Part shown: positions 1 through 64,000 of the stretch, one piece after another
How the letters are laid out: the number at the start of each line of letters is the position of its first letter
Position numbering within the stretch: the first letter of the stretch is position 1
NCBI GenBank assembly: GCA_030390025.1
Contig: CM059432.1
Location: 46,874,001-46,938,000, forward strand
DNA: 64,000 bases
Source of the DNA: Squalus acanthias
Lineage: Eukaryota
Direction: 5' to 3'
Translations under genes and position numbers: made by a program
The notes under the pieces: model-generated
Databases searched by the model: none
The model's input: the letters and a program-made list of their open reading frames with translations, nothing else
What the model was told of the DNA's origin: nothing

Positions 1-161
1 ATCTGACACCGGCTTTCCCTTACTTGGCCAGCAATCCCGCAGGGCGGGCTTAACAAGGCCAATCAGGGGAAAATAGCGTCTGTGCGTCAGACGTCGCTGG
101 GGGCAGGACTAGAAGGCTGCAGTCCAGCCCCCAACTCGTCTCGGTAAGTAAAGTCCAGCCC
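1..161. mobile_element. Right end of a Harbinger-type MITE (runs off the window)
   Basis: Ends in aaagtccagccc (GGGC-type terminus). Shares ggcgggcttaacaaggccaatca with a fragment at about 26540-26732. Confidence 0.55.
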
Positions 162-172
162 TATGACTCTAT

Positions 173-856
173 GGGGTCAAAACTGGGTCGCACCCCCTTT
201 AGGGCGCTAACTACACCGGGGTTAGCGTCCCCTAACCAAAATTCACTGGTAGCGCCCCAAGAGGGAGGCGGGGCACTACTAGAAGCGCCCCGCCTCCCGC
301 TTGTGGCGCTACGATTGAATAACACGGCGCTACGTGCCATAGCGCCATGTGCCGCGGTACTGCAGGCCTACCTCCCCTTATTAAAGGGGAGGGGCCTCGT
401 GCAGCACAACCCGGGGCCCAGCTGGGCCACCAGGGATCAGAGTGCCGGCAAAAGAGCCTGCAGGGGGGCTTCACAGGAGGCCGGGGACGGCAATGGGGGC
501 AGGTGCTGGCAGGTGTCCAGCAACAAAAATGGCGACCCGGCACCTCCCCTTTAATTTGTGCCGCCCCAGCTGCATATACGCCCCCCTGACCATGTCTGAC
601 AGAGCGTCCGGCTGTAAGTCAGAGGGCGCTACTGAAGATCGCGGCTGGTGCGTGAGCAGGGAGCTGCGCACAGCGATGACGTCATCGGCGGAAGCGCAGC
701 GCCGCGGGGCGCTAACAGTTACTGCCGCCGCTACACTCCCGCTGAATTTCGCGGGAGGTGTTAGCGGTGCCGTGCCCGGGCACTAGTTGCTTTGCGCCCC
801 GTTAGCGCCCTCTTAGGACACTAACGGGAGGCGCAAATCAATCAAATTTTTCCCCC
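173..856. mobile_element. Non-autonomous Harbinger element (MITE), family of the 35660-39651 element
   Basis: Termini ggggtcaaaa...aaatttttccccc, flanked by TAT/AAT. The last ~80 bp match the right end of the element at 39575-39650. Sits in a (ctatga)n microsatellite resembling a CR1 tail. Confidence 0.8.
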
Positions 857-876
857 AATGACTCTATGACTATGAT

Positions 877-1917
877 CCTTGTGGAACACCACTACCCACC
901 TTCTACCACTGTGAATAGCTACCTTTTACCCCTACTCTCTGCTTTCTGTCTTGAAGCCAGTTAGCTATCCATTCTGCTATTTGTCCCCTAACTCCACATT
1001 CTCTGACCTTGTTCATTAGTCTATTATGGGGTACCTTATCGAAGGCCTTTTGAAAATCTAGATAAATGGCATCTACTGCATTACCATTGTCTACTCTCTG
1101 TTACCTCTTCAAAAAATTCAAGCAAGACTTTCCCTTTTGAAATCCATGCCGACTATTCATTACTATGTTTTTGGTTTCTAGATGTTCTTCTATTTTCTCA
1201 TTCGTAGAGATTCCATTATTTTTCCTACCACCAATGTTAAGCTGACTGGTCTATAATTCCCTGGACATGTTCTATCCCCCCTTCTTAAATATATGATGTG
1301 GAGATGCCGGTGTTGGACTGGGGTGGACAAATGTGAGAAGTCGCACAACACCAGGTTATAGTCCAACAGCTTTATTTAAAATCACAAGCTTTCGGAGCGC
1401 TGCTCCTTCATCAGGAGCAGCGCTCCGAAAGCTTGTGATTTCAAATAAAGCTGTTGGACTATAACCTGGTGTTATGCGACTTCTCACATTTCTTAAATAT
1501 AGGTATTACGTTAGCTATCCGCCAGGCCTCTGGCACTACACCTTTTTCTAACGAATTAGTAAATATGCGTAGTAATGCCTCTGCTATCTCTTCCCTAGAT
1601 TCTTTTAAAATGTGTGGATGCAATCCATCCGGACCGGGGTTTTATCGTCTTTGAGTTTGATTAGTTTATTTAATACATCCCCTCTTTTTATTTTAAATGC
1701 ACTTATCTCATTACTAATGTCATGATCTCATGTCATGTCCACCTGTTCTATCTCCTGGTAAATACTGAAGCAAAATAATTATTCAATATTCCTGCCATCT
1801 CTCTGTTGTTACCTGTGGTATTATCCTGTCTATCCCTTAATGGCCCTATTCTCATCCTAACCTTCCTTTTTTTATTGATGTGCCTGTAAAATATTTTACT
1901 ATTTTGTTTTATATTTT
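877..1917 (-). mobile_element. Degraded CR1 LINE ORF2 (RT region) fragment, interrupted at 1294-1489
   Basis: ORF 1748-1987 (KIFYRHINKKRK...LNNYFASVFT); minus-strand codons for FQKAFDKVPH near 1030-1050. Confidence 0.85.
1294..1489. mobile_element. Penelope-family (B) 3'-end fold-back insertion containing a hammerhead motif
   Basis: About 80-bp inverted arms around a tcatc loop; 12-bp TSD ttcttaaatata (1282-1293 and 1490-1501); same terminus as the GIY-YIG element at 32018-32800. Confidence 0.85.
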
Positions 1918-2232
1918 GATGGGTCCAGTATGAGCACATAGCTGCACCTTCAAGAGGGGGTCTTATACAAAACTGCATGTAAATCATGCCTCATTAACAA
2001 CTCTCTCGTCCGTATCGTATTTTTTTTAACTTTTGCTTGTCAGTGATCAGTTGAAGGCTTCCCCATTTTATTTCAGTGCTGAGGCAGTAGAACCAATGAT
2101 TTAAACATACAGAAGCAGGCTCTCATTATTGCATCACTTGAATTTATTTATGGACCACTTTTGAGGGTATAACTCTGCTAGCCATAATTTTTGATACATC
2201 TGGGAGCTCAAGGAGAGCAGAATGGGAGTCTT

Positions 2233-4482
2233 ACATAGAACATAGAACAGTACAGCACAGTACAGGCCCTTCAGCCCTCGATGTTGTGCCGAGCATTGTC
2301 CGAAACCAAGATCAAGCTATCCCACTCCCTATCATTCTGGTGTGCTCCATGTGCTTATCCAATAACCGCTTGAAAGTTCCTAAAGTGTCCGACTCCACTA
2401 TCACAGCAGGCAGTCCATTCCACACCCCAACTACTCTCTGAGTAAAGAATCTACCTCGGACATCCCTTCTATATCTCCCCCCATGCACCTTATAGTTATG
2501 CCCCCTTGTAACAGCTACATCCACCCGAGGAAATAGTCTCTGAACATCCACTCTATCTATCCCCCTCATCATCTTATAAATCTCTATTAAGTCGCCTCTC
2601 ATCCTCCTCCGCTCTAAAGAGAAAAGCCCTAGCTCCCTCAATCTTTCCTCATAAGACCTCCCCCCCAAACCAGGCAGCATCCTGGTAAATCTCCTTTGCA
2701 CTCTTTCCAATGCTTCCACGTCCTTCCTATAGTGAGGTGACCAGAACTGCACACAATATTCCAAATGTGGTCTCACCAAGGTCCTGTACAGTTGCAGCAT
2801 AACCTCACGGTTCTTAAACTCAAACCCCTTGTTAATAAACGCTAACACACTATAGGCCTTCTTTACTGCTCTATCCACTTGAGTGGCAACCTTCAGAGAT
2901 CTGTGGATATGAACCCCCAGATCCCTCTGTTCCTCCACGTTCCTCAGAACCCTGCAGTTGACCCTGTAATTCTTATTCAAATTTGCCCTTCCAAAATGAA
3001 TCACCTCACACTTATCAGGGTTAAATTCCATCTGCCATTTTTCGGCCCAGCTCTGCATCCTATCAATGTCTCTTTGCAGCCTACAACAGCCCTCCACCTC
3101 ATCCACTACTCCACCAATCTTGGTGTCATCAGCAAATTTACTGATCCACCCTTCAGTCCCCTCCTCCAAGTCATTGATAAAAATCACAAACAGCAGAGGA
3201 CCCAGCACCGACCCCTGTGGCACACCGCTGGTAACTGGTCTCCAGTCCGAAAATGTTCCATCCACCACCACCCTCTGCCTTCTATGAGATAGCCAGTTAC
3301 TTATCCAATCGGCCAAATTTCCCTCTATCCCACAACTCCTTACTTTCTTCATGAGCCGACCATGGGGAACCTTATCAAACGCCTTACTAAAATCCATGTA
3401 TACGACATCAACTGCTCTACCTTCATCTACACACTTAGTTACCTCCTCAAAGAATTCAATCAAATTTGTTAGGCAAGACTTACCCTTCACGAATCCGTGC
3501 TGACTATCCCGGATTAAGTTGCATCTTTCCAAATGGTCATAAATCCTATCCCTCAGGACCTTTTCCATTATCTTACCAACCACCGAAGTAAAACTACCCG
3601 GCCTATAATTACCAGGGTCATTCCTATTTCCTTTCTTGAAGAGAGGAACAACATTCGCCACTCTCCAGTCCTCTGGCACCATCCCCGTGGACAGTGAGGA
3701 CCCAAAGATCAAAGCCAGAGGCTCTGCAATCTCCTCCCTTGCCTCCCAAAGAATCCTAGGATATATCCCATCTGGCCCAGGGGACTTATCGACCCTCAGG
3801 TTCTTCAAAATTGCTAAAACATCTTCCCTCAGAACATCTACCTCCTCCAGCCTATCCACCTTTATCACACTCTCATCCTCAAGAACATGGCCCCTCTCCT
3901 CGGTGAACACTGACGAAAAGTATTCATTCATCACCTCTCCTATCTCTTCTGACTCCATGCACAAGTTCCCACTACTGTCCTTGACCGGCCCTACCCTCAC
4001 CCTGGTCATTCTTTTATTTCTCACATAAGAGCAAAAAGCCTTGGGGTTTTCCTTGATCCGACCCGCCAAGGACTTCTCATGCCCCCTCCTAGCTCTCCTA
4101 AGCTCTTTTTTTAGCTCATTCCTTGCTACCTTGTACCCCTCAATCGACCCAACTGAACCTTGTTCTCTCATCCTTACATACGCTTCCTTTTTCCTCTTGA
4201 CTAGACATTCAACCTCTTTTGTGAACCATGGTTCTCTCACTCGGCCATTTCCTCCCTGCCTGACAGGGACATACCTATCAAGGACACGCAGTAATTGCTC
4301 CATGAAAAAGCTCCACTTTTCGTTTGTGCCTTTCCCTGATAGTTTCTGTTCCCATCTTATGCTCCCTAATTCTTGCCTAATCGCATCATAATTACCCCTC
4401 CCCCAATTATAAACCCTGCCCTGCCGTATGGCCCTATCCCGCTCCATTGCAATAGTGAAAGTCACCGAATTGTGGTCACTAT
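2233..4482 (-). mobile_element. Young 5'-truncated CR1 LINE
   Basis: (catagaa)n tail at 2233-2250 and an uninterrupted RT ORF. Confidence 0.95.
2312..4482 (-). CDS. CR1 ORF2 reverse transcriptase, open frame, N-terminally truncated (lacks most of the APE endonuclease)
   Basis: Motifs KSPGPDG, DFSKAFDKVPH, GVPQGSVLGPLLF, SKFADD, RPHLEYC in the 729-aa ORF. Confidence 0.9.
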
Positions 4483-7220
4483 CTTGTCGGCCTATCCACA
4501 TATTGTGTCAGGAAACCCTCCTGCACACACTGTGCAAAAACTATCCCATCCGAACTTCTTTGGGATACCCCTATACATATATGCTGGGCCAGATTTTGCT
4601 GGAATGGAGCATCTCGCAGCATGCCCTGTTAGTTGGACTTGTTCGTGCACATTTAGGTTTTAAAATGTTTTGCCCACAAAGTTGCTGAAAGTGCGAGCTG
4701 ATAGCAGCACAGCGAGGGCAACATGGCATTGGGACCTTGGTGAACAACGGGACAAACAGTGTACCTCCTTAACCAATGAGATTTAAGGATTGAGAAATAA
4801 ACAGAGGAAGGACTGAGAAGAATGGTGAATTTAATGCCAAATCAGGCACAGAAAGAGAAATAAAGAAAGGGATAGAAAGATTGGATTAAGAAAGAGAACA
4901 AAGAGACAGAAAGGAAACGCAAGAAAAAAAATTAAAATTTGACATTTATAAAATCTCCTAAAACAATTCACAACCTGAAGAAATGAAACTCCACACTTAT
5001 AATTGTTCACTTTCTGGGCAAGAGGGATTGATTGGCATAGAGACAGAAAATGCTGGAAATACTCAGCAGTCAGGGAGCATCTGTGAAGAGTAAAACCGTT
5101 AACGTTTCAGGTCGAAGTCCTTTCGTCAGAACTGACAGAGGTTGGAGATGTAACAGGTTTTAAGTATGTAGAGGTGGAGGGAGGGAAGAGGAGGAAAGAA
5201 CAAAAATGAATGTCTGTGATAGGGTGGAAGGCAGGAGTGATTAAATGATGATGATGCAAGGCAAAATGAGGTGGTAATGGGACAAGTAAGGAAACAAAAG
5301 ATGGGTCTAGAAGAGCTGTAAATGGCAACACCGCACATGCTGCCCGAAAAAATGGGAGCAGTGGTTAGGATCTGAAATTGTTTAACGCAATGTCGAGTCC
5401 AGAAGGCTATAAAGTGCCTAATTAAAAAATGAAGTGCTGTTCCTCAAGCTTCCATTGAGCTTTATTAGAACAGTGTAGGAGGCCAAAGACAGAGAGGTCA
5501 AAGTGGGAGTGGGACGGAGAATTAAAATGGCAAGTGACCGTAAGGTCATGGTCAGGCTTGCAGACTGAACAGAGATGTTCAGCAAAGCGATCACCTAATC
5601 TGCGTTTGAACTCCCCAATGTAGAGGAGACCACATCATGAGCAGCGAATACAGTATACTAAATTGAAAGAAGTACAAGTAAATCGCTGTTTCACCGAGAA
5701 GGACGGTGGGAAGGAAGGAGGTGAAAGGGCAGGTGTTGCATCTCCTGCGCTTGCATGTGAAGGTGCCGTGGAAAGGGGAGAGGGTGTTGGGGGTGATACA
5801 AGAGTGGACCAGTGTGTCGCGGAGGGAACAGTCCCTTCGGAACGCTGAAGGGGGGGGGGGGGAGGGGAAGATGTGTTTGGTAGTGGCATCGCGCTGGAAG
5901 TGGCAGAAATGGTGGGGGATGATCCGTTGAATGTGCAGGCTGATGGGGTGGAAGGTGAGGACAAGAGGGACCCTATCATGATTCTGGGATCGAGAGCAAG
6001 GGGCGAAAGCAGAAGTGTGGGAAATGGGACAGACACGGTCAAGGGCCCTGTCAACCACGGTGGAGGAGAATTCTCGGTTGAGGAAAAAGAAAGACATATC
6101 GGTAGCACTGGTATGAAGGTGGCATCATCAGAACAAATGCAATGAAGACAGAGAAACTGGGAGAATGGAATAAAGTCCTTACAGGAAGCGGGGTTGGAGG
6201 AAGTGTAATCACTTAAGCTGTGGGAGTAGGTGAGCTTATAGTAGATGCTAGCGACAGCCTATCCCCAGAAATGGAGATAGAGAAGTCGAAGAAGGGAAGG
6301 GAAGAATCGGAGATGGACCATGCAAAGGCGAGGGAAGGGTGAAAATTGGAAGCAAAGTTGATGAAATTTTCCAGTTCGAGGCGAGAGCAGGAAGCGGCAC
6401 TAATACAGTCATTAATGTATCGGAAAAAGTGGTGAGGGAGGGGACCGTGTAGGGCTGGAACAAAGAATGTTCCACATATCCTACAAAAAGGCAGGCCTAG
6501 TTCGGACCCAAATGGGTTCCCATAGCAACACCTTTTATTTGGAGGAAGTGAGTGGAGTCAAAGGAAAAGTTGTTCAATGCAAGAACTAGTTCAGCCAGGC
6601 AGAGGAGGGTGGTGGGGGATGGGGGCTTGTTAGGCCTCAGTTCAAGGAAGAAGTGGAGGGACCACAGGCTGTCCTGGTGGGGGATGGAGGTGTAGAGGGA
6701 CTGGACCTCCACTGTGAAAAGGAGATGGTTAGGGGCAGGAAACTGGAAACTGTTAAAGTGTCGGAGGGCGTCGGAGGAGTCACGGATGTAGGTCAGAAGA
6801 GACTGGACAAGGGGAGAAAAAAATAGAGTTGAGATAGGAATAAGTTCCATGAGGCAAGAACAGGCTGAAATGATGGATCTTCTTGGGCAGTCCTGTTTGT
6901 GGATCTTTGGAAGGAGATAGAAGCGGGCTGTGTGGGGTTAGGGGACTATGAGGTTGGAGGCCGTTGGGTAAAATCTCAAGAGCAGATGAGGTCAGTGACG
7001 GTCTGGGAAATGATGGCTTCATGTTCGGTTGTGGGACATGGTCCACGGGGAGGTGTTGTTCAGCCTCCGCAAGGTAGAGGTCCGTTCGCCAAACAACAAC
7101 CGTGCCACCCTAGTCAGTAGGTTTAATGACAATGTCAGGGTTGGACCTGAGAGAACGGAGCGCTGCAAGTTCAGAGGGAGATAGGGTAGAGTGAGTGAGA
7201 CAAGTAGAGGAATTGAGAGC

Positions 7221-8108
7221 ATCATGATCCCGAGCAACCACATCTGCAGTAAGTTTCTGCAACTCAAGGAACTTCGGTTCAGAGTTGTTGAGCTGGAGTC
7301 CAAGCTGCAGACACTGTGATGCATCAGGGAGCGGGAGAGTTACCTGGACACTTTGTTCCAGGAGGCAGTCACACCTTTTAGGTTAAGTAGTACTTTAGAG
7401 CTCGTCAGTGGTCAGGGACAGGAGGGTGTGACTGTGAGTCAGGCAGGTATGGGGACCCAGGATGTAGTGATGGAGGAGCCTCAGCCCTTGACCTTGTCCA
7501 ACAGGTACGAGGTACTTGCTACCTGTATGGATGAAGAAAAGGACTGCAGGGAGGATGGGCAAACTGACCACGGCACCGTGGTACAGGGGGCCATCCAAGT
7601 GGGGGGAGAAGGAAGGAATGTGGTAGTGGTAGGGGACCGTATAGTCAGATACAGAGATACTGTTCTCTGCAGCCGCGAAAGAGAATCCCGAAGGCTGTGT
7701 TGCCTGCCCAGTGCCAGGGTTAAGGATATCTCCTCGCGGCTGGAGAAGAACTTGGATTGGGAGGGGGAGGATCCAGTTCTCGTGGTCCATGTAGGAACCA
7801 AGGACATAAGTAGAACTAAGAATGAGGTTCTGCTGAGGGAGTTTGAGGAACTAGGGTCTAAATTAATAAGCAGAACCTCAAGGGTAATAATCTCAAGGGT
7901 TACTACCTGAGCCATGCACAAATTGGCATAGGGTCAAGCAGATCAGAGAGTTAAATGCGTGGCTCAGCGAGTGCTGTGGGAAGAAGGGGTTTCAATTCAT
8001 GGGGCACTGGCACCAGTACTGGAGAAAGAGGGAGCTGTTCCGTCGGGACTGGCTCCACTTAAACTGGTGAATCAAATAACTAGAGCTGTAGATAGGGCTT
8101 TAAACTAA
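7221..8108 (+). pseudogene. CR1 ORF1 remnant with SGNH-esterase-like domain
   Basis: NRYEVL, VVVVGD, LCCLPSARVKDI, VVHVGTKDI blocks typical of CR1 ORF1 esterase; contains frameshifts. Confidence 0.8.
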
Positions 8109-10528
8109 AAAAAGTGCGGGGGGGGGGGGTCAGGTGAGGGGAAATTTAGAAACCTAAAGAGAAAGGTCAAGGCAATAGAGCAGTGTAGCGATTTGGGTAA
8201 AAATAAGCAGAGTGTGACAGGAAGGGACAGAGAATTTAACGGTAGCAGTGCAGCAGAGAATAAGGTCAAAGCAGGGAATAATGGTAAAAAAATTAAATTA
8301 AAGGCTCTTTATCTGAATGCACGAAGCATTCGGAACAAGATAGACGAACTAGTGGCACAAATAGAGATAAATGGGTTTGATCTAATAGCCATTACAGAGA
8401 CGTGGTTGCAAGGTGATCAAGGTTGGGAACTAAATGTTCCAGGGTACTTGACGTTTCAAAAAGTCAGGCAGAATGGAAAAGGAGGGGGGTAGCCCTGATA
8501 ATAAAGGATGACATAAGGACAGGAGAGAGAAAGGATCTCGGCTCGGAAGATCAGGAAGTAGAATCAGTATGGGTGGAGATAAGGAATAACAAGGGGCAGA
8601 AAACACTGGTGGGAGTAGTATATAGGCCCCCTAACAGTAGCTATACTGTTGGACAGAGTATTAATCAAGAAATAGTAGGAGCTTGTAACAAAGGTAATGC
8701 AATAATCGTGGGGGACTTTAATCTTCATATAGACTGGACAAATCAAAGTGACAAAGGTAGTCTGGAGGACGAGTTCATGGAATGCATTTCCTGGAACAAT
8801 ACATCATGGAACCAACCAGGGAACAGGCTATTTTAGATCTTGCATTGTGAAATGAGACAGGGTTAATTAGCAATCTCATAGTAAAGGATCCTCTGGGGCA
8901 GAGTGATCATAATGTCACATTAAGTTTGAGAGTGACTTGCCTAAGTCCGAAACTAGAGTCTTAAACTTAAATAAAACCAATTACATAGGTATGAGGGGCG
9001 AGTTGGCTAAGGTAGATTGGAAAAATAGATTAAAAGGTATGGTGGTAGATAAGCAGTGGCTAGCATTTAAATAAATATTTCATAATTCTCAACAAAAGTA
9101 CATTCCATTGAGAAACAAAAACTCCACGGAAAAGTGATCCATCCGTGGCTAACTAAAGAAGTTAAGGATAGCATTAGATTGAAAGAAGAAGCTTATAATG
9201 TTGTGTAGAATAGTAGTAAGCCTGAGGATTGGGAGTTTCAGAAACCAGCAAAGGATGACCAACAAAATTGATAAAAAGGGAAAAAAATCGAATGAGAGAA
9301 AACTAGCAAGAAATATAAAAACAGATTGTAAGAGCTTCTACAAGTATGTAAAAAGGAAGAGAGTAGCAAAAGTAAGCGTTGGTCCCTTAGAGGCTGAGAC
9401 AGGAGAAATTATTATGGAGAATAAGGAAATGGTAGAAACGTTAAACAAATGTTTTGTATCTGTCTTCACAGTAAAAGACACAAAAAGCATACCAAAAATG
9501 GTGGTGAACCAAGGGTTTAATGAGGGTGAGGAACTTAACATAATTAATATAAGTAGAGAAAAAGTACAATAGAAACTAATGGGACTAAAAGCGAACAAAT
9601 CCCCTGGACCTAACGGCCTACATCGTAGGGTTCTAAAAGAGGTGGCTGCAGAGATAGGGGATGCATTGGTTTTGATCTTCCAAAATTCCCTAGAATCTAG
9701 AACAGTCCCAGCGGATTGGAAGGTAGCAAATGTAACACCGCTATTCAAGAAAGGATGGAGAGAGAAAACAGGAAACTACAGGCCAGTTAGCCTGACATCA
9801 GTCGTCAGGAAAATGCTGGAATCCATTGCTAAAGAAGTGGTATCAGGGTACTTAGAAAATCATAACATGATTAGGCAGAGTCAACATGGTTTTATGAAAG
9901 GGAAATCGTTTTTAACAAATTTATTAGAGTTTTTTGAGGATGTAACTAGCGGGGTAGATAAAGGAGCACCAGTGGATGTAGTATATTTGGATTTCCAAAA
10001 GGCATTCGATAAGGTGCCACATAAAAGGTTATTATACAAGATTAGGGCTCATGGGGTTGGGGGTAATATAGTAACATGGATAGAGGATTGGTTAACGGAA
10101 AGAAAACAGAGTAGGGATAAACGGGTCTTTTTCAGGTTGGCAGGCTGTAACTAGTGGGGTGCCACGAGGATCAGTGCTGGGGCCTCAGCTATTTACAATC
10201 TATATTAATGACCTAGATGAAGGGACCGAGTGTAAGGTATCCAAGTTTGCTGATGATACAAAGCTAGGTGCGACTGTAAGCTGTGAGGAGAGCTCAAAGG
10301 GCTTGATTTTAATTCCCAAGGCGGGTTGGAGCCGGGTTGCATCATGGGCGGGTTCGGGAGCCCCTTCCGGCAGGAACAGCTGCAGAGTTGCAATTTTATT
10401 AAACTAGCTTGTTAATTTCAAGGAGGGACGCTGGCCAGTCCAATGAGTGGGATCGGGTCAGCTGGCCGCCTCTGATGACGTGATAATAGCAGCAGACCAA
10501 GGCAGCCTGGCTGCGCTTTGCTCAGGAG

Positions 10529-13500
10529 GTGCGAGCAAGGCCCATTTATACACGGTCATGGATCCAGTGCCGCAGAAGGTTTAATGATCTTGTGAGAACA
10601 TCAAAAGTGAGTATCCCATCTCACTTGCCTTCACTCTGCTTCCCTTCTCTTCTCATCACCAGCACTCTGCGTTGTAGGCCTCCTCCATCACATGCCACCT
10701 TACTCTTACTTCCCTTGCACCCTTTCCTAGCCATCTCTGTCTCTGCACTGAATCACTTCAGCATCCTGCCTATGCACCCCTTAGACTCGCTCTCACTGCC
10801 ATGCAGTGACAACAACTAACAACGCACAGGGCGCTACCTCCCTCTTAGCACCTTACCCCATCTTCGTCTCACTCAAAGCTTCTATGGTAGGGATTATTCA
10901 CACTCACTCCATCACTGTGGCTGAAACACCGCTTGTGTCCCTCCTTGCAGGAAAAGATAGCCCACAGAAAGAGGGAGAGAGCAATGACTGGAGGAGGAAC
11001 GCCTACCCTTGCAACATTGACCACTGCTGAGGAGGCTGCAAACGAGATTGTTGGAGGTGGCGAGGACCTGGAAGTGGGTGATGGAGAGGCAGGCACACTA
11101 GAGGAAGCTGGTGACATAATAGAGTTTCATCCTTCTCAGAAGGCAATGGAATATGATTTCATAGAGAATCACTTTGTATCATCTGCTCAAAGGGATGTGC
11201 CTGCTACATCAATATCAGATGTCTAATTCAAGCCTTTTGTCTCCCACAGGACCATCGAGCTCCCCCCTCCCCACGATCCAGGATGAAGACCTGGACATCT
11301 CCTCAGAGGAACCTGACGCCTCTGAGGGCCCAGCATCACCAGGACTCCGCGCACCCAGCACCAGCGCAGCAACACACACCTCGGTGAGGCCATTGCGAGT
11401 TAGAGAACTTAGAAACATAGAAACATAGAAAATAGGTACAGGAGTAGACCATTCGGTCCTTCGAGCCTGCACCGCCATTCAATGCGTTCATGGCTGAACA
11501 TGCTACCTCAGTACCCCATTCCTGCTTTCTCGCCATACCCCTTGATCCCCTTAGTTGTGAGTGTTATATCTAACTCCCTTTTGAATATATTTAGCGAACT
11601 GGCCTCAACAACCTTCTGTGGAAGAGAATTCCATAGATTCACCACTCTCTGGGTGAAGAAGTTCCTCCTCAGCTCAGTCCTAAATGGCTTCCCCTTAATC
11701 CTTAGACTGTGACCCCTGGTTCTAGTTTTCCCTACCATTGGGAACATTCTGCCCGCATCTAATTTGTCTAAACCAGTCAGGATTTTAAATGTCTCTATAA
11801 GATCCCCCCTCATTCTTCTGAACTCCAGAGGATACAAGTTCAGTTGACCCAATCTTTCTTGATATGTCAGTCCGGCCATCCCAGGAATCAATCTAGTGAA
11901 CCTTCGCTGCACTCCCTCAATAGCAAGAATGTCCTTCCTTAAGTTAGGAGACCAAAACTGCGCACAATACTCCAGGTGTGGCCTCACCAAGGCCCTGTAC
12001 AACTGTAGCATCACCTCCCTACTCCTGTACTCAAATCCCCTTGCTATGAAGGCCATCATTCCGTTTGCTTTCTTGACTGCCTGCTGCACTTGCATTCCCA
12101 CCTTCAGTGACTGATGTACCATGACGCCTAGGTCTCGTTGCACGTCCCCTTTCCCTAATCTGCCACCATTCAGGTAATAGTCCGCCTCTCTATTTTTACC
12201 ACCAAAGTGGATAACCTCACATTTATCCACATTGTACTTCATCTGCCATACATTTGCCCATTCACCCAACCTGTCCAAGTCACTCTGTAGCCTCCTAGCA
12301 TCCTCCTCATTGTTCACACTGCCTCCCAATTTGGTGTCATCCGCAAATTTGGAGATATTACATTTAATCCCTTCGTCCAAATCATTAATATATAATGTAA
12401 ACAGCTGGGGTCCCAGCACCGAACCCTGCGGTACCCCGCTGGTCACTGCCTGCCATTCTGAAAAGTACCCATTTACTCCTACTCTTTGTTTCCTGTGTGC
12501 CAACCAGTTCTCAATCCACGTCAACACATTACCCCCAATCCCATGTGCTTTAACTTTGCTCACCAATCTCTTGTGTGGGACCTTGTCGAAGGCCTTCTGA
12601 AAGTCCAAATACACCACATCTACTGGTTCCCCCCCTGTCCACCCTATTGGAAACATCCTCAAAAAATTCCAGAAGATTTGTCAAGCATGATTTCCCTTTC
12701 ACAAATCCATGCTGACTTGGACCTATCATGTCGCCACTTTCCAAATGGTCTGTTATGACATCTTTAATAATTGCTTCCATCATTTTACCCACGACCGATG
12801 TCAGGCTGACCGGTCTATAATTCCCTGCTTTCTCCCTCCCTCCTTTTTTAAAAAGAGGGGTTACATTGGCCACCCTCCACTCCATCGGAACTGATCCAGA
12901 GTCTAAGGAATGTTGCAAAATGATCGTCAATGCATCCACTATTTCCAAGGCCACCTCCTTAAGTACTCTGGGATGCAGACCATCAGGCCCCGGGGATTTT
13001 TCAGCCTTCAGTCCCATCAATTTCCCCAATACCTTTTCCCGACTAATAAGGATTTCCCTCAGCTCCTCCCTCTTACCAGATCCTCTGACCCCTTTTATTT
13101 CCGGCAGGTTGTGTGTGTCCTCCACAGTAAACACCGAACCAAAGTACTTGTTCAATTGATCTGCCATTTCCTTGTTCCCAATTACGACTTCCCCTGTTTC
13201 CGACTGCAGGGGACCTACGTTTGTTTTTACTAACCTCTTTCTTTTTACATATTTATAGAAGCTTTTGCAGTCCATTTTAATGTTCTCTGCAAGCTTCCTT
13301 TCATATTTTATTTTCCCTGCCCTAATCAAACCCTTCGTCCTCCTCTGCTGAGTTTTGAAGTTCCCGGGTTTGCTGCTACTTCTGGCCAATTTGTATGCAA
13401 CTTCCTTGGTTTTAATACTATCCCTGATTTCCCTTGTTAGCCATGGTTGAGCCACCTTCCCTTTTTTATTTTTACGCCAGACCGGGATGTACAATTGTTG

Positions 13501-14832
13501 TAGTTCATCCATGCGATCTCTAAATGTCTGCCATTGCCCTTCCACTGATAGCCCCTTAAATATCGCTTGCCAATTTAACCTCGCCAATTCACGCCTCATA
13601 CCCTCAAAGTTGCCCTTATTTAAGTTCTGGACCATGGTCTCTGATTTAACTGTTTCCTTCTCCATCCTAATGTAGAACTCCACCATACTATGGTCACTCT
13701 TCCCCAGGGGGCCTCGTACCACAAGATTGCTGATTAGTCCCTCCTCATTACACAACACCCAGTCCAGGATGGCCTCCCCTCGAGTTGGTTCCTCAACATA
13801 TTGGTTTAGGAAACCATCCCTTAAACACTCCAGGAAATCCTCCTCCACCGTATTGCTTCCAGTTTGAGTAGCCCAATCTATATGCATATTAAAGTCACCC
13901 ATGATAACTGCCGTGCCTTTTTTGCACGCACCTCTGATTTCCTGTTTCATACCCTCCCTATCACAGCGCACAAGTGAGCATCAGCAGATGGTGGAGACAG
14001 TGACAGCAGTGGAGAGTCCTCTGCGGACGTCGCAGGACTCTCCTAGCTCTGCTGAGCTGCATGTAGACGCTGTGCCTCTGGGGCCATCCAGAAAAAGAGC
14101 GGTTCGTGAAATACAAGAACAAGTGCAGGTGTCTCTGGAAGGGTTTGCCTCCAGGGTTAGTGCGAGTGTGGAGAGAATGGAGAAGTCCATCCCTAACATC
14201 AGCACTGCCGTGGTGGAGGCAATGGCGCATGAAAGCACCACCATGGATAGGATGGCAACCTCTGTGGAAAGGATGGCTACCTCAGTGGAAAGGATGGCTA
14301 CGGCCATGGAGGAAATAAGTCGCCAGAGTCAGGAAAACATGGTGACTGTTCAGAATAGAATGACATCTCTGGAGGAGCGATGGGCAGCTATTGAGCAGAG
14401 AGACCAGAGCTTCATGGATGTCCTGTTGAGGATGACAGATATGGGTCCTCATGATCCCCCTGAAGTGCAGCAAGGTGCTCTCCTGCCACTTGCCAGCACT
14501 GAGGTGCGGCTGACCCATGAGAGGGATGTTGTTGGCAGGACAGAAGGAAGTGTGGGCTCCTCTCAAAGCGCTCACATGACCATGCCACTGCGGAGCCCTC
14601 GGTCAGAGACCCACTTTCAGAGACAACTGAGATGGCCATTTCAGCCCCTGCACAGCCGCAGGAAGAGCAGACTGTTGAAGAGCCCTCCCAGGCTCCCAAA
14701 CCCAGAGGACGCCCGCCAAAGGTGTCTAAGCAGGTACAGCATCCTAGTCAGCAAGGTGCCTCTACATCTGCTGAAGCCACAGAGGAAGCACCACGTAGAA
14801 GCACCTGTAAGAGAAAGATTAAGCACCTATAG
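10529..14832 (+). pseudogene. Harbinger Myb/SANT-like DNA-binding protein gene (exons ~10529-10606, 10951-11110, 11250-11409 plus ~13958-14832)
   Basis: RSWIQCRRRFNDLVR|gtgagt; ttgcag|EKIAHRKRERAMTGGG; ccacag acceptor at 11249. C-terminal half resumes after the CR1 insertion; one frameshift near 14610. Confidence 0.8.
11410..13957 (-). mobile_element. Young 5'-truncated CR1 LINE; ORF2 intact except one frameshift in a C-run near 12630
   Basis: (agaaacat)n tail at 11410-11432; overlapping ORFs 12550-13971 and 11508-12662 give end of APE plus complete RT. Confidence 0.95.
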
Positions 14833-16153
14833 TCACAAGGGGACTCACTTGGGTGATCTTTCTTTTTTTTCTGACTCTTGCTCGTATATTATCCTTTTGT
14901 CGTGTGTTAAAGATAAATTATGTCAAACAGTTGATTGTGTGGCCTATGTGTTATGGGAAATGGCAAAAGCGCATTGAGGGCTCAGGGCTACTTGCATTTG
15001 TAATGCTGATGGTAAAAATGATAGGAAATAACAGGGTATAGCAGAGATGAAGTATGACGTTGGACAAGTGTCGCCTGCAATTACATAGCCATATGGTGGC
15101 CACCTATGGTTGAAGAGTAAGCTTATGCTAGTGTGGCATGGCAGTGTGCATACCCTGGTTGACGGGCAGCAGTGAACTGGAGGGATGCTGCATTGGTCAC
15201 AACAGGGCATGCAGGGCTCCCCTCGTCCTCCTCCTACTCCTCTTCCCAGGAATATCTGTGCTGAGCCAGGCGGCTGCTACTCGCCCGATTATGAGGACCA
15301 GGATGAGAGGGCATAAATGTTTCCCATCCCTTTGCTATAGATTTCATGTGAGGTAACAATCTTGCAAGCGCACAGTGGAAGTGGCCTGAAATTATTCCAT
15401 TCATGACACACTGCAGATGGGTGTCAGCTTGAACAGTCAGAAGGTCAGTAGATGTGCAAAATGTTATCCCATACCTACAACCGCAAAGTTGTTGCATTTG
15501 AATGTCAGCCATGTTTCAGGGGCGCTTTAAAGCGCTCCACCAATGCATACAAATCATGTCCTCCAGCAACTCATCTCCTTGAACCTAGTCTGTTTCTGAC
15601 AAGTTGGGAAACAGGAGCCAGAAGCATGAAAATGGGACATCACTGTGAAAATAGGATTAGCAAGGCAGTTAACCTGTCCCACCGGTTGAGATGGGCCAGT
15701 TTGGGAAGCAGCTAAACAGACACTCACGAAAATCGGGTGGGGGCGGGATGGAGATGGGTTGGGTGTCTGAAGCCAATTTTCCTGATTTTCCCAACAGACT
15801 CGCCTCCTCAGGGCAATTAAAATCGAGCACAAAGAGTCTGCAAAGGGATATAGATAGACTGAGTGAGGGGGAAGTAAGGTGGCAGATGGAGTATAATGTA
15901 AGGAAATATGAGGTTATTCACTTTGGTAGGAAGAACAGAAAAACAAAATATTTTTTAAATGGTGAGAAACTTTTAAATGTTGGTGTTCAGAGAGATTTGG
16001 GTGTCCTCGTGCAAGAAACAGAAAGCTAGCATGCAGGTACAGCAAGCAATAAGGAAAGCAAATGGCATGTTGGCCTTTATTGCAAGGGGGTTGGAGTATA
16101 AGAGTAAGGAAGTCTTGCTACAATTGTACAGGGCCTTGGTGAGACCACACCTG

Positions 16154-16846
16154 TGGGGAAAAATTTGGTTGCTTTGCGCATCCCGTTAGCACCCGGGCGC
16201 GGCGCCGCTATCGCCTCCCACAAAATTCAGCGGGAGCTTAGCGGCAGCAGTAGCTGGTAGTGCCCTGCGGCGCTGCGTCTCTGGCGATGACATCATCGCC
16301 GTGCACAGCGCCCCACTCGCGCCCTGACCGCAAACTTGGCTCGCGCCCCTTGACCTACCGCCGGACGCCATGTCTGACAGGGTCAGGGTGGCGGTTTTGC
16401 GGCCGGGGTGGCATAAATTAAAGGCCAGGTGCCGGGCGGCCATTTTTTGGGGCCGCCTGCCAGCACCTGCCCCCTCCCACCTCCTCTTGCGGGGTGTCGG
16501 CCGCGATCGGGCAGTCTGGCACTCAAGAGGCTCTTTTACTGGCACCCCACTCCCCCCTCCAGTGGTCCAGCAGGGCCCCGTGCGCTCTACGCTAGGTCCC
16601 TACTCTTTAATCAGCGGTGAGGCCTGCAGTACCACGGCGCTACGTGCCTGACGCGCATGGCGCTGCTGCACACAGCGCCGCGATATTGAATGGGAGCGCC
16701 CCAAGAAGGAGGGGGAGCTCTTCCTGTAGCGCCCCGCCTCCTGCTTGGGGCGCTACTATTCCAATTTCGGGCATGGGGGCACTAACATTTTCGGGGCGCT
16801 AAATGTAGTTATCACCCCAAAGAGGGCATGAGCCAATTTGTGCCCC
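16154..16846. mobile_element. Harbinger MITE, same family as 173-856, opposite orientation
   Basis: Termini tggggaaaaattt...aatttgtgcccc; flanks CTG/CTA; splits the CR1 codons RPHL|EYC. Confidence 0.85.
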
Positions 16847-17896
16847 CTAGAGTACTGTGCACAGTTTTGGTCTCCTTATCTAAGGAACGATACAGTTGCC
16901 TTAGAGGCTGGTGCAATGAAGGTTCACTAGATTGATTCCTGAGATGATAGGGTTGTCCTGTGAGGAGAGATTGAGTAGATTGGGCCAATACTCTCTGGAG
17001 TTTAGAAGAATGAGAGGTGATCTCATTGAAACATACAAGATTCTGAAGGGGATTGACAGGGTAGATGCTGAGAGGTTGTTTCCCCTGGCTGGAGTGTCTA
17101 GAACTAGGGGGCATAGTCTCAGGATAGGCGGTAGGCCATTTAAGACCGAGATGAGGAGGAATTTCTTCACTCAGAGGGTTGTGAATCTTTGGAATTCTCT
17201 GCTGTGGATATTTTGAGAATATTCAAGGCTGAGATAGATAGATTTTGGACTCTCGGGGAATCAAGGGATATGGAGATCGGGCAGGAAGGTGGAGTTGAGG
17301 TGGATGATCAACAGTGATCTGATTGAATGGCGAAGCAGGCTCGAGGGGCCGTATGGCCTACTCCTGCTCCTATTTCTTATGTTCTTATGTCATGCCGACA
17401 GTTCCCAATGAAAAGTTCAAGAGAGGGTAAGAGGCCAGGCGGAGGAGTCCAGATGGAACGAGAATTTTGAAGATGGGAGAAAGGGTCCACTGTATGGGAT
17501 GGGTGAGACTCCTGGTCAATGAAGTTGGCACGGAGACAAAGGCGACAGAGAAGAGCTCAGCATCATGCCAAGCTCAAAATTCATTGAAGTGGGGCATAAG
17601 GGGATGAAGCTGAGGCCTTGGCTCAGACTGTTCAGGGTCAGAGAGGGTAAGGTCAGAGGGGATAGTGAAAACACAGCAAAGGGTGAGATTGGAATGAGGG
17701 ATGTGGTCAGAGGAAAGTGAAAGGGAAGAAAGATCCAGAGAGCCGTTGGTATCTAAGAGTTGTTGAAGCTTGCGGTAATGATTGGCAGCCACTAACAATT
17801 ATCACTTCGTTAAAAGGGTACGTACGCTGTTAATTACTAGACTGAACTTTCCGTGGTGAGTTTAATGGGCAATTAATGTGCAAACACAGCAACTTC

Positions 17897-19033
17897 ATGG
17901 GGTTGGGGGTAATATATTAGCATGGATAGAGGATTGGCTAACTAACAGGAAACAGAGAGTCGGGATAAATGGGTCATTTTCAGGTTGGCAAACTGTAACT
18001 AGTGAGGAGCCACAGGGATCAGTGCTGGGGCCTCAGCTGTTTACAATCTATATTAATGTCTTGGATGAAGGGACCGAGTGTAATGTAGCCAAATTTGCTG
18101 ATGATACAAAGATAGGTGGGAAAGCAAGTTGTGAAGAGGACACAAAGAATCTGCAGTGGGATATAGATAGGTTAAGTGAGTGGGCAAAAATTTGGCAGAT
18201 GGGGTATAATGTGGGAAAATGTGAGGTTATCCACATTGGTAGGAAAAATAAAAAAGCAAATTATTATTTAAATGGAGAGAGACTACATAATGCTGCGTTA
18301 CAGAGGAATCTGGGGGTCCTTGTACATGAAACACAAAAAGTTAGCATGCAGATGCAGCAAATAATTAGGAAGGCAAATGGAATGTTGGCCTTTATTGCAA
18401 GGGGGATGGAGTATAAAAGTAGGGAAGTCTTGCTACAACTGTACAGGGCGTTGGTGAGACCACACCTGAAGTACTGCGTACAGTTTTGGTCTCCTTATTT
18501 AAGGAGGGATATACTTGCATTGGAGGCAGTTCAGAGAAGGTTCATAAGGTTGATTCCTGAGATGAAGTGGTTGTCTTATGAAGAAAGGTTGAGCAGGTTG
18601 GGCCGATACTCATTGGAGTTTAGAAGAATGAGAGGTGATCTTACTGAAACGTATAAGATTCTGAGGGGGCTTGACAGGGTAGATGCAGAGAGGATGTTTC
18701 CCCTTGTGGGGTAATCTAGAACAAGGGGGCATAGTTTCAGAATAAGGGTCACCCATTTAAAACAGAGATGAGGAGGAATTTCTTCTCTCAAAGGGTCGTG
18801 AATCTTTGGAATTCTCTACCCAGAGAGCTGTGGAGGCTGGGTCGTTGAATATATTTAAGGTGGAGATAGACAGATTTTTGAACGATAAGCAAGTCAAGGG
18901 TTATGGGGAGCAGGCGAGAAAGTGGAGTTGAGGCCAAGACTAGATCAGCCATGATCTTATTGAATGGCGGAGCAGGCTCGAGGGGCCAAATGGCCTACTC
19001 CTGCTCCTATTTCTTATGTTCTTATGTTCTTAT
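17897..19033 (+). mobile_element. 5'-truncated CR1 LINE
   Basis: 278-aa RT C-terminal ORF (PQGSVLGPQLF, KFADD); tail (ttcttatg)3. Confidence 0.93.
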
Positions 19034-19296
19034 GACAATCACAGGGAGGTTAAACGCGAGATGCTATTTTCGCGAAGCTAATAGCAGAGTGGTGCAAATC
19101 AGCCTGTAACTTGTGGCGATTCACAATTCACAGGGTATCTCTTCCTCGCTACAAGTTGCTGGCCGAGATGTGTATTAATAACAGCGTGTGTCGTTCAGAC
19201 TCCATTATTTTTTCAGCAAAATCTGACACAGTATTGAGAGGAAGAGAAGGTCGGCAAACAGGACACCCTTTTGGATGCTAGGGAGTTGAAGTATGA

Positions 19297-19900
19297 CCAT
19301 AGACTCATCGAATAGAATCATAGACTCATAGCATGATACAGCACAGAAGCAGGCCATTCTGCCCATCATGCCTGTGACAGCTCTTTAGTAGAGCTATTCA
19401 ATTAATCCCACTCCCCTGCTATTTCCCCATAGCCCTGTCATTTTTTTCCCTTCAAGTATCTGTCTAATTCTTTTTTGAATGTTACTATTGAATCTGCTTC
19501 CAACACCCTTTCAGGCAATGCATCCCAGATCACAACTCGCTGTGTAAAAAATGTTTCCTCATGTCGCTTCTGATTCTTTTGCCAATCACCTTAAATCTGT
19601 GCACTCTGGTTAATGACCCTTCTTCCACTGGAAACAGTTTCTTCTTATTTACTCTATCAAAACCCTTCATGATTTTGAACATCTCTATCAAATCTCCTCT
19701 TAACCTTCTCTGCTCCAAGTAGAATAACCCTAGATTTTCCAGTCTCTCCACATAACTGAAGTCCGTCATTCCTGGTACCATTTTAGCGAATCTCTTCTGC
19801 ACCCTCTCCAAGGCCTGGACATACTTCCTGAAGTGTGGTGCCTATAATTGAACACAATACTCTATCTGAGGCCTAACCAGTGTTTTATGAAGGTTTAGGA
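19297..19900 (-). mobile_element. CR1 3' fragment
   Basis: ORF 19530-19811 (ERVQKRF...RRLRGDLIE); catagact/catagc tail repeats. Confidence 0.85.
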
Positions 19901-20543
19901 GGAATTACTTAGACATTACAACACAGAAACAGGCCGGTCAGCATAACCAATTCCATGTTGGTGTTTAACTTCTACACGAACTGTAGTCCAAGTTTCATGT
20001 ACCCCCTTTGTTCCCATATCTCTTTATCCTCCCCTTTCCGCCCATCAACTATCCAGCCTATTCTTAAATGTTGAGATGGTCTCTGCTTCAATCATTAACT
20101 TTGGTACTGCAATCCATAGCCCCACAAGTTTCTCCTGCTCTCTGTCCTAAATCTCTTACATTTAATATTATATCTATGTCCTTTCATTCTAAATGCCACT
20201 ATCACTGGAAAATATCACAGATCACCCTAATCTATGATCTGAAATGGTTGGTCACCTCTCACAAACCAACTTTACGTAGAAGTGGAGTCTTTTGCTTTTC
20301 GCCAGAGCTTTGAAGTAATGCCCTCTGTAACAACCGAGGGTCACCTCATAGCAGTTAACTTCTAATTACCCAATCCTGGTTAACCAGTTCATTCAAAAAG
20401 TATTTTTTCTCATGAGCAGAGCTCTGCAGCACACTAAGTTAGAACATTGTCCTTTCATCCCCAGGATTTAGGTTTGATCTGGGCTAAAGGGATGCACAGT
20501 TTATATGATTCCTGTTTGGACAGTCTCAATCCAACTTCTATTA

Positions 20544-21578
20544 TGATGCGGAGATGCCGGTGTTGGACTGGGGTGGACAAAAATGAGAAGTCGCACAACA
20601 CCAGGTTATAGTCCAACAGTTTTATTTGAAATCACAAGCTTTCGGAGCTGTTGCTCCTTCGTCGGGTGAAGTAAAGAGATACAGAATCGCCAAAGCATAT
20701 ATAGATAGAGAACAATGCATGTGTACCTTACAATGGTAGACGACTAAATTTAATCATCCTGACTGTTTATCTGCCGAGGTGTGACAAAAGGCAATCAGGT
20801 CAGCCAGGAAGGTCCCACATCAAAGACATAGCAAGATACAACTGAGACAATGAGGTGAAGTTACAGGGGGTCTAACGTGTCAAAAGCTGCAGTCAGTATG
20901 TAAAACGATAAACTTTAAAATGTTTACTTTTTTACTGGGAATCACATTTGTGAACAAGCCAACGATGACTCGAGTCTGGATCACGTCATGTATCGTGACA
21001 TAAACCCAAGATCCCGGTTGAGACCGTCCTCATGAGTGCGGAACTTGGCTATCAGTTTCTGCTCGATGATTTTGCGTTGTCGTGTGTTTCTAAGGCCGCC
21101 TTGGAGAACGCTTACCCGCAGATCCGAGGCTGAATGTCCTTGACTGCCGGGATCTTGGGTTTATGTCACGATACATGACGTGATCCAGACTCGAGTCATC
21201 GTTGGCTTGTTCACAGATGTGATTCCCAGTAAAAAAGTAAAATTTTTAAAGTTTATCGTTTTACATACTGACTGCAGCTTTTGACACGTTAGACCCCCTG
21301 TAACTCCACCTCATTGTCTCAGTTGTATCTTGCTATGTCTTTGATGTGGGACCTTCCTGGCTGACCTGATTGCCTTTTGTCACACCTCGGCAGATAAACA
21401 GTCAGGATGATTAAATTTAGTCGTCTACCATTGTAAGGTACACATGCATTGTTCTCTATCTATATATGCTTTGGCGATTCTGTATCTCTTTACTTCACCC
21501 GACGAAGAAGCAACAGCTCCGAAAGCTTGTGATTTCAAATAAAACTGTTGGACTATAACCTGGTGTTGTGCGACTTCT
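20544..21578. mobile_element. Penelope-family (B) 1-kb fold-back insertion
   Basis: About 433-bp near-perfect inverted arms (20585-21017 and 21147-21579); the spacer matches the GIY-YIG C-terminal coding sequence; 12-bp TSD caacttctatta. Confidence 0.92.
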
Positions 21579-22159
21579 CAACTTCTATTAGGTATGGTTC
21601 TGTGGCACAAAACTGTTCTTAAAACTGCACCTCATTAACACTGACCATGTCAACTAATTGTAATTTGCTACAAACATATAACACAAATTGTGGGAAGAAT
21701 AGTGCATTATTTGTATGCTTTAGAATTTAATTCTTAGCATAGGACAAATTTAAAATAATTAAAAAAAACAATTGGTTACTTTTACTAAATTAGTGAGTTT
21801 TTTAAATCAGTACTTAAAGAATAACTGTCACGCTACTCATTTTTGTAATACTGATACTTACAGCTTTCTAAGTATCCTAATTAGAGTTTTAACCTTTTGC
21901 TTGAAATGATGAGTTGTATCCTCCACATTTTTCTTGTCCTGTAGTTTCTCCAGATAACCAGGAACATCTTTTACTGATTCACTTATATATGATTTCTTGT
22001 GTGACTTGCTGTTTAAAAAAAGCATAAAATTATAGGCAAAAATATTTTTTTTTGCTTAAAATGTTACCTGCAGTTTAATGAGTTTTCTAATTTGAGATGC
22101 ATTTGATACATCTGGTAAGAAGCATATTCCATTACTTGCAAACTGCTTTACAAGTCTTG

Positions 22160-22520
22160 AGACTTGAGCACGCAATCCAGGCTGACACTTCAGTGCAGTA
22201 CTGAGGGAGCGCTGCACTGTTGGAACTGAAGTCTTTTGGTTGAAATGTTAAACGTAGGCCCTGTCTGCTCTCTCAGGTGGACGTGGCACTATTTTGAAGA
22301 AGAGCAGGGGTGTTCTCCCTGGTGTCTTTTGCCATATTTATCCCTCAACCAACATCACTAAAACAGATTATTTTGTCATTATTTCATTGCTAATTGTCAG
22401 ACCTGTGTGGAAATTGGCTGCTACGTTTCTTACATTACAACAGTGACTACACTTCAAAAGTACTTCATTGGCTTTGGGACATCCTGAGGTCAGGAAATGC
22501 GCTATATAAATACAAGTTCT
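22160..22520 (+). mobile_element. DeuSINE-type SINE (SacSINE1-like), partial
   Basis: Core cagtgcagtactgagggag...gtctgctctctcaggtggacgt; L2-like tail gcgctatataaatacaagt. Confidence 0.75.
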
Positions 22521-22544
22521 TCTTTTACTTTCAATTTACTATGA

Positions 22545-22685
22545 ACAAAAAGCAAAATATTGCAAATGCTGGAAATGTAAAACAAAAACAGAACACTGGA
22601 GACGCTCAGCATATCAGGTAGCATCCATCGACGAAACATGAGTTAGTTGATGTTTGAGGTATAAACCCTTCCTCAGAACTTGAAA
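22545..22685 (-). mobile_element. Old Penelope family A 3'-end fragment
   Basis: Diverged match to the terminus seen at 46415-46722. Confidence 0.65.
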
Positions 22686-22844
22686 AATGATACATATTCC
22701 CACTGCTCAATCTGCATTGCCCACTTTTTGCCCTATACCAGCACTTGCAACCCTGCCATGACTGAAACCAACAAACGGTGCCCAAACAAATGGGCAAAAT
22801 CATATGGTAAATCATGCACATTGTTGTAGCCTATTAACAAAATA

Positions 22845-22942
22845 GTTCTGACGAAAGATCATCGATCTGAAACGTTAACTCTGTTTCTCTTTCCACAGAT
22901 GCTGCCTGACCTGCTGAGTATTTCCAGCATATTCTGCTTTTA
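22845..22942 (+). mobile_element. ~98-bp Penelope family A micro-insertion: hammerhead motif plus 3' tail
   Basis: gttCTGACGAaagatcatcgatctGAAAcgttaact...; 10-bp TSD taacaaaata (22835-22844 and 22943-22952). Confidence 0.85.
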
Positions 22943-23163
22943 TAACAAAATAATAAAGCTGTTTTTCGGCATACATTTATACTTTTTGAGCCTGGAAATT
23001 ACTTTCGGCAATACTCATGGATAAACAAAGAGTGCAAGAGGACCCTGATCAGCAAACTTCCTGTGTAATTACACATTGTGGATGTCTGACAGTCTGATAC
23101 AATCATAGAGGAAACGTATTTGATTTACTTTGTTCCTGGGTGAAATTTCAAGAGTTGTAGAGT

Positions 23164-23206
23164 CTATCTTGAGCAGACCTTCTCCATTTTCGCAGTCCTG
23201 AAGCCA
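23164..23206 (-). CDS. Host gene exon 4 (terminal coding part): (S)GFRTAKMEKVCSR*
   Basis: Acceptor ttttttctccag; phase 2 matches exon 3; lies in unique, non-repeat sequence. Confidence 0.65.
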
Positions 23207-23436
23207 CTGGAGAAAAAAGGGCAGGAGGCTCTATGCAAAGTTAGCAGCAAACCCCCACAGAAAGTTATGATCAGATTCACGGTCCAAGTTTACATTTAGT
23301 GCAGGAATGCAACCATTTATTATTTTCTGTATTTTGAGGATGTCATGCTCAGTACATTAATGTAAATCTTATGTTTGCCCTTACTATTGCTTTCTTACCC
23401 AATTAATAAATTAATTGAGACTATTTCAATGTTCTC

Positions 23437-23810
23437 TTGGCCAGCTTCACTTTTTCCACCCTCCATAAACTTAACCTTCTCCAGTCCTACAACCCTCCGA
23501 GATATCTGCACTCCTCCAATTCTGGCCTCTTACGTATCCCCGATTTTAATCGCTCCACCATTGGCGTCCGTGCCCTCAGCTGCGAAGCCCTAAGCTCTGG
23601 AATTTCCTCCCTAAACCTCTCCGCCTCTCTCCCTCTCTTTCCTCCTTTAAGATGCTCCTTAAAACCTACCTCTTTGACCAAGCTTTTGGTCATCTGCCCT
23701 AACATCATCTTAGGTGGCTCGGTGTCAAATTTTGTTTGATAACATCCCTGTGAAGAGCCTTGAGACGTCTTACTACATTAGGGGCGGTGTATAAATTAAG
23801 CTGTTGTAGC
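23437..23810 (+). mobile_element. L2 LINE 3' fragment
   Basis: PPRYLHSSNSGLLRIP...LKPTSL; tail ctactacattaggggcggtgtataaat. Confidence 0.8.
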
Positions 23811-24915
23811 ACAAATTTAACATGCTACCCTGGGACCATGTGAACACTAGAGTGCAGTGCACACCCATTTGCGGGTGCAATTGAATTTCGAGGCTGATGG
23901 CTTTGGCCTTCCCAATGTTTAACTGGAGGAGATAGTACCTCGTCCAAGACTGGATGGTAGACCAGCAGTCTGACAACACAAAGGAGTGGTCAAGAGAGGT
24001 TCCGCACCCACCATCATCCCGCCTCCACACAACCTTCCTGAGTGTCGGGTCCCCGATTTGCGAATGGACCCGACAACCAGCGGCGGGAAACGGATTAAAG
24101 GCAATTAACTGCCTATTAACAGGTACTTGTGAGCAGTTTTCAGGGTCTTTTTTGATTTTCCAGCTTCTGGGTCAGGTTTTACGATGTCCGGACAACACGC
24201 CAGGTAAGTGTGGCATGTTGTAAGTCTGGTCTGATGTTTGTGAAAAGATGACAGCTGCAGAAGTGGTGTCAAGGATGCCATGTTGCACATGGTGAGTTTC
24301 AGAGCAGAGAAAATGTTGGTTACTGCATTTTTAATGCATAAACAGATATCTTTAGCTTACAAGTTTTTAAATCCAACTGTATGTCCAGTGCCAGCTCATT
24401 GGGAGAACCTCTCTCACCAGTGACAGATCGCTTCTGTCATCTCACCTGCAGCTGCCATCTATTCCAGCAATAATCGGAGCCAATGAAACAATCAGACCTT
24501 GGTCCTCCGAATCCTTCCACAATCATCCCCAACACCAACATCACCAACCTCATCACCAACCTTCGCCGCCATCACCTGATGCTGCACTGGACACAGGGCA
24601 TCAGCCGCTGACAAAATTGCTGGCCAGGAAGCCAGCGATGGCATCACCATGGCCAGACTTTCTTCACTTGATGCTGTAAATCCTGGCTGCCACATGATGC
24701 GCCAGGTTGACACCATCCCACACCAGCACCGTGAAGCATCCCTTTAATGTCCAAGCCATTCATACACACACATCACTATAGCGGGGCGGGGGGGGGGGGG
24801 GGGTGAGTTATGACTGAACAATCACTGGAACTCAGTAAGACACTTCTCAATGTGTGCTCAGATCTGTCCAATAAGGGGCACTTTTGTAAAAAGAGATTTC
24901 ACTGTATGACAACAC

Positions 24916-25661
24916 GGGGCGATTTTGCCAGCCCTGGGGAGGTTGGTATGGAGGTGGGACTGCCACGAAAATGGCAGAATTTGGGGGTGGGTGCCCAACC
25001 CGCCTCCATGCCATCTTGCCAGGAGGCGGGTAGCCGTCCCGCGCCGGGTCCCGTCTCCTTGGAGGCGGGAAAGGATTAAAGTCTATTAACTGCCTGTTAA
25101 CAGGTAGTTAACAGGCAGAAAATAGGATTATCCCCTTTTTGCCCTCACAAGTGCGGGCTTCCCGAAGGCTCCGAAACACGCCAGGTCAGCGAGGCGAGTA
25201 CTGGGTCTGCGGGGGTCGAGGGGGTGCAAAAGTGTGCTGTGAAGGTAAGTGATGGGTGCAAGAGTGGAGAGGTGAGTATCTGAGTGTTAGTAAAAGTGTA
25301 CTTACCTTTGTTTCTTCCTGCAGGCTTCAGTCGGTGGGTATGCGGAGAGTCTCGCACCTCCGCGGCAGAGATGACAGATGGCCGTTGCATTCTCCAATGC
25401 AACAACCATCTCATTTCTGCAAAAGAAAGAGGTTTGATGAGGTCTTGAATTCAAGACCTCATCAATCTACAGAGAATGTCACTGTTTGACAGCTTCACAG
25501 AGCTGTCAAACGATGACAATTCATCTGTCAAAAGTTTTTGATAGATGAAACGTCATACGTTGACGTTCTCTGCAACCGGCTTTCCCTTAATTGGCCTGCT
25601 AAGCCCGCTGGACAAGTGGGAGTCCCGCCTCCAAAAGCTCCCCATTGAGAAAATCACCCCC
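24916..25661. mobile_element. Harbinger-type MITE
   Basis: TIRs ggggcgatttt / aaaatcacccc; probable TSD CAC. Confidence 0.65.
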
Positions 25662-25726
25662 CACATTACCAGAAACTTCACATGGACATTGGCTAAACCT
25701 CTCAAGTGCCCACCCTTGTGTGTTGT

Positions 25727-26205
25727 TAAAATAACAGAAAACGCTGGAAAAACTCAGCAGGCCAGGCAGCATCCGTGGAGAGAGAAACAGAGTTAACGTT
25801 TCAGGTCGAAGACCTTACGTCAGAACTGGAAAAAAGCAGGAAATGAAATAGATTTAAAGCAAGTATAAAGCTGGGAAAAGAGGGAGGGGTTGAAAGAATA
25901 AAAGGGAAGGTCAGTGGCGGGATAGAAAGCAGGAGAGATTAAGAAACGTTGAGAGACATTAAGAGATAATCAAGGCAAGAGGAGGTGTTAATGTGACAGG
26001 TTGAGGCTAGATGAAGTGTGAGATGCGCTGGCAGAATGAAGGACAGCTGCCAGCTTCTGAGAGGGGAAAAAAAGGCCAAACAAAAGGGTGGATGAAAAAA
26101 TAAAATAAAAAAATATAAATGTGATAGGGGCCGAGGTTATGATCTGAAATTGTTGAACTCGATGTTGAGTCCAGAGGGCTGCAGGGTGCCTAAACGAAAG
26201 ATGTG
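25727..26205 (-). mobile_element. Penelope family A 3' region with hammerhead motif
   Basis: Colinear with 5041-5430; minus strand ctgacgtaaggtcttcgacctgaaacgttaac. Confidence 0.8.
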
Positions 26206-26739
26206 CTATTGTACTTGTGTGTTGTTAGTTGGTATGCTTGCAGTAGAATGAGGGTGAGTGTGTGGGGTGGCTAGTGAGATGAGGAACTGATAAAGTAGAT
26301 AGAGAGGGTTGGGTGGAGGTGCAAGGTAAGTTGGTGTCCTGGGGAGGTCTCTTCCGCCCTTGGAAGGGAAGAGAACCTCCCTGCATACTGTGACTCCCTC
26401 CATAAGCATATGGAGGGAGTCATTGGAGAGTCTGGGTGCAAGAGTTCACCTTTGTGCAGTAATTGTCTGTGTTTTCAGCACCTCAATGCAGTCAAATACT
26501 GAAAAATCAACTATCAAAATAAAATTGTGCATGGTCCCTTTAAGGAAACCGGCAGATGACGTGTCATCAAATGACATCATCAGACCCGCTTCCTGTTAAT
26601 TGGCCGGTGGCGGGCTTAACAAGGCCAATCAAGGGAAAATCACATCTGGAGAGCGGAGGCAGCTGGGGGTGGGATTAGAACCCGGAAACCAGCTGACCCG
26701 CACCCATCCAGACACCGATGAGAAAATCGCGGCCAATGT

Positions 26740-27430
26740 CTGTGTATGATGTCGCCAAGCGGCAGCCTGTAGATGAAGAAAAGGAGAGTGCTAAGGATAG
26801 ATCCTTGAGGGACTCTGGAGGTTACATTGTTGGGGGTATGGAAAGAAAAGCCATTGCTGGAGATGTTCTGACGAGTATGAAATACGTAAAAGTGAAACCA
26901 TGCAAGGGCATTCCCTCCAAGCTATACAATAGAGGAGAAGTGCTGGAGAAGATGGTGTGGTTGACCATTTCAAAGGCTGCAGATAGGTCGAGAAGGAAGA
27001 GGAAAGATAATGCACCATAGCCAGTCACAGAGAATGTCATTTGTAACTTTGGCGAGGGCCATTTTGGTGCTGTGGCAGGGGCAGAAGCCTGGTTGGAGAG
27101 ATTCAAACATGGAGCTGCGAGAAAGATGGGCAAGGATATGGGAGGCAATACACATTTGATGACTTTGGAGAGGAAAGAAAGATGGCGGCGATAGTGTGCA
27201 AGGACAGAGGTCAAAGATGGATTTTTTGAGGAGGGCTGATGATAGTAGTTTTTGAAGGGAGTGGGACAGAACATGAGAAGAGGGAATCATGTAGAATGTC
27301 AGCTGGTATGGGGACCAGGAAGGAAAGTTGTGTAGTCAGCAGTTTAGTGCAAATGTCAAGCAAGCAAGTAGGTCCCATGGATGAGCTCAGAGAGGGCATG
27401 AGGGAAGATGGAAAAATAGCTAGAGAGGGG
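26740..27430 (-). mobile_element. Degraded L2 LINE RT fragment
   Basis: SLQPGFCPCHSTKMALAKVTNDIL and LLDLSAAFEMVNH. Confidence 0.8.
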
Positions 27431-27802
27431 CGCACTTTGCATTTCTGATAAACCTAAAATCTGTTTTAGCAAACTACTATTCTCTTTCCAGAGTTCTCTT
27501 CCTCCATTTTCTCCTAAGCTTTGTGAAGTTAACTTTTATTTATTAATTTCATTTTAATCAATGTATTAATTAATTTTGCTGAATGCGTATTTTGCTTACA
27601 ATTTGTTTTCTGATCTTGCTTAAACAACATTACTATTTAAAAGTGTTTTATTTTCCTCAGTTAAAGATATACTTCAGCAATATTTCCCAGTTAATTTGTT
27701 TCAATTCAGCCTTCATTCCTTTGAAGTTTACCTTTTTTTAAATTATATATTTTGTCCTTGTCCTTACTGGTGCTGATTGCAAGACAGTTCTACATTTCTC
27801 AC

Positions 27803-27913
27803 CTCGCTGTTAGCACAGGAATCTTGGGTAACACGGGTTTTGGTTGGATGAATATATTTCGATATAGCTGGAGGAACATATGGTGGGCCTCAGGTGTACT
27901 GTGAGGAATATCC
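27803..27913 (-). CDS. Host gene exon 3: (R)DIPHSTPEAHHMFLQLYRNIFIQPKPVLPKIPVLTA(S)
   Basis: Acceptor tttattttcag, donor AG|gtgaga, 111 bp. Only one frame is open and it fits phase 2 at both ends. Confidence 0.8.
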
Positions 27914-28394
27914 CTGAAAATAAAGTAAATAAAATGCTAGTTTACCTGAAACATTCATTATTTCTACCTGAAACAAATCACACAAGTCTTCATTTTTCAA
28001 TCAGTACGAATTAAAATAAAATAATCCAGGTAAAGTACAATTAATGATTTAGTGTAGAAGATGAGCAGAGAACTGTTAACGTAGTCAAGTACAACAAATT
28101 AATCACCAGCCTTACTTCTACTTAGTTGATTATAAATTTATGAATTCAATAAACATGGCTTCAGATTTTATTCAGGAGATCTACCAAGGAAGGCCAAGGT
28201 TGTACGTTAAAAGAACAATGGTGTTATTGACTAGCTGTCAATCAGGTTTCAGCATCCAAGTCTTTCTTCAAATTTTCCTACTTCTCAGCTAGTCTGCCCT
28301 GTTTCTCCTTTGAAAATGGTAGGCTTTATATGGTCTGGAATAGGAATTTTCAACTCTTAGTCATGTGCTCAGAAATCCACAGAAATAATTTGGC

Positions 28395-28655
28395 AGTGGA
28401 TCAGCGGTTGCACTCTCGTCTCTGAGGCAGAAGGTTGTGGGTTCATAATCCCACTCAAGAGACTTGGGCACAAAATCTAGGCTGACACTGAGGCAGTGCT
28501 GCACAGTCGGAGGTGCCGTCTTTCGGGTGAGACGTTAAAACCATGTTTCTGCCACGTTTCTTACATTACAACAGTGACTAAACTACTTAATTGGCTGTAA
28601 AGTGCTTTGGGACATCCTGAGGTTATGGAAGGTGCTATATAAATGCAAGTTCTTT
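28395..28655 (+). mobile_element. DeuSINE-type SINE with internal deletion
   Basis: tRNA-like head (gggttcataatcccactc), Deu core, L2-like tail. Confidence 0.7.
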
Positions 28656-28789
28656 CTGGAGCGAATCCTTTGGCTTAGTGGTAGCATTCCTGCCTCTGAG
28701 CCAGAAGGTGCAGGAATGACGTATGAAGCTCCTGCTCCAGACAGTCCCAGCAAGTGGAGACTGCTCTGGCTCTGAATTCTGGGTTGACA

Positions 28790-29595
28790 TCCAGCGAGAT
28801 TAACTGTGGCAGATGGAATTCAGTGTGAGGTCATCCATTGGACCTATGAAAGATAGATCAGCATATTTTCTAAATGGTGAGAAGCAAGGAACTGTGGAGG
28901 AGCCGAAAGATTTAGAGGTCCATGTACAGAAATCACTAAAAACTAGTGGACAGATACAAAAAAATTATTAAAAAGGCTAATGGAATTTTAGCTTTTATCT
29001 CAAGGGGGCTGGAATACAAAGAGGTTGAAATTATGGTACCATTGTATAAAGCTATGGTTAGACTGCATGTGGAGTACTGCGTTCGGTTCGAGGCACCGTA
29101 CGTCAGGAGGAATATATTGGCCTTCGAGAGGGTGCAGCACAGATTGACGAGAATGATACCAGGCCAAAATGGGTTAAATTATGAGGACAGGTTGCATAGA
29201 CTAGGCTTGTATTTCCTCGAGTATAGAAGGTTATGGGGTGAACTCATGGAGGTGTTTAAGATGATTAAAGGATTTGATAGGATAGATGGAGAGAAACTAT
29301 TTCCTCTGGTGCGAGAGTCCAGAACAAGGGGGCATAATCTTGAAATTAGAGCTAGGTGATGTCACGAAACACTTGTTCTCACAAAGTGTAATGGAACCCT
29401 CTCCCCCAAAATCCTGCTAAGCCTAGGTCAACTGAAAATTTCAAAACTGAGATTGATAGATTTTTGTTAGAGAAGCATATTAAGGGCTATGGAACCAAGT
29501 CGGTAAATGGAGTTAAGACACAAATCGGCCATGATGTAATTGAATGATGGAAGAGGCTCGAGGGGCTGAATGGCTTACTGCTGTCCCAATGTTCA
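28790..29595 (+). mobile_element. Old CR1 3' fragment
   Basis: ORF 28946-29359 (KKANGILAFI...RTRGHNL). Confidence 0.85.
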
Positions 29596-29689
29596 TACAA
29601 ATCTATACAGGAAGCCCTTAAACATTTGGCTCGGTTATAAGAATTTAGGGCTAAATTAGAACATTGAAAGCAGTAACATTACATCACTT

Positions 29690-30408
29690 ACAACTGCACT
29701 TTCAAAATCCCAACTATCCAGCCTTTGGTCCTCCATTCACCACATCATTTCTGCAGCTACCGATCTGCTAAACCACACCCTCACCTCCATCTTTGATGCC
29801 CTAGTCCCCATTTAAACCATTACTCTCTCTCACCCTGGTTGTTCCCCCTGGTACAGCCCTCATCTCCAACTATTGCAATGCACTCTTGGCCAGCCTCCCA
29901 TCTACCACCCTGCATAAACTTAAGCTCATCCAAAACTCTGCTGCCCGTATCCTAACTTGCACCAAATCCCATTCACCCATCACCTCTGTGCTCGCTGACC
30001 TACTTTGGCTCTCAGTTAAGCAATGCCTAGATTTTAAAATTCTCATCCTTGGTTTAAAATCCCTCCATGGCCTCGCCCCTCCCTTTCTCTGTAACCTCTT
30101 CCAGCCCTTCAAGCCTCCAAGATATCAGCGCTCCTCCAAATTTGCCCTCTTGCGCATCATTGATTTTAATCACTCCACCATTGGTGGCCATGCCAAGGCC
30201 CTAAGCTCTGGAATTCCCTCCCCTAAACCTCTCTACCTCCTTTAAGACACTCCTTAAATCCTACATCTTTGACCAAGCTTTTGGTCATCTGACTTAATAT
30301 CTCCTTATGTGGCTCGGTGTCAAATTTTGTTTGATAACGCTCCTGTGAAGCGTCGTTGGACGTTTTACTATGTGAAAGGCACTATATAAATGCAAGTTGT
30401 TGTTGTTG
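29690..30408 (+). mobile_element. L2 LINE 3' fragment
   Basis: LHKLKLIQNSAARIL...LKSLHGLAPPFL; tail actatataaatgcaagttgttgttg. Confidence 0.85.
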
Positions 30409-30769
30409 TAACGAACCAGCTCTTTCTAGATATAACAGCTATTACTAATTCTTCCAACTTGAGCAAACAACTTGTAGCACACAATTCATTGCATTTCCAT
30501 ACATTGCATAAAATATTATACACATCCTCACACAAATTTATATAGATCAGTCTACCAGAGTCTACAAAAATAAAAATAAAATGTGCTTATGTCTCTCTCT
30601 CTCTCGTCTTAAAACTGATCAACTGCTCAATACCCACTCTAATTCTTTCTAACTCCTGTCTTTGTGTTCCTGATTATCTTCCACTCTTTCTATTTCCTCA
30701 GTTTTTCCGGGCTCTCTATCTGTTTGGCGCACACGCATTAGCACTTGCTATCATTTAGACATCTGTCTC

Positions 30770-30900
30770 TAGCTCATCACCTGACGAAGGAGCAGCCACT
30801 CCGAAAGTTTGTGATTTCAAATAAAGCTGTTGGACTATAACCTGGTGTTGTGCGACTTCTCACTTTTGTCCACCCCAGTCCAACACCGGCATCTCCGCGT
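30770..30900 (+). mobile_element. Penelope family B terminal fragment with hammerhead motif
   Basis: tcacCTGACGAaggagcagccactccGAAAgtttgtga followed by the family B tail. Confidence 0.8.
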
Positions 30901-32017
30901 AATTTCTCTTGGCACTGCACGGCCCCTTAAGGGGCTACGCAGGCCATTCAAAATACCGCGCATGCACGGTTTTTCCATTGGAGCGCTGCATGGCCACGCA
31001 GCTTAAAGGGAACATTGGTGGGAAGTAACATTTTTTAAAATCTCAAACCCAACTGTAACCCGCCTCCAATCCGCTCACTTCCAGTTTTAACAGAGGCAGG
31101 TCGGGGGTGGGCATCCAATCCGCTCTCAGGAGGCTGTTCCGTCAGTAAATGCTTTTAAGAAGGCTGTGCGCTTCCATTTTAACAGGATATTTATTTTTAA
31201 TCCATGGAGGCCAGGTTTCCCGGGGCTCACGAAACCCGGCAGGTAAAAGGAGGCGAGAAGGGCTGGATCCATGAGGTAAGTGCATTTACAGCACTGCTTG
31301 TGGGCCAGGAGGAATAGGAGTGTTTTTTCCAGGCCCAACAAGATTACCCCTTTAGACATCCCACAATCGGCCAATCCCCCACACATCCCTCTCGATCTCC
31401 GGCTCCCCCCACCCCACCGCAATCTCCGACTCCCCCCATGCCGGGGTCCTATTTACCTGGCATCGCTCCCCGGCTGCTTTCTTGCCCAACAGGTAGCTGG
31501 CTGTTGGGCAGGAAATCTGCTGAAAAAATGTAAAAGATGCCCTGCGGTTAATTTCACCAGGATGTCTGGGAAACCGTACTTGCGGGTTTCCGTCCGAAAA
31601 TTCTCCCCCGCCCCCTGCTCTCTTCACGGCCCCAAGTAAACATTGGGATACTTGTCTCTCTTCCCCTTGTCCTGTCTCTTCTCTCTTAGTGTTTCTCCCA
31701 CGCTTTTTGTATGTTTCTCACATACTTTTTTTTCTGTATATTTCTCTTTCATGGAGGTTTAGAGCGTTCAACCCTCCGACGGTCAAAGTGATTTTATCTA
31801 TTTCTGGGTAAGAAGGAGGGAATAAACCCTGGCCGGCAGGCTGGGGCATAGGTGAAAATGGAGACTCAGGATGGGAAATGGTGGCAAGCCAGGACCTGGG
31901 ACTGGAAGAAAGTGACAGACTAGTCCCAAGACAGAGTAGGTGGAACTGGGAGAAATTCTAGTGGGTGTCTAGTGCCTGGAAGCAACTTGCATAGGTGCTG
32001 GGGTAGGGAATGAAAAC

Positions 32018-32800
32018 CCCTTTCCACGGCAACCTCTGCAAGACATGCCAGATCATGGACACAGATACCATCATCACACGTGAGGACACTACCCACCAGG
32101 TACATGGTACATACTCATGTGACTCGGCCAACGTTGTCTACCTGATACGTTGCAGTAAAGGATGCCCCAGAGCATGGTACATCGGCGAGACCATGCAGAC
32201 ACTGAGACAACGTATGAACGGACACCGCGCAACAATCGCCAGGCAGGAGGGTTGCCTCCCAGTCGGGGAACACTTCAGCAGTCAGGGGCATTCAGCCTCG
32301 GATCTGCGGGTAAGCGTTCTCCAAGGCGGCCTTCGGGATACACGACAGCGCAAAATCATAGAGCAGAAACTGATAGCCAAGTTCCGCACACATGAGGATG
32401 GCCTCAATCGCGATATCGGGTTCATGTCATGATACAGAACGTGACTTGACATCATGGCCGGTCTTTCCAGGTTTTTAAAAAAAAAAACTAACACAAGAAC
32501 CAAACCCAAATGGAGAGGATATGCAGCCAGCAGGTGTTTTGACACGTTGGACCCCCTGGGACACATCTCATTGTCTTGGCTGTGCTCTTAGTGTGTCTTT
32601 GATGTAGGGAAAGATTTGAATACATTTTTTCTGTGTTTATATTGTGAATTCTGGGAGATTCTCTCACAGCTACCCTACCTGAAGAAGGAGCGACAGCTCC
32701 GAAAGCTTGTAATTTTAAATAAATCTGTTGGACTATAACCTGGTGTTGTGCGACTTCTCATTTTTGTCCACCCCAGTCCAACGCCGGCATCTCCACATCA
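32018..32800 (+). mobile_element. 5'-truncated Penelope family B element: GIY-YIG endonuclease C-terminus plus 3' UTR with hammerhead
   Basis: ORF 32010-32432: CKTC, NVVYLIRC, WYIGETMQTLRQRMNGH, EQKLI, GLNRD. Confidence 0.92.
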
Positions 32801-33164
32801 TTGCTAATATCAGGCATAGGAATGTAGCACTAATTGGCCTAAAAATTGGATATGGCCATGAATCAGGCAGTGTTAAGGCCCAACGATGTTAAGATGCACC
32901 ATCTCAAAATGGTCTCGGTAGCATGCAAAATTTGTGCTCAGTCCTCTTTAATTAATGATTATAGTCTTGATTTCAGCACTAAAACTGCTGCTCATTGACG
33001 TAACACTCAACAGGTGGGCCAATATTGGGTCTAGTCTAATTCCCAGTCATGTTTGCCACAGGCTTTATTCAGTACTTAAAGGGAAGGTGCACTGATGCTG
33101 CAGCACCTCATTGTCAAGCCACTCAGAACTGTAGCTGCAAGAAGAAGGTAGTGCAAAAAAAAGG

Positions 33165-35100
33165 GAGGGAGCCTGCAGATTTTCTGACTCGGATCTTGAG
33201 CCACTGGTTGTGGCCGTGGAGAGGAAGCGGGCTGTCCTCTTCCCACACATTGGCAGAAAGCCCTCACCACACACCTCGCGAAGGCTGTGGCAGGAGATGG
33301 CCATCCATGTCATGGTCAGCACTGTGGTGCCAAAATCGACCATCCAGTGCCAAAAGAAGTTTAATGACCTCACATGGCAGGTTAAGGTGAGTGAAGGCTT
33401 CAGCAAATGCCATATCCCACCATCTGCACCACAAGCCTCACACACTACTCAATGCACCACACCCCCAGCACTCACCTACCAACAATCTCTACCTATCACC
33501 ACTCAGACATCACAATCAGACCTTCACTTCACCCTCATAACCTTATCACTGCTGCAACACTCACACCCATATCTCACACCTTGCAAACACTGATAGCTAT
33601 TCAACCATGGCAGGCACATCACCCAAACACATTGCACCACACTCATTCACACACTTCTCTTTCTCTTGCAGGCCAAGGTCGCCCATAACCGGAGAGAGCA
33701 GCGGCAGACAGGTGGGGGGCAGACTGACATCCACGACTATAGCCAGCTGGAGAAGAGAGTGCTAGACATAATTGGGTGGCAGATCAGAGGCCATGACAAC
33801 CGGCGAGGTTGAACCCCTTGGGGACAACAACACTATAGTCATTCCTAATCCTTCTTCTCACATCCCACTTCCCCCTCATCCCACAATGTCTTCTCACTTT
33901 CAATCTGCTGTTGCTGTATGCATGCATATCTTGCTTCCCCCCTCCCCTCACTATAACCCGACTCTTGTGCCTTTCTGCTTTCAGATAATCAACAAGCACC
34001 AGACCAACCTATCCCCGGGGTGATGCACGAAAGCAAAGAGAGAGAAGAAGACACAGCGTCACTGCATCTGTCACTCACAGACGGCAGCTCAAAAACTGCA
34101 CTGCGTGTACTTTCGAGGCTAGTGTAGAAACGGGATCTGCACAAGGTGAGGCATCGGGCATGACTGAGCTGCAGCAAGGCCGGGGGAAAGGGTAGCTTGG
34201 GGGCCAGCTCCCCGGAGGGTGAGTTCTGCTACACAGGACTCGGATGAGGACCTCGAAGGGGCGGCCTTCGGAAGAAGGGTGATGGACTTGCACACCGAAT
34301 TGCTAGGTGCAATGGCAAACCTGCTAGAGAGCCTCATGGCAATGTCAAGGTGCAGAGCATGGAGTCCAGGATTTCCAGCCTGGAAATGATGGAAGACTCC
34401 CGAAGAGACCATGTCGACCCAGATGTTGCGGCTGCCATTGCAGCACAGGCGGAAGCGACCCACCGTCTCAGTGCTGCAGAAGCGCAGAACGCTCTCATGA
34501 AGTCTTGGCTTGATGCCACCCAAGCTCAGACCGCTGTCATGCAGTCTCAGCTTGGTACCATCAAAGCTCAGGCTGCTCTTATGAAGTCTTAGCTTGATGC
34601 CACCCATGCTCAGACCGCTGTCATGCAGTCTCTGCTTAATGCCATGCAAGCTCAGACTGCTGCCATCATGGCTGGGTTTACCACTGTCGACCAGGGCTTG
34701 CAGGGTGTCGCAGCAGCCCAGCAATCTGTGCTCCAACAGATTGCTAGGAATGTTGATGCGCCACCCTGGGGGAGTGGCAGTGGGTCAGTGGAGCAGAACC
34801 CTGCTGTCCTCTCTCAAGATGACAGCATTCCTCTTCCCACCACTGCCACTCTGTCATCGTCCTTGCCGCTGCCGGTCAGCCAGCCAGCCCAGACTGCTGC
34901 CGCCCATGCCGAGGTGGTGAAGTCTGGAGCCGGGCCTTCTAGGGCCAGAGCTGCTCAAGGTCATCCTGCTAGGCCATCTGTAGTCTTCCCCATGGAAACT
35001 CAGCAGCCTTCCACCAACCATGCTGCAGCTACTGGGGGAGCACTTCGTAGGAGCACTGGGACAAGAAAGGGCACCCGAACGACAGGCACTAAGGGTGATT
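33165..35100 (+). pseudogene. Myb/SANT-like gene of the outer Harbinger (exons ~33165-33386, 33672-~33831, 33985-~35100)
   Basis: RFSDSDLEPLV...LWQEMA...QCQKKFNDL|gtgagt; ttgcag|AKVAHNRREQRQTGGG; has stops and frameshifts. Confidence 0.82.
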
Positions 35101-36019
35101 ACTTCATATCATTACTGCAAAAATGTGTGAATTTATTTTTGATACATTTATTAATCTTTTGTGGTGTCTCTCATTTCAGCTTTGTGCCCAAGAGGACACT
35201 GTGATATTCCATGGCAGAGGGATGATATGATGGGGACGTGGTGAGCAATGAGGATCTGTGGTTGCATTCATTGGAATCGGAGTCTGATTCACGGACTGGC
35301 CGTCCGAAAGGGGGATTGGTTGCCTGCCTCCTCCCGCCCTCCTTGTCCTCTTCCTCTTGCTCCTCTTCCTCATCCTCCTCCTGAGGTGGTCCCGCAATCC
35401 CTGATGGCAAGGGCTGCGCCCTCATGATGGCCAAGTTGTAAAGCATGCGGCAGACCACCAGGAAATGGGATACCCACTCCAGCGTGTTTTGGAAAGCTCC
35501 TCCCGAACGGTCAAGGTAGCGGAACCGTTGCTTCAGTAGCCCAATGGTCTGCTCGATGATATTCCTGGTGGCAGCATGGCTCTTATTATATGAGTGATGG
35601 GCACGAGTGTTGGGGTTGCAGAAGGGAGTCATGAGCCAGGTGCAGAGCGGATAGCCCTTACGGGAGAAATTCGGTATCGCCCCGTTTGGGGCGCTATTAT
35701 TGGCCGGGCTCAAAGTTTAGCGCCCGGCGCTAATTATCGCCTCTGACTGCAAACTTGGCCTCTATCGCCTCTGGAGGTGATTTGAGCGCTAAATCAGGTG
35801 CTACACACCTGTCTTAAGGCGCTAACGTCAAGGAGCGAGGCGCTACCTCAGAGCGCTGGCGAAGCTCAGGTGATGTCAGTTAGCAATGGAACACAGACAG
35901 ACTGGCGCCAGCCAGTTCTTAAAGGGGAGGGTTGATGTTGCTGTCCAGCCACACCCTGCTCATTGCAGCCTTGAATCTCGGCCTGGAGAGACCTGTACAT
36001 CAATTGTGCTGGAACCACC

Positions 36020-37861
36020 AATGGATAGGCCCAGGGAAAGAGCTCAGCACTTCAGCGACCGGGCCTTGGTGGCTCTGGTTGGTGCTGTGGAGCGGCGACG
36101 GGCAGTTCTCTACCCACAGAGTGGCAGGAGGCCATTGCCCCCGCGAATACAGAAAACTCTGGAGGGAGGTGGCTCAGCACGTGTCCTCGAGGAGCCTGGT
36201 GCCGAGGACCCACACCCAATGTCGGAAGAAGTTCAACGACCTCACTCGGGTGGTCAGGGTGAGTGGCTGCTTTTCAATACATCTACATCACTCCATCTCA
36301 ACTTCACTCTGTGCCCAGAGGGTTTAAAAACCCCAAATTCCCAACACTCATCCAAGACCTATGGCCATCCCATAAAACACACACGCACATTCCACACCTT
36401 GCATACATTAAGGGCTATTCAACTATGGGAGACACATCAGGCAAGCACATGGCTGCACATTCACTCAGACGTCGTCCTTTTTCTTGCAGCCAAGCTCTCT
36501 CATAACAGGCGGCAGCAGCAACGCACGGGAGGAGGACCAGCTGACCTACACACCCTCAGCGATTTGGAGGCGTGCATGCACAGGATCGTTGCCAGCCAGG
36601 TCATAGGTGTCGTGGCCGCTGGAGAGGTCGACCCCCTTGGGGACAGCAATGGTATGTTCATCAGCTTTCTCTCCTCTCTCATTCCACTTGCCCCTCACAA
36701 CACCAGCCTTTTACACTTTCAATCCAACTTACTAAATGTCTCCAGTCCTTGCTCCCTTACTGTCCCCCTGTCCTGATGCTAAAGCTACTCTTGTACCTCC
36801 CTGCTTTCAGATAGTGAACCACCAGCTGACCAGCCTGTCGCTCAGTGGCAGCGACGCACCAGGCGAGGAGGAAGAGGAAGCCGGAGCCTCACCACCTGAG
36901 TCTCACGAAGGAGCCCATGCCGACACTGGGACCACGCCTTCCCTGGAGGGCAGCAGTGGGGTAGGGTCTGATGAGGGCAAAGCTCCGGGACCCAGCGGGC
37001 TGCAGCAACGTCATGGGGGTAGGGAAGCTCGGGGGCCATCTCCCCCGGAGGGCGAGTAGGCAAGCGAGTCCTGCTGCACTGGACTCAGAGGAGGACCGCG
37101 CCATTGTGGCAATGAATAGCCAAGCCTTGAGCATGTACACTGAGCTCATGGGGGCAATGGCAAGGGTACCCGAAAGCATGGATGGACTGGCTAGGAGTGT
37201 GGAGCAGTCCGCTGCAGCACAGGCCGACGCAACGCAACGGCTTAGTGCTGCAATTCAGTCATTGGCTGGTGCCATCCAGTCTCAGACTGCTCTCACGCAG
37301 TCTCAGATTGATGTCACGCAAGCACTGACTGCTGCCATCCTCGCTGGCTTGGCCACATTGCCCCGGGGCTCTCACGGTGCCGCAGCAGGCCAACGATCTG
37401 TGCTCGAGCAGATTGCTCTGGATGCGGAGGTACTGCCACGTGGGAGTGCCAGTGTGTCGGTCGAGCAGGAAGGTGCTGTCCTCTCTCAGGATGATAGCAT
37501 TCCTGCTCCCACCACTGGCACTTCCCCATTGCACATGCCACCGCCTGCAACGTAGCCAGCCCAGACTGCTGCCACCCATGCAGAGTTGGTGCAGTCTGCA
37601 GCTGGGGCCTCCAGGCCCAGAGCTGGTCGAGAGCGTCCTTCAAGGGCATCTGTAGTCTCTGCATCTGACATTCAGCAGCCTTCCATCAGCCTTGCTGCAG
37701 CCACTGGGGCCCCATTCTGGAGGAGCAATAGGGTGGGAAGGGGGGAAATGCACAGGCGGTGGAGATCACCCTCGAAAAGTGGTAAAGGTCGAGGTTTGTG
37801 TGATTACATTTGTTTTGTGTTTTGCCGTTTATCTCCATCTTGTGAGAACCAGTTCTGTTAG
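36020..37861 (+). pseudogene. Myb/SANT-like gene of the inner Harbinger (exons 36020-36258, 36490-36651, 36811-~37861)
   Basis: MDRPRERAQHFSDRALVALV..LWREVA..QCRKKFNDL|gtgagt; GT-AG introns; AATAAA near 37898; several frameshifts. Confidence 0.85.
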
Positions 37862-38046
37862 TTCATGATTTGTTCTGTTTTTCTAATTGTCTGTCCTGAA
37901 TAAATGACACACAGAGTTTGTTAAAGAAAAAAGTTGTATTCAAAATGTACCTTTGCAATCATTCCAGCTTTGGCTGGCAATAGGGGGTGCAGGTTGCTTT
38001 CCATGATGTTGTTCTCCATGCCAGAAGCCATCTTCTAAGTAGGGGC

Positions 38047-39092
38047 CTAGAAGCGGCTTCTTATCAGCCGTTCACGGACGGCCCTTGCATTGGCAACATT
38101 GTGCGGCTCCCTCCCACATTGGTGCTGCTGCTGATCCTCCTCCTCCTCCTCCTCAGGTGGTACACCAATTCCTGGTGGCATTGGCTGGGTCCTCAGGATT
38201 GCCAGGATGTGAAGCTTGCAGCACACAACTATGAAGAGGGAGACTCGCTCAGGAGAGTACTGCAGGGCTCCTCATGAGTGGTCCAGACAGCGGAACTGTT
38301 GCTTCAGCACACCGATCGTCTGCGCAATTATGTTCCTGGTGGCGATATGGTTCTCATTATACCACAGCTTGGCAGGGGTGTTGGGGTTACGGAGCGGTGT
38401 CATTAGCCAGGTGCAGAGTGGATAACCCTTGTCCCTGAGGAGCCATCTACTTGGGTGATGCGGTACCTGGAAAAGGTATGGCGCAGCATGAAGGCATCGT
38501 GGCTGCTGCCAGGATAGTGGGCATTGACGGCGAGTATGAGTTGTTTGTGGTCACAGACCAACTGCACATTTAAGGAGTGGTAGCCCTTGCGGTTTCGGAA
38601 TACCTCTGCATTTTTATGCGGTGCCCGCAATGCCACATGCGTGCAGTCAATGGCGCCCTGCACCATGGGGAAGCCCACTGTCCTAGCAAAGCCACATGCG
38701 CGTTCATACTGTTTGGCCTGGGTCATGGAAAAAGAGATGTACTGGCGTCTCCTTTTATACAGGGCATTTGTCACCTCCCGGATACAACAATGCACAGCGA
38801 ACTGGGAGATATTGGCGATGTCCCCAGTAGAAGCTTGAAAGGAGCCGCTGGATTAAAAATTCAGAGCCACTGTCACCTTCACTGCCACCGACAAAGACAT
38901 CCTGGTCCTCAGTTGAGGCTGCAGATCTGGTTGCAGCAGGTGGCAGAGCTCAGTGACCACCTCCTTGCTGAAGCGCAGCCTGCACAAACACTGCTCCTCA
39001 GACAAATGAAGGTATGAGAGCTACTCCCTGAATACCCTCAGAGGGTAAGGTCTCCTGTGCAGAGGCCTGTTGGCCCTCCTCCCTCTGGCCAT
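38047..39092 (-). pseudogene. HARBI1-like DDE transposase of the inner Harbinger
   Basis: [50 protein letters not shown]; in-frame stops. Confidence 0.93.
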
Positions 39093-40164
39093 GTTTGCCA
39101 CTCTCTCTCTGCGTCTCTGCTGCCTCCGATTCTGTAGGTGCAGGACGATGCCCCGAATCAGTGCAGCCCCCTAAGTCTCTTCTAAATCACTGCAATGAAG
39201 GTCAAATGAAAATGAACCTGCAAAGTGCTGCTCAGTACCCAAAACTCCTTCACACAGTGTTGAATCTCTCCAGAAGTCTCTCTCCCTCTCAGAATGCGTG
39301 GTACAAAAATGTCAGCGACAAAAAAAGGCAGGAAGCAGCCGCCTTTAAATAGCATTCCCCCAGCCCCTTCCCGACTGCAAAACGTTCCCCTCTACCTGTC
39401 GTTGCTAGGGGCAGGCAGAAAGGCAAGGGGCGCGACTCAATATCCGGTCCGGGGCGCTACACGCTCGACTGACGTCACGATCTGCGGGCGCAGGAGATCG
39501 TGGCGGTAGCGTTTAACGCCGCCGCAAAATGTCTGGTCAATTTTGCAAGCGGCGCAAACATCGCCGCGCACAGGCGCTAGTTGATTTGCGCTCCGTTAGC
39601 ACCCTCTTAGGGCGCTAATGGGAGGCACTAATCAACCGAATTTTTCCCCCCCTTGTCCCAGAGCAGCCACCCTCGAGTTTGCTGTGGTCGCTGGAAGATT
39701 GCTGATGCAGGATGAAGGCATCATGGCTGCTGCAAGGCTAGTGGGCATTGACCGTCAGGAAGTGCTAGGCGTGGTCGCACACCAACTGCACATTAAGTGA
39801 GTGGTAGCCTTTGCAGTTACGGAGAAATTGAGGGCACGGTGAACTTGACTGTCACTGGGAGAGCCGTGTTCACCCTGCTCTCAGGCTGCAGGTCTTGTTG
39901 CAGGGGGTGGCAGAGTTCTGTGTACCTCCTTGATGAAGCGTAGCCTCCTAATAAACTGCTCCTCGCTTAAACGGATATATGAGAAGTGCTCTCAGAAGAC
40001 CCTAGGTGGGTAAGGCCTCCTGTTGAGAGCCCTCCTCCTCCTCCTCCTCCCTCTGTGCGCATCTTCTCCCCTTCTTCGCGGCCTCCGCTCCCTCTCCTGA
40101 AGATAAGCGAGCACCAGTAGAGCCCCCATGACTGTGAGCAAGTGTTGTGAGCAGAAGCACAACA

Positions 40165-41457
40165 AAGTCACCATGGATTTATGAAAGGGAAATCGTGTTT
40201 AACAAACCTACTGGAGTTTTTTGAGGATGTAACTGGTAGAATAAATAAGGGAGAACCAGTGGATGTGATGTATTTGGATTTTCAGAAGGCCTTTGATAAA
40301 GTCCCACATAAGAGGTTAGTGTGCAAAATTAAAGCACATGGAAATTGAGGGTAATATACTGGCATGGATTGAAAATTGGTTAACAGACAGGAAACAGAGA
40401 GTAAAGAATAAATGGGTCTTTTTCAGGGTGGCAGGCGGTGACTAGTGGGGTACCGCAGGGATCAGTGCTTGGGCCCAGCTATTCACAATATATATCAATG
40501 ATTTGGATGAGGGAACCAAATGTAATATTTCCACGTTTGCTGACCACACGAAACTAGGTGGGATTGTGAGTTGTGAGGAGGATGCAAAGAGGCTTCAAGG
40601 TGATTTAGACAAGTTGAGTGAGTGAGCAAATACATGGCAGATGCAGTATAACGTGGATAAATGTGAAGTTATCCACTTCGGTAGGAAAAACAGAAAGGCA
40701 GAGTATTATTTAAATGGTGATAGATTGGGAAATGTTGATGTACAAAGGGACTTGGGTGTCCTTGTACACCAGTCACTGAAAGCAAACCTGCAGGTGCAGC
40801 AAGCAGTTAGGAAGGCAAATGGTATGTTGGCCTTCATTGCAAGAGGATTTGAGTACAGGAGCAAGGATGTCGTACTACAGTTATACAGGGCCTTGGTGAG
40901 ACCACACCTAGAGTACTGTGTGCAGTTTTGGTCTCCTTACCTAAGAAAGGATATACTTGCCATAGAGGGAGTGCAGCGAATGTTCACCAAACTGATTCCT
41001 GGAATGGCAGGACTGTCGTATGAGGAGAGATTGGGTCGACTCGGCCTGTATTCACTAGAGTTTAGAAGAATGAGAGGGGATCTCATTGAAACGTATAAAA
41101 TTCTGACAGGGCTAGACGGACTGGATACAGGGAGGATGTTTCCCCTGGCTGGGGAGGTCTAGAACGAGGGGTCACGGTCTCAGGATAAGGGGTAGGACAT
41201 TTAGGACTGAGATGAGGAGAAATTTCTTCACTCAGAGAGTGGTGAACCTGTGGAATGCTCTACCAGAGAAGGCTGTGGAGGCCAAGTCACTGAATATATT
41301 TAAGAAGGAGATAGATAGATTTCTAGACACAAAAGGCATCAAGGGGTATGGGGATAGAGAAGGAATATGGTATTGATAGAGGATCAGCCATGATCATATT
41401 GAATGGCGGAGCAGGGCCGAATGGCCTACTCCTGCTCCTATTTTTCTATGTTCTATG
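40165..41457 (+). mobile_element. 5'-truncated CR1 LINE
   Basis: HGFMKGKSCLTNLLEFF through the 3' tail ttctatgttctatg. Confidence 0.93.
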
Positions 41458-41723
41458 CTGGAAAATTATGGGGAGTATGCTTGTGGTTTCCTGAGATGTG
41501 CTCCTGGTGGGCAAGGCTCAAGCTCGGTGCATGCATTCATAAAGTTCACCCTTGAATTTCAAAATAAATTTAGGTAAACTATTCTAGAAAGGAATGGGAA
41601 TTGATGCCATCTGTTTTGTACTTGTGAAATGCAATCTTATTTTGACCTCAGCTAATGTAAAAACACTCCAAAATCCTTTTTAATGTCATTGAGCAGTGTC
41701 ATAAGGCTGTTTGCTGCCAGACA

Positions 41724-42204
41724 ATGGCCTAGAAAGTCAGGGGTTTAGCGCCAACCATTACCGCCAGATTAAGGCAAAAAAATGGCGGCCGCCATTCTTC
41801 TGTCAGTTGTTGGTGGGTCCTGTGGCGGGCGCCATTTTCGGTTGGGCGGCAGCGCTGCCGATATCAGCGATCGCTAATATCATGGAAATGATACAGATCA
41901 TGACATCAGTGAGTGTGCAACGCTCACTTGACAGCTGAACTGCGAGTTTGAAGTTCACCATTCAACTTACCGGCATGCCTTAAATGCAACGAGCTGAGCA
42001 AGCGTTGACTAGCAGGAAGGAAGCTCCAGCAGCGGTATTTAAAAGGATCATCAGCAACTACTTGCACCTGACATGTTTCTGCAGTTTGACTGGCTCTGTG
42101 CAACTTTCTGCAACTCCATTAGCTTTATTAACTTCTTACAAGGTTCTAAGGTAACAGGGAGTGTTGTTGCAAGTGGAGAATGCCTTCATTATTATTTAAA
42201 GGCT
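41724..42204. mobile_element. Probable terminal fragment of another Harbinger-type element, cut by a CR1
   Basis: Starts ggcctagaaagt; CpG-rich subterminal sequence similar in style to 32836 onward. Confidence 0.4.
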
Positions 42205-45200
42205 TAGAAACATAGAAAAATAGGAGCAGGAGTCGGCCATTCGGCCCTTCGAGCCTGCTCCGCCATTCAATATGATCATGGCTGATCCTCTATCTCAATA
42301 CCATATTCCCGCTCTCTCCCCAAACCCCTTGATGCCTTTTGTGTCTAGAAATCTATCTATCTCCTTCTTAAATATATTCAGTGACTTGGCCTCCACAGCC
42401 TTCTCTGGTAGAGAATTCCACAGGTTCACCACTCTCTGAGTGAAGAAATTTCTCCTCATCTCAGTCCTAAATGTCCTACCCCTTATCCTGAGACTGTGAC
42501 CCCTCATTCTAGACCTCCCCAGCCAGGGGAAACATCCTCCCTGCATCCAGTCCGTCTAGCCCTGTCAGAATTTTACACGTTTCAATGAGATCCCCTCTCA
42601 TTCTTCTAAACTCTAGTGAATACAGGCCTAGTCGACCCAATCTCTCCTCATACGACAGTCCTGCCATCCCAGGAATCAGTCTGGTGAACCTTCGCTGCAC
42701 TCCCTCTATGGCAAATATATCCTTTCTTGGGTAAGGAGACCAAAACTGCACACAATACTCCAGGTGTGGTCTCACTAAGGCCCTGTATAACTGTAGTAAG
42801 ACATCCTTGCTCCTGTACTCAAATCCTCTTGCAATGAAGGCCAACATACCATTTGCCTTCCTAACTGCTTGCTGCACCTGCATGTTTGCTTTCAGTGACT
42901 GGTGTACAAGGACACCCAGGTCCCTCTGGTCATCACATTTCCCAATCTATGACCATGTAAATAATACTCTGCCTTTCTGTTTTTCCTACCGAAGTGGATA
43001 ACTTCACATTTATCCACGTTATACTGCATCTGCCATGTATTTGCCCACTCACTCAACTTGTTTAAATCGCCTTGAAGCCTCTTTGCATCCTCCTCACAAC
43101 ACACAATCCCACCTAGTTTTGTGTCATCAGCAAACTTGGAAATATTACATTTGGTTCCCTCATCCAAATCATTGATATATATTGTGAATAGCTGGGGCTT
43201 AAGCACTGATCCCTGCGGTAGCCCACTAATTACCATCTGCCACCCCGAAAAAGACCCATTTATTCCTACTCTCTGTTTTCTGTCTGTTAACCAATTTTCA
43301 ATCCATGCCAGTATATTACCCCCAATCCCATGTGCTTTAATTTTGCACACTAACCTCTTATGTGGGACCTTATCAAAGGCCTTCTGAAAATCCAAATACA
43401 CCACATCCACTGGTTCTCCCTTATCTATTCTACCAGTTACATCCTCAAAAAACTCCAGTAGGTTTGTCAAACATGATTTCCCTTTTATAAATCCATGTTG
43501 ACTTTGTCTAATCCCGTTGATATTTTCTAAGTGTCCTGTTATCACATCCTTTATAATAGACTCTAGCATTTTCCCTACTACTGATGTTAGGCTAACCGGT
43601 CTATAGTTCCCTGTTTTCTCTCGCCCTCCTATTTTAAAAAGTGGGGTTACATTTGCCACCCTCCAATCTGCAGGAACTGTTCCATAATCTATAGAATTTT
43701 GGAAGATGACAACCAATGCATCCACTATTTCCATGGCTACCTCTTTTAGTACTCTGGGATGCAGATTATCAGGCCCTGGGGATTTATCGGCTTTCAGTCC
43801 CATTAATTTCTCCAGCACTATTTTTTTACGAATACTAATTTCCTTTGATTCCTCCTCCTCACTAGACCCTTGGTTCCCTAGCATTTCTGGGAAGTTATTT
43901 GTGTCCTCTTAAGTGAAGACAGAACCAAAGTATTTGTTTAATTGCTCTGCCATTTCCTTGTTCCACATTATAAATTCTCCCGTTTCTGACTGTAAGGGAC
44001 CTACATTTGTCTTCACTAATCTTTTTCTTTTTACATACTTATAAATGCAATTTGTTGTTGGAGCTTAAATTGAGTGTCAAAGGGCAAACTAACTCCAAAG
44101 CAAAGAGGCATGACAGCAACTCCAGATTCTCATTCCACCTTACTGCAGTTTTAGATGGGCCTTTGACTCCAGACTCAAAACTACCATGACACTATACTAC
44201 ACTGCCCGTGCAAGATGAAACAGCAGTGTCGATTCAAGGTGAACGTGCGATGCACTAACACTACTGTTAATCCTCAAAGAACAGTTTTGTTGAAATGGGA
44301 ATCAAGGAAAAACTGAATTTCTGCGTAACATAATTGGCAAACAGCAAGTCCTAAATAACAAAGTGACTGTAAGGGACATACATTTGTCTTCACTAATCTT
44401 TTTCTTTTTACATACTTGTAGAAGCTTTTACAATCAGCTTTTATGTTCCTTGCAAGTTTACTCTCATACTCTATTTTTCCCCTCTTAATCAATCTCTTGG
44501 TCCTTTTTTGCTGAACTCTAAACTGCTCCCAATCCTCAGGCTTGCTACTTTTTCTGGCAACTTTATATGACTCCTCTTTGGATCTAATACTATCCTTAAT
44601 TTCTTTTGTTAGCCATGGTTGAGCCGCTTTTCCTTTTGTGTTTTTGCGCCAGCAAGGAATGTATAACTGTTGCAATTCATGCATTCGTTCCTTAAATGTT
44701 AGCCATTGCCTATCCACCGTCATGCCTTTTAATGAAGCTCCCCAATCTATCATAGCCAACTCACTCCTCATACCTTCGTAGTTTCCTTTGTTTAGATTTA
44801 GGACCCTAGTTTCGGATTGGACTTCTTCACTTTCCGTCTTAATGAAGAATTCTATCATGTTATGGTCACTCTTCCCTAAAGGACCCCGCACAACAAGATT
44901 ATTAATTAACCCCTTCTCATTGCACAATACCCAATCTAAGATAGCCTGTTCCCTAGTTGGCTCCTCAACGTACTGGTCTAAAAAACCATCTCGTACACAC
45001 TCCAGGAATTCATCCTCCACAGTATTATTGCTAATTTGGTTTGGCCAGTCTATATGTAGATATAATTCACCCATGATTACTGTAGTACCCTCGTTACATG
45101 CATCTCTAATTTCCTGTTTGATGCCATCCCCTACATTACCACTACTGTTTGGAGGCCTATAGACAACTCCCACCAATGTTTTCTGCCCCTTGGTGCTTCT

Positions 45201-45510
45201 TAGCTCCACCCAGACTGATTCTACATCTTTATTTTCTGAGCCAATATCCTTTCTCACTATTGCTCTGATTTCATCCTTTACTAGCAATGCCACCCCACCT
45301 CCTTTTCCTTTTTGCCTGTCCTTCCTAAATATCGAATATGCTTGGATATTCAGCTCCCAGCCTTGGTCATCCTGCAGCCCTGTCTCTGTAATCGCAATTA
45401 TATCGTATCGTTTACATCTATTTGCGCTGTTAATTCGTCTACCTTATTACGAATGCTTCATGCATTCAGATACAGTGCCTTTAGATTTGTCTTTTTAACA
45501 TTTTTAGACA
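42205..45510 (-). mobile_element. CR1 LINE with nearly complete ORF2 (APE + RT), interrupted at 44041-44363
   Basis: ORFs 44274-45293, 42892-43884 and 42509-42883; tail tagaaacatagaaa. Confidence 0.95.
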
Positions 45511-46414
45511 TCTTAAAAAAATTTGTACTATGGCCAGGAGCATGCATTCAACCCTTCAGTGTAAAATCTCAATAGACTGATTTATTGGTAGTTAGTTGCA
45601 GTCTCTGAGGAGACAGCTTTACCTCAGCTTTAAACCCCAGTAACAATATTGTCACTGAATGAAACTGCCATCTATAGACCATTTCAGCTTCACATTCCTC
45701 AGTAAATCACAATCTCCATCCTTTTTCAGCTTCACATGGAAACTTCCTACAAGACCATAGCATTCAGCAGGATATGTTCCTTCCTTGACATGATTTGAGG
45801 TGATCCACATAAATTATATCACATCTAGGCTGTGATTGCTTTTGTACCACTTAACCACTTCAAAAACAGATGCAGCTCACCTCATGATTATTGAAAGTTA
45901 CAGAAAACGTCTCAATAGTTGTACAACCATACTTCTCGTTTGTCTTTGACTATGGACCATACCATAATTCTTTTCTGTGTTTAATCATTTTAAGTGGGCT
46001 TGATCATACTGTCCTATTGCTCCTTCAGTCATCAGGTACACTCACAACCCTCTACAATCCTCCACTTGAAAAAAGTCAATCATCTTCCACAGCTCAGTTA
46101 CAATGTTTTAGCTATGATACTTGATTGAGGTCTTCCCAACCCTAAGCACACTACACATTTCCAAGAAGACAGCGCCCTCAAGGTTCTTTCCTTATTCACT
46201 GTGTAGATGCTGAATCTACAAAGTGGAATATACTATATATTTTCAAGGCTCTGGGCCTAATTTTATTCTCCATCAGAAGACTATCAGCCAGAAAATATTA
46301 TGACTGGTGATTCCATCAACAGCATAGGATATACCAGTCACAGCAGCCACATCAATTTAGTTAGCTCTGAAAGGGTTTCCTCCTATCTTCTTGCCTTAGC
46401 AGAACCTGTTCTAC

Positions 46415-46722
46415 TCTGAAATAAAAACAGAAAATGCTGGAAATACTCAGCAGGTCAGGCAGCATCTGTGGAGAGAGAAACAGAGTTAACGTTTCAGGTC
46501 GATGAACCTTCGTCAGAACTGGAAAAAGTTGGAGATGTAACAGGTTTTTAAGCAACTGGTTTTTAAACCTGTTACATCTCCAACTTTTTCCAGTTCTGAC
46601 GAAGGGTCATCGACCTGAAACGTTAACTCTGTTTCTCTCTCCACGGATGCTGCCTGACCTGCTGAGTATTTCCAGCATTTTCTGTTTTTATTTCAGATTT
46701 CCAGCATCCGCAGTATTTTGCT
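46415..46722. mobile_element. Penelope family A fold-back insertion with a hammerhead motif in each arm
   Basis: About 135-bp inverted arms; TSD cctgt(t/a)ctactctg (46405-46418 and 46723-46736). Confidence 0.9.
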
Positions 46723-47615
46723 CCTGTACTACTCTGCTTGGGTTTCAATTTCATTTCACTAACACAGGCCAAATACCTACCATAAATTTGCCTGACTCCC
46801 ACTGGTCACCAGACAGACTGCTTTTGTCTAGTAGTCCCATTCATTATACTCATCCCAAGATCTTATTCCACCATAGACAGCTGGGCTAATGCATGGTTTA
46901 ACAGAGTTGACACTCGCTGGTGTAGAGTGTTGCTTTATCACACTATATTGAGTTACACAGTTTTAGCAGTTGTATTTCTTCTCCCAGCTCCTGTGGATTC
47001 TGTTTCAGTTTAATTGTTTATTTGAAGGCTGTCAATTTTCAGTCCTTCTATTGTTATCTATAGGTTGTTTTTCAAAACAGTTACATTGTGACTTTGGTTT
47101 TTCCACAAGTACTCCACGTATGCATACATGGCTTTAATATATATTACATAAAGCATTTCTGAGCATTAAAAAGTGGTATAAGATTTGTGATGTCTGGTAG
47201 CCTGGAAATTTTGAACATGATTTTGACGCCTGTTCCAAGCTCATACCAGCATCAAAACAGCCCCTGAAGGTTTGATGTTTCATGGCCACGCAGTGGTTGA
47301 AGTGCCAACTTTGCACTCAATCATTATAAAAGCAGAATTCATTCCAGAACAAACGTGACAGTATAAACAGGGTGACAGTAGCATAAACTGTGCTAGAATA
47401 AGAACTCTGGTTCCATACTGACATAAATTGAAACTTGGCTTATTAAAGGTGGATTTGATGCCAGCTTGATTCAGTAAAGCTTAGTGTAAAGTTGAGACTA
47501 AAGTATGGTCCACTGAGGTTTGCATATGTCAGATATTACCTTATTACTGCCTATTTATATAACACTTTCATTTCAGAGGCTTAATTTCACTCAGTGATAA
47601 ATCTAAGACATGGGA

Positions 47616-48220
47616 AGCAACAAAAACTTACATTTATATAGCGCCTTTAACATAGTAAAACATCCCAAGGTGCTTCACAGGAGTGTTATCAAACACAATT
47701 TGACACCAAGCCACATAAGGAGATATTAGGACAGGTGACCAAATGCTTGGACAAAAAGGTAGGTTTAAAGGATCATCTTAAAGGAGAGAGAAATAGAGAG
47801 GCAGAGAGGTTTAGGGAGGGAATTCCAGAGTTTAGGGCCTAGGCAGCTGAAGCCACGTCCACCAATGGTGGAGTGATTAAAATCGGGGATGCGCAAGAGG
47901 CCAGAATTGGAGGAGCGCAGAAGACTCAAAGGGTTGTTGGGCTGGAGGGGTTACAGAGATAGGGAGGCGCGAGGCCATGAAGGGATTTGAAAACTAGGAT
48001 GACTAGGTTTAAAATTGAGGCATCGTTGGACCAGGAGCCAATGTAGGTCAGTGAGCCCAGGAGTGATGGGTGAATGGGACTCAGTGCGAGTTAGAACACG
48101 GGCAGCGGAGTTTTGGATGAGCTCAAGTTTATGGAGGGTGGAAAATGGGAGGCTGGCCAAGAGAGCATTGGAATAGTCAAGTCTAGAGATAACAAAGGCA
48201 TGGATGAGGGTTTCAGCAGC
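47616..48220 (-). mobile_element. L2 LINE 3' fragment
   Basis: AETLIHAFVISRLDYSNALL...IQNSAARVL. Confidence 0.88.
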
Positions 48221-48599
48221 ACTAGCATGTTGTTCTGGGACACTATAATCCTGACATGAATAGATCAATTCAGACTGTGAGTGCCCTGATGGCTCAAATG
48301 GTTCAGTATTCTATCCCTAACCAGAAAGCTATGAGTTCAAGTGCTAGAGTTGTTCATCACAAAAACGCATCTTACTTGGATTGTTTAATTGTTTTTAGCC
48401 AGGCTATCAGTGTTTCATAGAAGCTTGATCTTATATCTTTTTTGGGAGGGGGCAGTAATTGACTTATTTAAATCATACTTCAGTTTCACTGGCAACAGCA
48501 GCTTTCAGAGTCATTGCTGATAACTCTTATTCTTGCCTGAAAAGGCTGTAAGCAGTTCGTAAAACAGAATCAAATCAGTTCTATTATTTTGAGTGGTAC

Positions 48600-48672
48600 C
48601 TGTTCTGTAAACCACTGATGTTGCATAACTTCTGCAAATTATGATAATCAATTCCCAAAAAATACTGCATTC
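48600..48672 (-). CDS. Host gene exon 2: (G)MQYFLGIDYHNLQKLCNISGLQN(R)
   Basis: Acceptor tttttgtttctttcctgctag, donor AG|gtacca, 73 bp; phase 1 in and phase 2 out fit both neighbours. Confidence 0.78.
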
Positions 48673-48889
48673 CTAGCAGGAAAGAAACAAAAAATTAGAA
48701 TTTGTTTTCAAACATCTTGTACAATTATTGTCCTGGTAAAATAACTTGCATGTCATTTATCTCTAGGTATGTCTATATTAAAAAGAAAAGACCCATTTTT
48801 GAACTATTAAGTGTAAATGCATTTTAAACAGGGATGCAGCAGCAACTGCACACATTTACCCAGTGAGCAATTAAAGTCAGATTTTCAGT

Positions 48890-49340
48890 TCAACAACAAC
48901 AACTTGTATTTATATAGCACCTTTAACGTAGTAAAACGTCCAAAGGCACTTCACAGGAGTATTATAAGACAAAAAATTTGACAACGAGCCACATAAGGAG
49001 AAATTAGGGCAGGTGACCAAAAGCTTGGTCAAAGAGGTAGGTTTTTAGGAGCATCTTAAAGGAGGAAAGAGAGGTAGAGAGGCAGAGAGGTTTAGGCAGG
49101 GAATTCCAGAGCTTAGGGCCTAGGCAACAGAAGGCACGGTCACCAATGGTTGAGAGATTATAATCAGGGATGCTCAAGAGGGCAGAATTAGAGGAGTGCA
49201 GATATCTCTGGGGGTTGTGGGGCTCAAGGAGATAGGGAGGGGCGAGGCCATGGAGGGATTTAAAACAAGGATGAGAATTTTGAAATCGAGGCATTGCTTA
49301 ACCGGGAGCCAATGTAGGTCAGCGAGCACAGGAGTGATGG
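48890..49340 (-). mobile_element. L2 LINE 3' fragment
   Basis: FKSLHGLAPPYL...GPKLWNSLP..LKTYLF; (caa)n tail. Confidence 0.88.
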
Positions 49341-49929
49341 TTTCACTGAATCCTACCTTGCTTCTGGGAGTTAGTAAAGCAATTCATCAGAGATTTCATT
49401 AGTAATCACTAAACATGGGTATAAGGCCTATGAATCCTAGAAAATATTGAACAGTAACACCAATAGCAAATCTGCTTAGAAAACCTTGTCAAAAAAACAA
49501 GAAACCCAGTTCACAAGCAGGAGGTGCATGAGACCCTGGACAGGAGTAGATCAATATTTGGCATTAAAATTAAGCTGCTTTATGCGTATTCCAAAGGATG
49601 AGGGAGGGCTGTGAGCGGGTTGCTTGGCAACTGAACACAATCTCTTAAAAAAAATAGAAGAATGAGATGCGGATGGGTTTTAATGGCCATCGATGAAAAC
49701 ATTGTGTATAAATGCCTAAGTGGGAGAGAAACTACAGGAGGAGCACAGGAACTGAAGAAGCTTAACCAGTGTGGAAGAAAAGTGGCAGAAATATTAGTGC
49801 AGAAAGCTTATAGGGCTAGGAGATCTTGAGGTAGGATATTGAGTCTGGTAATTTTCTTCAATATGTGTGTGTTATTGTATATCCAAATTATAATCTGTAG
49901 AAATATTATAAAAATATTACAATTTTCCT

Positions 49930-51480
49930 TTATATAACATCTTTAATGTAGAAAAACATCTTAATGTGCTTCAAAGAGGAACAAAGCAGTGGCTGCCAAG
50001 CCTTTATGAGGGTCTTGAGATGACCAAATGCTTGGTCAAAGAGATGGGATTTATAGAAGTTTTTAGAGGCAACCACAGAAATAGAGGGGCAGAGTGATAT
50101 TGGGGAGGAATGCCAGAGAGTACGGCTATACCACCAATGTGGTGGAGCAGAGCGAGGGGAATGCACATCCCAGAGTTAAGGAATCAGAGACCATGGAAGG
50201 CAACATATTGGACTCTAGGGGAATCGAGGGATATGGGGATCGGGCGGGAAAGTGGAGTTGCAGTCGAAGATCAGCCATGATCTTATTGAATAGTGGAGCA
50301 GGCTCGAAGGGCCGTATGGCCTACTCCTGCTCCTAATTCTTATGTTGCAGTTAGGGTAGGGTGATGATGGAGGAATCTGTAGTTAAGCATGAGGATTTTA
50401 AATTTCATACATCAGTGGACAGAAAGATATTCTACGTAGGCAAGGACAGATGTGATGAGAAATCAGGACTTAGTATGGGTGGGTGAGTTTTGAGCAAGTT
50501 GGAGTTTGTAGGTCAGACGTCTGCCATTCAGGCTGCTAGAGAAATTGAGTCTAGAGGTAATGAAAATGTGGATAACTGTTTTGGCAGGTGAGGTATGGAT
50601 GGAGGCAGGAAATGCTGTGAAGGTTTAAGTAAACAGTCTTGGCAATGGATAGGATGTTGTTTTAGAAGTTCATCTCTGTGTCAAGCAGGATGCTGAGTTT
50701 GAAAACAATCATCCATAACAAGCAATGGAGAGGGGGACAGATTCAGTGGCAAGGAAACTGAGTTTTTGCTGGGATCCAGAAATGACGTGTATCACCTTCC
50801 ACCTGGAGATTCTCATTCATTTGCAAGTTAATGTCACACAGGCAGTTTGACAACACAGAATGATGGAATTGTTGGAAAGATAAAAGCTGGGTGAAATCAG
50901 TATACATTTGGAAGCTAATTTGTTCCAAGAGACAATGTCACCAAAGCAAAGCACATACATCAGAAGGAGGAGTGGCCAAGGATAAATCCTTGGGGTTTTC
51001 CAGAAGCCATCATGTGGGTGCGTGAAAAGAAGTCATTGTTGGAGATGTGCTAAATGCATTGGGATAGAAGTGGAACCAGGAAAGGGTAGTCCCATGGAGC
51101 TGGCCCATGGAGGAGAGGCAGTGGAGGAGGGCAACAGCGAGTTTGAGAAGGACATGGAGTTGCAATCAGAGAGGATATCATTCATGACTTTGACTAGAGA
51201 AGACTCAGCAGTGATCAAGGAAAAAGGTAGACTGAAGGGATACGAAGAGAGTTGTGGGAAATTTGGGCATGGACCTGGAAGGCAATGATGCGTTCAAGAA
51301 CTTGGATAAAAAGGGACGTTAGATAAGGGGGGGTAGTTAGACAGGTAAGGGTGGGGTTTTGGCAGAGGGGCTAGGGTGGTAAAAATTATGATGGTGGCAG
51401 TGGAACAGGGTTTGAGGAGACAGTTTGTCATGGAGAAAAAAGTCATGGGTTCTCCTAGATGATCCTGGAGTAGTAGAAAA
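49930..51480 (-). mobile_element. Highly degraded L2 LINE, with a small CR1 3' UTR piece (+) at about 50207-50347
   Basis: KSHLFDQAF and AESSLVKVMNDIL remnants. Confidence 0.65.
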
Positions 51481-51699
51481 TACAATGTTCATCCTACCAA
51501 AAAGATCTTTGCCATCCAAAATGATATTTTTCACTTGGCAGTTCAATATTAAAGTTACAACATTCCAATAATATGATCAAAAGAATGAATCCCCAGGAAA
51601 CCATATTACTATAAATATATTTACTGGAATGTGAAAGCCTCATTGAGTAATTTGGCACGATTAAAAACAATTTTCAGAGGAGACAGTTCCAGGAACCAA

Positions 51700-52415
51700 A
51701 GCTTCCCAAAAACACAATGGGTCATTATTAATGTGAAATCAGTCGGCAAGTTCGGGTGATTAACAGATACACCATGAGTTGCGAATCTCCAGAACCTGCT
51801 GGTCAATTTACGCTACTCCACCGTTTGCTTTGCACAAATGGCATCTCGCCCTTAGCCTCCCCGTTATTTTTAAGAACCTACTGGATTTGCACATTAATTG
51901 TCCATTGAACTCACCATAGAAAGTTAGGGCTGGAACTTAACAGCACAAGCACCTTTTTAACAATGTGATAATTGTTAATGCAATACCAATCAACCTCTCT
52001 GGCACAGAAAGGGAACAATTTAAACTGTTCAATCTCATTTCTGCATGTCGCAAATTGTTGTTAGAAATTTTTTAAATGTCAAATTTTAATCTTTTACATT
52101 TTTTCTTACTTTTCCTTTCTGTCTCTTTTTCTTTCCCTCTCTTTCTGTACCTGATTTATCTCAAATTCACCCACTCTAATTCATCCTCCTTCTCTGTCAT
52201 TCCTCTGTTTCTTTCTCAATCCTTAAATCTCATTGGTTAAATTGATACACTGTTGGTCATATCGTTCACCAAGGTCCCAGATGCCCCGTTGCCCTTGCCA
52301 CGCCATTATAAGCTCGCACTTCCAGCAAGTTACTGCGCAAAAAAAATTTGAGCTGAAGGGTGCAGGAAAAAGTCTAACTAACGGCGTACGCTGCAAGATG
52401 CCCGGCTCCAGCGAG
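51700..52415. mobile_element. Second, reverse-oriented copy of the MITE split at 4586-19229
   Basis: Reverse-complement similarity, e.g. tcaatccttaaatctcattggttaa versus ttaaccaatgagatttaaggattga at about 4770-4793. Confidence 0.75.
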
Positions 52416-52419
52416 ATGA

Positions 52420-52685
52420 GGGAGTGCTGTACTGTCTGAGTTGCTGCCTTTTGGATGAGATGCTAATATGAGGCCCCATCTGCCTTCTCAGGTGGACATA
52501 AAAGATCCTCTGGCACTACCAACATCACTAAACAAAAACAGATTATGTGGTCATTTATCTCATCGCTGTGCACAAACTGGCTGCTGCATTTCCCTACATT
52601 ACAACAGTGACTATACCTCAATATCACATCATTGTAAAGTATTTGGGAGCATGTGAAAGGTGCTATATGATTGCAAGTTATTTCT
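52420..52685 (+). mobile_element. DeuSINE-type SINE fragment
   Basis: Deu core plus L2-like tail. Confidence 0.7.
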
Positions 52686-53489
52686 TCCTTCATCATAGAA
52701 TTAGCCAACCGTAGGACTTTTTAAATGTAGCAATAACATTTAAAAGGCAGTTGCTATAATCAAATCATAACTCTGGGGCCTGATTCAGTTTTTAATTAAC
52801 TTCAACAGTTGACACACTGTAACGTTAAAGGTGTGCTCACATATGTATAGCAGTTACTTATTTCTAAATGTGAAATTTACAACACATCTGGAAGCTCGGG
52901 TGCAGAGCTTGTATTATGGTTTAACAGTTGAATTTTAATAAGATAAAGTCAATGGTGATCATAAAGAAAAAGAACCTCTCAAATATTGACTTTAAAATTG
53001 AGCACTGAGGAATTCGATAAAAATATTGTACTTGGGTAATAACATCAGACGGCTGGACTAATGAAGAGATTAAATGGGTGATAGTAATTGCAAAAGAGGT
53101 GTTTCTTAAAAAAATGAATAGTAAGCAAAATGTTTACATGCTACTTGTAGTCAAAAGCAGCGTCCAAATGCGACAATTGGACTGGGAGTTTGAGTTTAGT
53201 GATATAACAGATGCAAAATCTTAGTTGAAGGTGATGACTAATTAGATGGCCTTTTGAATTAGCGCAAGGAGGGAAGGTGGATTAACCTGATGAGAATAAT
53301 TACATATCATAGAATCATACAGCACAGAAGGAGGCCAATTGGCCCATCACGCCTGTGCTGGCTTTTTGAAAGAGCTATCCAAATTAGTTCCATTCCTCTC
53401 ATCTTTTCCCATAGCACTGCAATTTTTCCCCTTCAAGTACACTGTGGTCATATTATTCAGAGGTCACCAGAAAAATCATCACTTTCTGG

Positions 53490-53860
53490 AGTTGTCACTT
53501 GAGCACAAAAATCTACGCTAACACTCCAGTGCAGTACTGAGGGAGTGCTTCACTGTCAGAGGTGCCGTCTTTCAGATGAGATGTTAAACCGAGGCCCTGT
53601 CTGCTCCCTCAGGTGGACTTAAAAGATCCCATGCCACTATTTCAAAGAAGAGCTGAAGGATTTATCCCTCAATCAACATCACTAAAAACAGATTATCTGG
53701 TCATTATCACATTGCTGTTTGTGGGAGCTTGCTGTGCGCATATTGGCTGCCACGTTTCCCACATTACAATTGTGACTACACTTCAAAAAGTCCTTGGTTG
53801 GCTGTAAAGCGCTATGGGACGTCCTGAGGTCGTGAAAGGTGCTATATGAATGCAAGTCTT
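53490..53860 (+). mobile_element. DeuSINE-type SINE
   Basis: cagtgcagtactgagggagtg...ggtgccgtctttcagatgagatgttaaaccgaggcc; tail gtgctatatgaatgcaagt. Confidence 0.8.
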
Positions 53861-53899
53861 TCCAATTTGTTTTGAAAAGTTGATCCTAACAGAGTAGGA

Positions 53900-54260
53900 G
53901 GAAGGCGAACAGCAGAGCCGCAGGACACTGACAGCACCTGGTTCGGGTGAGAGAGCCGGGAGTGTTCGGCTGCCCCCGGATAAACATTATCTCCACCTCT
54001 GACTGACCCATTACTGATTGCAGCCATTCATATTCTTGCTCTTACCCTGAGTCAGACGCGGCCGGCTCTCGTTACTCGCTGCCGGTGCGCCAACCGACAT
54101 TTTGCTTCCCTACGAGCTTCAGCCGGCCACAGCTGCGGTCGCCAGGCTCGGCGTCTGTCTCCATGGGAACCACACTCTGCCGGGGCACGTGACGCGTCCA
54201 ATTCTGGCTTCTGTGTGTAACAGGGCGGGAGAACGGGCATGCGTGCCAGCCTATGCGTGA
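53900..54260. promoter_or_regulatory. CpG-island promoter with RFX X-box (54157-54170), E-box CACGTGAC (54186-54193), CCAAT (54198-54202) and an NRF1-like GCATGCG
   Basis: The only non-repeat CpG-dense segment I found. GTCTCCATGGGAAC fits the palindromic RFX site and lies about 57 bp upstream of the ATG. Confidence 0.75.
54046..54100 (-). CDS. Host gene exon 1 coding part: MSVGAPAASNESRPRLTQ(G)
   Basis: ATG with A at -3 (gcaaaATG), strong donor AGG|gtaaga, phase 1 matching exon 2; lies inside the CpG island. Confidence 0.72.
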
Positions 54261-54384
54261 ATAGTAACTCATTTAAATATAATGTGGATATAATTTCTAC
54301 CTCAATCCCCAGAAAATGGGATGGAGTAACAAAATTGGACTAGCTGCGCTGCAAAAACAATGTCATTTGACATCCAATTCAACA

Positions 54385-54743
54385 ATTTCAGACCATAGCC
54401 TCTGCCCCTATTTTTTCAGATGGCACCTGTTGATGATTCTGCCGTTCCCATTTACACCCCTTCTAGACTCATCTTTTGTTTCTTTACCTGTCCCATTACC
54501 ATCTCCTTTTGCTTTGTACTATCATTTAATCACTCCTGCCTTCCAGCCTATCACAGACCTTCCCTTTTGTTCTTTCCTCCCCTTCTCCCCTTTGCCACCC
54601 ATGCACTTGCTTAAAATTTGTTACATCTCTAACTTTTTCCAGTTCTGATGAAAGGTCATTGACCTGAAATGTTAACTCTGTTTCTCTCTTCACAGATGCT
54701 GCCTGACCTGCTGAGTATTTCCAGCATTTTCTGTTTTTATTTC
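54385..54743 (+). mobile_element. Penelope family A 3' region with hammerhead motif
   Basis: agttCTGATGAaaggtcattgacctGAAAtgttaact at 54641-54677. Confidence 0.82.
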
Positions 54744-55074
54744 ATATTGCCTATGTCTGGTGTGAAAACCTCCTTTATTCAAACCTTAGCTCACAATCAC
54801 TGTATGAAAATATGGAAATGGCATCAATCCACTATCACAAGAAGCTTTTTTCTCATTAAGCATCATAACAACACTCCTGGAAACATGATGCACACATGCC
54901 AACCCAAAAAGCTGCGAGAGCTACAAGAAAACTATCATTCTCCAAAAACTGACAGCTCCAACATAAGGTGCAGCTGAAATTCAGCCCTGACTAAAGTCCT
55001 ACAAACAAAGCCACTCCTTCAAGGTGATTTAATAAGTTAAAATCCTTTTCATGACATTGGATTTTTAAGAAAGA

Positions 55075-55535
55075 AAGACTTGCATTTATATAACGCCTTT
55101 CACAACCACTGGACGTCCCAAAGCACTTTACAGAGGTACGTTTTGAAGTGTAGTCACTGTTGTAATGTACGACACACAGCAGCCAATTTGTGCTCAGCAA
55201 GCTCCCCAAACAGCAATGTGATAATGACGAGATAATTTTTTTTTTTAAGTGATGTTAATTGAGGGATAAATATTGGCTAGGACACAGGGGAAACGCCCCT
55301 GTTCTTCTTAGAAATAGTGCCATGGGATCTTTTATGTCCACCTGAGAGAGGGCAGACAGGGCCTCAGTTTAACAACTCATCCAAAAGACAGCACCTCCAA
55401 CAGTGCAGTATTCCCTCAGTACTGCACTGGAGTGTCAGCCTAGATTTTTTGTGCTCAAGTCTCTGGAGTGGGACTTGAACCCACAACCTTCTGACTCAGA
55501 GGCAAGGGTGCTACCAATTGAGCCACTGGCTGACA
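55075..55535 (-). mobile_element. Near full-length tRNA-derived DeuSINE-type SINE
   Basis: Minus strand A-box TGGCTCAATTGG, B-box GGTTCAAGTCC, Deu core, L2-like tail. Confidence 0.85.
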
Positions 55536-57543
55536 CATTTATTGGTGTGTTTGGGATCACATTCTGCAATTCAGCTTGTTTCTTTCTGTGAAAACTGAAA
55601 CCTAATGGACTCACGTATGATATTTCAAAATAATTAGTTACAATAAAAGTGTATGGTACATGAACTCATCATGATTTAAGCTGCAGATATACCTAATATT
55701 CTATCAGTTGTATTATATGTTAAAAAAACAAAGGTAAAGTGCAATTTTTGCAATGGTGGTTAGAAATTTTGAGGGGGAATTAAGTAAAATCAATCCCTGT
55801 CCTTGTGTATGGCTATGATTCTCTTTGTCTCTATACATACATATCTTTTTTGTGTATTTGTGGTTCTCGCTAATTCTACAAGTGAGTTTTTTTTCTGTTT
55901 TCTGTGCATCTGTGGTTCTGTCTCTATTATCTTGTATAAAACATTTATTATTAGAACTCTTGTTTGTTGCTTTAGATTTTCAAATCTATTTTACATTGAT
56001 CATTTTAATAATACTTTGCTGTTGCACCATTTGTTTCATATTTAAATTGCTGTTATGATACTTTACTATTTTGCAACAGCTGCTTTACTTTTGAAATGAT
56101 TTACCACAATTTTTCCCTTTATAAGTTTCTCTGAGCTAAAATGTAACACAGACCCTAATATACTGCTTTTTCTTTCACTACTAGAAATGCCTAGCTTTTG
56201 TATGCTTTCTACCTCTCCTTCATAACAGACATTCTCTATAGTTCCTCAAGCCAATCTTATAAAGGGCCAAATGTTAATTACAGTATTCTCAGGAAACATA
56301 AATCAAACTACAATTTACAGAAGAGATTTTAGTTTAATTGGTGAATCTATGTAGCTGGACATGTTTTCATTTCTTTCAGCCTAGAAAACTAGTAGAGGTG
56401 GCACCACAGAATTTTCTTTTGTCCTCTTTTTTCACTCTCTTGTTTCCTTTGTTATGTGGCATAATTAAACTGACATCCTCGATTAATACACCACACAGAT
56501 TCTTAGTTCTTTCTATTACACTGCAAGTTACAATGTAAACAGCTTGTTCAAATGGAGGTCCATTTAAAATCAAAAAGGTATTCACATTTGACGTACAGAT
56601 CAGCCATGATCTAATCGAATTAAGTTCAAGGGGCAGAATGGTTAACTGCTGTTCCTATGAGAAAAAAAAAAGAGACCCTGAAATTCCTGGAGCCAGGGAA
56701 GGCGGAAAGACTGATTTCCACCTGGGGAGGCCTGGAATTAGGGGCAGAACCAGTAACATTGATAAGTTCCAGAAGGAGGGGATCATGGGCATATTTTTCA
56801 CCTGCCCCACCAACGCCGCCCCTCCCCCCGCCCCCCCACATCAAAGGGGCATGCCTGGGAGAGCTCCGGGGCTTCAACAGTAAATTCTGTCCATTTTACC
56901 TTTAAAAGACATCCGTGAAAATCATGCCAGCTGAGATCTGCTGTAAGTCCTGCTGAGGCCCTAAGAAAAGGCCCAGAAATTTCTGGCAGAAAGGTAATCA
57001 TCCTTGGAGGGGATCGATTACCTATAAAATGCCCTCAAGTTGCATCTTTAGGAGCAAAAATAAGCTCACCAGCAACTTTTCTTCGGCCTAGGAAGGGCCT
57101 TAGGATCCCTCGTCGGAGGGGCTGGATGCCACTCCAACATCAGCTGACAGATCAGGGAGCCTGCTTTCAATGTATCCTTGCACATGCAGTGCAACCACTC
57201 CAACCATTTGAATGACCCTATCCCTGCAAATTAGAATGGGTCTGCATCCTCGGCTGCAGGCGGATAACGGTGTCCCTCAATCGCACTTGCACAGTGGAGC
57301 TTGCCTCCAGGAATTACAGGTGTTAGATAGAAAATTTTATTAAAACAGACGGCAACAGTAAATACAAACGTTTCAGCTGGGAAGAGAAAATGATGGGAAT
57401 TCTAAGAGTTGGGTTTTGGGCTCTTTTAAAAAAATACTTGTAGATCTTCGATGTGTTGCTCACAGTTCTCTGAGGTTATGCTGTTTTATAATGAGCATTA
57501 TACAGTGTACTATGCAATGTTTTATAATATAATAGAACGCAAT

Positions 57544-58263
57544 GGTCTGAAATTTGCAGCCAGAGGCCTACCTCCGGAGTACGCCTCCGACCCCCAAAAA
57601 ATTATGAACCTACCTGCTGGCTCCCAGGCTTCGGAGTCTTCTGGTCCTGGGCCTGCAGGCGTACGCCTGCATAAAGGCCCTCGGATCACGTAGGCCAGGT
57701 CCTCCAATCAGAAAGCGAGATTCCTCATAAGCTTATGGGGATTCCATTTACCAACAGATTCCCCATAGGTTTATGAGAAATCCCCAAATAAATAAATAAT
57801 TAACACAACTGAAATAAAAATAATGTTCCCATGTTCAAAATTAATTAAAATTCCCTTTAATTTAGCATTTAAAATAAAAATTTAATTTTTTGAAAAATAA
57901 TTTTAAACATTTTAATCCGGGCCAAAATTTACATAAACTAATTTTAAACGTTTCTGTATGTTTTAATCATTTTTTTAATTTTAATTTAACATTTATTTTA
58001 ACCCTTATGCTGGAAAAGCAGGCCCTACGCCTGCCTTTACCAGGCATAAGGGCTTCGTGGGCATTTGCTGGGCAGTAGTTTGGAAAATAGCCCAACTCCA
58101 CACCAGCGAAAGTGTTTTGGGGGCGCATGTGGACGATCTGTCAAGGCGAACCATGACAGATTGCAAGTTCTGGGTTTTCACGCATGTGCATGCAGAAACC
58201 CAGAACTTGTGGGGCCATTCTGAGGGCTTACAACGGCGTCATCGCCCCCGCAAAATCAGGGCC
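57544..58263. mobile_element. Harbinger-type MITE with AT-rich core
   Basis: TIRs ggtctgaaatttgc / gcaaaatcagggcc; TSD AAT/AAT. Confidence 0.75.
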
Positions 58264-60075
58264 AATATAATAGGAACTGGAGTAGGCCATTCAGTTCCTC
58301 AAGTCTGCTTCGCCATTCAATTAGATCATGGCTGATCTGTACCTCAATTCCACTTACCCACCATAGCTCCATAATATAGCATGGTATAATATAATTGATT
58401 TCCTATGGCATTGCTCATGGACAAAATAAAAATGTCTCTCTTCTTATGAGTGCTTAATCCAGGCTGAAACACTAGCGCAGTACTGAGGGAATGTTGTGCT
58501 GTCGGAGCACCCTTTCTTCGGAGCAGATATTAAACCAAGGTTCTGTTCACCAGTTCTGGGGATTTAGGTGGATGTTAAAGGTCTTGTGACATTATCTGAT
58601 GAACAGCAGAGAGTTCTCTTTGTGTCCTAGCCAATAGTCCTCTCACCAGCCAGTACCACCAAAAAGTCAGATTAAATGGTCATTCAGCTCAGTGCTGTTT
58701 CACGACTAGTTGCTGCATTTGCCTTGATAATAACAGTTACTGGGCAATAATTAGATCCTGCCTGTGCAGCACTGGAATTGCTGCTCCATTAGCTGTGCCT
58801 ATGCCTGAATGAACTGATCGCACCCCATAACATCAGGGCAGCTTATTAATGTAACTTGATGGGACTCTCAGCACGTGTCCATGATGCAGCGGGCGTGTCA
58901 CACGGTTGCAGGGACAGAATGTTAGGTGCCAGCAGCAATGAAAGAGGTGTTGATTTTGCTACCATTCTTTTTAGGACCTAGCCAGGCCTGCTCCGCTTGG
59001 GAATCTTAAGTGGTCACTGGGCGAGCTCTATCAAAAGGTAAGTGTTTTACTTTTTAAATAGAAAAAAAATCATTGCTGTGGAACAGGAGTGCTCCCCCAA
59101 ATCCACAGTATATTAATCTACCCTTTTCCTCCCCAGTTGCCGCTCCACACAATCCCTTCCAGGACTTACCTTTGGGTCGCTGCCAGAGTGATTAGTGTAA
59201 TTTATGCCCCTTGACAGTAAGAACATACTGATTTCACTTTTCATGCAGTGAATGATACCATTATTCTCTGCCATTAATTGTTCTCACACTTTTAGTCACA
59301 GAAAGAAAGTACAAACTCTCTTGTTTTTTTCCCCAGCACTGTCATCTCCATGGGATTGAAACTAAAAGAAAGGTGATTAACTAGCATTTGAATATATTAT
59401 TGTTGAATAGTGTATAAATTGTAATAAGTCAATGCCAAGAATAGAAATAATTGTTGTAGATAAAAACATTAAAATGTCAACACAATTATTAGGCAACTGT
59501 TGATGCTGATTTCCTATTAAAAGAAGCTTATTAATGTGCAGGAATAGTCACATGTGAAAAATTTATACAATGAGAATTTCAGTAATTAAAGTTGCCTACA
59601 TGTTGAGTCACCAAATCTTCATCAATGGTAAAAACTTCCAAATGATTGTTAATGATAGCCACATATCAAGCAAAGCTTCCCTATTTAATTTTGGAGGAGC
59701 ATGATTTAATTTCCTAATTTTTAGTGATTGCACATCCTCTATTTGGTCAGGTTTCAGTGATGCAGTATTTTGATGCAGGCTACCACCAGTGACAAATGAA
59801 CCAAGTTACTGCTGTCACTGTATTAAATAATGTCAAACACCACTGTACATTCCCAGTGTTAAATTCCTGTAATCCAATTCTTTGTGTGAATTGTTCTTTT
59901 CTCTCTGGTGGCCATCATTCAACTTCTCAAGTCAAATGTAACTACAAAGCAATTGTATGTTGTATAATACTGAAAGTAAAACCTACTTATGATCTGAAAC
60001 CATCAAAGCATTAATCATTCATCCTATTGATAGCTTTCATCCGTTCCAGATCATTGATTGAAAAATAATAACATT

Positions 60076-61246
60076 GGCCCTGATTTTGCGGTCAGTGGCG
60101 AACGAACGGTGCCAGCCATTCATTGCACTTACACTTGCTCACAGACTTTCTGTGGGCTTTTGCACTGGAACTTGTGGTGATTAAAAATCCAGAACAGCGT
60201 AGAACCCTCCACAGGGGATCTGGAACCTGTGTGAATAGGGCAAGCAACTGTGTATTACCTTAACCAATCAGATTGAAGAATCCTTACTGAGACACGTAGG
60301 CCGGAACTTCTACTTTTGGAGCGGCCGGGAGCGGGGGGTCAGGGGAGGGGGGTGCGGTAGAGCGGTGAGTCCGGGTTTCCCCCCATGCAGTGGAGTTTTA
60401 ACTCCACAGCGCACGTGTGACATCACGGACTGGTTCCCAGCCTGGAAGTCAGTCTGATCAATAGGCTGGCTTCCAGTCGGGCAGGGAACGCTGGACAAGA
60501 GGCCACAACCTCAGGTAGGTGTGAGCCACGACCAGGGGGAGAAGGGTCTGATCCGGGTCGGGGTGTCTGATCCCTGACCCCCTGGGGTCCGAGCCCCAAC
60601 CCCAGGGGGGTTCCAATCCCAGGGGAGAATGATGCCCAGCCCCGGGGGGGTTGGGGAGGTCTGAACACCAGCCCGGGGGGCGGGGGATGGGAGATCCAAA
60701 CCCCAGCCCCGTGGGGTGGGGGGGTCCAATCCCCGGCTCGAGGGGCTGTCTGATCCTCAGTCCCGTGGGGGTTCTGATCCTCAGCCCCAGGAGGGTTTCC
60801 GATGCTGAGGGGTGGGGGGGTCTGATCCCCGATCCAGGGGTGGGCTTTCTATGGAGGTTGTGCTGTTGGTGGGGGAGCTTGGCGGGGTGGGGGGAAGCAC
60901 TCATGCTTCTCCTGACCCACAAGGATTGCTTCCTAAGGCTGTCCTCACCTCGCTGCAGCTGTGGGGAATCCCAAGGCCCGGGAACCCCAGCCGGCCACAG
61001 TTAAACCGGCAAAGCTGGTTAAATCCGAGGCTTCCAGCCTCATTATAATATTTAAACTGCCAACCCTGGGAGCAGGTTGTTTGCCCGCCCCCATCCCGCC
61101 TCCGTTAAAACCGGAAGTGAGCGGGTTGGAGGCGGGCTGGGGTCGGGATTCAGATTTCTAACTTTAGCCTCCCATCCGACCCCAACCCACCCGTCTTTTG
61201 GGGTTAAAATTCCCCCCATCGTTATTTTTACCGCAAAATCCAGGAC
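60076..61246. mobile_element. MITE (ggccctgattttgcgg...ccgcaaaatccaggac) containing a second GC-rich MITE (~60298-61217)
   Basis: Two sets of imperfect TIRs; the inner element resembles 31020-31645. Confidence 0.6.
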
Positions 61247-61349
61247 AATATAAGTAAAGTCAAAAGAATGAGTTAAACACAGTCCTTTCGCTTTTGCGCC
61301 AAACTCAGCCAGATTGAATACAATTTCTGTCTTTCTGGAACTATTAAAG

Positions 61350-62617
61350 TGTAAGGTTTCCAAAATTTGCAGATTCCCAAAACCTAAGCAAAAAGGACTT
61401 TGGAACTACCCCAGAGTGATAAAAATGCATTTGGGCCTAACATAAGGAATTTAAGACCAAAAACCAAGTTTTGGCATTTTAAAAGACATGTCTGGACCTG
61501 TAAGCGAGAAAAGGCTGCACAGGAGGTGGGTACGACCTCTGTAAAAGCAGTTTTGGGTATTGCAGTTAATTTGCATTGTCTGGGGAATCGGGATGACCTC
61601 ACTCAAGCCCCAGCAAGCATTAACATTTGGACAATAGACCCTGGGATAAGGCAGACCCACCCAAAACACAGGCCCCATTAAAACCTATCACAGACCCATC
61701 AAAACCATGCATAATTCAAATCGCTCAGGACCATTCTATAGAAAAACTCGAGTCCAGCCTAGAAACACAAAACACAAAACTAATCACCTGTAATCAACCG
61801 AAGAGATCGACAGGACGCAAGCCATTTGACACTTAGTAAAGTCGTTACTGTTAACGAGGTCTTACAATGACCAGGGTTTGATTTGGTTTTGACAAGGCCA
61901 CTTCAATTTAGTATAATTGAAGGCCCATCAAGCAGTTACAACAGTTCAGTAAGAAGGGAGTTACAGTTCTCCAGTAAAACAGTTACAAGTTCAACAGAAG
62001 TCAGTTCTGCAGTTCAATTTTAAAAGCCTGTGTTCAGCAGAAGTCAGTGCTGGAGTTACAGAGTTCAGGACAAGCAGGCAGAAGGCAGTCCCACAGCTCA
62101 GAAGAAGACAGGTTAAACAGAGGCAGAGTTACAGCAAGAAGTTCAACAAAGAAGGCCAACAGCTTCACAAGCAGACCGACATGCAAGAAGAAACCAGAGC
62201 GACTGCCTCAGTGACCATCGGACACCTCGCGGCAACAAGGGCCTTACGAAGCCTTTTACTCAAAAGACTCTAAACCCTAACTCTCAACTGTCAAGGATTC
62301 GTTTGGTGAGCATTATCCCTGGTTCTCCAGAGTCCAACCTAGCTAGTGAAGTGGGATTGGGAGGGGTGAAGTATTCTTCTAATGTTATTTCCCTCGCCTG
62401 TACCGCGTGTTCCCCAACCTGTGTTTAAGCATTAATAGTGTTTTAAGTTTGTTACCTTTTTCTTTTAGTCAAAATTCTTTCATCAGAACCTGTTGTCTAC
62501 TGCATCTTTGTTCACAACCCCTAAATAAGTCCAAGGTCTAGAACCAGGGGCATGGGAGCGATTTGAACCGCTCACTGAGTCAGAGGTAAGGCTGACCCTA
62601 CCACACCACCCCCTACA
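61350..62617. mobile_element. Probable solo LTR
   Basis: TGTAAGG...CCCTACA inverted termini; flanks aaag / aag (imperfect TSD); no long ORF. Confidence 0.5.
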
Positions 62618-63319
62618 AAGATCCTGAATTAAATAATATTTTAGTAATTTCCATTTCTAAGTTGGAGCACTCACTGCACAAATTTTCTCAAAGTATCTCT
62701 GTAGTGACTTATTACAAACTCTGGGTAGGGTTTCCTTTGTGCAGTATTTGTAACAAATTCATGGGTCTATTTACAAAGAATAAGTTTTTGATTTTGTTGA
62801 CCTAACGCACAAAGGATTTTTTCCCTCATACTATTGCAAACCATTTATTACAAAAAACATTTTCCTAGCAGCTTTGTTAATACCAGTAGAAATCTTCTAA
62901 ACTTTAATCAATATAAAAGGTTTTACCATTGTTATAGGGTAAAATGTGGTGTTTTCCATCACTTTTGAAAGTGTTTGTGTGCAAGCATTTGATGAACACG
63001 AAAATGAGCTTGATTATAATGACTGCCACAGTCACTACCCAAGGGTACATATGAACAATCACCAATTGGGTAAAATTTTGGTGGGCACAGCGCCAGATTG
63101 CAGAACCAGAAACTAGCCTTCGAAGAAAAAATGGTATGAAAAAACAGCATAAAAATGGTTAGGTAGAAGCAACTAATTTGCCCCACATCAACTTAAATAG
63201 CTCCCTAAATTCCTCATGATCTTGGATTGTCATTTCATTTTCAACAGCAGTCAATATATTTTAGAATGCTTCAATATAGACAATAAATTAACTAACTTTG
63301 TGCCTCAGTGCTTTGCATA

Positions 63320-64000
63320 TCATAGAATGATATAGCACAGAAGGAGACCATTTGCCCATCCTGCCTGTGTTGGCTCTTTTAAAGAGCTATTCAATTAATC
63401 CCATTCCCCTGTTCTTCCCCAACAGCCCTGCAAATTTTGCCTCTTCAAGTATTTATCTAATTGCCTTTGAAAGTTATTACTGAATCTGCTTCCACCACCC
63501 TTTCAGACAGTACATTCCAGAACATAACAACTTGTTGCGTAAAAGAAATTCTCCTCATCTCACCTCTGGCTCTTTTGCCAATTACCTTCAATCTGCGTAC
63601 TCTGGTTACCGATCCTTCTGCCAGTAGACAGTTTCTCCTTATTTACTCTATCAAAACCCTTTATGATTTTGAACACCTCTTTTAAATCTCCCCTTAACCT
63701 TCTCTGCTCTAAGGAGAACAACCCCAGCTTCTCTAGTCTCTCCACATAACTGAAGTCTCATATCCCTGGTACCATTCTAGTAGATTTCCTCTGTACCCTC
63801 TCAAAGGCCTTGACATCTGGTGCCCAGAACTGGACACAATACTCCAGCTGGGGACTAACCAGTGATTTATAAAGTTTAGCATAACTTCCTTGCTTTTGTA
63901 CTCTATGCCTCTGTTTATAAAGCCAAGAACACTGTATGCTTTTTAACAGACTTCTCAATTTGTCCTGCCACCTTCAGAGATTTGTGTACACACACCCCCC
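63320..64000 (-). mobile_element. CR1 3' fragment (runs off the window)
   Basis: [22 protein letters not shown]. Confidence 0.88.

Follow-up and report, generated by a model that had tools for sequence, protein, structure and literature searches.

Scattered over the 64,000-nucleotide stretch of the Squalus acanthias genome analysed here (the window) are short motifs that resemble self-cleaving RNAs, which raises the question of what these motifs are and what they do for the elements and the host gene around them. An earlier note had listed 11 minimal type I hammerhead motifs in this window. A motif was present at all 11 places, but only three copies are clean, those at 22844, 46592 and 32675; six pass a strict descriptor, and the core is mutated in three. 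In 159 evenly spaced 10-kb stretches of the genome (1.59 Mb), the same descriptor found 52 matches, against 1, 0 and 2 in Markov sequence and none in reversed sequence. Exact intact motifs number 37,873 for family A and 62,927 for family B across the whole genome, with no control matches for either. Since these counts lie far above the controls, the motif is not a product of chance. An Rfam scan returned no hammerhead family among its 15 matches at E ≤ 10. The catalytic core, CUGANGA and GAAA with U16.1 and H17, is present in the descriptor matches, the genome-wide exact patterns and the family alignments.

Two peculiarities described previously were borne out by these alignments. An extra A lies between positions 9 and 10.1 in 92 of 98 family A copies and in all 51 of family B, and a palindromic 15.2-16.2 pair replaces helix III, being CG in 88/98 (A) and GC in 49/51 (B). 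G10.1-C11.1, a pair that is strongly though not universally conserved among published minimal hammerheads, is found in 50 of the 51 family B copies and is replaced throughout family A, where A-U (48/98) and G-U (45/98) alternate, an alternation that is real at the family level. The motif is of a known kind: U17, the additional A and the palindrome in helix III all agree with the published minimal hammerhead (Cervera 2014). The likeness to those hammerheads (PMC4209133) extends to the CUGANGA/GAAA type I core, the one extra base before stem II, a helix I of 3-5 bp, the palindromic 15.2-16.2, U17 or C17, the location in pLTRs, and the prevalence of single truncated copies with some opposite-strand pairs. 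We considered U17 and A10.1-U11.1 as novelties and rejected both, as both occur in the rows of Figure S3 in that paper, A10.1-U11.1 in some of them, alongside CG and GC versions of helix III. The shark motifs differ from the published ones in their 5-bp stem II, in the lack of G10.1-C11.1 in family A, and in their number, at least 100,800 exact motifs compared with about 4,000 in coelacanth and about 9,000 in Xenopus. Table S1 and Figure S3 of PMC4209133 include no cartilaginous fish.

The assignment to two Penelope-like families was confirmed by a full copy consisting of a pLTR, an 892-aa ORF and a second pLTR, with the motif in both repeats; in the elements L012 and L023, the two direct repeats that flank the coding sequence each contain the motif. 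The 892-aa product contains RVT_1 above the cut-off, DKG and YIDD motifs, and a C-terminal VVYLIRC...WYIGET. It gave no Pfam GIY-YIG match itself; its closest proteins are shark reverse transcriptase (RT) proteins, and more distant relatives carry GIY-YIG (PF01541). The single ORF thus encodes an RT followed by a GIY-YIG endonuclease, as in EN+ Penelope-like elements. The pLTRs, inverted 5'-truncated partner, one-sided tail and target-site duplication are all present, compared with the EN+ insertion features given in the accessible parts of PMC8557442 and PMC3846280. Proteins of families A and B are only 30% identical, and both contain a Neptune-type CX2-5CxxC linker between RT and endonuclease, a linker also reported for Nematis in the accessible part of PMC8557442. 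The start codon lies about 90 nt (B) or 140 nt (A) 3' of the predicted cut. Judged from sequence, the window motifs are minimal hammerheads of type I that belong to the pLTRs of two very abundant Penelope-like families, mostly in decayed insertions.

The individual loci illustrate this decay. Family B is represented first by a head-to-head palindromic insertion at 1292..1491 with an approximately 11-bp target-site duplication, in which the motif at 1418-1382 (−) has lost the helix I 5' strand at the inversion junction and a partial inverted partner relic, absent from the earlier list, occupies about 1413-1491 (+). An inverted pair at 20543..21580 (434-bp arms, 98.8% alike; target-site duplication of about 11 bp) holds an endonuclease tail at 20996-21145 (−) and motifs at 20669-20632 (−) and 21495-21532 (+), both with the core defect U4>C. 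The short copy at 30777..30898 (+) begins at helix I, and its motif (30777-30814) has changes in stem II and in helix III, where the palindrome is broken. A young 3' end at 32007..32801 (+) retains a GIY-YIG endonuclease frame (32007-32432), a pLTR with a TATA-like box, an AATAAA-type signal and a tail, together with the clean motif at 32675-32712, predicted to cut after 32708. In family A, a remnant at 5037..6937 (−) has decayed RT, thumb and endonuclease frames (5488-6937) followed by a pLTR whose motif (5133-5097) has a stem II mismatch. A 100-bp insertion at 22844..22943 (+) begins exactly at helix I base 1, is flanked by a 9-bp target-site duplication and carries a clean motif at 22844-22880, for which cleavage is predicted after 22876; an old, diverged family A-like pLTR relic at 22573-22687 (−), missed earlier, has a mutated GAAA. 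The pLTR piece at 25730..25942 (−) bears the core defect A9>U in its motif (25827-25791). The head-to-head palindrome at 46415..46722 (283 bp, 95% alike; target-site duplication of about 13 bp) contains one motif with a stem II mismatch, 46520-46484 (−), and a clean one, 46592-46628 (+), predicted to cut after 46624. The last piece, 54378..54751 (+), includes a motif with a broken helix III palindrome (54641-54677). The window copies are all single or in inverted pairs, with no head-to-tail tandem units.

The last piece lies about 280 nt upstream of the start codon of CNBD1 and is oriented away from it. A homologue search identified CNBD1 as the minus-strand host gene and placed its first four coding exons at about 54100-54044, 48673-48599, 27915-27805 and 22022-21861 (span 21861..54100), with later exons beyond the window start; Pfam searches of 74 of the 243 candidate frames and a PDB search gave no match to the host gene. 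It had been proposed that copies on the minus strand could fold within the host pre-mRNA, and cleavage of that RNA was weighed here; five of the listed copies are indeed sense within CNBD1 introns. All five, however, are poor ribozyme candidates, either because of mutations or because long hairpins are predicted to trap them: the copies at 25790, 20632, 1382, 5096 and 46483 carry the defects given above, and those at 46483, 20632 and 1382 are predicted to pair fully with their inverted arms, with a modelled stem II pairing probability of 0.000. Additionally, sense copies of the same family lie 19-21 kb apart, and all three clean copies are antisense to CNBD1. The proposal is therefore unsupported and, in our estimate, very improbable, and the window copies are likely without effect on CNBD1.

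The earlier claim of covariation in family A stem II did not hold. Genome-wide, single variants number 347 and 249 against 20,804 unmutated motifs, and the seven double variants do not significantly exceed the 4.15 expected (P = 0.13), so the two-sided change is neutral decay, judging by these counts; with dead copies in the thousands, chance can produce a lone "compensatory" pair. Apparent covariation in the alignments is confined to one family B helix I pair and to the differences between the families, where replacement is complete. This pair (pair 3; n = 51) is U-A in 26 copies, C-G in 22, U-G in 2 and other in 1, corresponding to a single compensatory event in the tree. In the copies whose upstream sequence is genuine (65/98 A and 38/51 B), fixed core positions vary by 0-11%, compared with up to 62% just upstream, and N7 varies by 26% (A) and 61% (B); between subfamilies, too, the core is conserved and N7, N17 and loop II are variable. 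Conservation is roughly as high 3' of the motif as in the core and so cannot by itself be attributed to catalysis.

It could be asked whether the motif has lost cleavage and been retained for another role, either in DNA as an element close to the promoter or in RNA as a fold that binds protein. The family A monomer is predicted to adopt a rod-like fold, with the CUGANGA core base-paired to the helix III/cleavage strand and modelled helix I probabilities of only 0.00-0.21. The replacement of G10.1-C11.1 in family A, the predominance of U17 (41/52 descriptor matches), the retention of the uncut motif in copies, and the finding that hammerhead mutants had no effect on insertion in vitro (PMC11167929) point the same way. 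Against this, two families with proteins only 30% identical both retain the catalytic pattern exactly, leaving N7 free and N17 to alternate between U and C; cleavage and C3-G8 rescue have moreover been observed for the anole homologue (PMC11167929). We consider a purely non-catalytic role quite unlikely and retain the reading of the motif as a putative ribozyme.

The ends of truncated copies suggest where this ribozyme lies in the transcript. Between -46 and -27 from the cut (20 positions) fall 30 of 93 family A and 11 of 25 family B 5' ends, compared with 7/93 and 0/25 within 3 nt of the cut, counts that include inverted partners as non-independent cases and, perhaps, some "truncations" that reflect failed alignment. 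A TATA-like box precedes an initiator-like A by 27-33 nt in 15/23 (A) and 22/22 (B) upstream sequences, which represent few lineages, and the pattern occurs in 3/248 and 11/280 control windows; both the bin and the pattern were chosen after inspection of the data. Since ends accumulate at the start of helix I, about 30 nt after a TATA-like box, and not at the cut, the RNA templates are likely uncleaved transcripts that begin at the ribozyme. The same pile-up could arise from cleaved templates, or from stalling or template switching of the RT at the ribozyme structure. Ends are also scattered through the motif (about 58/93 in family A between -45 and +16), many being fold-back junctions, but the mode at -33/-34 lies beyond the structure, at the initiator-like A. 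Furthermore, truncated-copy ends and exact tails genome-wide showed no cleavage footprint at the family A cut: only 111 of 36,516 exact tails begin cleanly there, 21 of the first 100 have a flank of the kind that fold-back through helix I would leave, and of 12 loci picked by hand only 5 resemble plain junctions. Control offsets for this comparison were spoiled at +4 by CT slippage (704 matches) and at -4 by secondary transposon insertions (540), leaving no clean per-position null. An origin of the ends in cleavage or stalling appears unlikely, and a start at the ribozyme is preferred. A spliceosomal intron over the ribozyme was also considered, prompted by pyrimidine-rich stretches ending in AG downstream (A and B) and a GT at the B cut. 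It was dropped, as the first family A AG is GG in nearly half of copies and no GT..AG joint was seen in contigs of related organisms (for each family three putative-RNA runs and one of unspecified kind), from which absence is unprovable.

Together with the identity of the pLTR motif, we therefore hold it to be quite probable from the genomic record that in active elements the hammerhead forms the extreme 5' terminus of the transcript and would cut weakly, only as dimers or with the element protein. The TATA/initiator promoter would start the RNA 4-13 nt before CUGA, and the RT would prime about 75-110 nt after the cut site, read through the uncut ribozyme and run off the RNA 5' end, giving 100-150-bp stubs and fold-back palindromes. 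Cleavage, predicted after GUU or CUU, would take off the cap together with the leading 33-45 nt or, alternatively, cut tandem read-through RNA to unit length, and would likely be a slow side or regulatory step not required for copying. The view that a palindromic stem III works through dimers agrees with the literature model, min-HHRs having no monomer and low dimer activity (PMC4209133); the anole element has protein-assisted cleavage, uncleaved RNA as its main template and internal priming (PMC11167929). The layout is not universal, as the D. virilis Penelope has its hammerhead more than 100 nt from the transcription start (PMC4209133) and, according to the accessible part of PMC2377424, a TATA-less internal promoter. 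More tentatively, and with somewhat less than even confidence, we suggest that transcripts driven by the TATA/initiator could have the shark Neptune-type hammerhead as their first 35-45 nt, and that the tens of thousands of stubs could be run-off copies of this uncut 5' end. The ribozyme might then be a self-decapping switch sorting RNA between translation and other fates, not a template-making step, and the genome would record each subfamily's transcription start.

With anole PAc/Poseidon_Ac (Frangieh et al. 2024, PMC11167929), the shark elements share a pLTR hammerhead, a tail toward the ORF start, AT-rich targets and insertions apparently from uncleaved RNA; they differ in their Neptune-type linker and in the ORF, which in PAc begins inside stem II. 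Non-LTR retrozymes (PMC7229834; bioRxiv 10.64898/2026.07.22.740005) also carry hammerheads of type I, in very many copies (126,247 in axolotl); these are dimer-dependent in vertebrates and related to Penelope pLTRs. However, retrozymes form short arrays in tandem and classically contain canonical hammerheads, whereas the window copies are dispersed and joined to PLE coding remnants. Within the accessible literature, with subscription journals and Repbase outside the search, we found no paper on shark Penelope hammerheads or placing transcription start at a hammerhead, and the purpose of Penelope hammerheads is still open according to the accessible parts of PMC8557442 and PMC4209133. The present data extend them to a cartilaginous fish, in numbers over tenfold above those published for minimal hammerheads, in a genome that offers a young family, an intact ORF and a testable prediction, namely that the RNA begins at helix I and is copied uncut.

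The minimal type I hammerhead motif was present at all 11 positions named in the earlier note, as judged by a hammerhead-core scan and direct inspection of the window, and two additional relics were found at ~1413-1491(+) and 22573-22687(-). Hammerhead positions are numbered in agreement with published figure legends. Three copies are clean, all on the plus strand (22844, 46592 and 32675); the remaining ones carry a core change (25790, 20632 and 21495), lack one strand of helix I (1382), contain a stem II mismatch (5096 and 46483) or have a broken helix III palindrome (54641 and 30777). A strict descriptor, comprising the core, a stem II of at least 4 bp, a minimal helix III and a helix I of at least 3 bp, was satisfied by 6 of the 11. 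The same descriptor gave 52 matches in 159 evenly spaced 10-kb genome stretches; Markov controls yielded 1, 0 and 2 matches, and reversed sequence yielded 0. Exact intact-motif patterns occurred genome-wide at least 37,873 times for family A and at least 62,927 times for family B, with 0 in controls. This copy number, together with a testable clue to the start site, carries the interest of the finding; the note had correctly caught a known feature, but its covariation was overstated and its host effect is unsupported.

Decayed reverse transcriptase (RT)/endonuclease frames precede the motifs of both Penelope-like families in the window. Genome searches with these frames returned ~53,000 and ~58,000 candidate places, and among the 150 scored for each, family B matches were 96-99% identical and family A matches were 72-80% identical to the decayed window copy; the family B copies are young. 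Sixteen long-frame loci were retrieved. At L012 the pLTR-ORF-pLTR unit is complete, encodes an 892-aa protein and has the motif in both terminal repeats (pLTRs); the family A locus L023 has the same layout, and the majority of the rest are truncated at the 5' end and accompanied by an inverted partner. The CX2-5CxxC linker is given as a Neptune criterion in the available text of PMC8557442. Because the proteins of both families carry this linker along with DKG and YIDD motifs, and share 30% identity with each other, their sequences point to two Neptune-type families. The closest named proteins are shark proteins, and target-site duplications of ~9-13 bp were read by eye at the window insertions. 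At another locus, L014 (G000 C20), a single large inverted insertion holds two 790-aa family B frames in head-to-head orientation.

Each sequence feature that defines the published minimal hammerhead (min-HHR) of metazoan Penelope-like elements (Cervera and De la Pena 2014) is found here, save G10.1-C11.1 in family A. The published rows seen in the PMC4209133 supplement already include A-U at 10.1-11.1, as well as U17 and both helix III types, and no cartilaginous fish is among the species listed there. No publication on Penelope hammerheads in sharks came up in our literature search, and the supplements of a 2026 retrozyme preprint may list shark families.

Between families A and B, helix I, helix III and most stem II pairs are replaced while the core is unchanged. 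The first stem II pair of family A is A-U in 48/98 and G-U in 45/98 copies, and the third in family B is A-U in 34/51 and G-U in 17/51; loop II of family B spans 3-9 nt, all four bases occur at N7, and position 17 is U or C. One helix I pair of family B is compensatory (U-A 26, C-G 22, U-G 2, other 1; n=51), corresponding to one change on a tree of flanking sequence. Since the loci pool random and selected ones and the copies are related, these counts describe subfamily masters, not independent events. Variation at the family level does respect the fold. The only two-sided example offered, in stem II of family A, is at chance level. Genome-wide, the unmutated form was counted 20,804 times, the single variants 347 and 249 times, and the double variant 7 times against 4.15 under independence (P=0.13); this two-sided change is neutral decay.

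In ViennaRNA predictions, family A monomers fold into a rod that pairs their core with the cleavage strand, and their helix I has a probability of 0.00-0.21. Helix I is retained in 3/5 family B copies (0.55-0.99), and the best predicted dimer pairs through the helix III palindrome for 32675 only. Dimer cleavage is reportedly the subject of a paper by Lunse et al. The catalytic core lies outside ViennaRNA's model, and these predictions indicate only that refolding would be needed. Such a predicted need accords with the low in vitro activity of min-HHR described in sections of PMC4209133, and with the protein-assisted cleavage of an anole element in the accessible part of PMC11167929. In a family A subfamily with C17, every copy seen has U7, preserving a wobble in the predicted inactive rod; this association may be simple linkage.

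To map 5' ends, copies were gathered by downstream sequence only from the 159 stretches and 30 pattern loci (115 A, 38 B), and the alignment references with genuine upstream sequence numbered 31 and 35. Among copies ending within 290 nt, 30/93 in family A and 11/25 in family B start at -46 to -27 from the predicted cut after position 17 (binomial versus uniform, 3e-13 and 3e-7, for a bin picked after data inspection). Family A starts have their mode at -33/-34, where helix I begins, and window copy 22844 exemplifies such a start, with a target-site duplication. Starts within 3 nt of the predicted cut number 7 in family A and 0 in family B. Across the genome, the four bases immediately before the cut are non-matching in 111 exact A tails, versus 36,516 exact tails, under a filter that by our estimate a random flank passes ~1 time in 4. 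By our count, 21 of the first 100 of these 111 carry the flank that fold-back through helix I would produce, and 5/12 hand-picked loci with A tails starting at the cut look like plain junctions.

A TATA-like box 27-33 nt before an initiator-like A, itself 4 nt (family A) or 7-13 nt (family B) before CUGA, is present in 15/23 A and 22/22 B upstream sequences, against 3/248 and 11/280 control windows, respectively. A putative TATA box and initiator in a pLTR have been described for Adineta (available text of PMC3846280), and Penelope of D. virilis is described as TATA-less in passages of PMC2377424. We infer that transcripts would start at the ribozyme and remain uncleaved, the stubs being their run-off copies; no paper placing a start site at the hammerhead was found in our literature search. 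As RNA evidence, contigs of related organisms contain the neighbourhoods of both motifs with no splice joint across either, and are uninformative on starts and cleavage. In family B copies, for example at 32713-32725, an AATAAA signal ~10 nt after the predicted cut is invariant in 38/38; in the 3' repeat it could terminate transcripts directly behind the ribozyme.

A unique frame in the window matches shark CNBD1, and homology places four coding exons on the minus strand at ~54100-54044, 48673-48599, 27915-27805 and 22022-21861; the next exon was not found within 20 kb past the window start. Five of the 11 copies lie sense within CNBD1 introns, with same-family sense copies spaced 19-21 kb apart. 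The suggestion that minus-strand copies could fold in host pre-mRNA finds no support at this gene: all five are damaged, and three are inverted-repeat arms with a stem II probability of 0.000 in context. A possible divergent promoter lies at 54378-54751, where a family A pLTR that includes a TATA-like box is oriented away from CNBD1, ~280 nt upstream of its start codon.

Repeats match 76% of the window plus flanks. Several LINE copies of CR1-like type, at 2312-4507, 8109-10154, 11508-13980 and 42509-45443, contain long RT frames (RVT_1). Remains of a Harbinger-type DNA transposon lie at 35171-38852, with DDE_Tnp_4 frames on the minus strand and a Myb/SANT frame on the plus strand. At four loci on G000 C1 (L242, L245, L246 and L247), family A motifs are interrupted by non-coding elements that measure 750-880 bp and have terminal inverted repeats; their ends and duplication size make them putatively Harbinger-like. 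These inserts hit exactly the helix III/cleavage triplet with a 3-bp duplication, both halves being found in 4/8 loci. Junctions of this kind number up to 540 genome-wide, and the ribozyme site of one transposon thus appears to be a target for another.

What the first reader, a model, noticed from the sequence alone, without database searches (positions are those of the whole stretch)
23164..54260. Hidden 4-exon gene for an unrecognised 93-aa microprotein, spread over 31 kb of transposons
Seen: four short minus-strand segments in unique DNA (54046-54100, 48600-48672, 27803-27913, 23164-23206) have canonical GT-AG sites and matching phases (1, 2, 2). They join into a 282-nt stop-free CDS: MSVGAPAASNESRPRLTQGMQYFLGIDYHNLQKLCNISGLQNRDIPHSTPEAHHMFLQLYRNIFIQPKPVLPKIPVLTASGFRTAKMEKVCSR*. 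The spliced ORF is absent from the ORF track, and I cannot assign the protein to a family. Inference: a real, possibly unannotated small protein, probably ciliary or sperm-related given the X-box.
Basis: partly seen in the sequence, partly recalled or inferred. Interest (0 to 1): 0.8.

Follow-up and report, generated by a model that had tools for sequence, protein, structure and literature searches.

The report
Shark CNBD1 gene, first exons

Summary
The four segments, their splice dinucleotides and the 93-codon join are in the sequence, but they do not make a new microprotein gene. Segments 1-3 are coding exons 1-3 of CNBD1. Exon 3 alone finds only shark and ray CNBD1 (4 of 4 hits, 76-86%). 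Nine more exons lie left of the window. The 13 exons join through 12 GT-AG introns into a stop-free 475-aa frame, 85.6% identical to sawshark CNBD1. The gene lies between metalloprotease, CNG-beta and copine exons, the order reported for dog. A minor truncated isoform is not excluded (about 10%). His X-box is real, and human CNBD1 is reported testis-specific. The family lacks the arginine that binds cAMP (0 of 119), so it likely works as a nucleotide-blind scaffold. Ordinary; low interest.

The parts
54157..54170 (-). X-box-like (RFX-type) promoter motif GTTCCCATGGAGAC, 57 nt before the start codon; RFX binding inferred
   Evidence: 1 match, 0.01 expected; pattern post hoc, consensus recalled; its ATG-GAG-AC reads 'MET', the first residues of 4 of 9 shark and ray CNBD1 records
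53901..54300 (.). CpG-rich patch around exon 1 (CpG observed/expected 0.88-0.97, GC 0.55-0.61; whole window 0.41 and 0.45)
   Evidence: 26 other 300-bp windows elsewhere pass the same cut-off, so not diagnostic alone
54072..54164 (-). Out-of-frame 30-codon ORF from the ATG inside the X-box, overlapping exon 1; would be a uORF only if transcription starts upstream of it
   Evidence: 64 nt from the main ATG, so out of frame
54046..54100 (-). CNBD1 coding exon 1 (start codon to phase-1 donor)
   Evidence: 13 of 18 residues identical to P0009
48600..48672 (-). CNBD1 coding exon 2
   Evidence: E 6e-10; 23 of 25 identical to P0009
27803..27913 (-). CNBD1 coding exon 3
   Evidence: E 1e-14; 32 of 37 identical to P0009; one match in the genome
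23164..23206 (-).
21862..22008 (-).

Best explanation
The segments at 54100-54046, 48672-48600 and 27913-27803 are coding exons 1-3 of the CNBD1 gene of a cartilaginous fish, predicted to splice on to the exon at 22008-21862 and nine more exons outside the window to give a 475-aa protein, and the segment at 23206-23164 is likely intron. Shown: the exon chain, its open frame, its homology and its gene neighbours. Inferred mechanism: an RFX factor bound to the X-box likely switches the gene on in late spermatocytes, perhaps also other ciliated cells. Both pockets lack the arginine that holds the cAMP phosphate, so the protein likely does not sense cAMP or cGMP in the usual way and more likely serves as a scaffold or adaptor while the sperm tail is built. 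Confidence: gene identity about 0.97; segment 4 not a main exon about 0.9; the scaffold mechanism about 0.5.
For: Exon 3 search: 4 of 4 candidates are named CNBD1, E 4e-11 to 1e-8. P0004 against the own genome: 10 of 11 matches lie in order on C8, minus strand, 46.92 to 46.75 Mb; the eleventh (E 0.95) is 8 Mb away. The last exon was found at 90% identity. 13 exons, 12 of 12 introns GT-AG, 475 aa, no internal stop, 405 of 473 aligned residues identical to P0009, AATAAA 342 nt after the stop. P0009 finds 123 proteins at E <= 0.001 among 7,665 candidates, from sharks to mammals; of the 120 listed I count 110 named CNBD1, 10 unnamed or unnumbered, none CNBD2. Neighbours: metalloprotease exons at 46.45-46.49 Mb (+), a CNG-beta exon at 47.13 Mb (+; best PDB hit CNGB3, E 7e-17, CNGB1 close behind), copine exons at 47.27-47.42 Mb (-); dog order CPNE3, CNGB3, CNBD1, MMP16 (PMC3639114, passages). 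Segment 4: best local score 27 over 125 homologues against 41 for the first 13 residues of the true exon 4; 18 acceptors with at least 12 of 15 pyrimidines in intron 3, each followed by an in-frame stop within 4-47 codons; no AATAAA before exon 4. No protein of 30-260 aa matched the N-terminal 90 residues (0 of 2 candidates). Pocket: PF00027 in P0009 (E 3e-12); profile alignment to EPAC2 sets P-F-T-C against P-R-H-A; Arg in 0 of 119 homologues with the motif (F 100, S 16, V 2, L 1); pocket A has the Glu in 1 of 38 rows and no fixed Arg. Changing this Arg abolishes the cAMP response of CRIS (PMC3854790, passage). Expression in man: testis-specific list (PMC7436996, passage); marker of a late spermatocyte cluster (PMC13572877, passage).
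Against: The splice chain rests on homology and splice signals; no junction of this organism was seen. It lies in unique DNA, and acceptor and stop are kept in three close relatives. In exon 4 the advantage over segment 4 in the first 13 residues fades in distant homologues (for example 3 of 13 each in P0019, 1 against 3 in P0033), since this region varies. This genome has Leu where 119 of 119 homologues have Pro before the pocket-B position, which could mean relaxed selection or a base error. The 119 include isoforms and near-duplicates and are not independent. The structure model is of the sawshark protein and is moderate (mean pLDDT 68.6, pTM 0.44), and fold matches have low TM-scores (0.18-0.25). 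Loss of the arginine does not prove loss of binding. One paper notes CNBD1 in an aged Sertoli-cell state and another ties it to plasma triglycerides, so the role may not be limited to germ cells. Dogs lacking exons 1-4 show no noted extra phenotype.
Confidence: 0.88

Rival explanations
1. Both forms are made: full-length CNBD1 is the main product, and segment 23206-23164 is a real minor alternative last exon with intronic polyadenylation, giving a 93-aa isoform that keeps the N-terminal module and lacks both nucleotide-binding folds.
For: Strong acceptor (14 of 15 pyrimidines) and variant poly(A) hexamers AGTAAA at 23129 and TATAAA at 22981 and 22944. Unique DNA. AG and TAG intact in three related organisms, with one variable site in the 43 nt.
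Against: One variable site in 43 nt is what the flanks predict (26 sites in 441 nt after dropping 2 rows from a poorly matching contig piece; P = 0.27), and that site changes Arg to Ser. No such tail in 125 homologues, among them 9 isoform records of three cartilaginous fishes. No short homologue (one search also covered 75-2000 aa). No AATAAA. The region is predicted largely disordered (pLDDT under 50 at 1-26 and 64-97).
Confidence: 0.09
2. One reading: a separate four-exon gene for a new 93-aa protein that ends at 23164.
For: The join is formally valid.
Against: 80 of its 93 residues are the CNBD1 N-terminus (68 of 80 identical to P0009); an in-frame homologous exon follows 1.2 kb on, and the rest of an intact gene follows that.
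Confidence: 0.01
3. Same gene, other mechanism: CNBD1 does bind a cyclic nucleotide or another purine ligand through an unusual pocket B and acts as a sensor, as CRIS does in spermatids.
For: Pocket B keeps Gly-Glu (G361 and E362 invariant in 38 of 38), the motif that contacts the ribose in CRIS. Fold matches include trypanosome PKA regulatory subunits titled cAMP-independent and bound to guanosine or inosine, so such folds can change ligand.
Against: Phosphate-binding Arg absent in 119 of 119; a bulky Phe takes its place in 100.
Confidence: 0.3

Closest known systems
[quoted passage not shown]
   Same: 475 aa here and in P0009; 85.6%, 74.3% and 63.5% identity; 39.8% to gibbon and 41.6% to rat; same neighbours as the dog gene.
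   Different: Leu for the Pro found in 119 of 119 homologues before pocket B; the X-box ATG is out of frame here but in frame in four relatives' records.
CRIS (cAMP-binding protein of spermatocytes and round spermatids; PMC3854790; that it is CNBD2 is recalled)
   Same: Soluble protein with the cyclic-nucleotide-binding fold and the Phe-Gly-Glu motif, expressed in sperm precursors; a model for what CNBD1 may work like.
   Different: CRIS has the pocket arginine (R288) and needs it to respond to cAMP; CNBD1 lacks it. No CNBD2-named protein was among the 120 listed hits.
Tandem CNB domains of PKA regulatory subunits, PKG and EPAC2
   Same: Best sequence matches in the PDB (EPAC2 E 5e-19 with the profile) and best fold matches (E about 1e-15).
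   Different: 13-19% identity; no kinase or exchange-factor domain; pocket arginine missing.

Membership tests
CNBD1 orthologues | Full-length similarity to named CNBD1 proteins, better than to any other family | tested here: met
   85.6% to P0009 over 473 residues; P0009's hits are CNBD1 from fish to mammals; no reciprocal search was run with this genome's joined protein
CNBD1 orthologues | Gene order copine, CNGB3, CNBD1, MMP16 | tested here: met
   Family-level hits in this order on C8 (dog order). The copine and metalloprotease paralogues were not named; the CNG exon is closest to CNGB3 by a small margin
CNBD1 orthologues | Intact frame with cyclic-nucleotide-binding domain(s) | tested here: met
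   13 exons, 475 aa, no stop; PF00027 at 299-394 of P0009, a stretch aligned without gaps to this gene
CNBD1 orthologues | Testis-biased expression | not testable with these tools
   No run of known RNA type and tissue for this organism was offered; human data only from papers
Canonical cAMP/cGMP receptors (PKA-R, PKG, EPAC, CNG, CRIS) | Gly-Glu in the phosphate-binding cassette | tested here: met
   Pocket B only: invariant in 38 of 38; pocket A has the Glu in 1 of 38
Canonical cAMP/cGMP receptors (PKA-R, PKG, EPAC, CNG, CRIS) | Arg that binds the cyclic phosphate | tested here: not met
   0 of 119; register from the EPAC2 alignment
Canonical cAMP/cGMP receptors (PKA-R, PKG, EPAC, CNG, CRIS) | Measured cyclic nucleotide binding | not testable with these tools
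   Needs a binding assay
Stand-alone microprotein gene (under 100 aa) | Frame not part of a longer gene | tested here: not met
   Exons 1-3 continue in frame into a 475-aa gene
Stand-alone microprotein gene (under 100 aa) | Last exon under coding constraint, with a poly(A) signal | tested here: inconclusive
   Relatives too close to tell (P = 0.27), only variant hexamers
RFX (X-box) target genes | X-box near the start, kept across species | tested here: inconclusive
   Motif present; conservation seen only indirectly through 'MET' starts in 4 of 9 protein records; no promoter DNA of relatives was read; consensus recalled

The most novel reading that the evidence does not exclude
Shark CNBD1 makes a second, 93-aa product through an alternative last exon in intron 3; it keeps the vertebrate-conserved N-terminal module, drops both nucleotide-binding folds, and competes with the full-length, cAMP-blind scaffold during sperm-tail assembly under RFX control.
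Probability: 0.06. Interest if true: 0.35.

Novelty: already known. Interest (0 to 1): 0.1.

Why it matters
As found, it matters little: it is the expected orthologue of a named vertebrate gene at its expected place. Two side points have modest value for anyone studying CNBD1, for which my five searches showed no functional study. First, the whole family lacks the cAMP-binding arginine, so its name likely misleads, and this is easy to test. Second, an X-box sits just upstream of the start codon, and its ATG likely leads gene predictors to give several shark and ray records a spurious 'MET...' extension. For the scan itself it is a caution: a window edge plus a good-looking acceptor turned the front of a 190-kb gene into a false microprotein.

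Tried and rejected
RNA evidence: no RNA holder listed on record for window 21800-23300 (17 of 23 rows were only guessed to be RNA, at shares of 0.05-0.13). Four of them laid on 21750-28000 were swamped by repeat contigs; only 15 of 717 joints were shown, none of them an exon junction. X5 laid nothing on 23000-23440. None of this bears on expression or splicing. Intron 2 (20.7 kb) exceeds what can be laid in one call. dN/dS was not computed: no orthologous coding DNA was on hand. Pfam found nothing in exons 2 and 3 alone, as expected for an N-terminal piece outside the domain. The Atlas gave no usable hit for residues 15-85 of P0009; the whole protein hit the CNBD1 cluster at 0.96, which may be its own cluster. 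No chain named CNBD1 appeared among the 27 and 25 PDB hits. My first exon chain had two boundary slips (end of exon 5, start of exon 10) and broke at 245 aa; corrected, which read through the exon 12 donor to 444 aa; exon 13 was added. A pseudogene reading was rejected: the frame is intact. No tRNA genes in the window. Earlier scan notes: nothing returned. No complex was predicted, since no partner is claimed. No supplements were read; expression or RFX target tables there could bear on the tissue and promoter claims.
Full report
Observation. Donors are GT, acceptors AG, phases 1, 2 and 2, and the join is a 93-codon open frame. They lie in unique DNA within a window of which 43% matches itself elsewhere. 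The repeats include LINE reverse-transcriptase and endonuclease frames and PIF/Harbinger-like remains. An X-box-like motif lies at 54170-54157 (1 match, 0.01 expected; I wrote the pattern after seeing the site, and the consensus is recalled).

Identity. Exon 3 with six flanking codons (42 aa) was searched against proteins of 75-2000 aa. All 4 candidates are named CNBD1, from Pristiophorus, Heterodontus and Rhinoraja, at 76-86% identity. Laid back on the window, these proteins match exons 1, 2 and 3 and a further stretch near 22010-21861 (E 1e-15), but not 23206-23164. That stretch is a clean exon, 22008-21862, 147 nt, phase 2 at both ends, with AG and GTAAGT. In the own genome, where the window is C8:46874001-46938000, P0004 gives 11 matches: 10 in order on the minus strand from 46.92 down to 46.75 Mb and one weak match elsewhere (E 0.95). 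The C-terminal 40 residues of P0009 find the last exon at 46738689 (90%).

Gene model. Exons 5-13 on C8, minus strand: 46847845-46847700, 46844692-46844574, 46804744-46804607, 46804480-46804348, 46779443-46779334, 46767843-46767693, 46767462-46767395, 46748626-46748567 and 46738689-46738573 (stop). All 12 introns are GT-AG. The frame is 475 aa without a stop, 405 of 473 aligned residues identical to Pristiophorus CNBD1 X1 (85.6%), 74.3% to Heterodontus, 49.7% to sturgeon, 41.6% to rat. AATAAA follows 342 nt after the stop. The organism is therefore inferred to be a cartilaginous fish, most likely a shark. P0009 finds 123 relatives among 7,665 candidates; of the 120 listed I count 110 named CNBD1 and none named CNBD2. 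Neighbours agree: metalloprotease exons at 46.45-46.49 Mb (+), a CNG-beta exon at 47.13 Mb (+), best hit CNGB3, and copine exons at 47.27-47.42 Mb (-). The dog locus runs CPNE3, CNGB3, CNBD1, MMP16 (PMC3639114, 7 passages seen). This chain rests on homology and splice signals; I saw no junction reads.

Against it: its 13 residues score at best 27 against 125 fetched CNBD1 proteins, while the first 13 residues of the true exon 4 score 41. With P0009 the identities are 3 of 13 and 9 of 13; in distant homologues the gap fades, as this region varies. The 5,794-nt intron holds 18 acceptors with at least 12 of 15 pyrimidines, and each meets an in-frame stop within 4-47 codons, so a phase-matched last exon is easy to find by chance. 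No AATAAA lies between its stop and exon 4. No protein of 30-260 aa matched the first 90 residues of P0009 (0 of 2 candidates). For it: the acceptor has 14 of 15 pyrimidines, above the 11 true acceptors scored (10-13); variant hexamers follow (AGTAAA 23129, TATAAA 22981 and 22944); and contigs of three related organisms from two studies keep the AG and the stop. That last point has little power. There is one variable site in the 43 nt (Arg to Ser) against 26 in 441 nt, after I dropped 2 rows from a poorly matching contig piece; P = 0.27. I put a real minor isoform at about 10%.

Promoter. The ATG inside the X-box lies 64 nt before the main ATG, out of frame, and opens 30 codons that stop within exon 1. 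Four of 9 shark and ray records with a full N-terminus begin 'MET', 10-20 residues before the methionine that aligns with this gene's start; the other five do not. Inference: the X-box is kept as DNA across these fishes, and predictors extend the frame to its ATG when it falls in frame. I did not read the relatives' promoters.

How the protein likely works. A model of the sawshark orthologue (38-sequence alignment; mean pLDDT 68.6, pTM 0.44) shows a low-confidence N-terminus with short helices at 28-64, a helical lead-in, two beta-barrel domains and a long C-terminal helix. Its best fold matches are the tandem domains of PKA regulatory subunits and PKG (E about 1e-15, TM-scores only 0.18-0.25), and the best profile match is EPAC2. 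Pocket B keeps Gly-Glu (38 of 38) but has Phe, Ser, Val or Leu at the phosphate-binding Arg in all 119 of the 125 homologues that show the motif (isoforms included). Pocket A has the Glu in 1 of 38 rows and no fixed Arg. In CRIS the same Arg contacts the cAMP phosphate, and its mutation abolishes the response (PMC3854790, passages and start of abstract seen). Human CNBD1 is listed as testis-specific with no mouse model at that date (PMC7436996, one passage) and marks a late spermatocyte cluster (PMC13572877, one passage). It also marks an aged Sertoli-cell state in a primate (PMC10691849, one passage) and has a SNP association with triglycerides (PMC5773596, one passage). I commit to an RFX-driven, cAMP-blind scaffold of sperm precursors at about even odds; an unusual ligand in pocket B is the main rival. 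All of this paragraph's function is inferred.

Novelty. The gene is the known CNBD1, already named in NCBI or UniRef records of several cartilaginous fishes. Whether this particular genome's annotation holds it I could not check. My searches showed no functional study of CNBD1 (listings only, 30 of 89 papers listed; subscription papers and supplements not seen). Verdict: real gene, wrong last exon, not new; interest 0.1.

Noticed in passing
window 33135-39017 (inside CNBD1 intron 2): PIF/Harbinger-like DNA transposon remains: Myb/SANT-like frames at 33135-33590 and 35923-36324 (+) and DDE_Tnp_4 pieces at 35174-35716 and 38406-38852 (-). Two copies 67-76% alike lie side by side; their places suggest one within or beside the other.
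   Followed up: partly
window 40162-41452 and 42209-43507: Two 1.3-kb LINE pieces, 94.8% alike, in inverted orientation 750 nt apart; could pair as double-stranded RNA in the CNBD1 pre-mRNA.
   Followed up: no
G000:C8:47.27-47.42 Mb (-): Three sets of copine exons in tandem (at about 47.27, 47.35 and 47.41 Mb) where the dog paper names one CPNE3; likely a local triplication.
   Followed up: no
L003, exon 10 (G000:C8:46767843-46767693): Leu replaces a Pro found in 119 of 119 homologues just before the pocket-B position; a species change, a polymorphism or a base error.
   Followed up: partly
window 54164-54072 (-): The ATG inside the X-box opens an out-of-frame 30-codon ORF here; its first 7 residues equal the annotated start of Heterodontus CNBD1, so that record's N-terminal extension is likely promoter DNA.
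   Followed up: partly
window 54194-54188 (-): A GTCACGTG E-box-like motif about 20 nt upstream of the X-box (motif class recalled, position approximate).
   Followed up: no
L011 (G000:C8:46748628-46748569): The tail of Pristiophorus isoform X2 (P0004, residues 442-461) matches exon 12 in another reading frame (95%), so that record's C-terminus is a frameshifted isoform or a prediction error.
   Followed up: partly
window 13868-14977 (+): A 369-aa stop-to-stop frame with coiled-coil-like repeats and only weak Pfam scores, lying beside and opposite a LINE; it resembles the low-complexity tails of the Harbinger-like frames by eye.
   Followed up: no
window 2312-4507 (-): A 731-aa open LINE reverse-transcriptase frame (PF00078, E 2.5e-35) in CNBD1 intron 4, the longest open frame in the window.
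   Followed up: no
G000:C7:75.5-76.7 Mb: A cluster of about ten matrix-metalloprotease exon sets in both orientations, unrelated to this finding.
   Followed up: no
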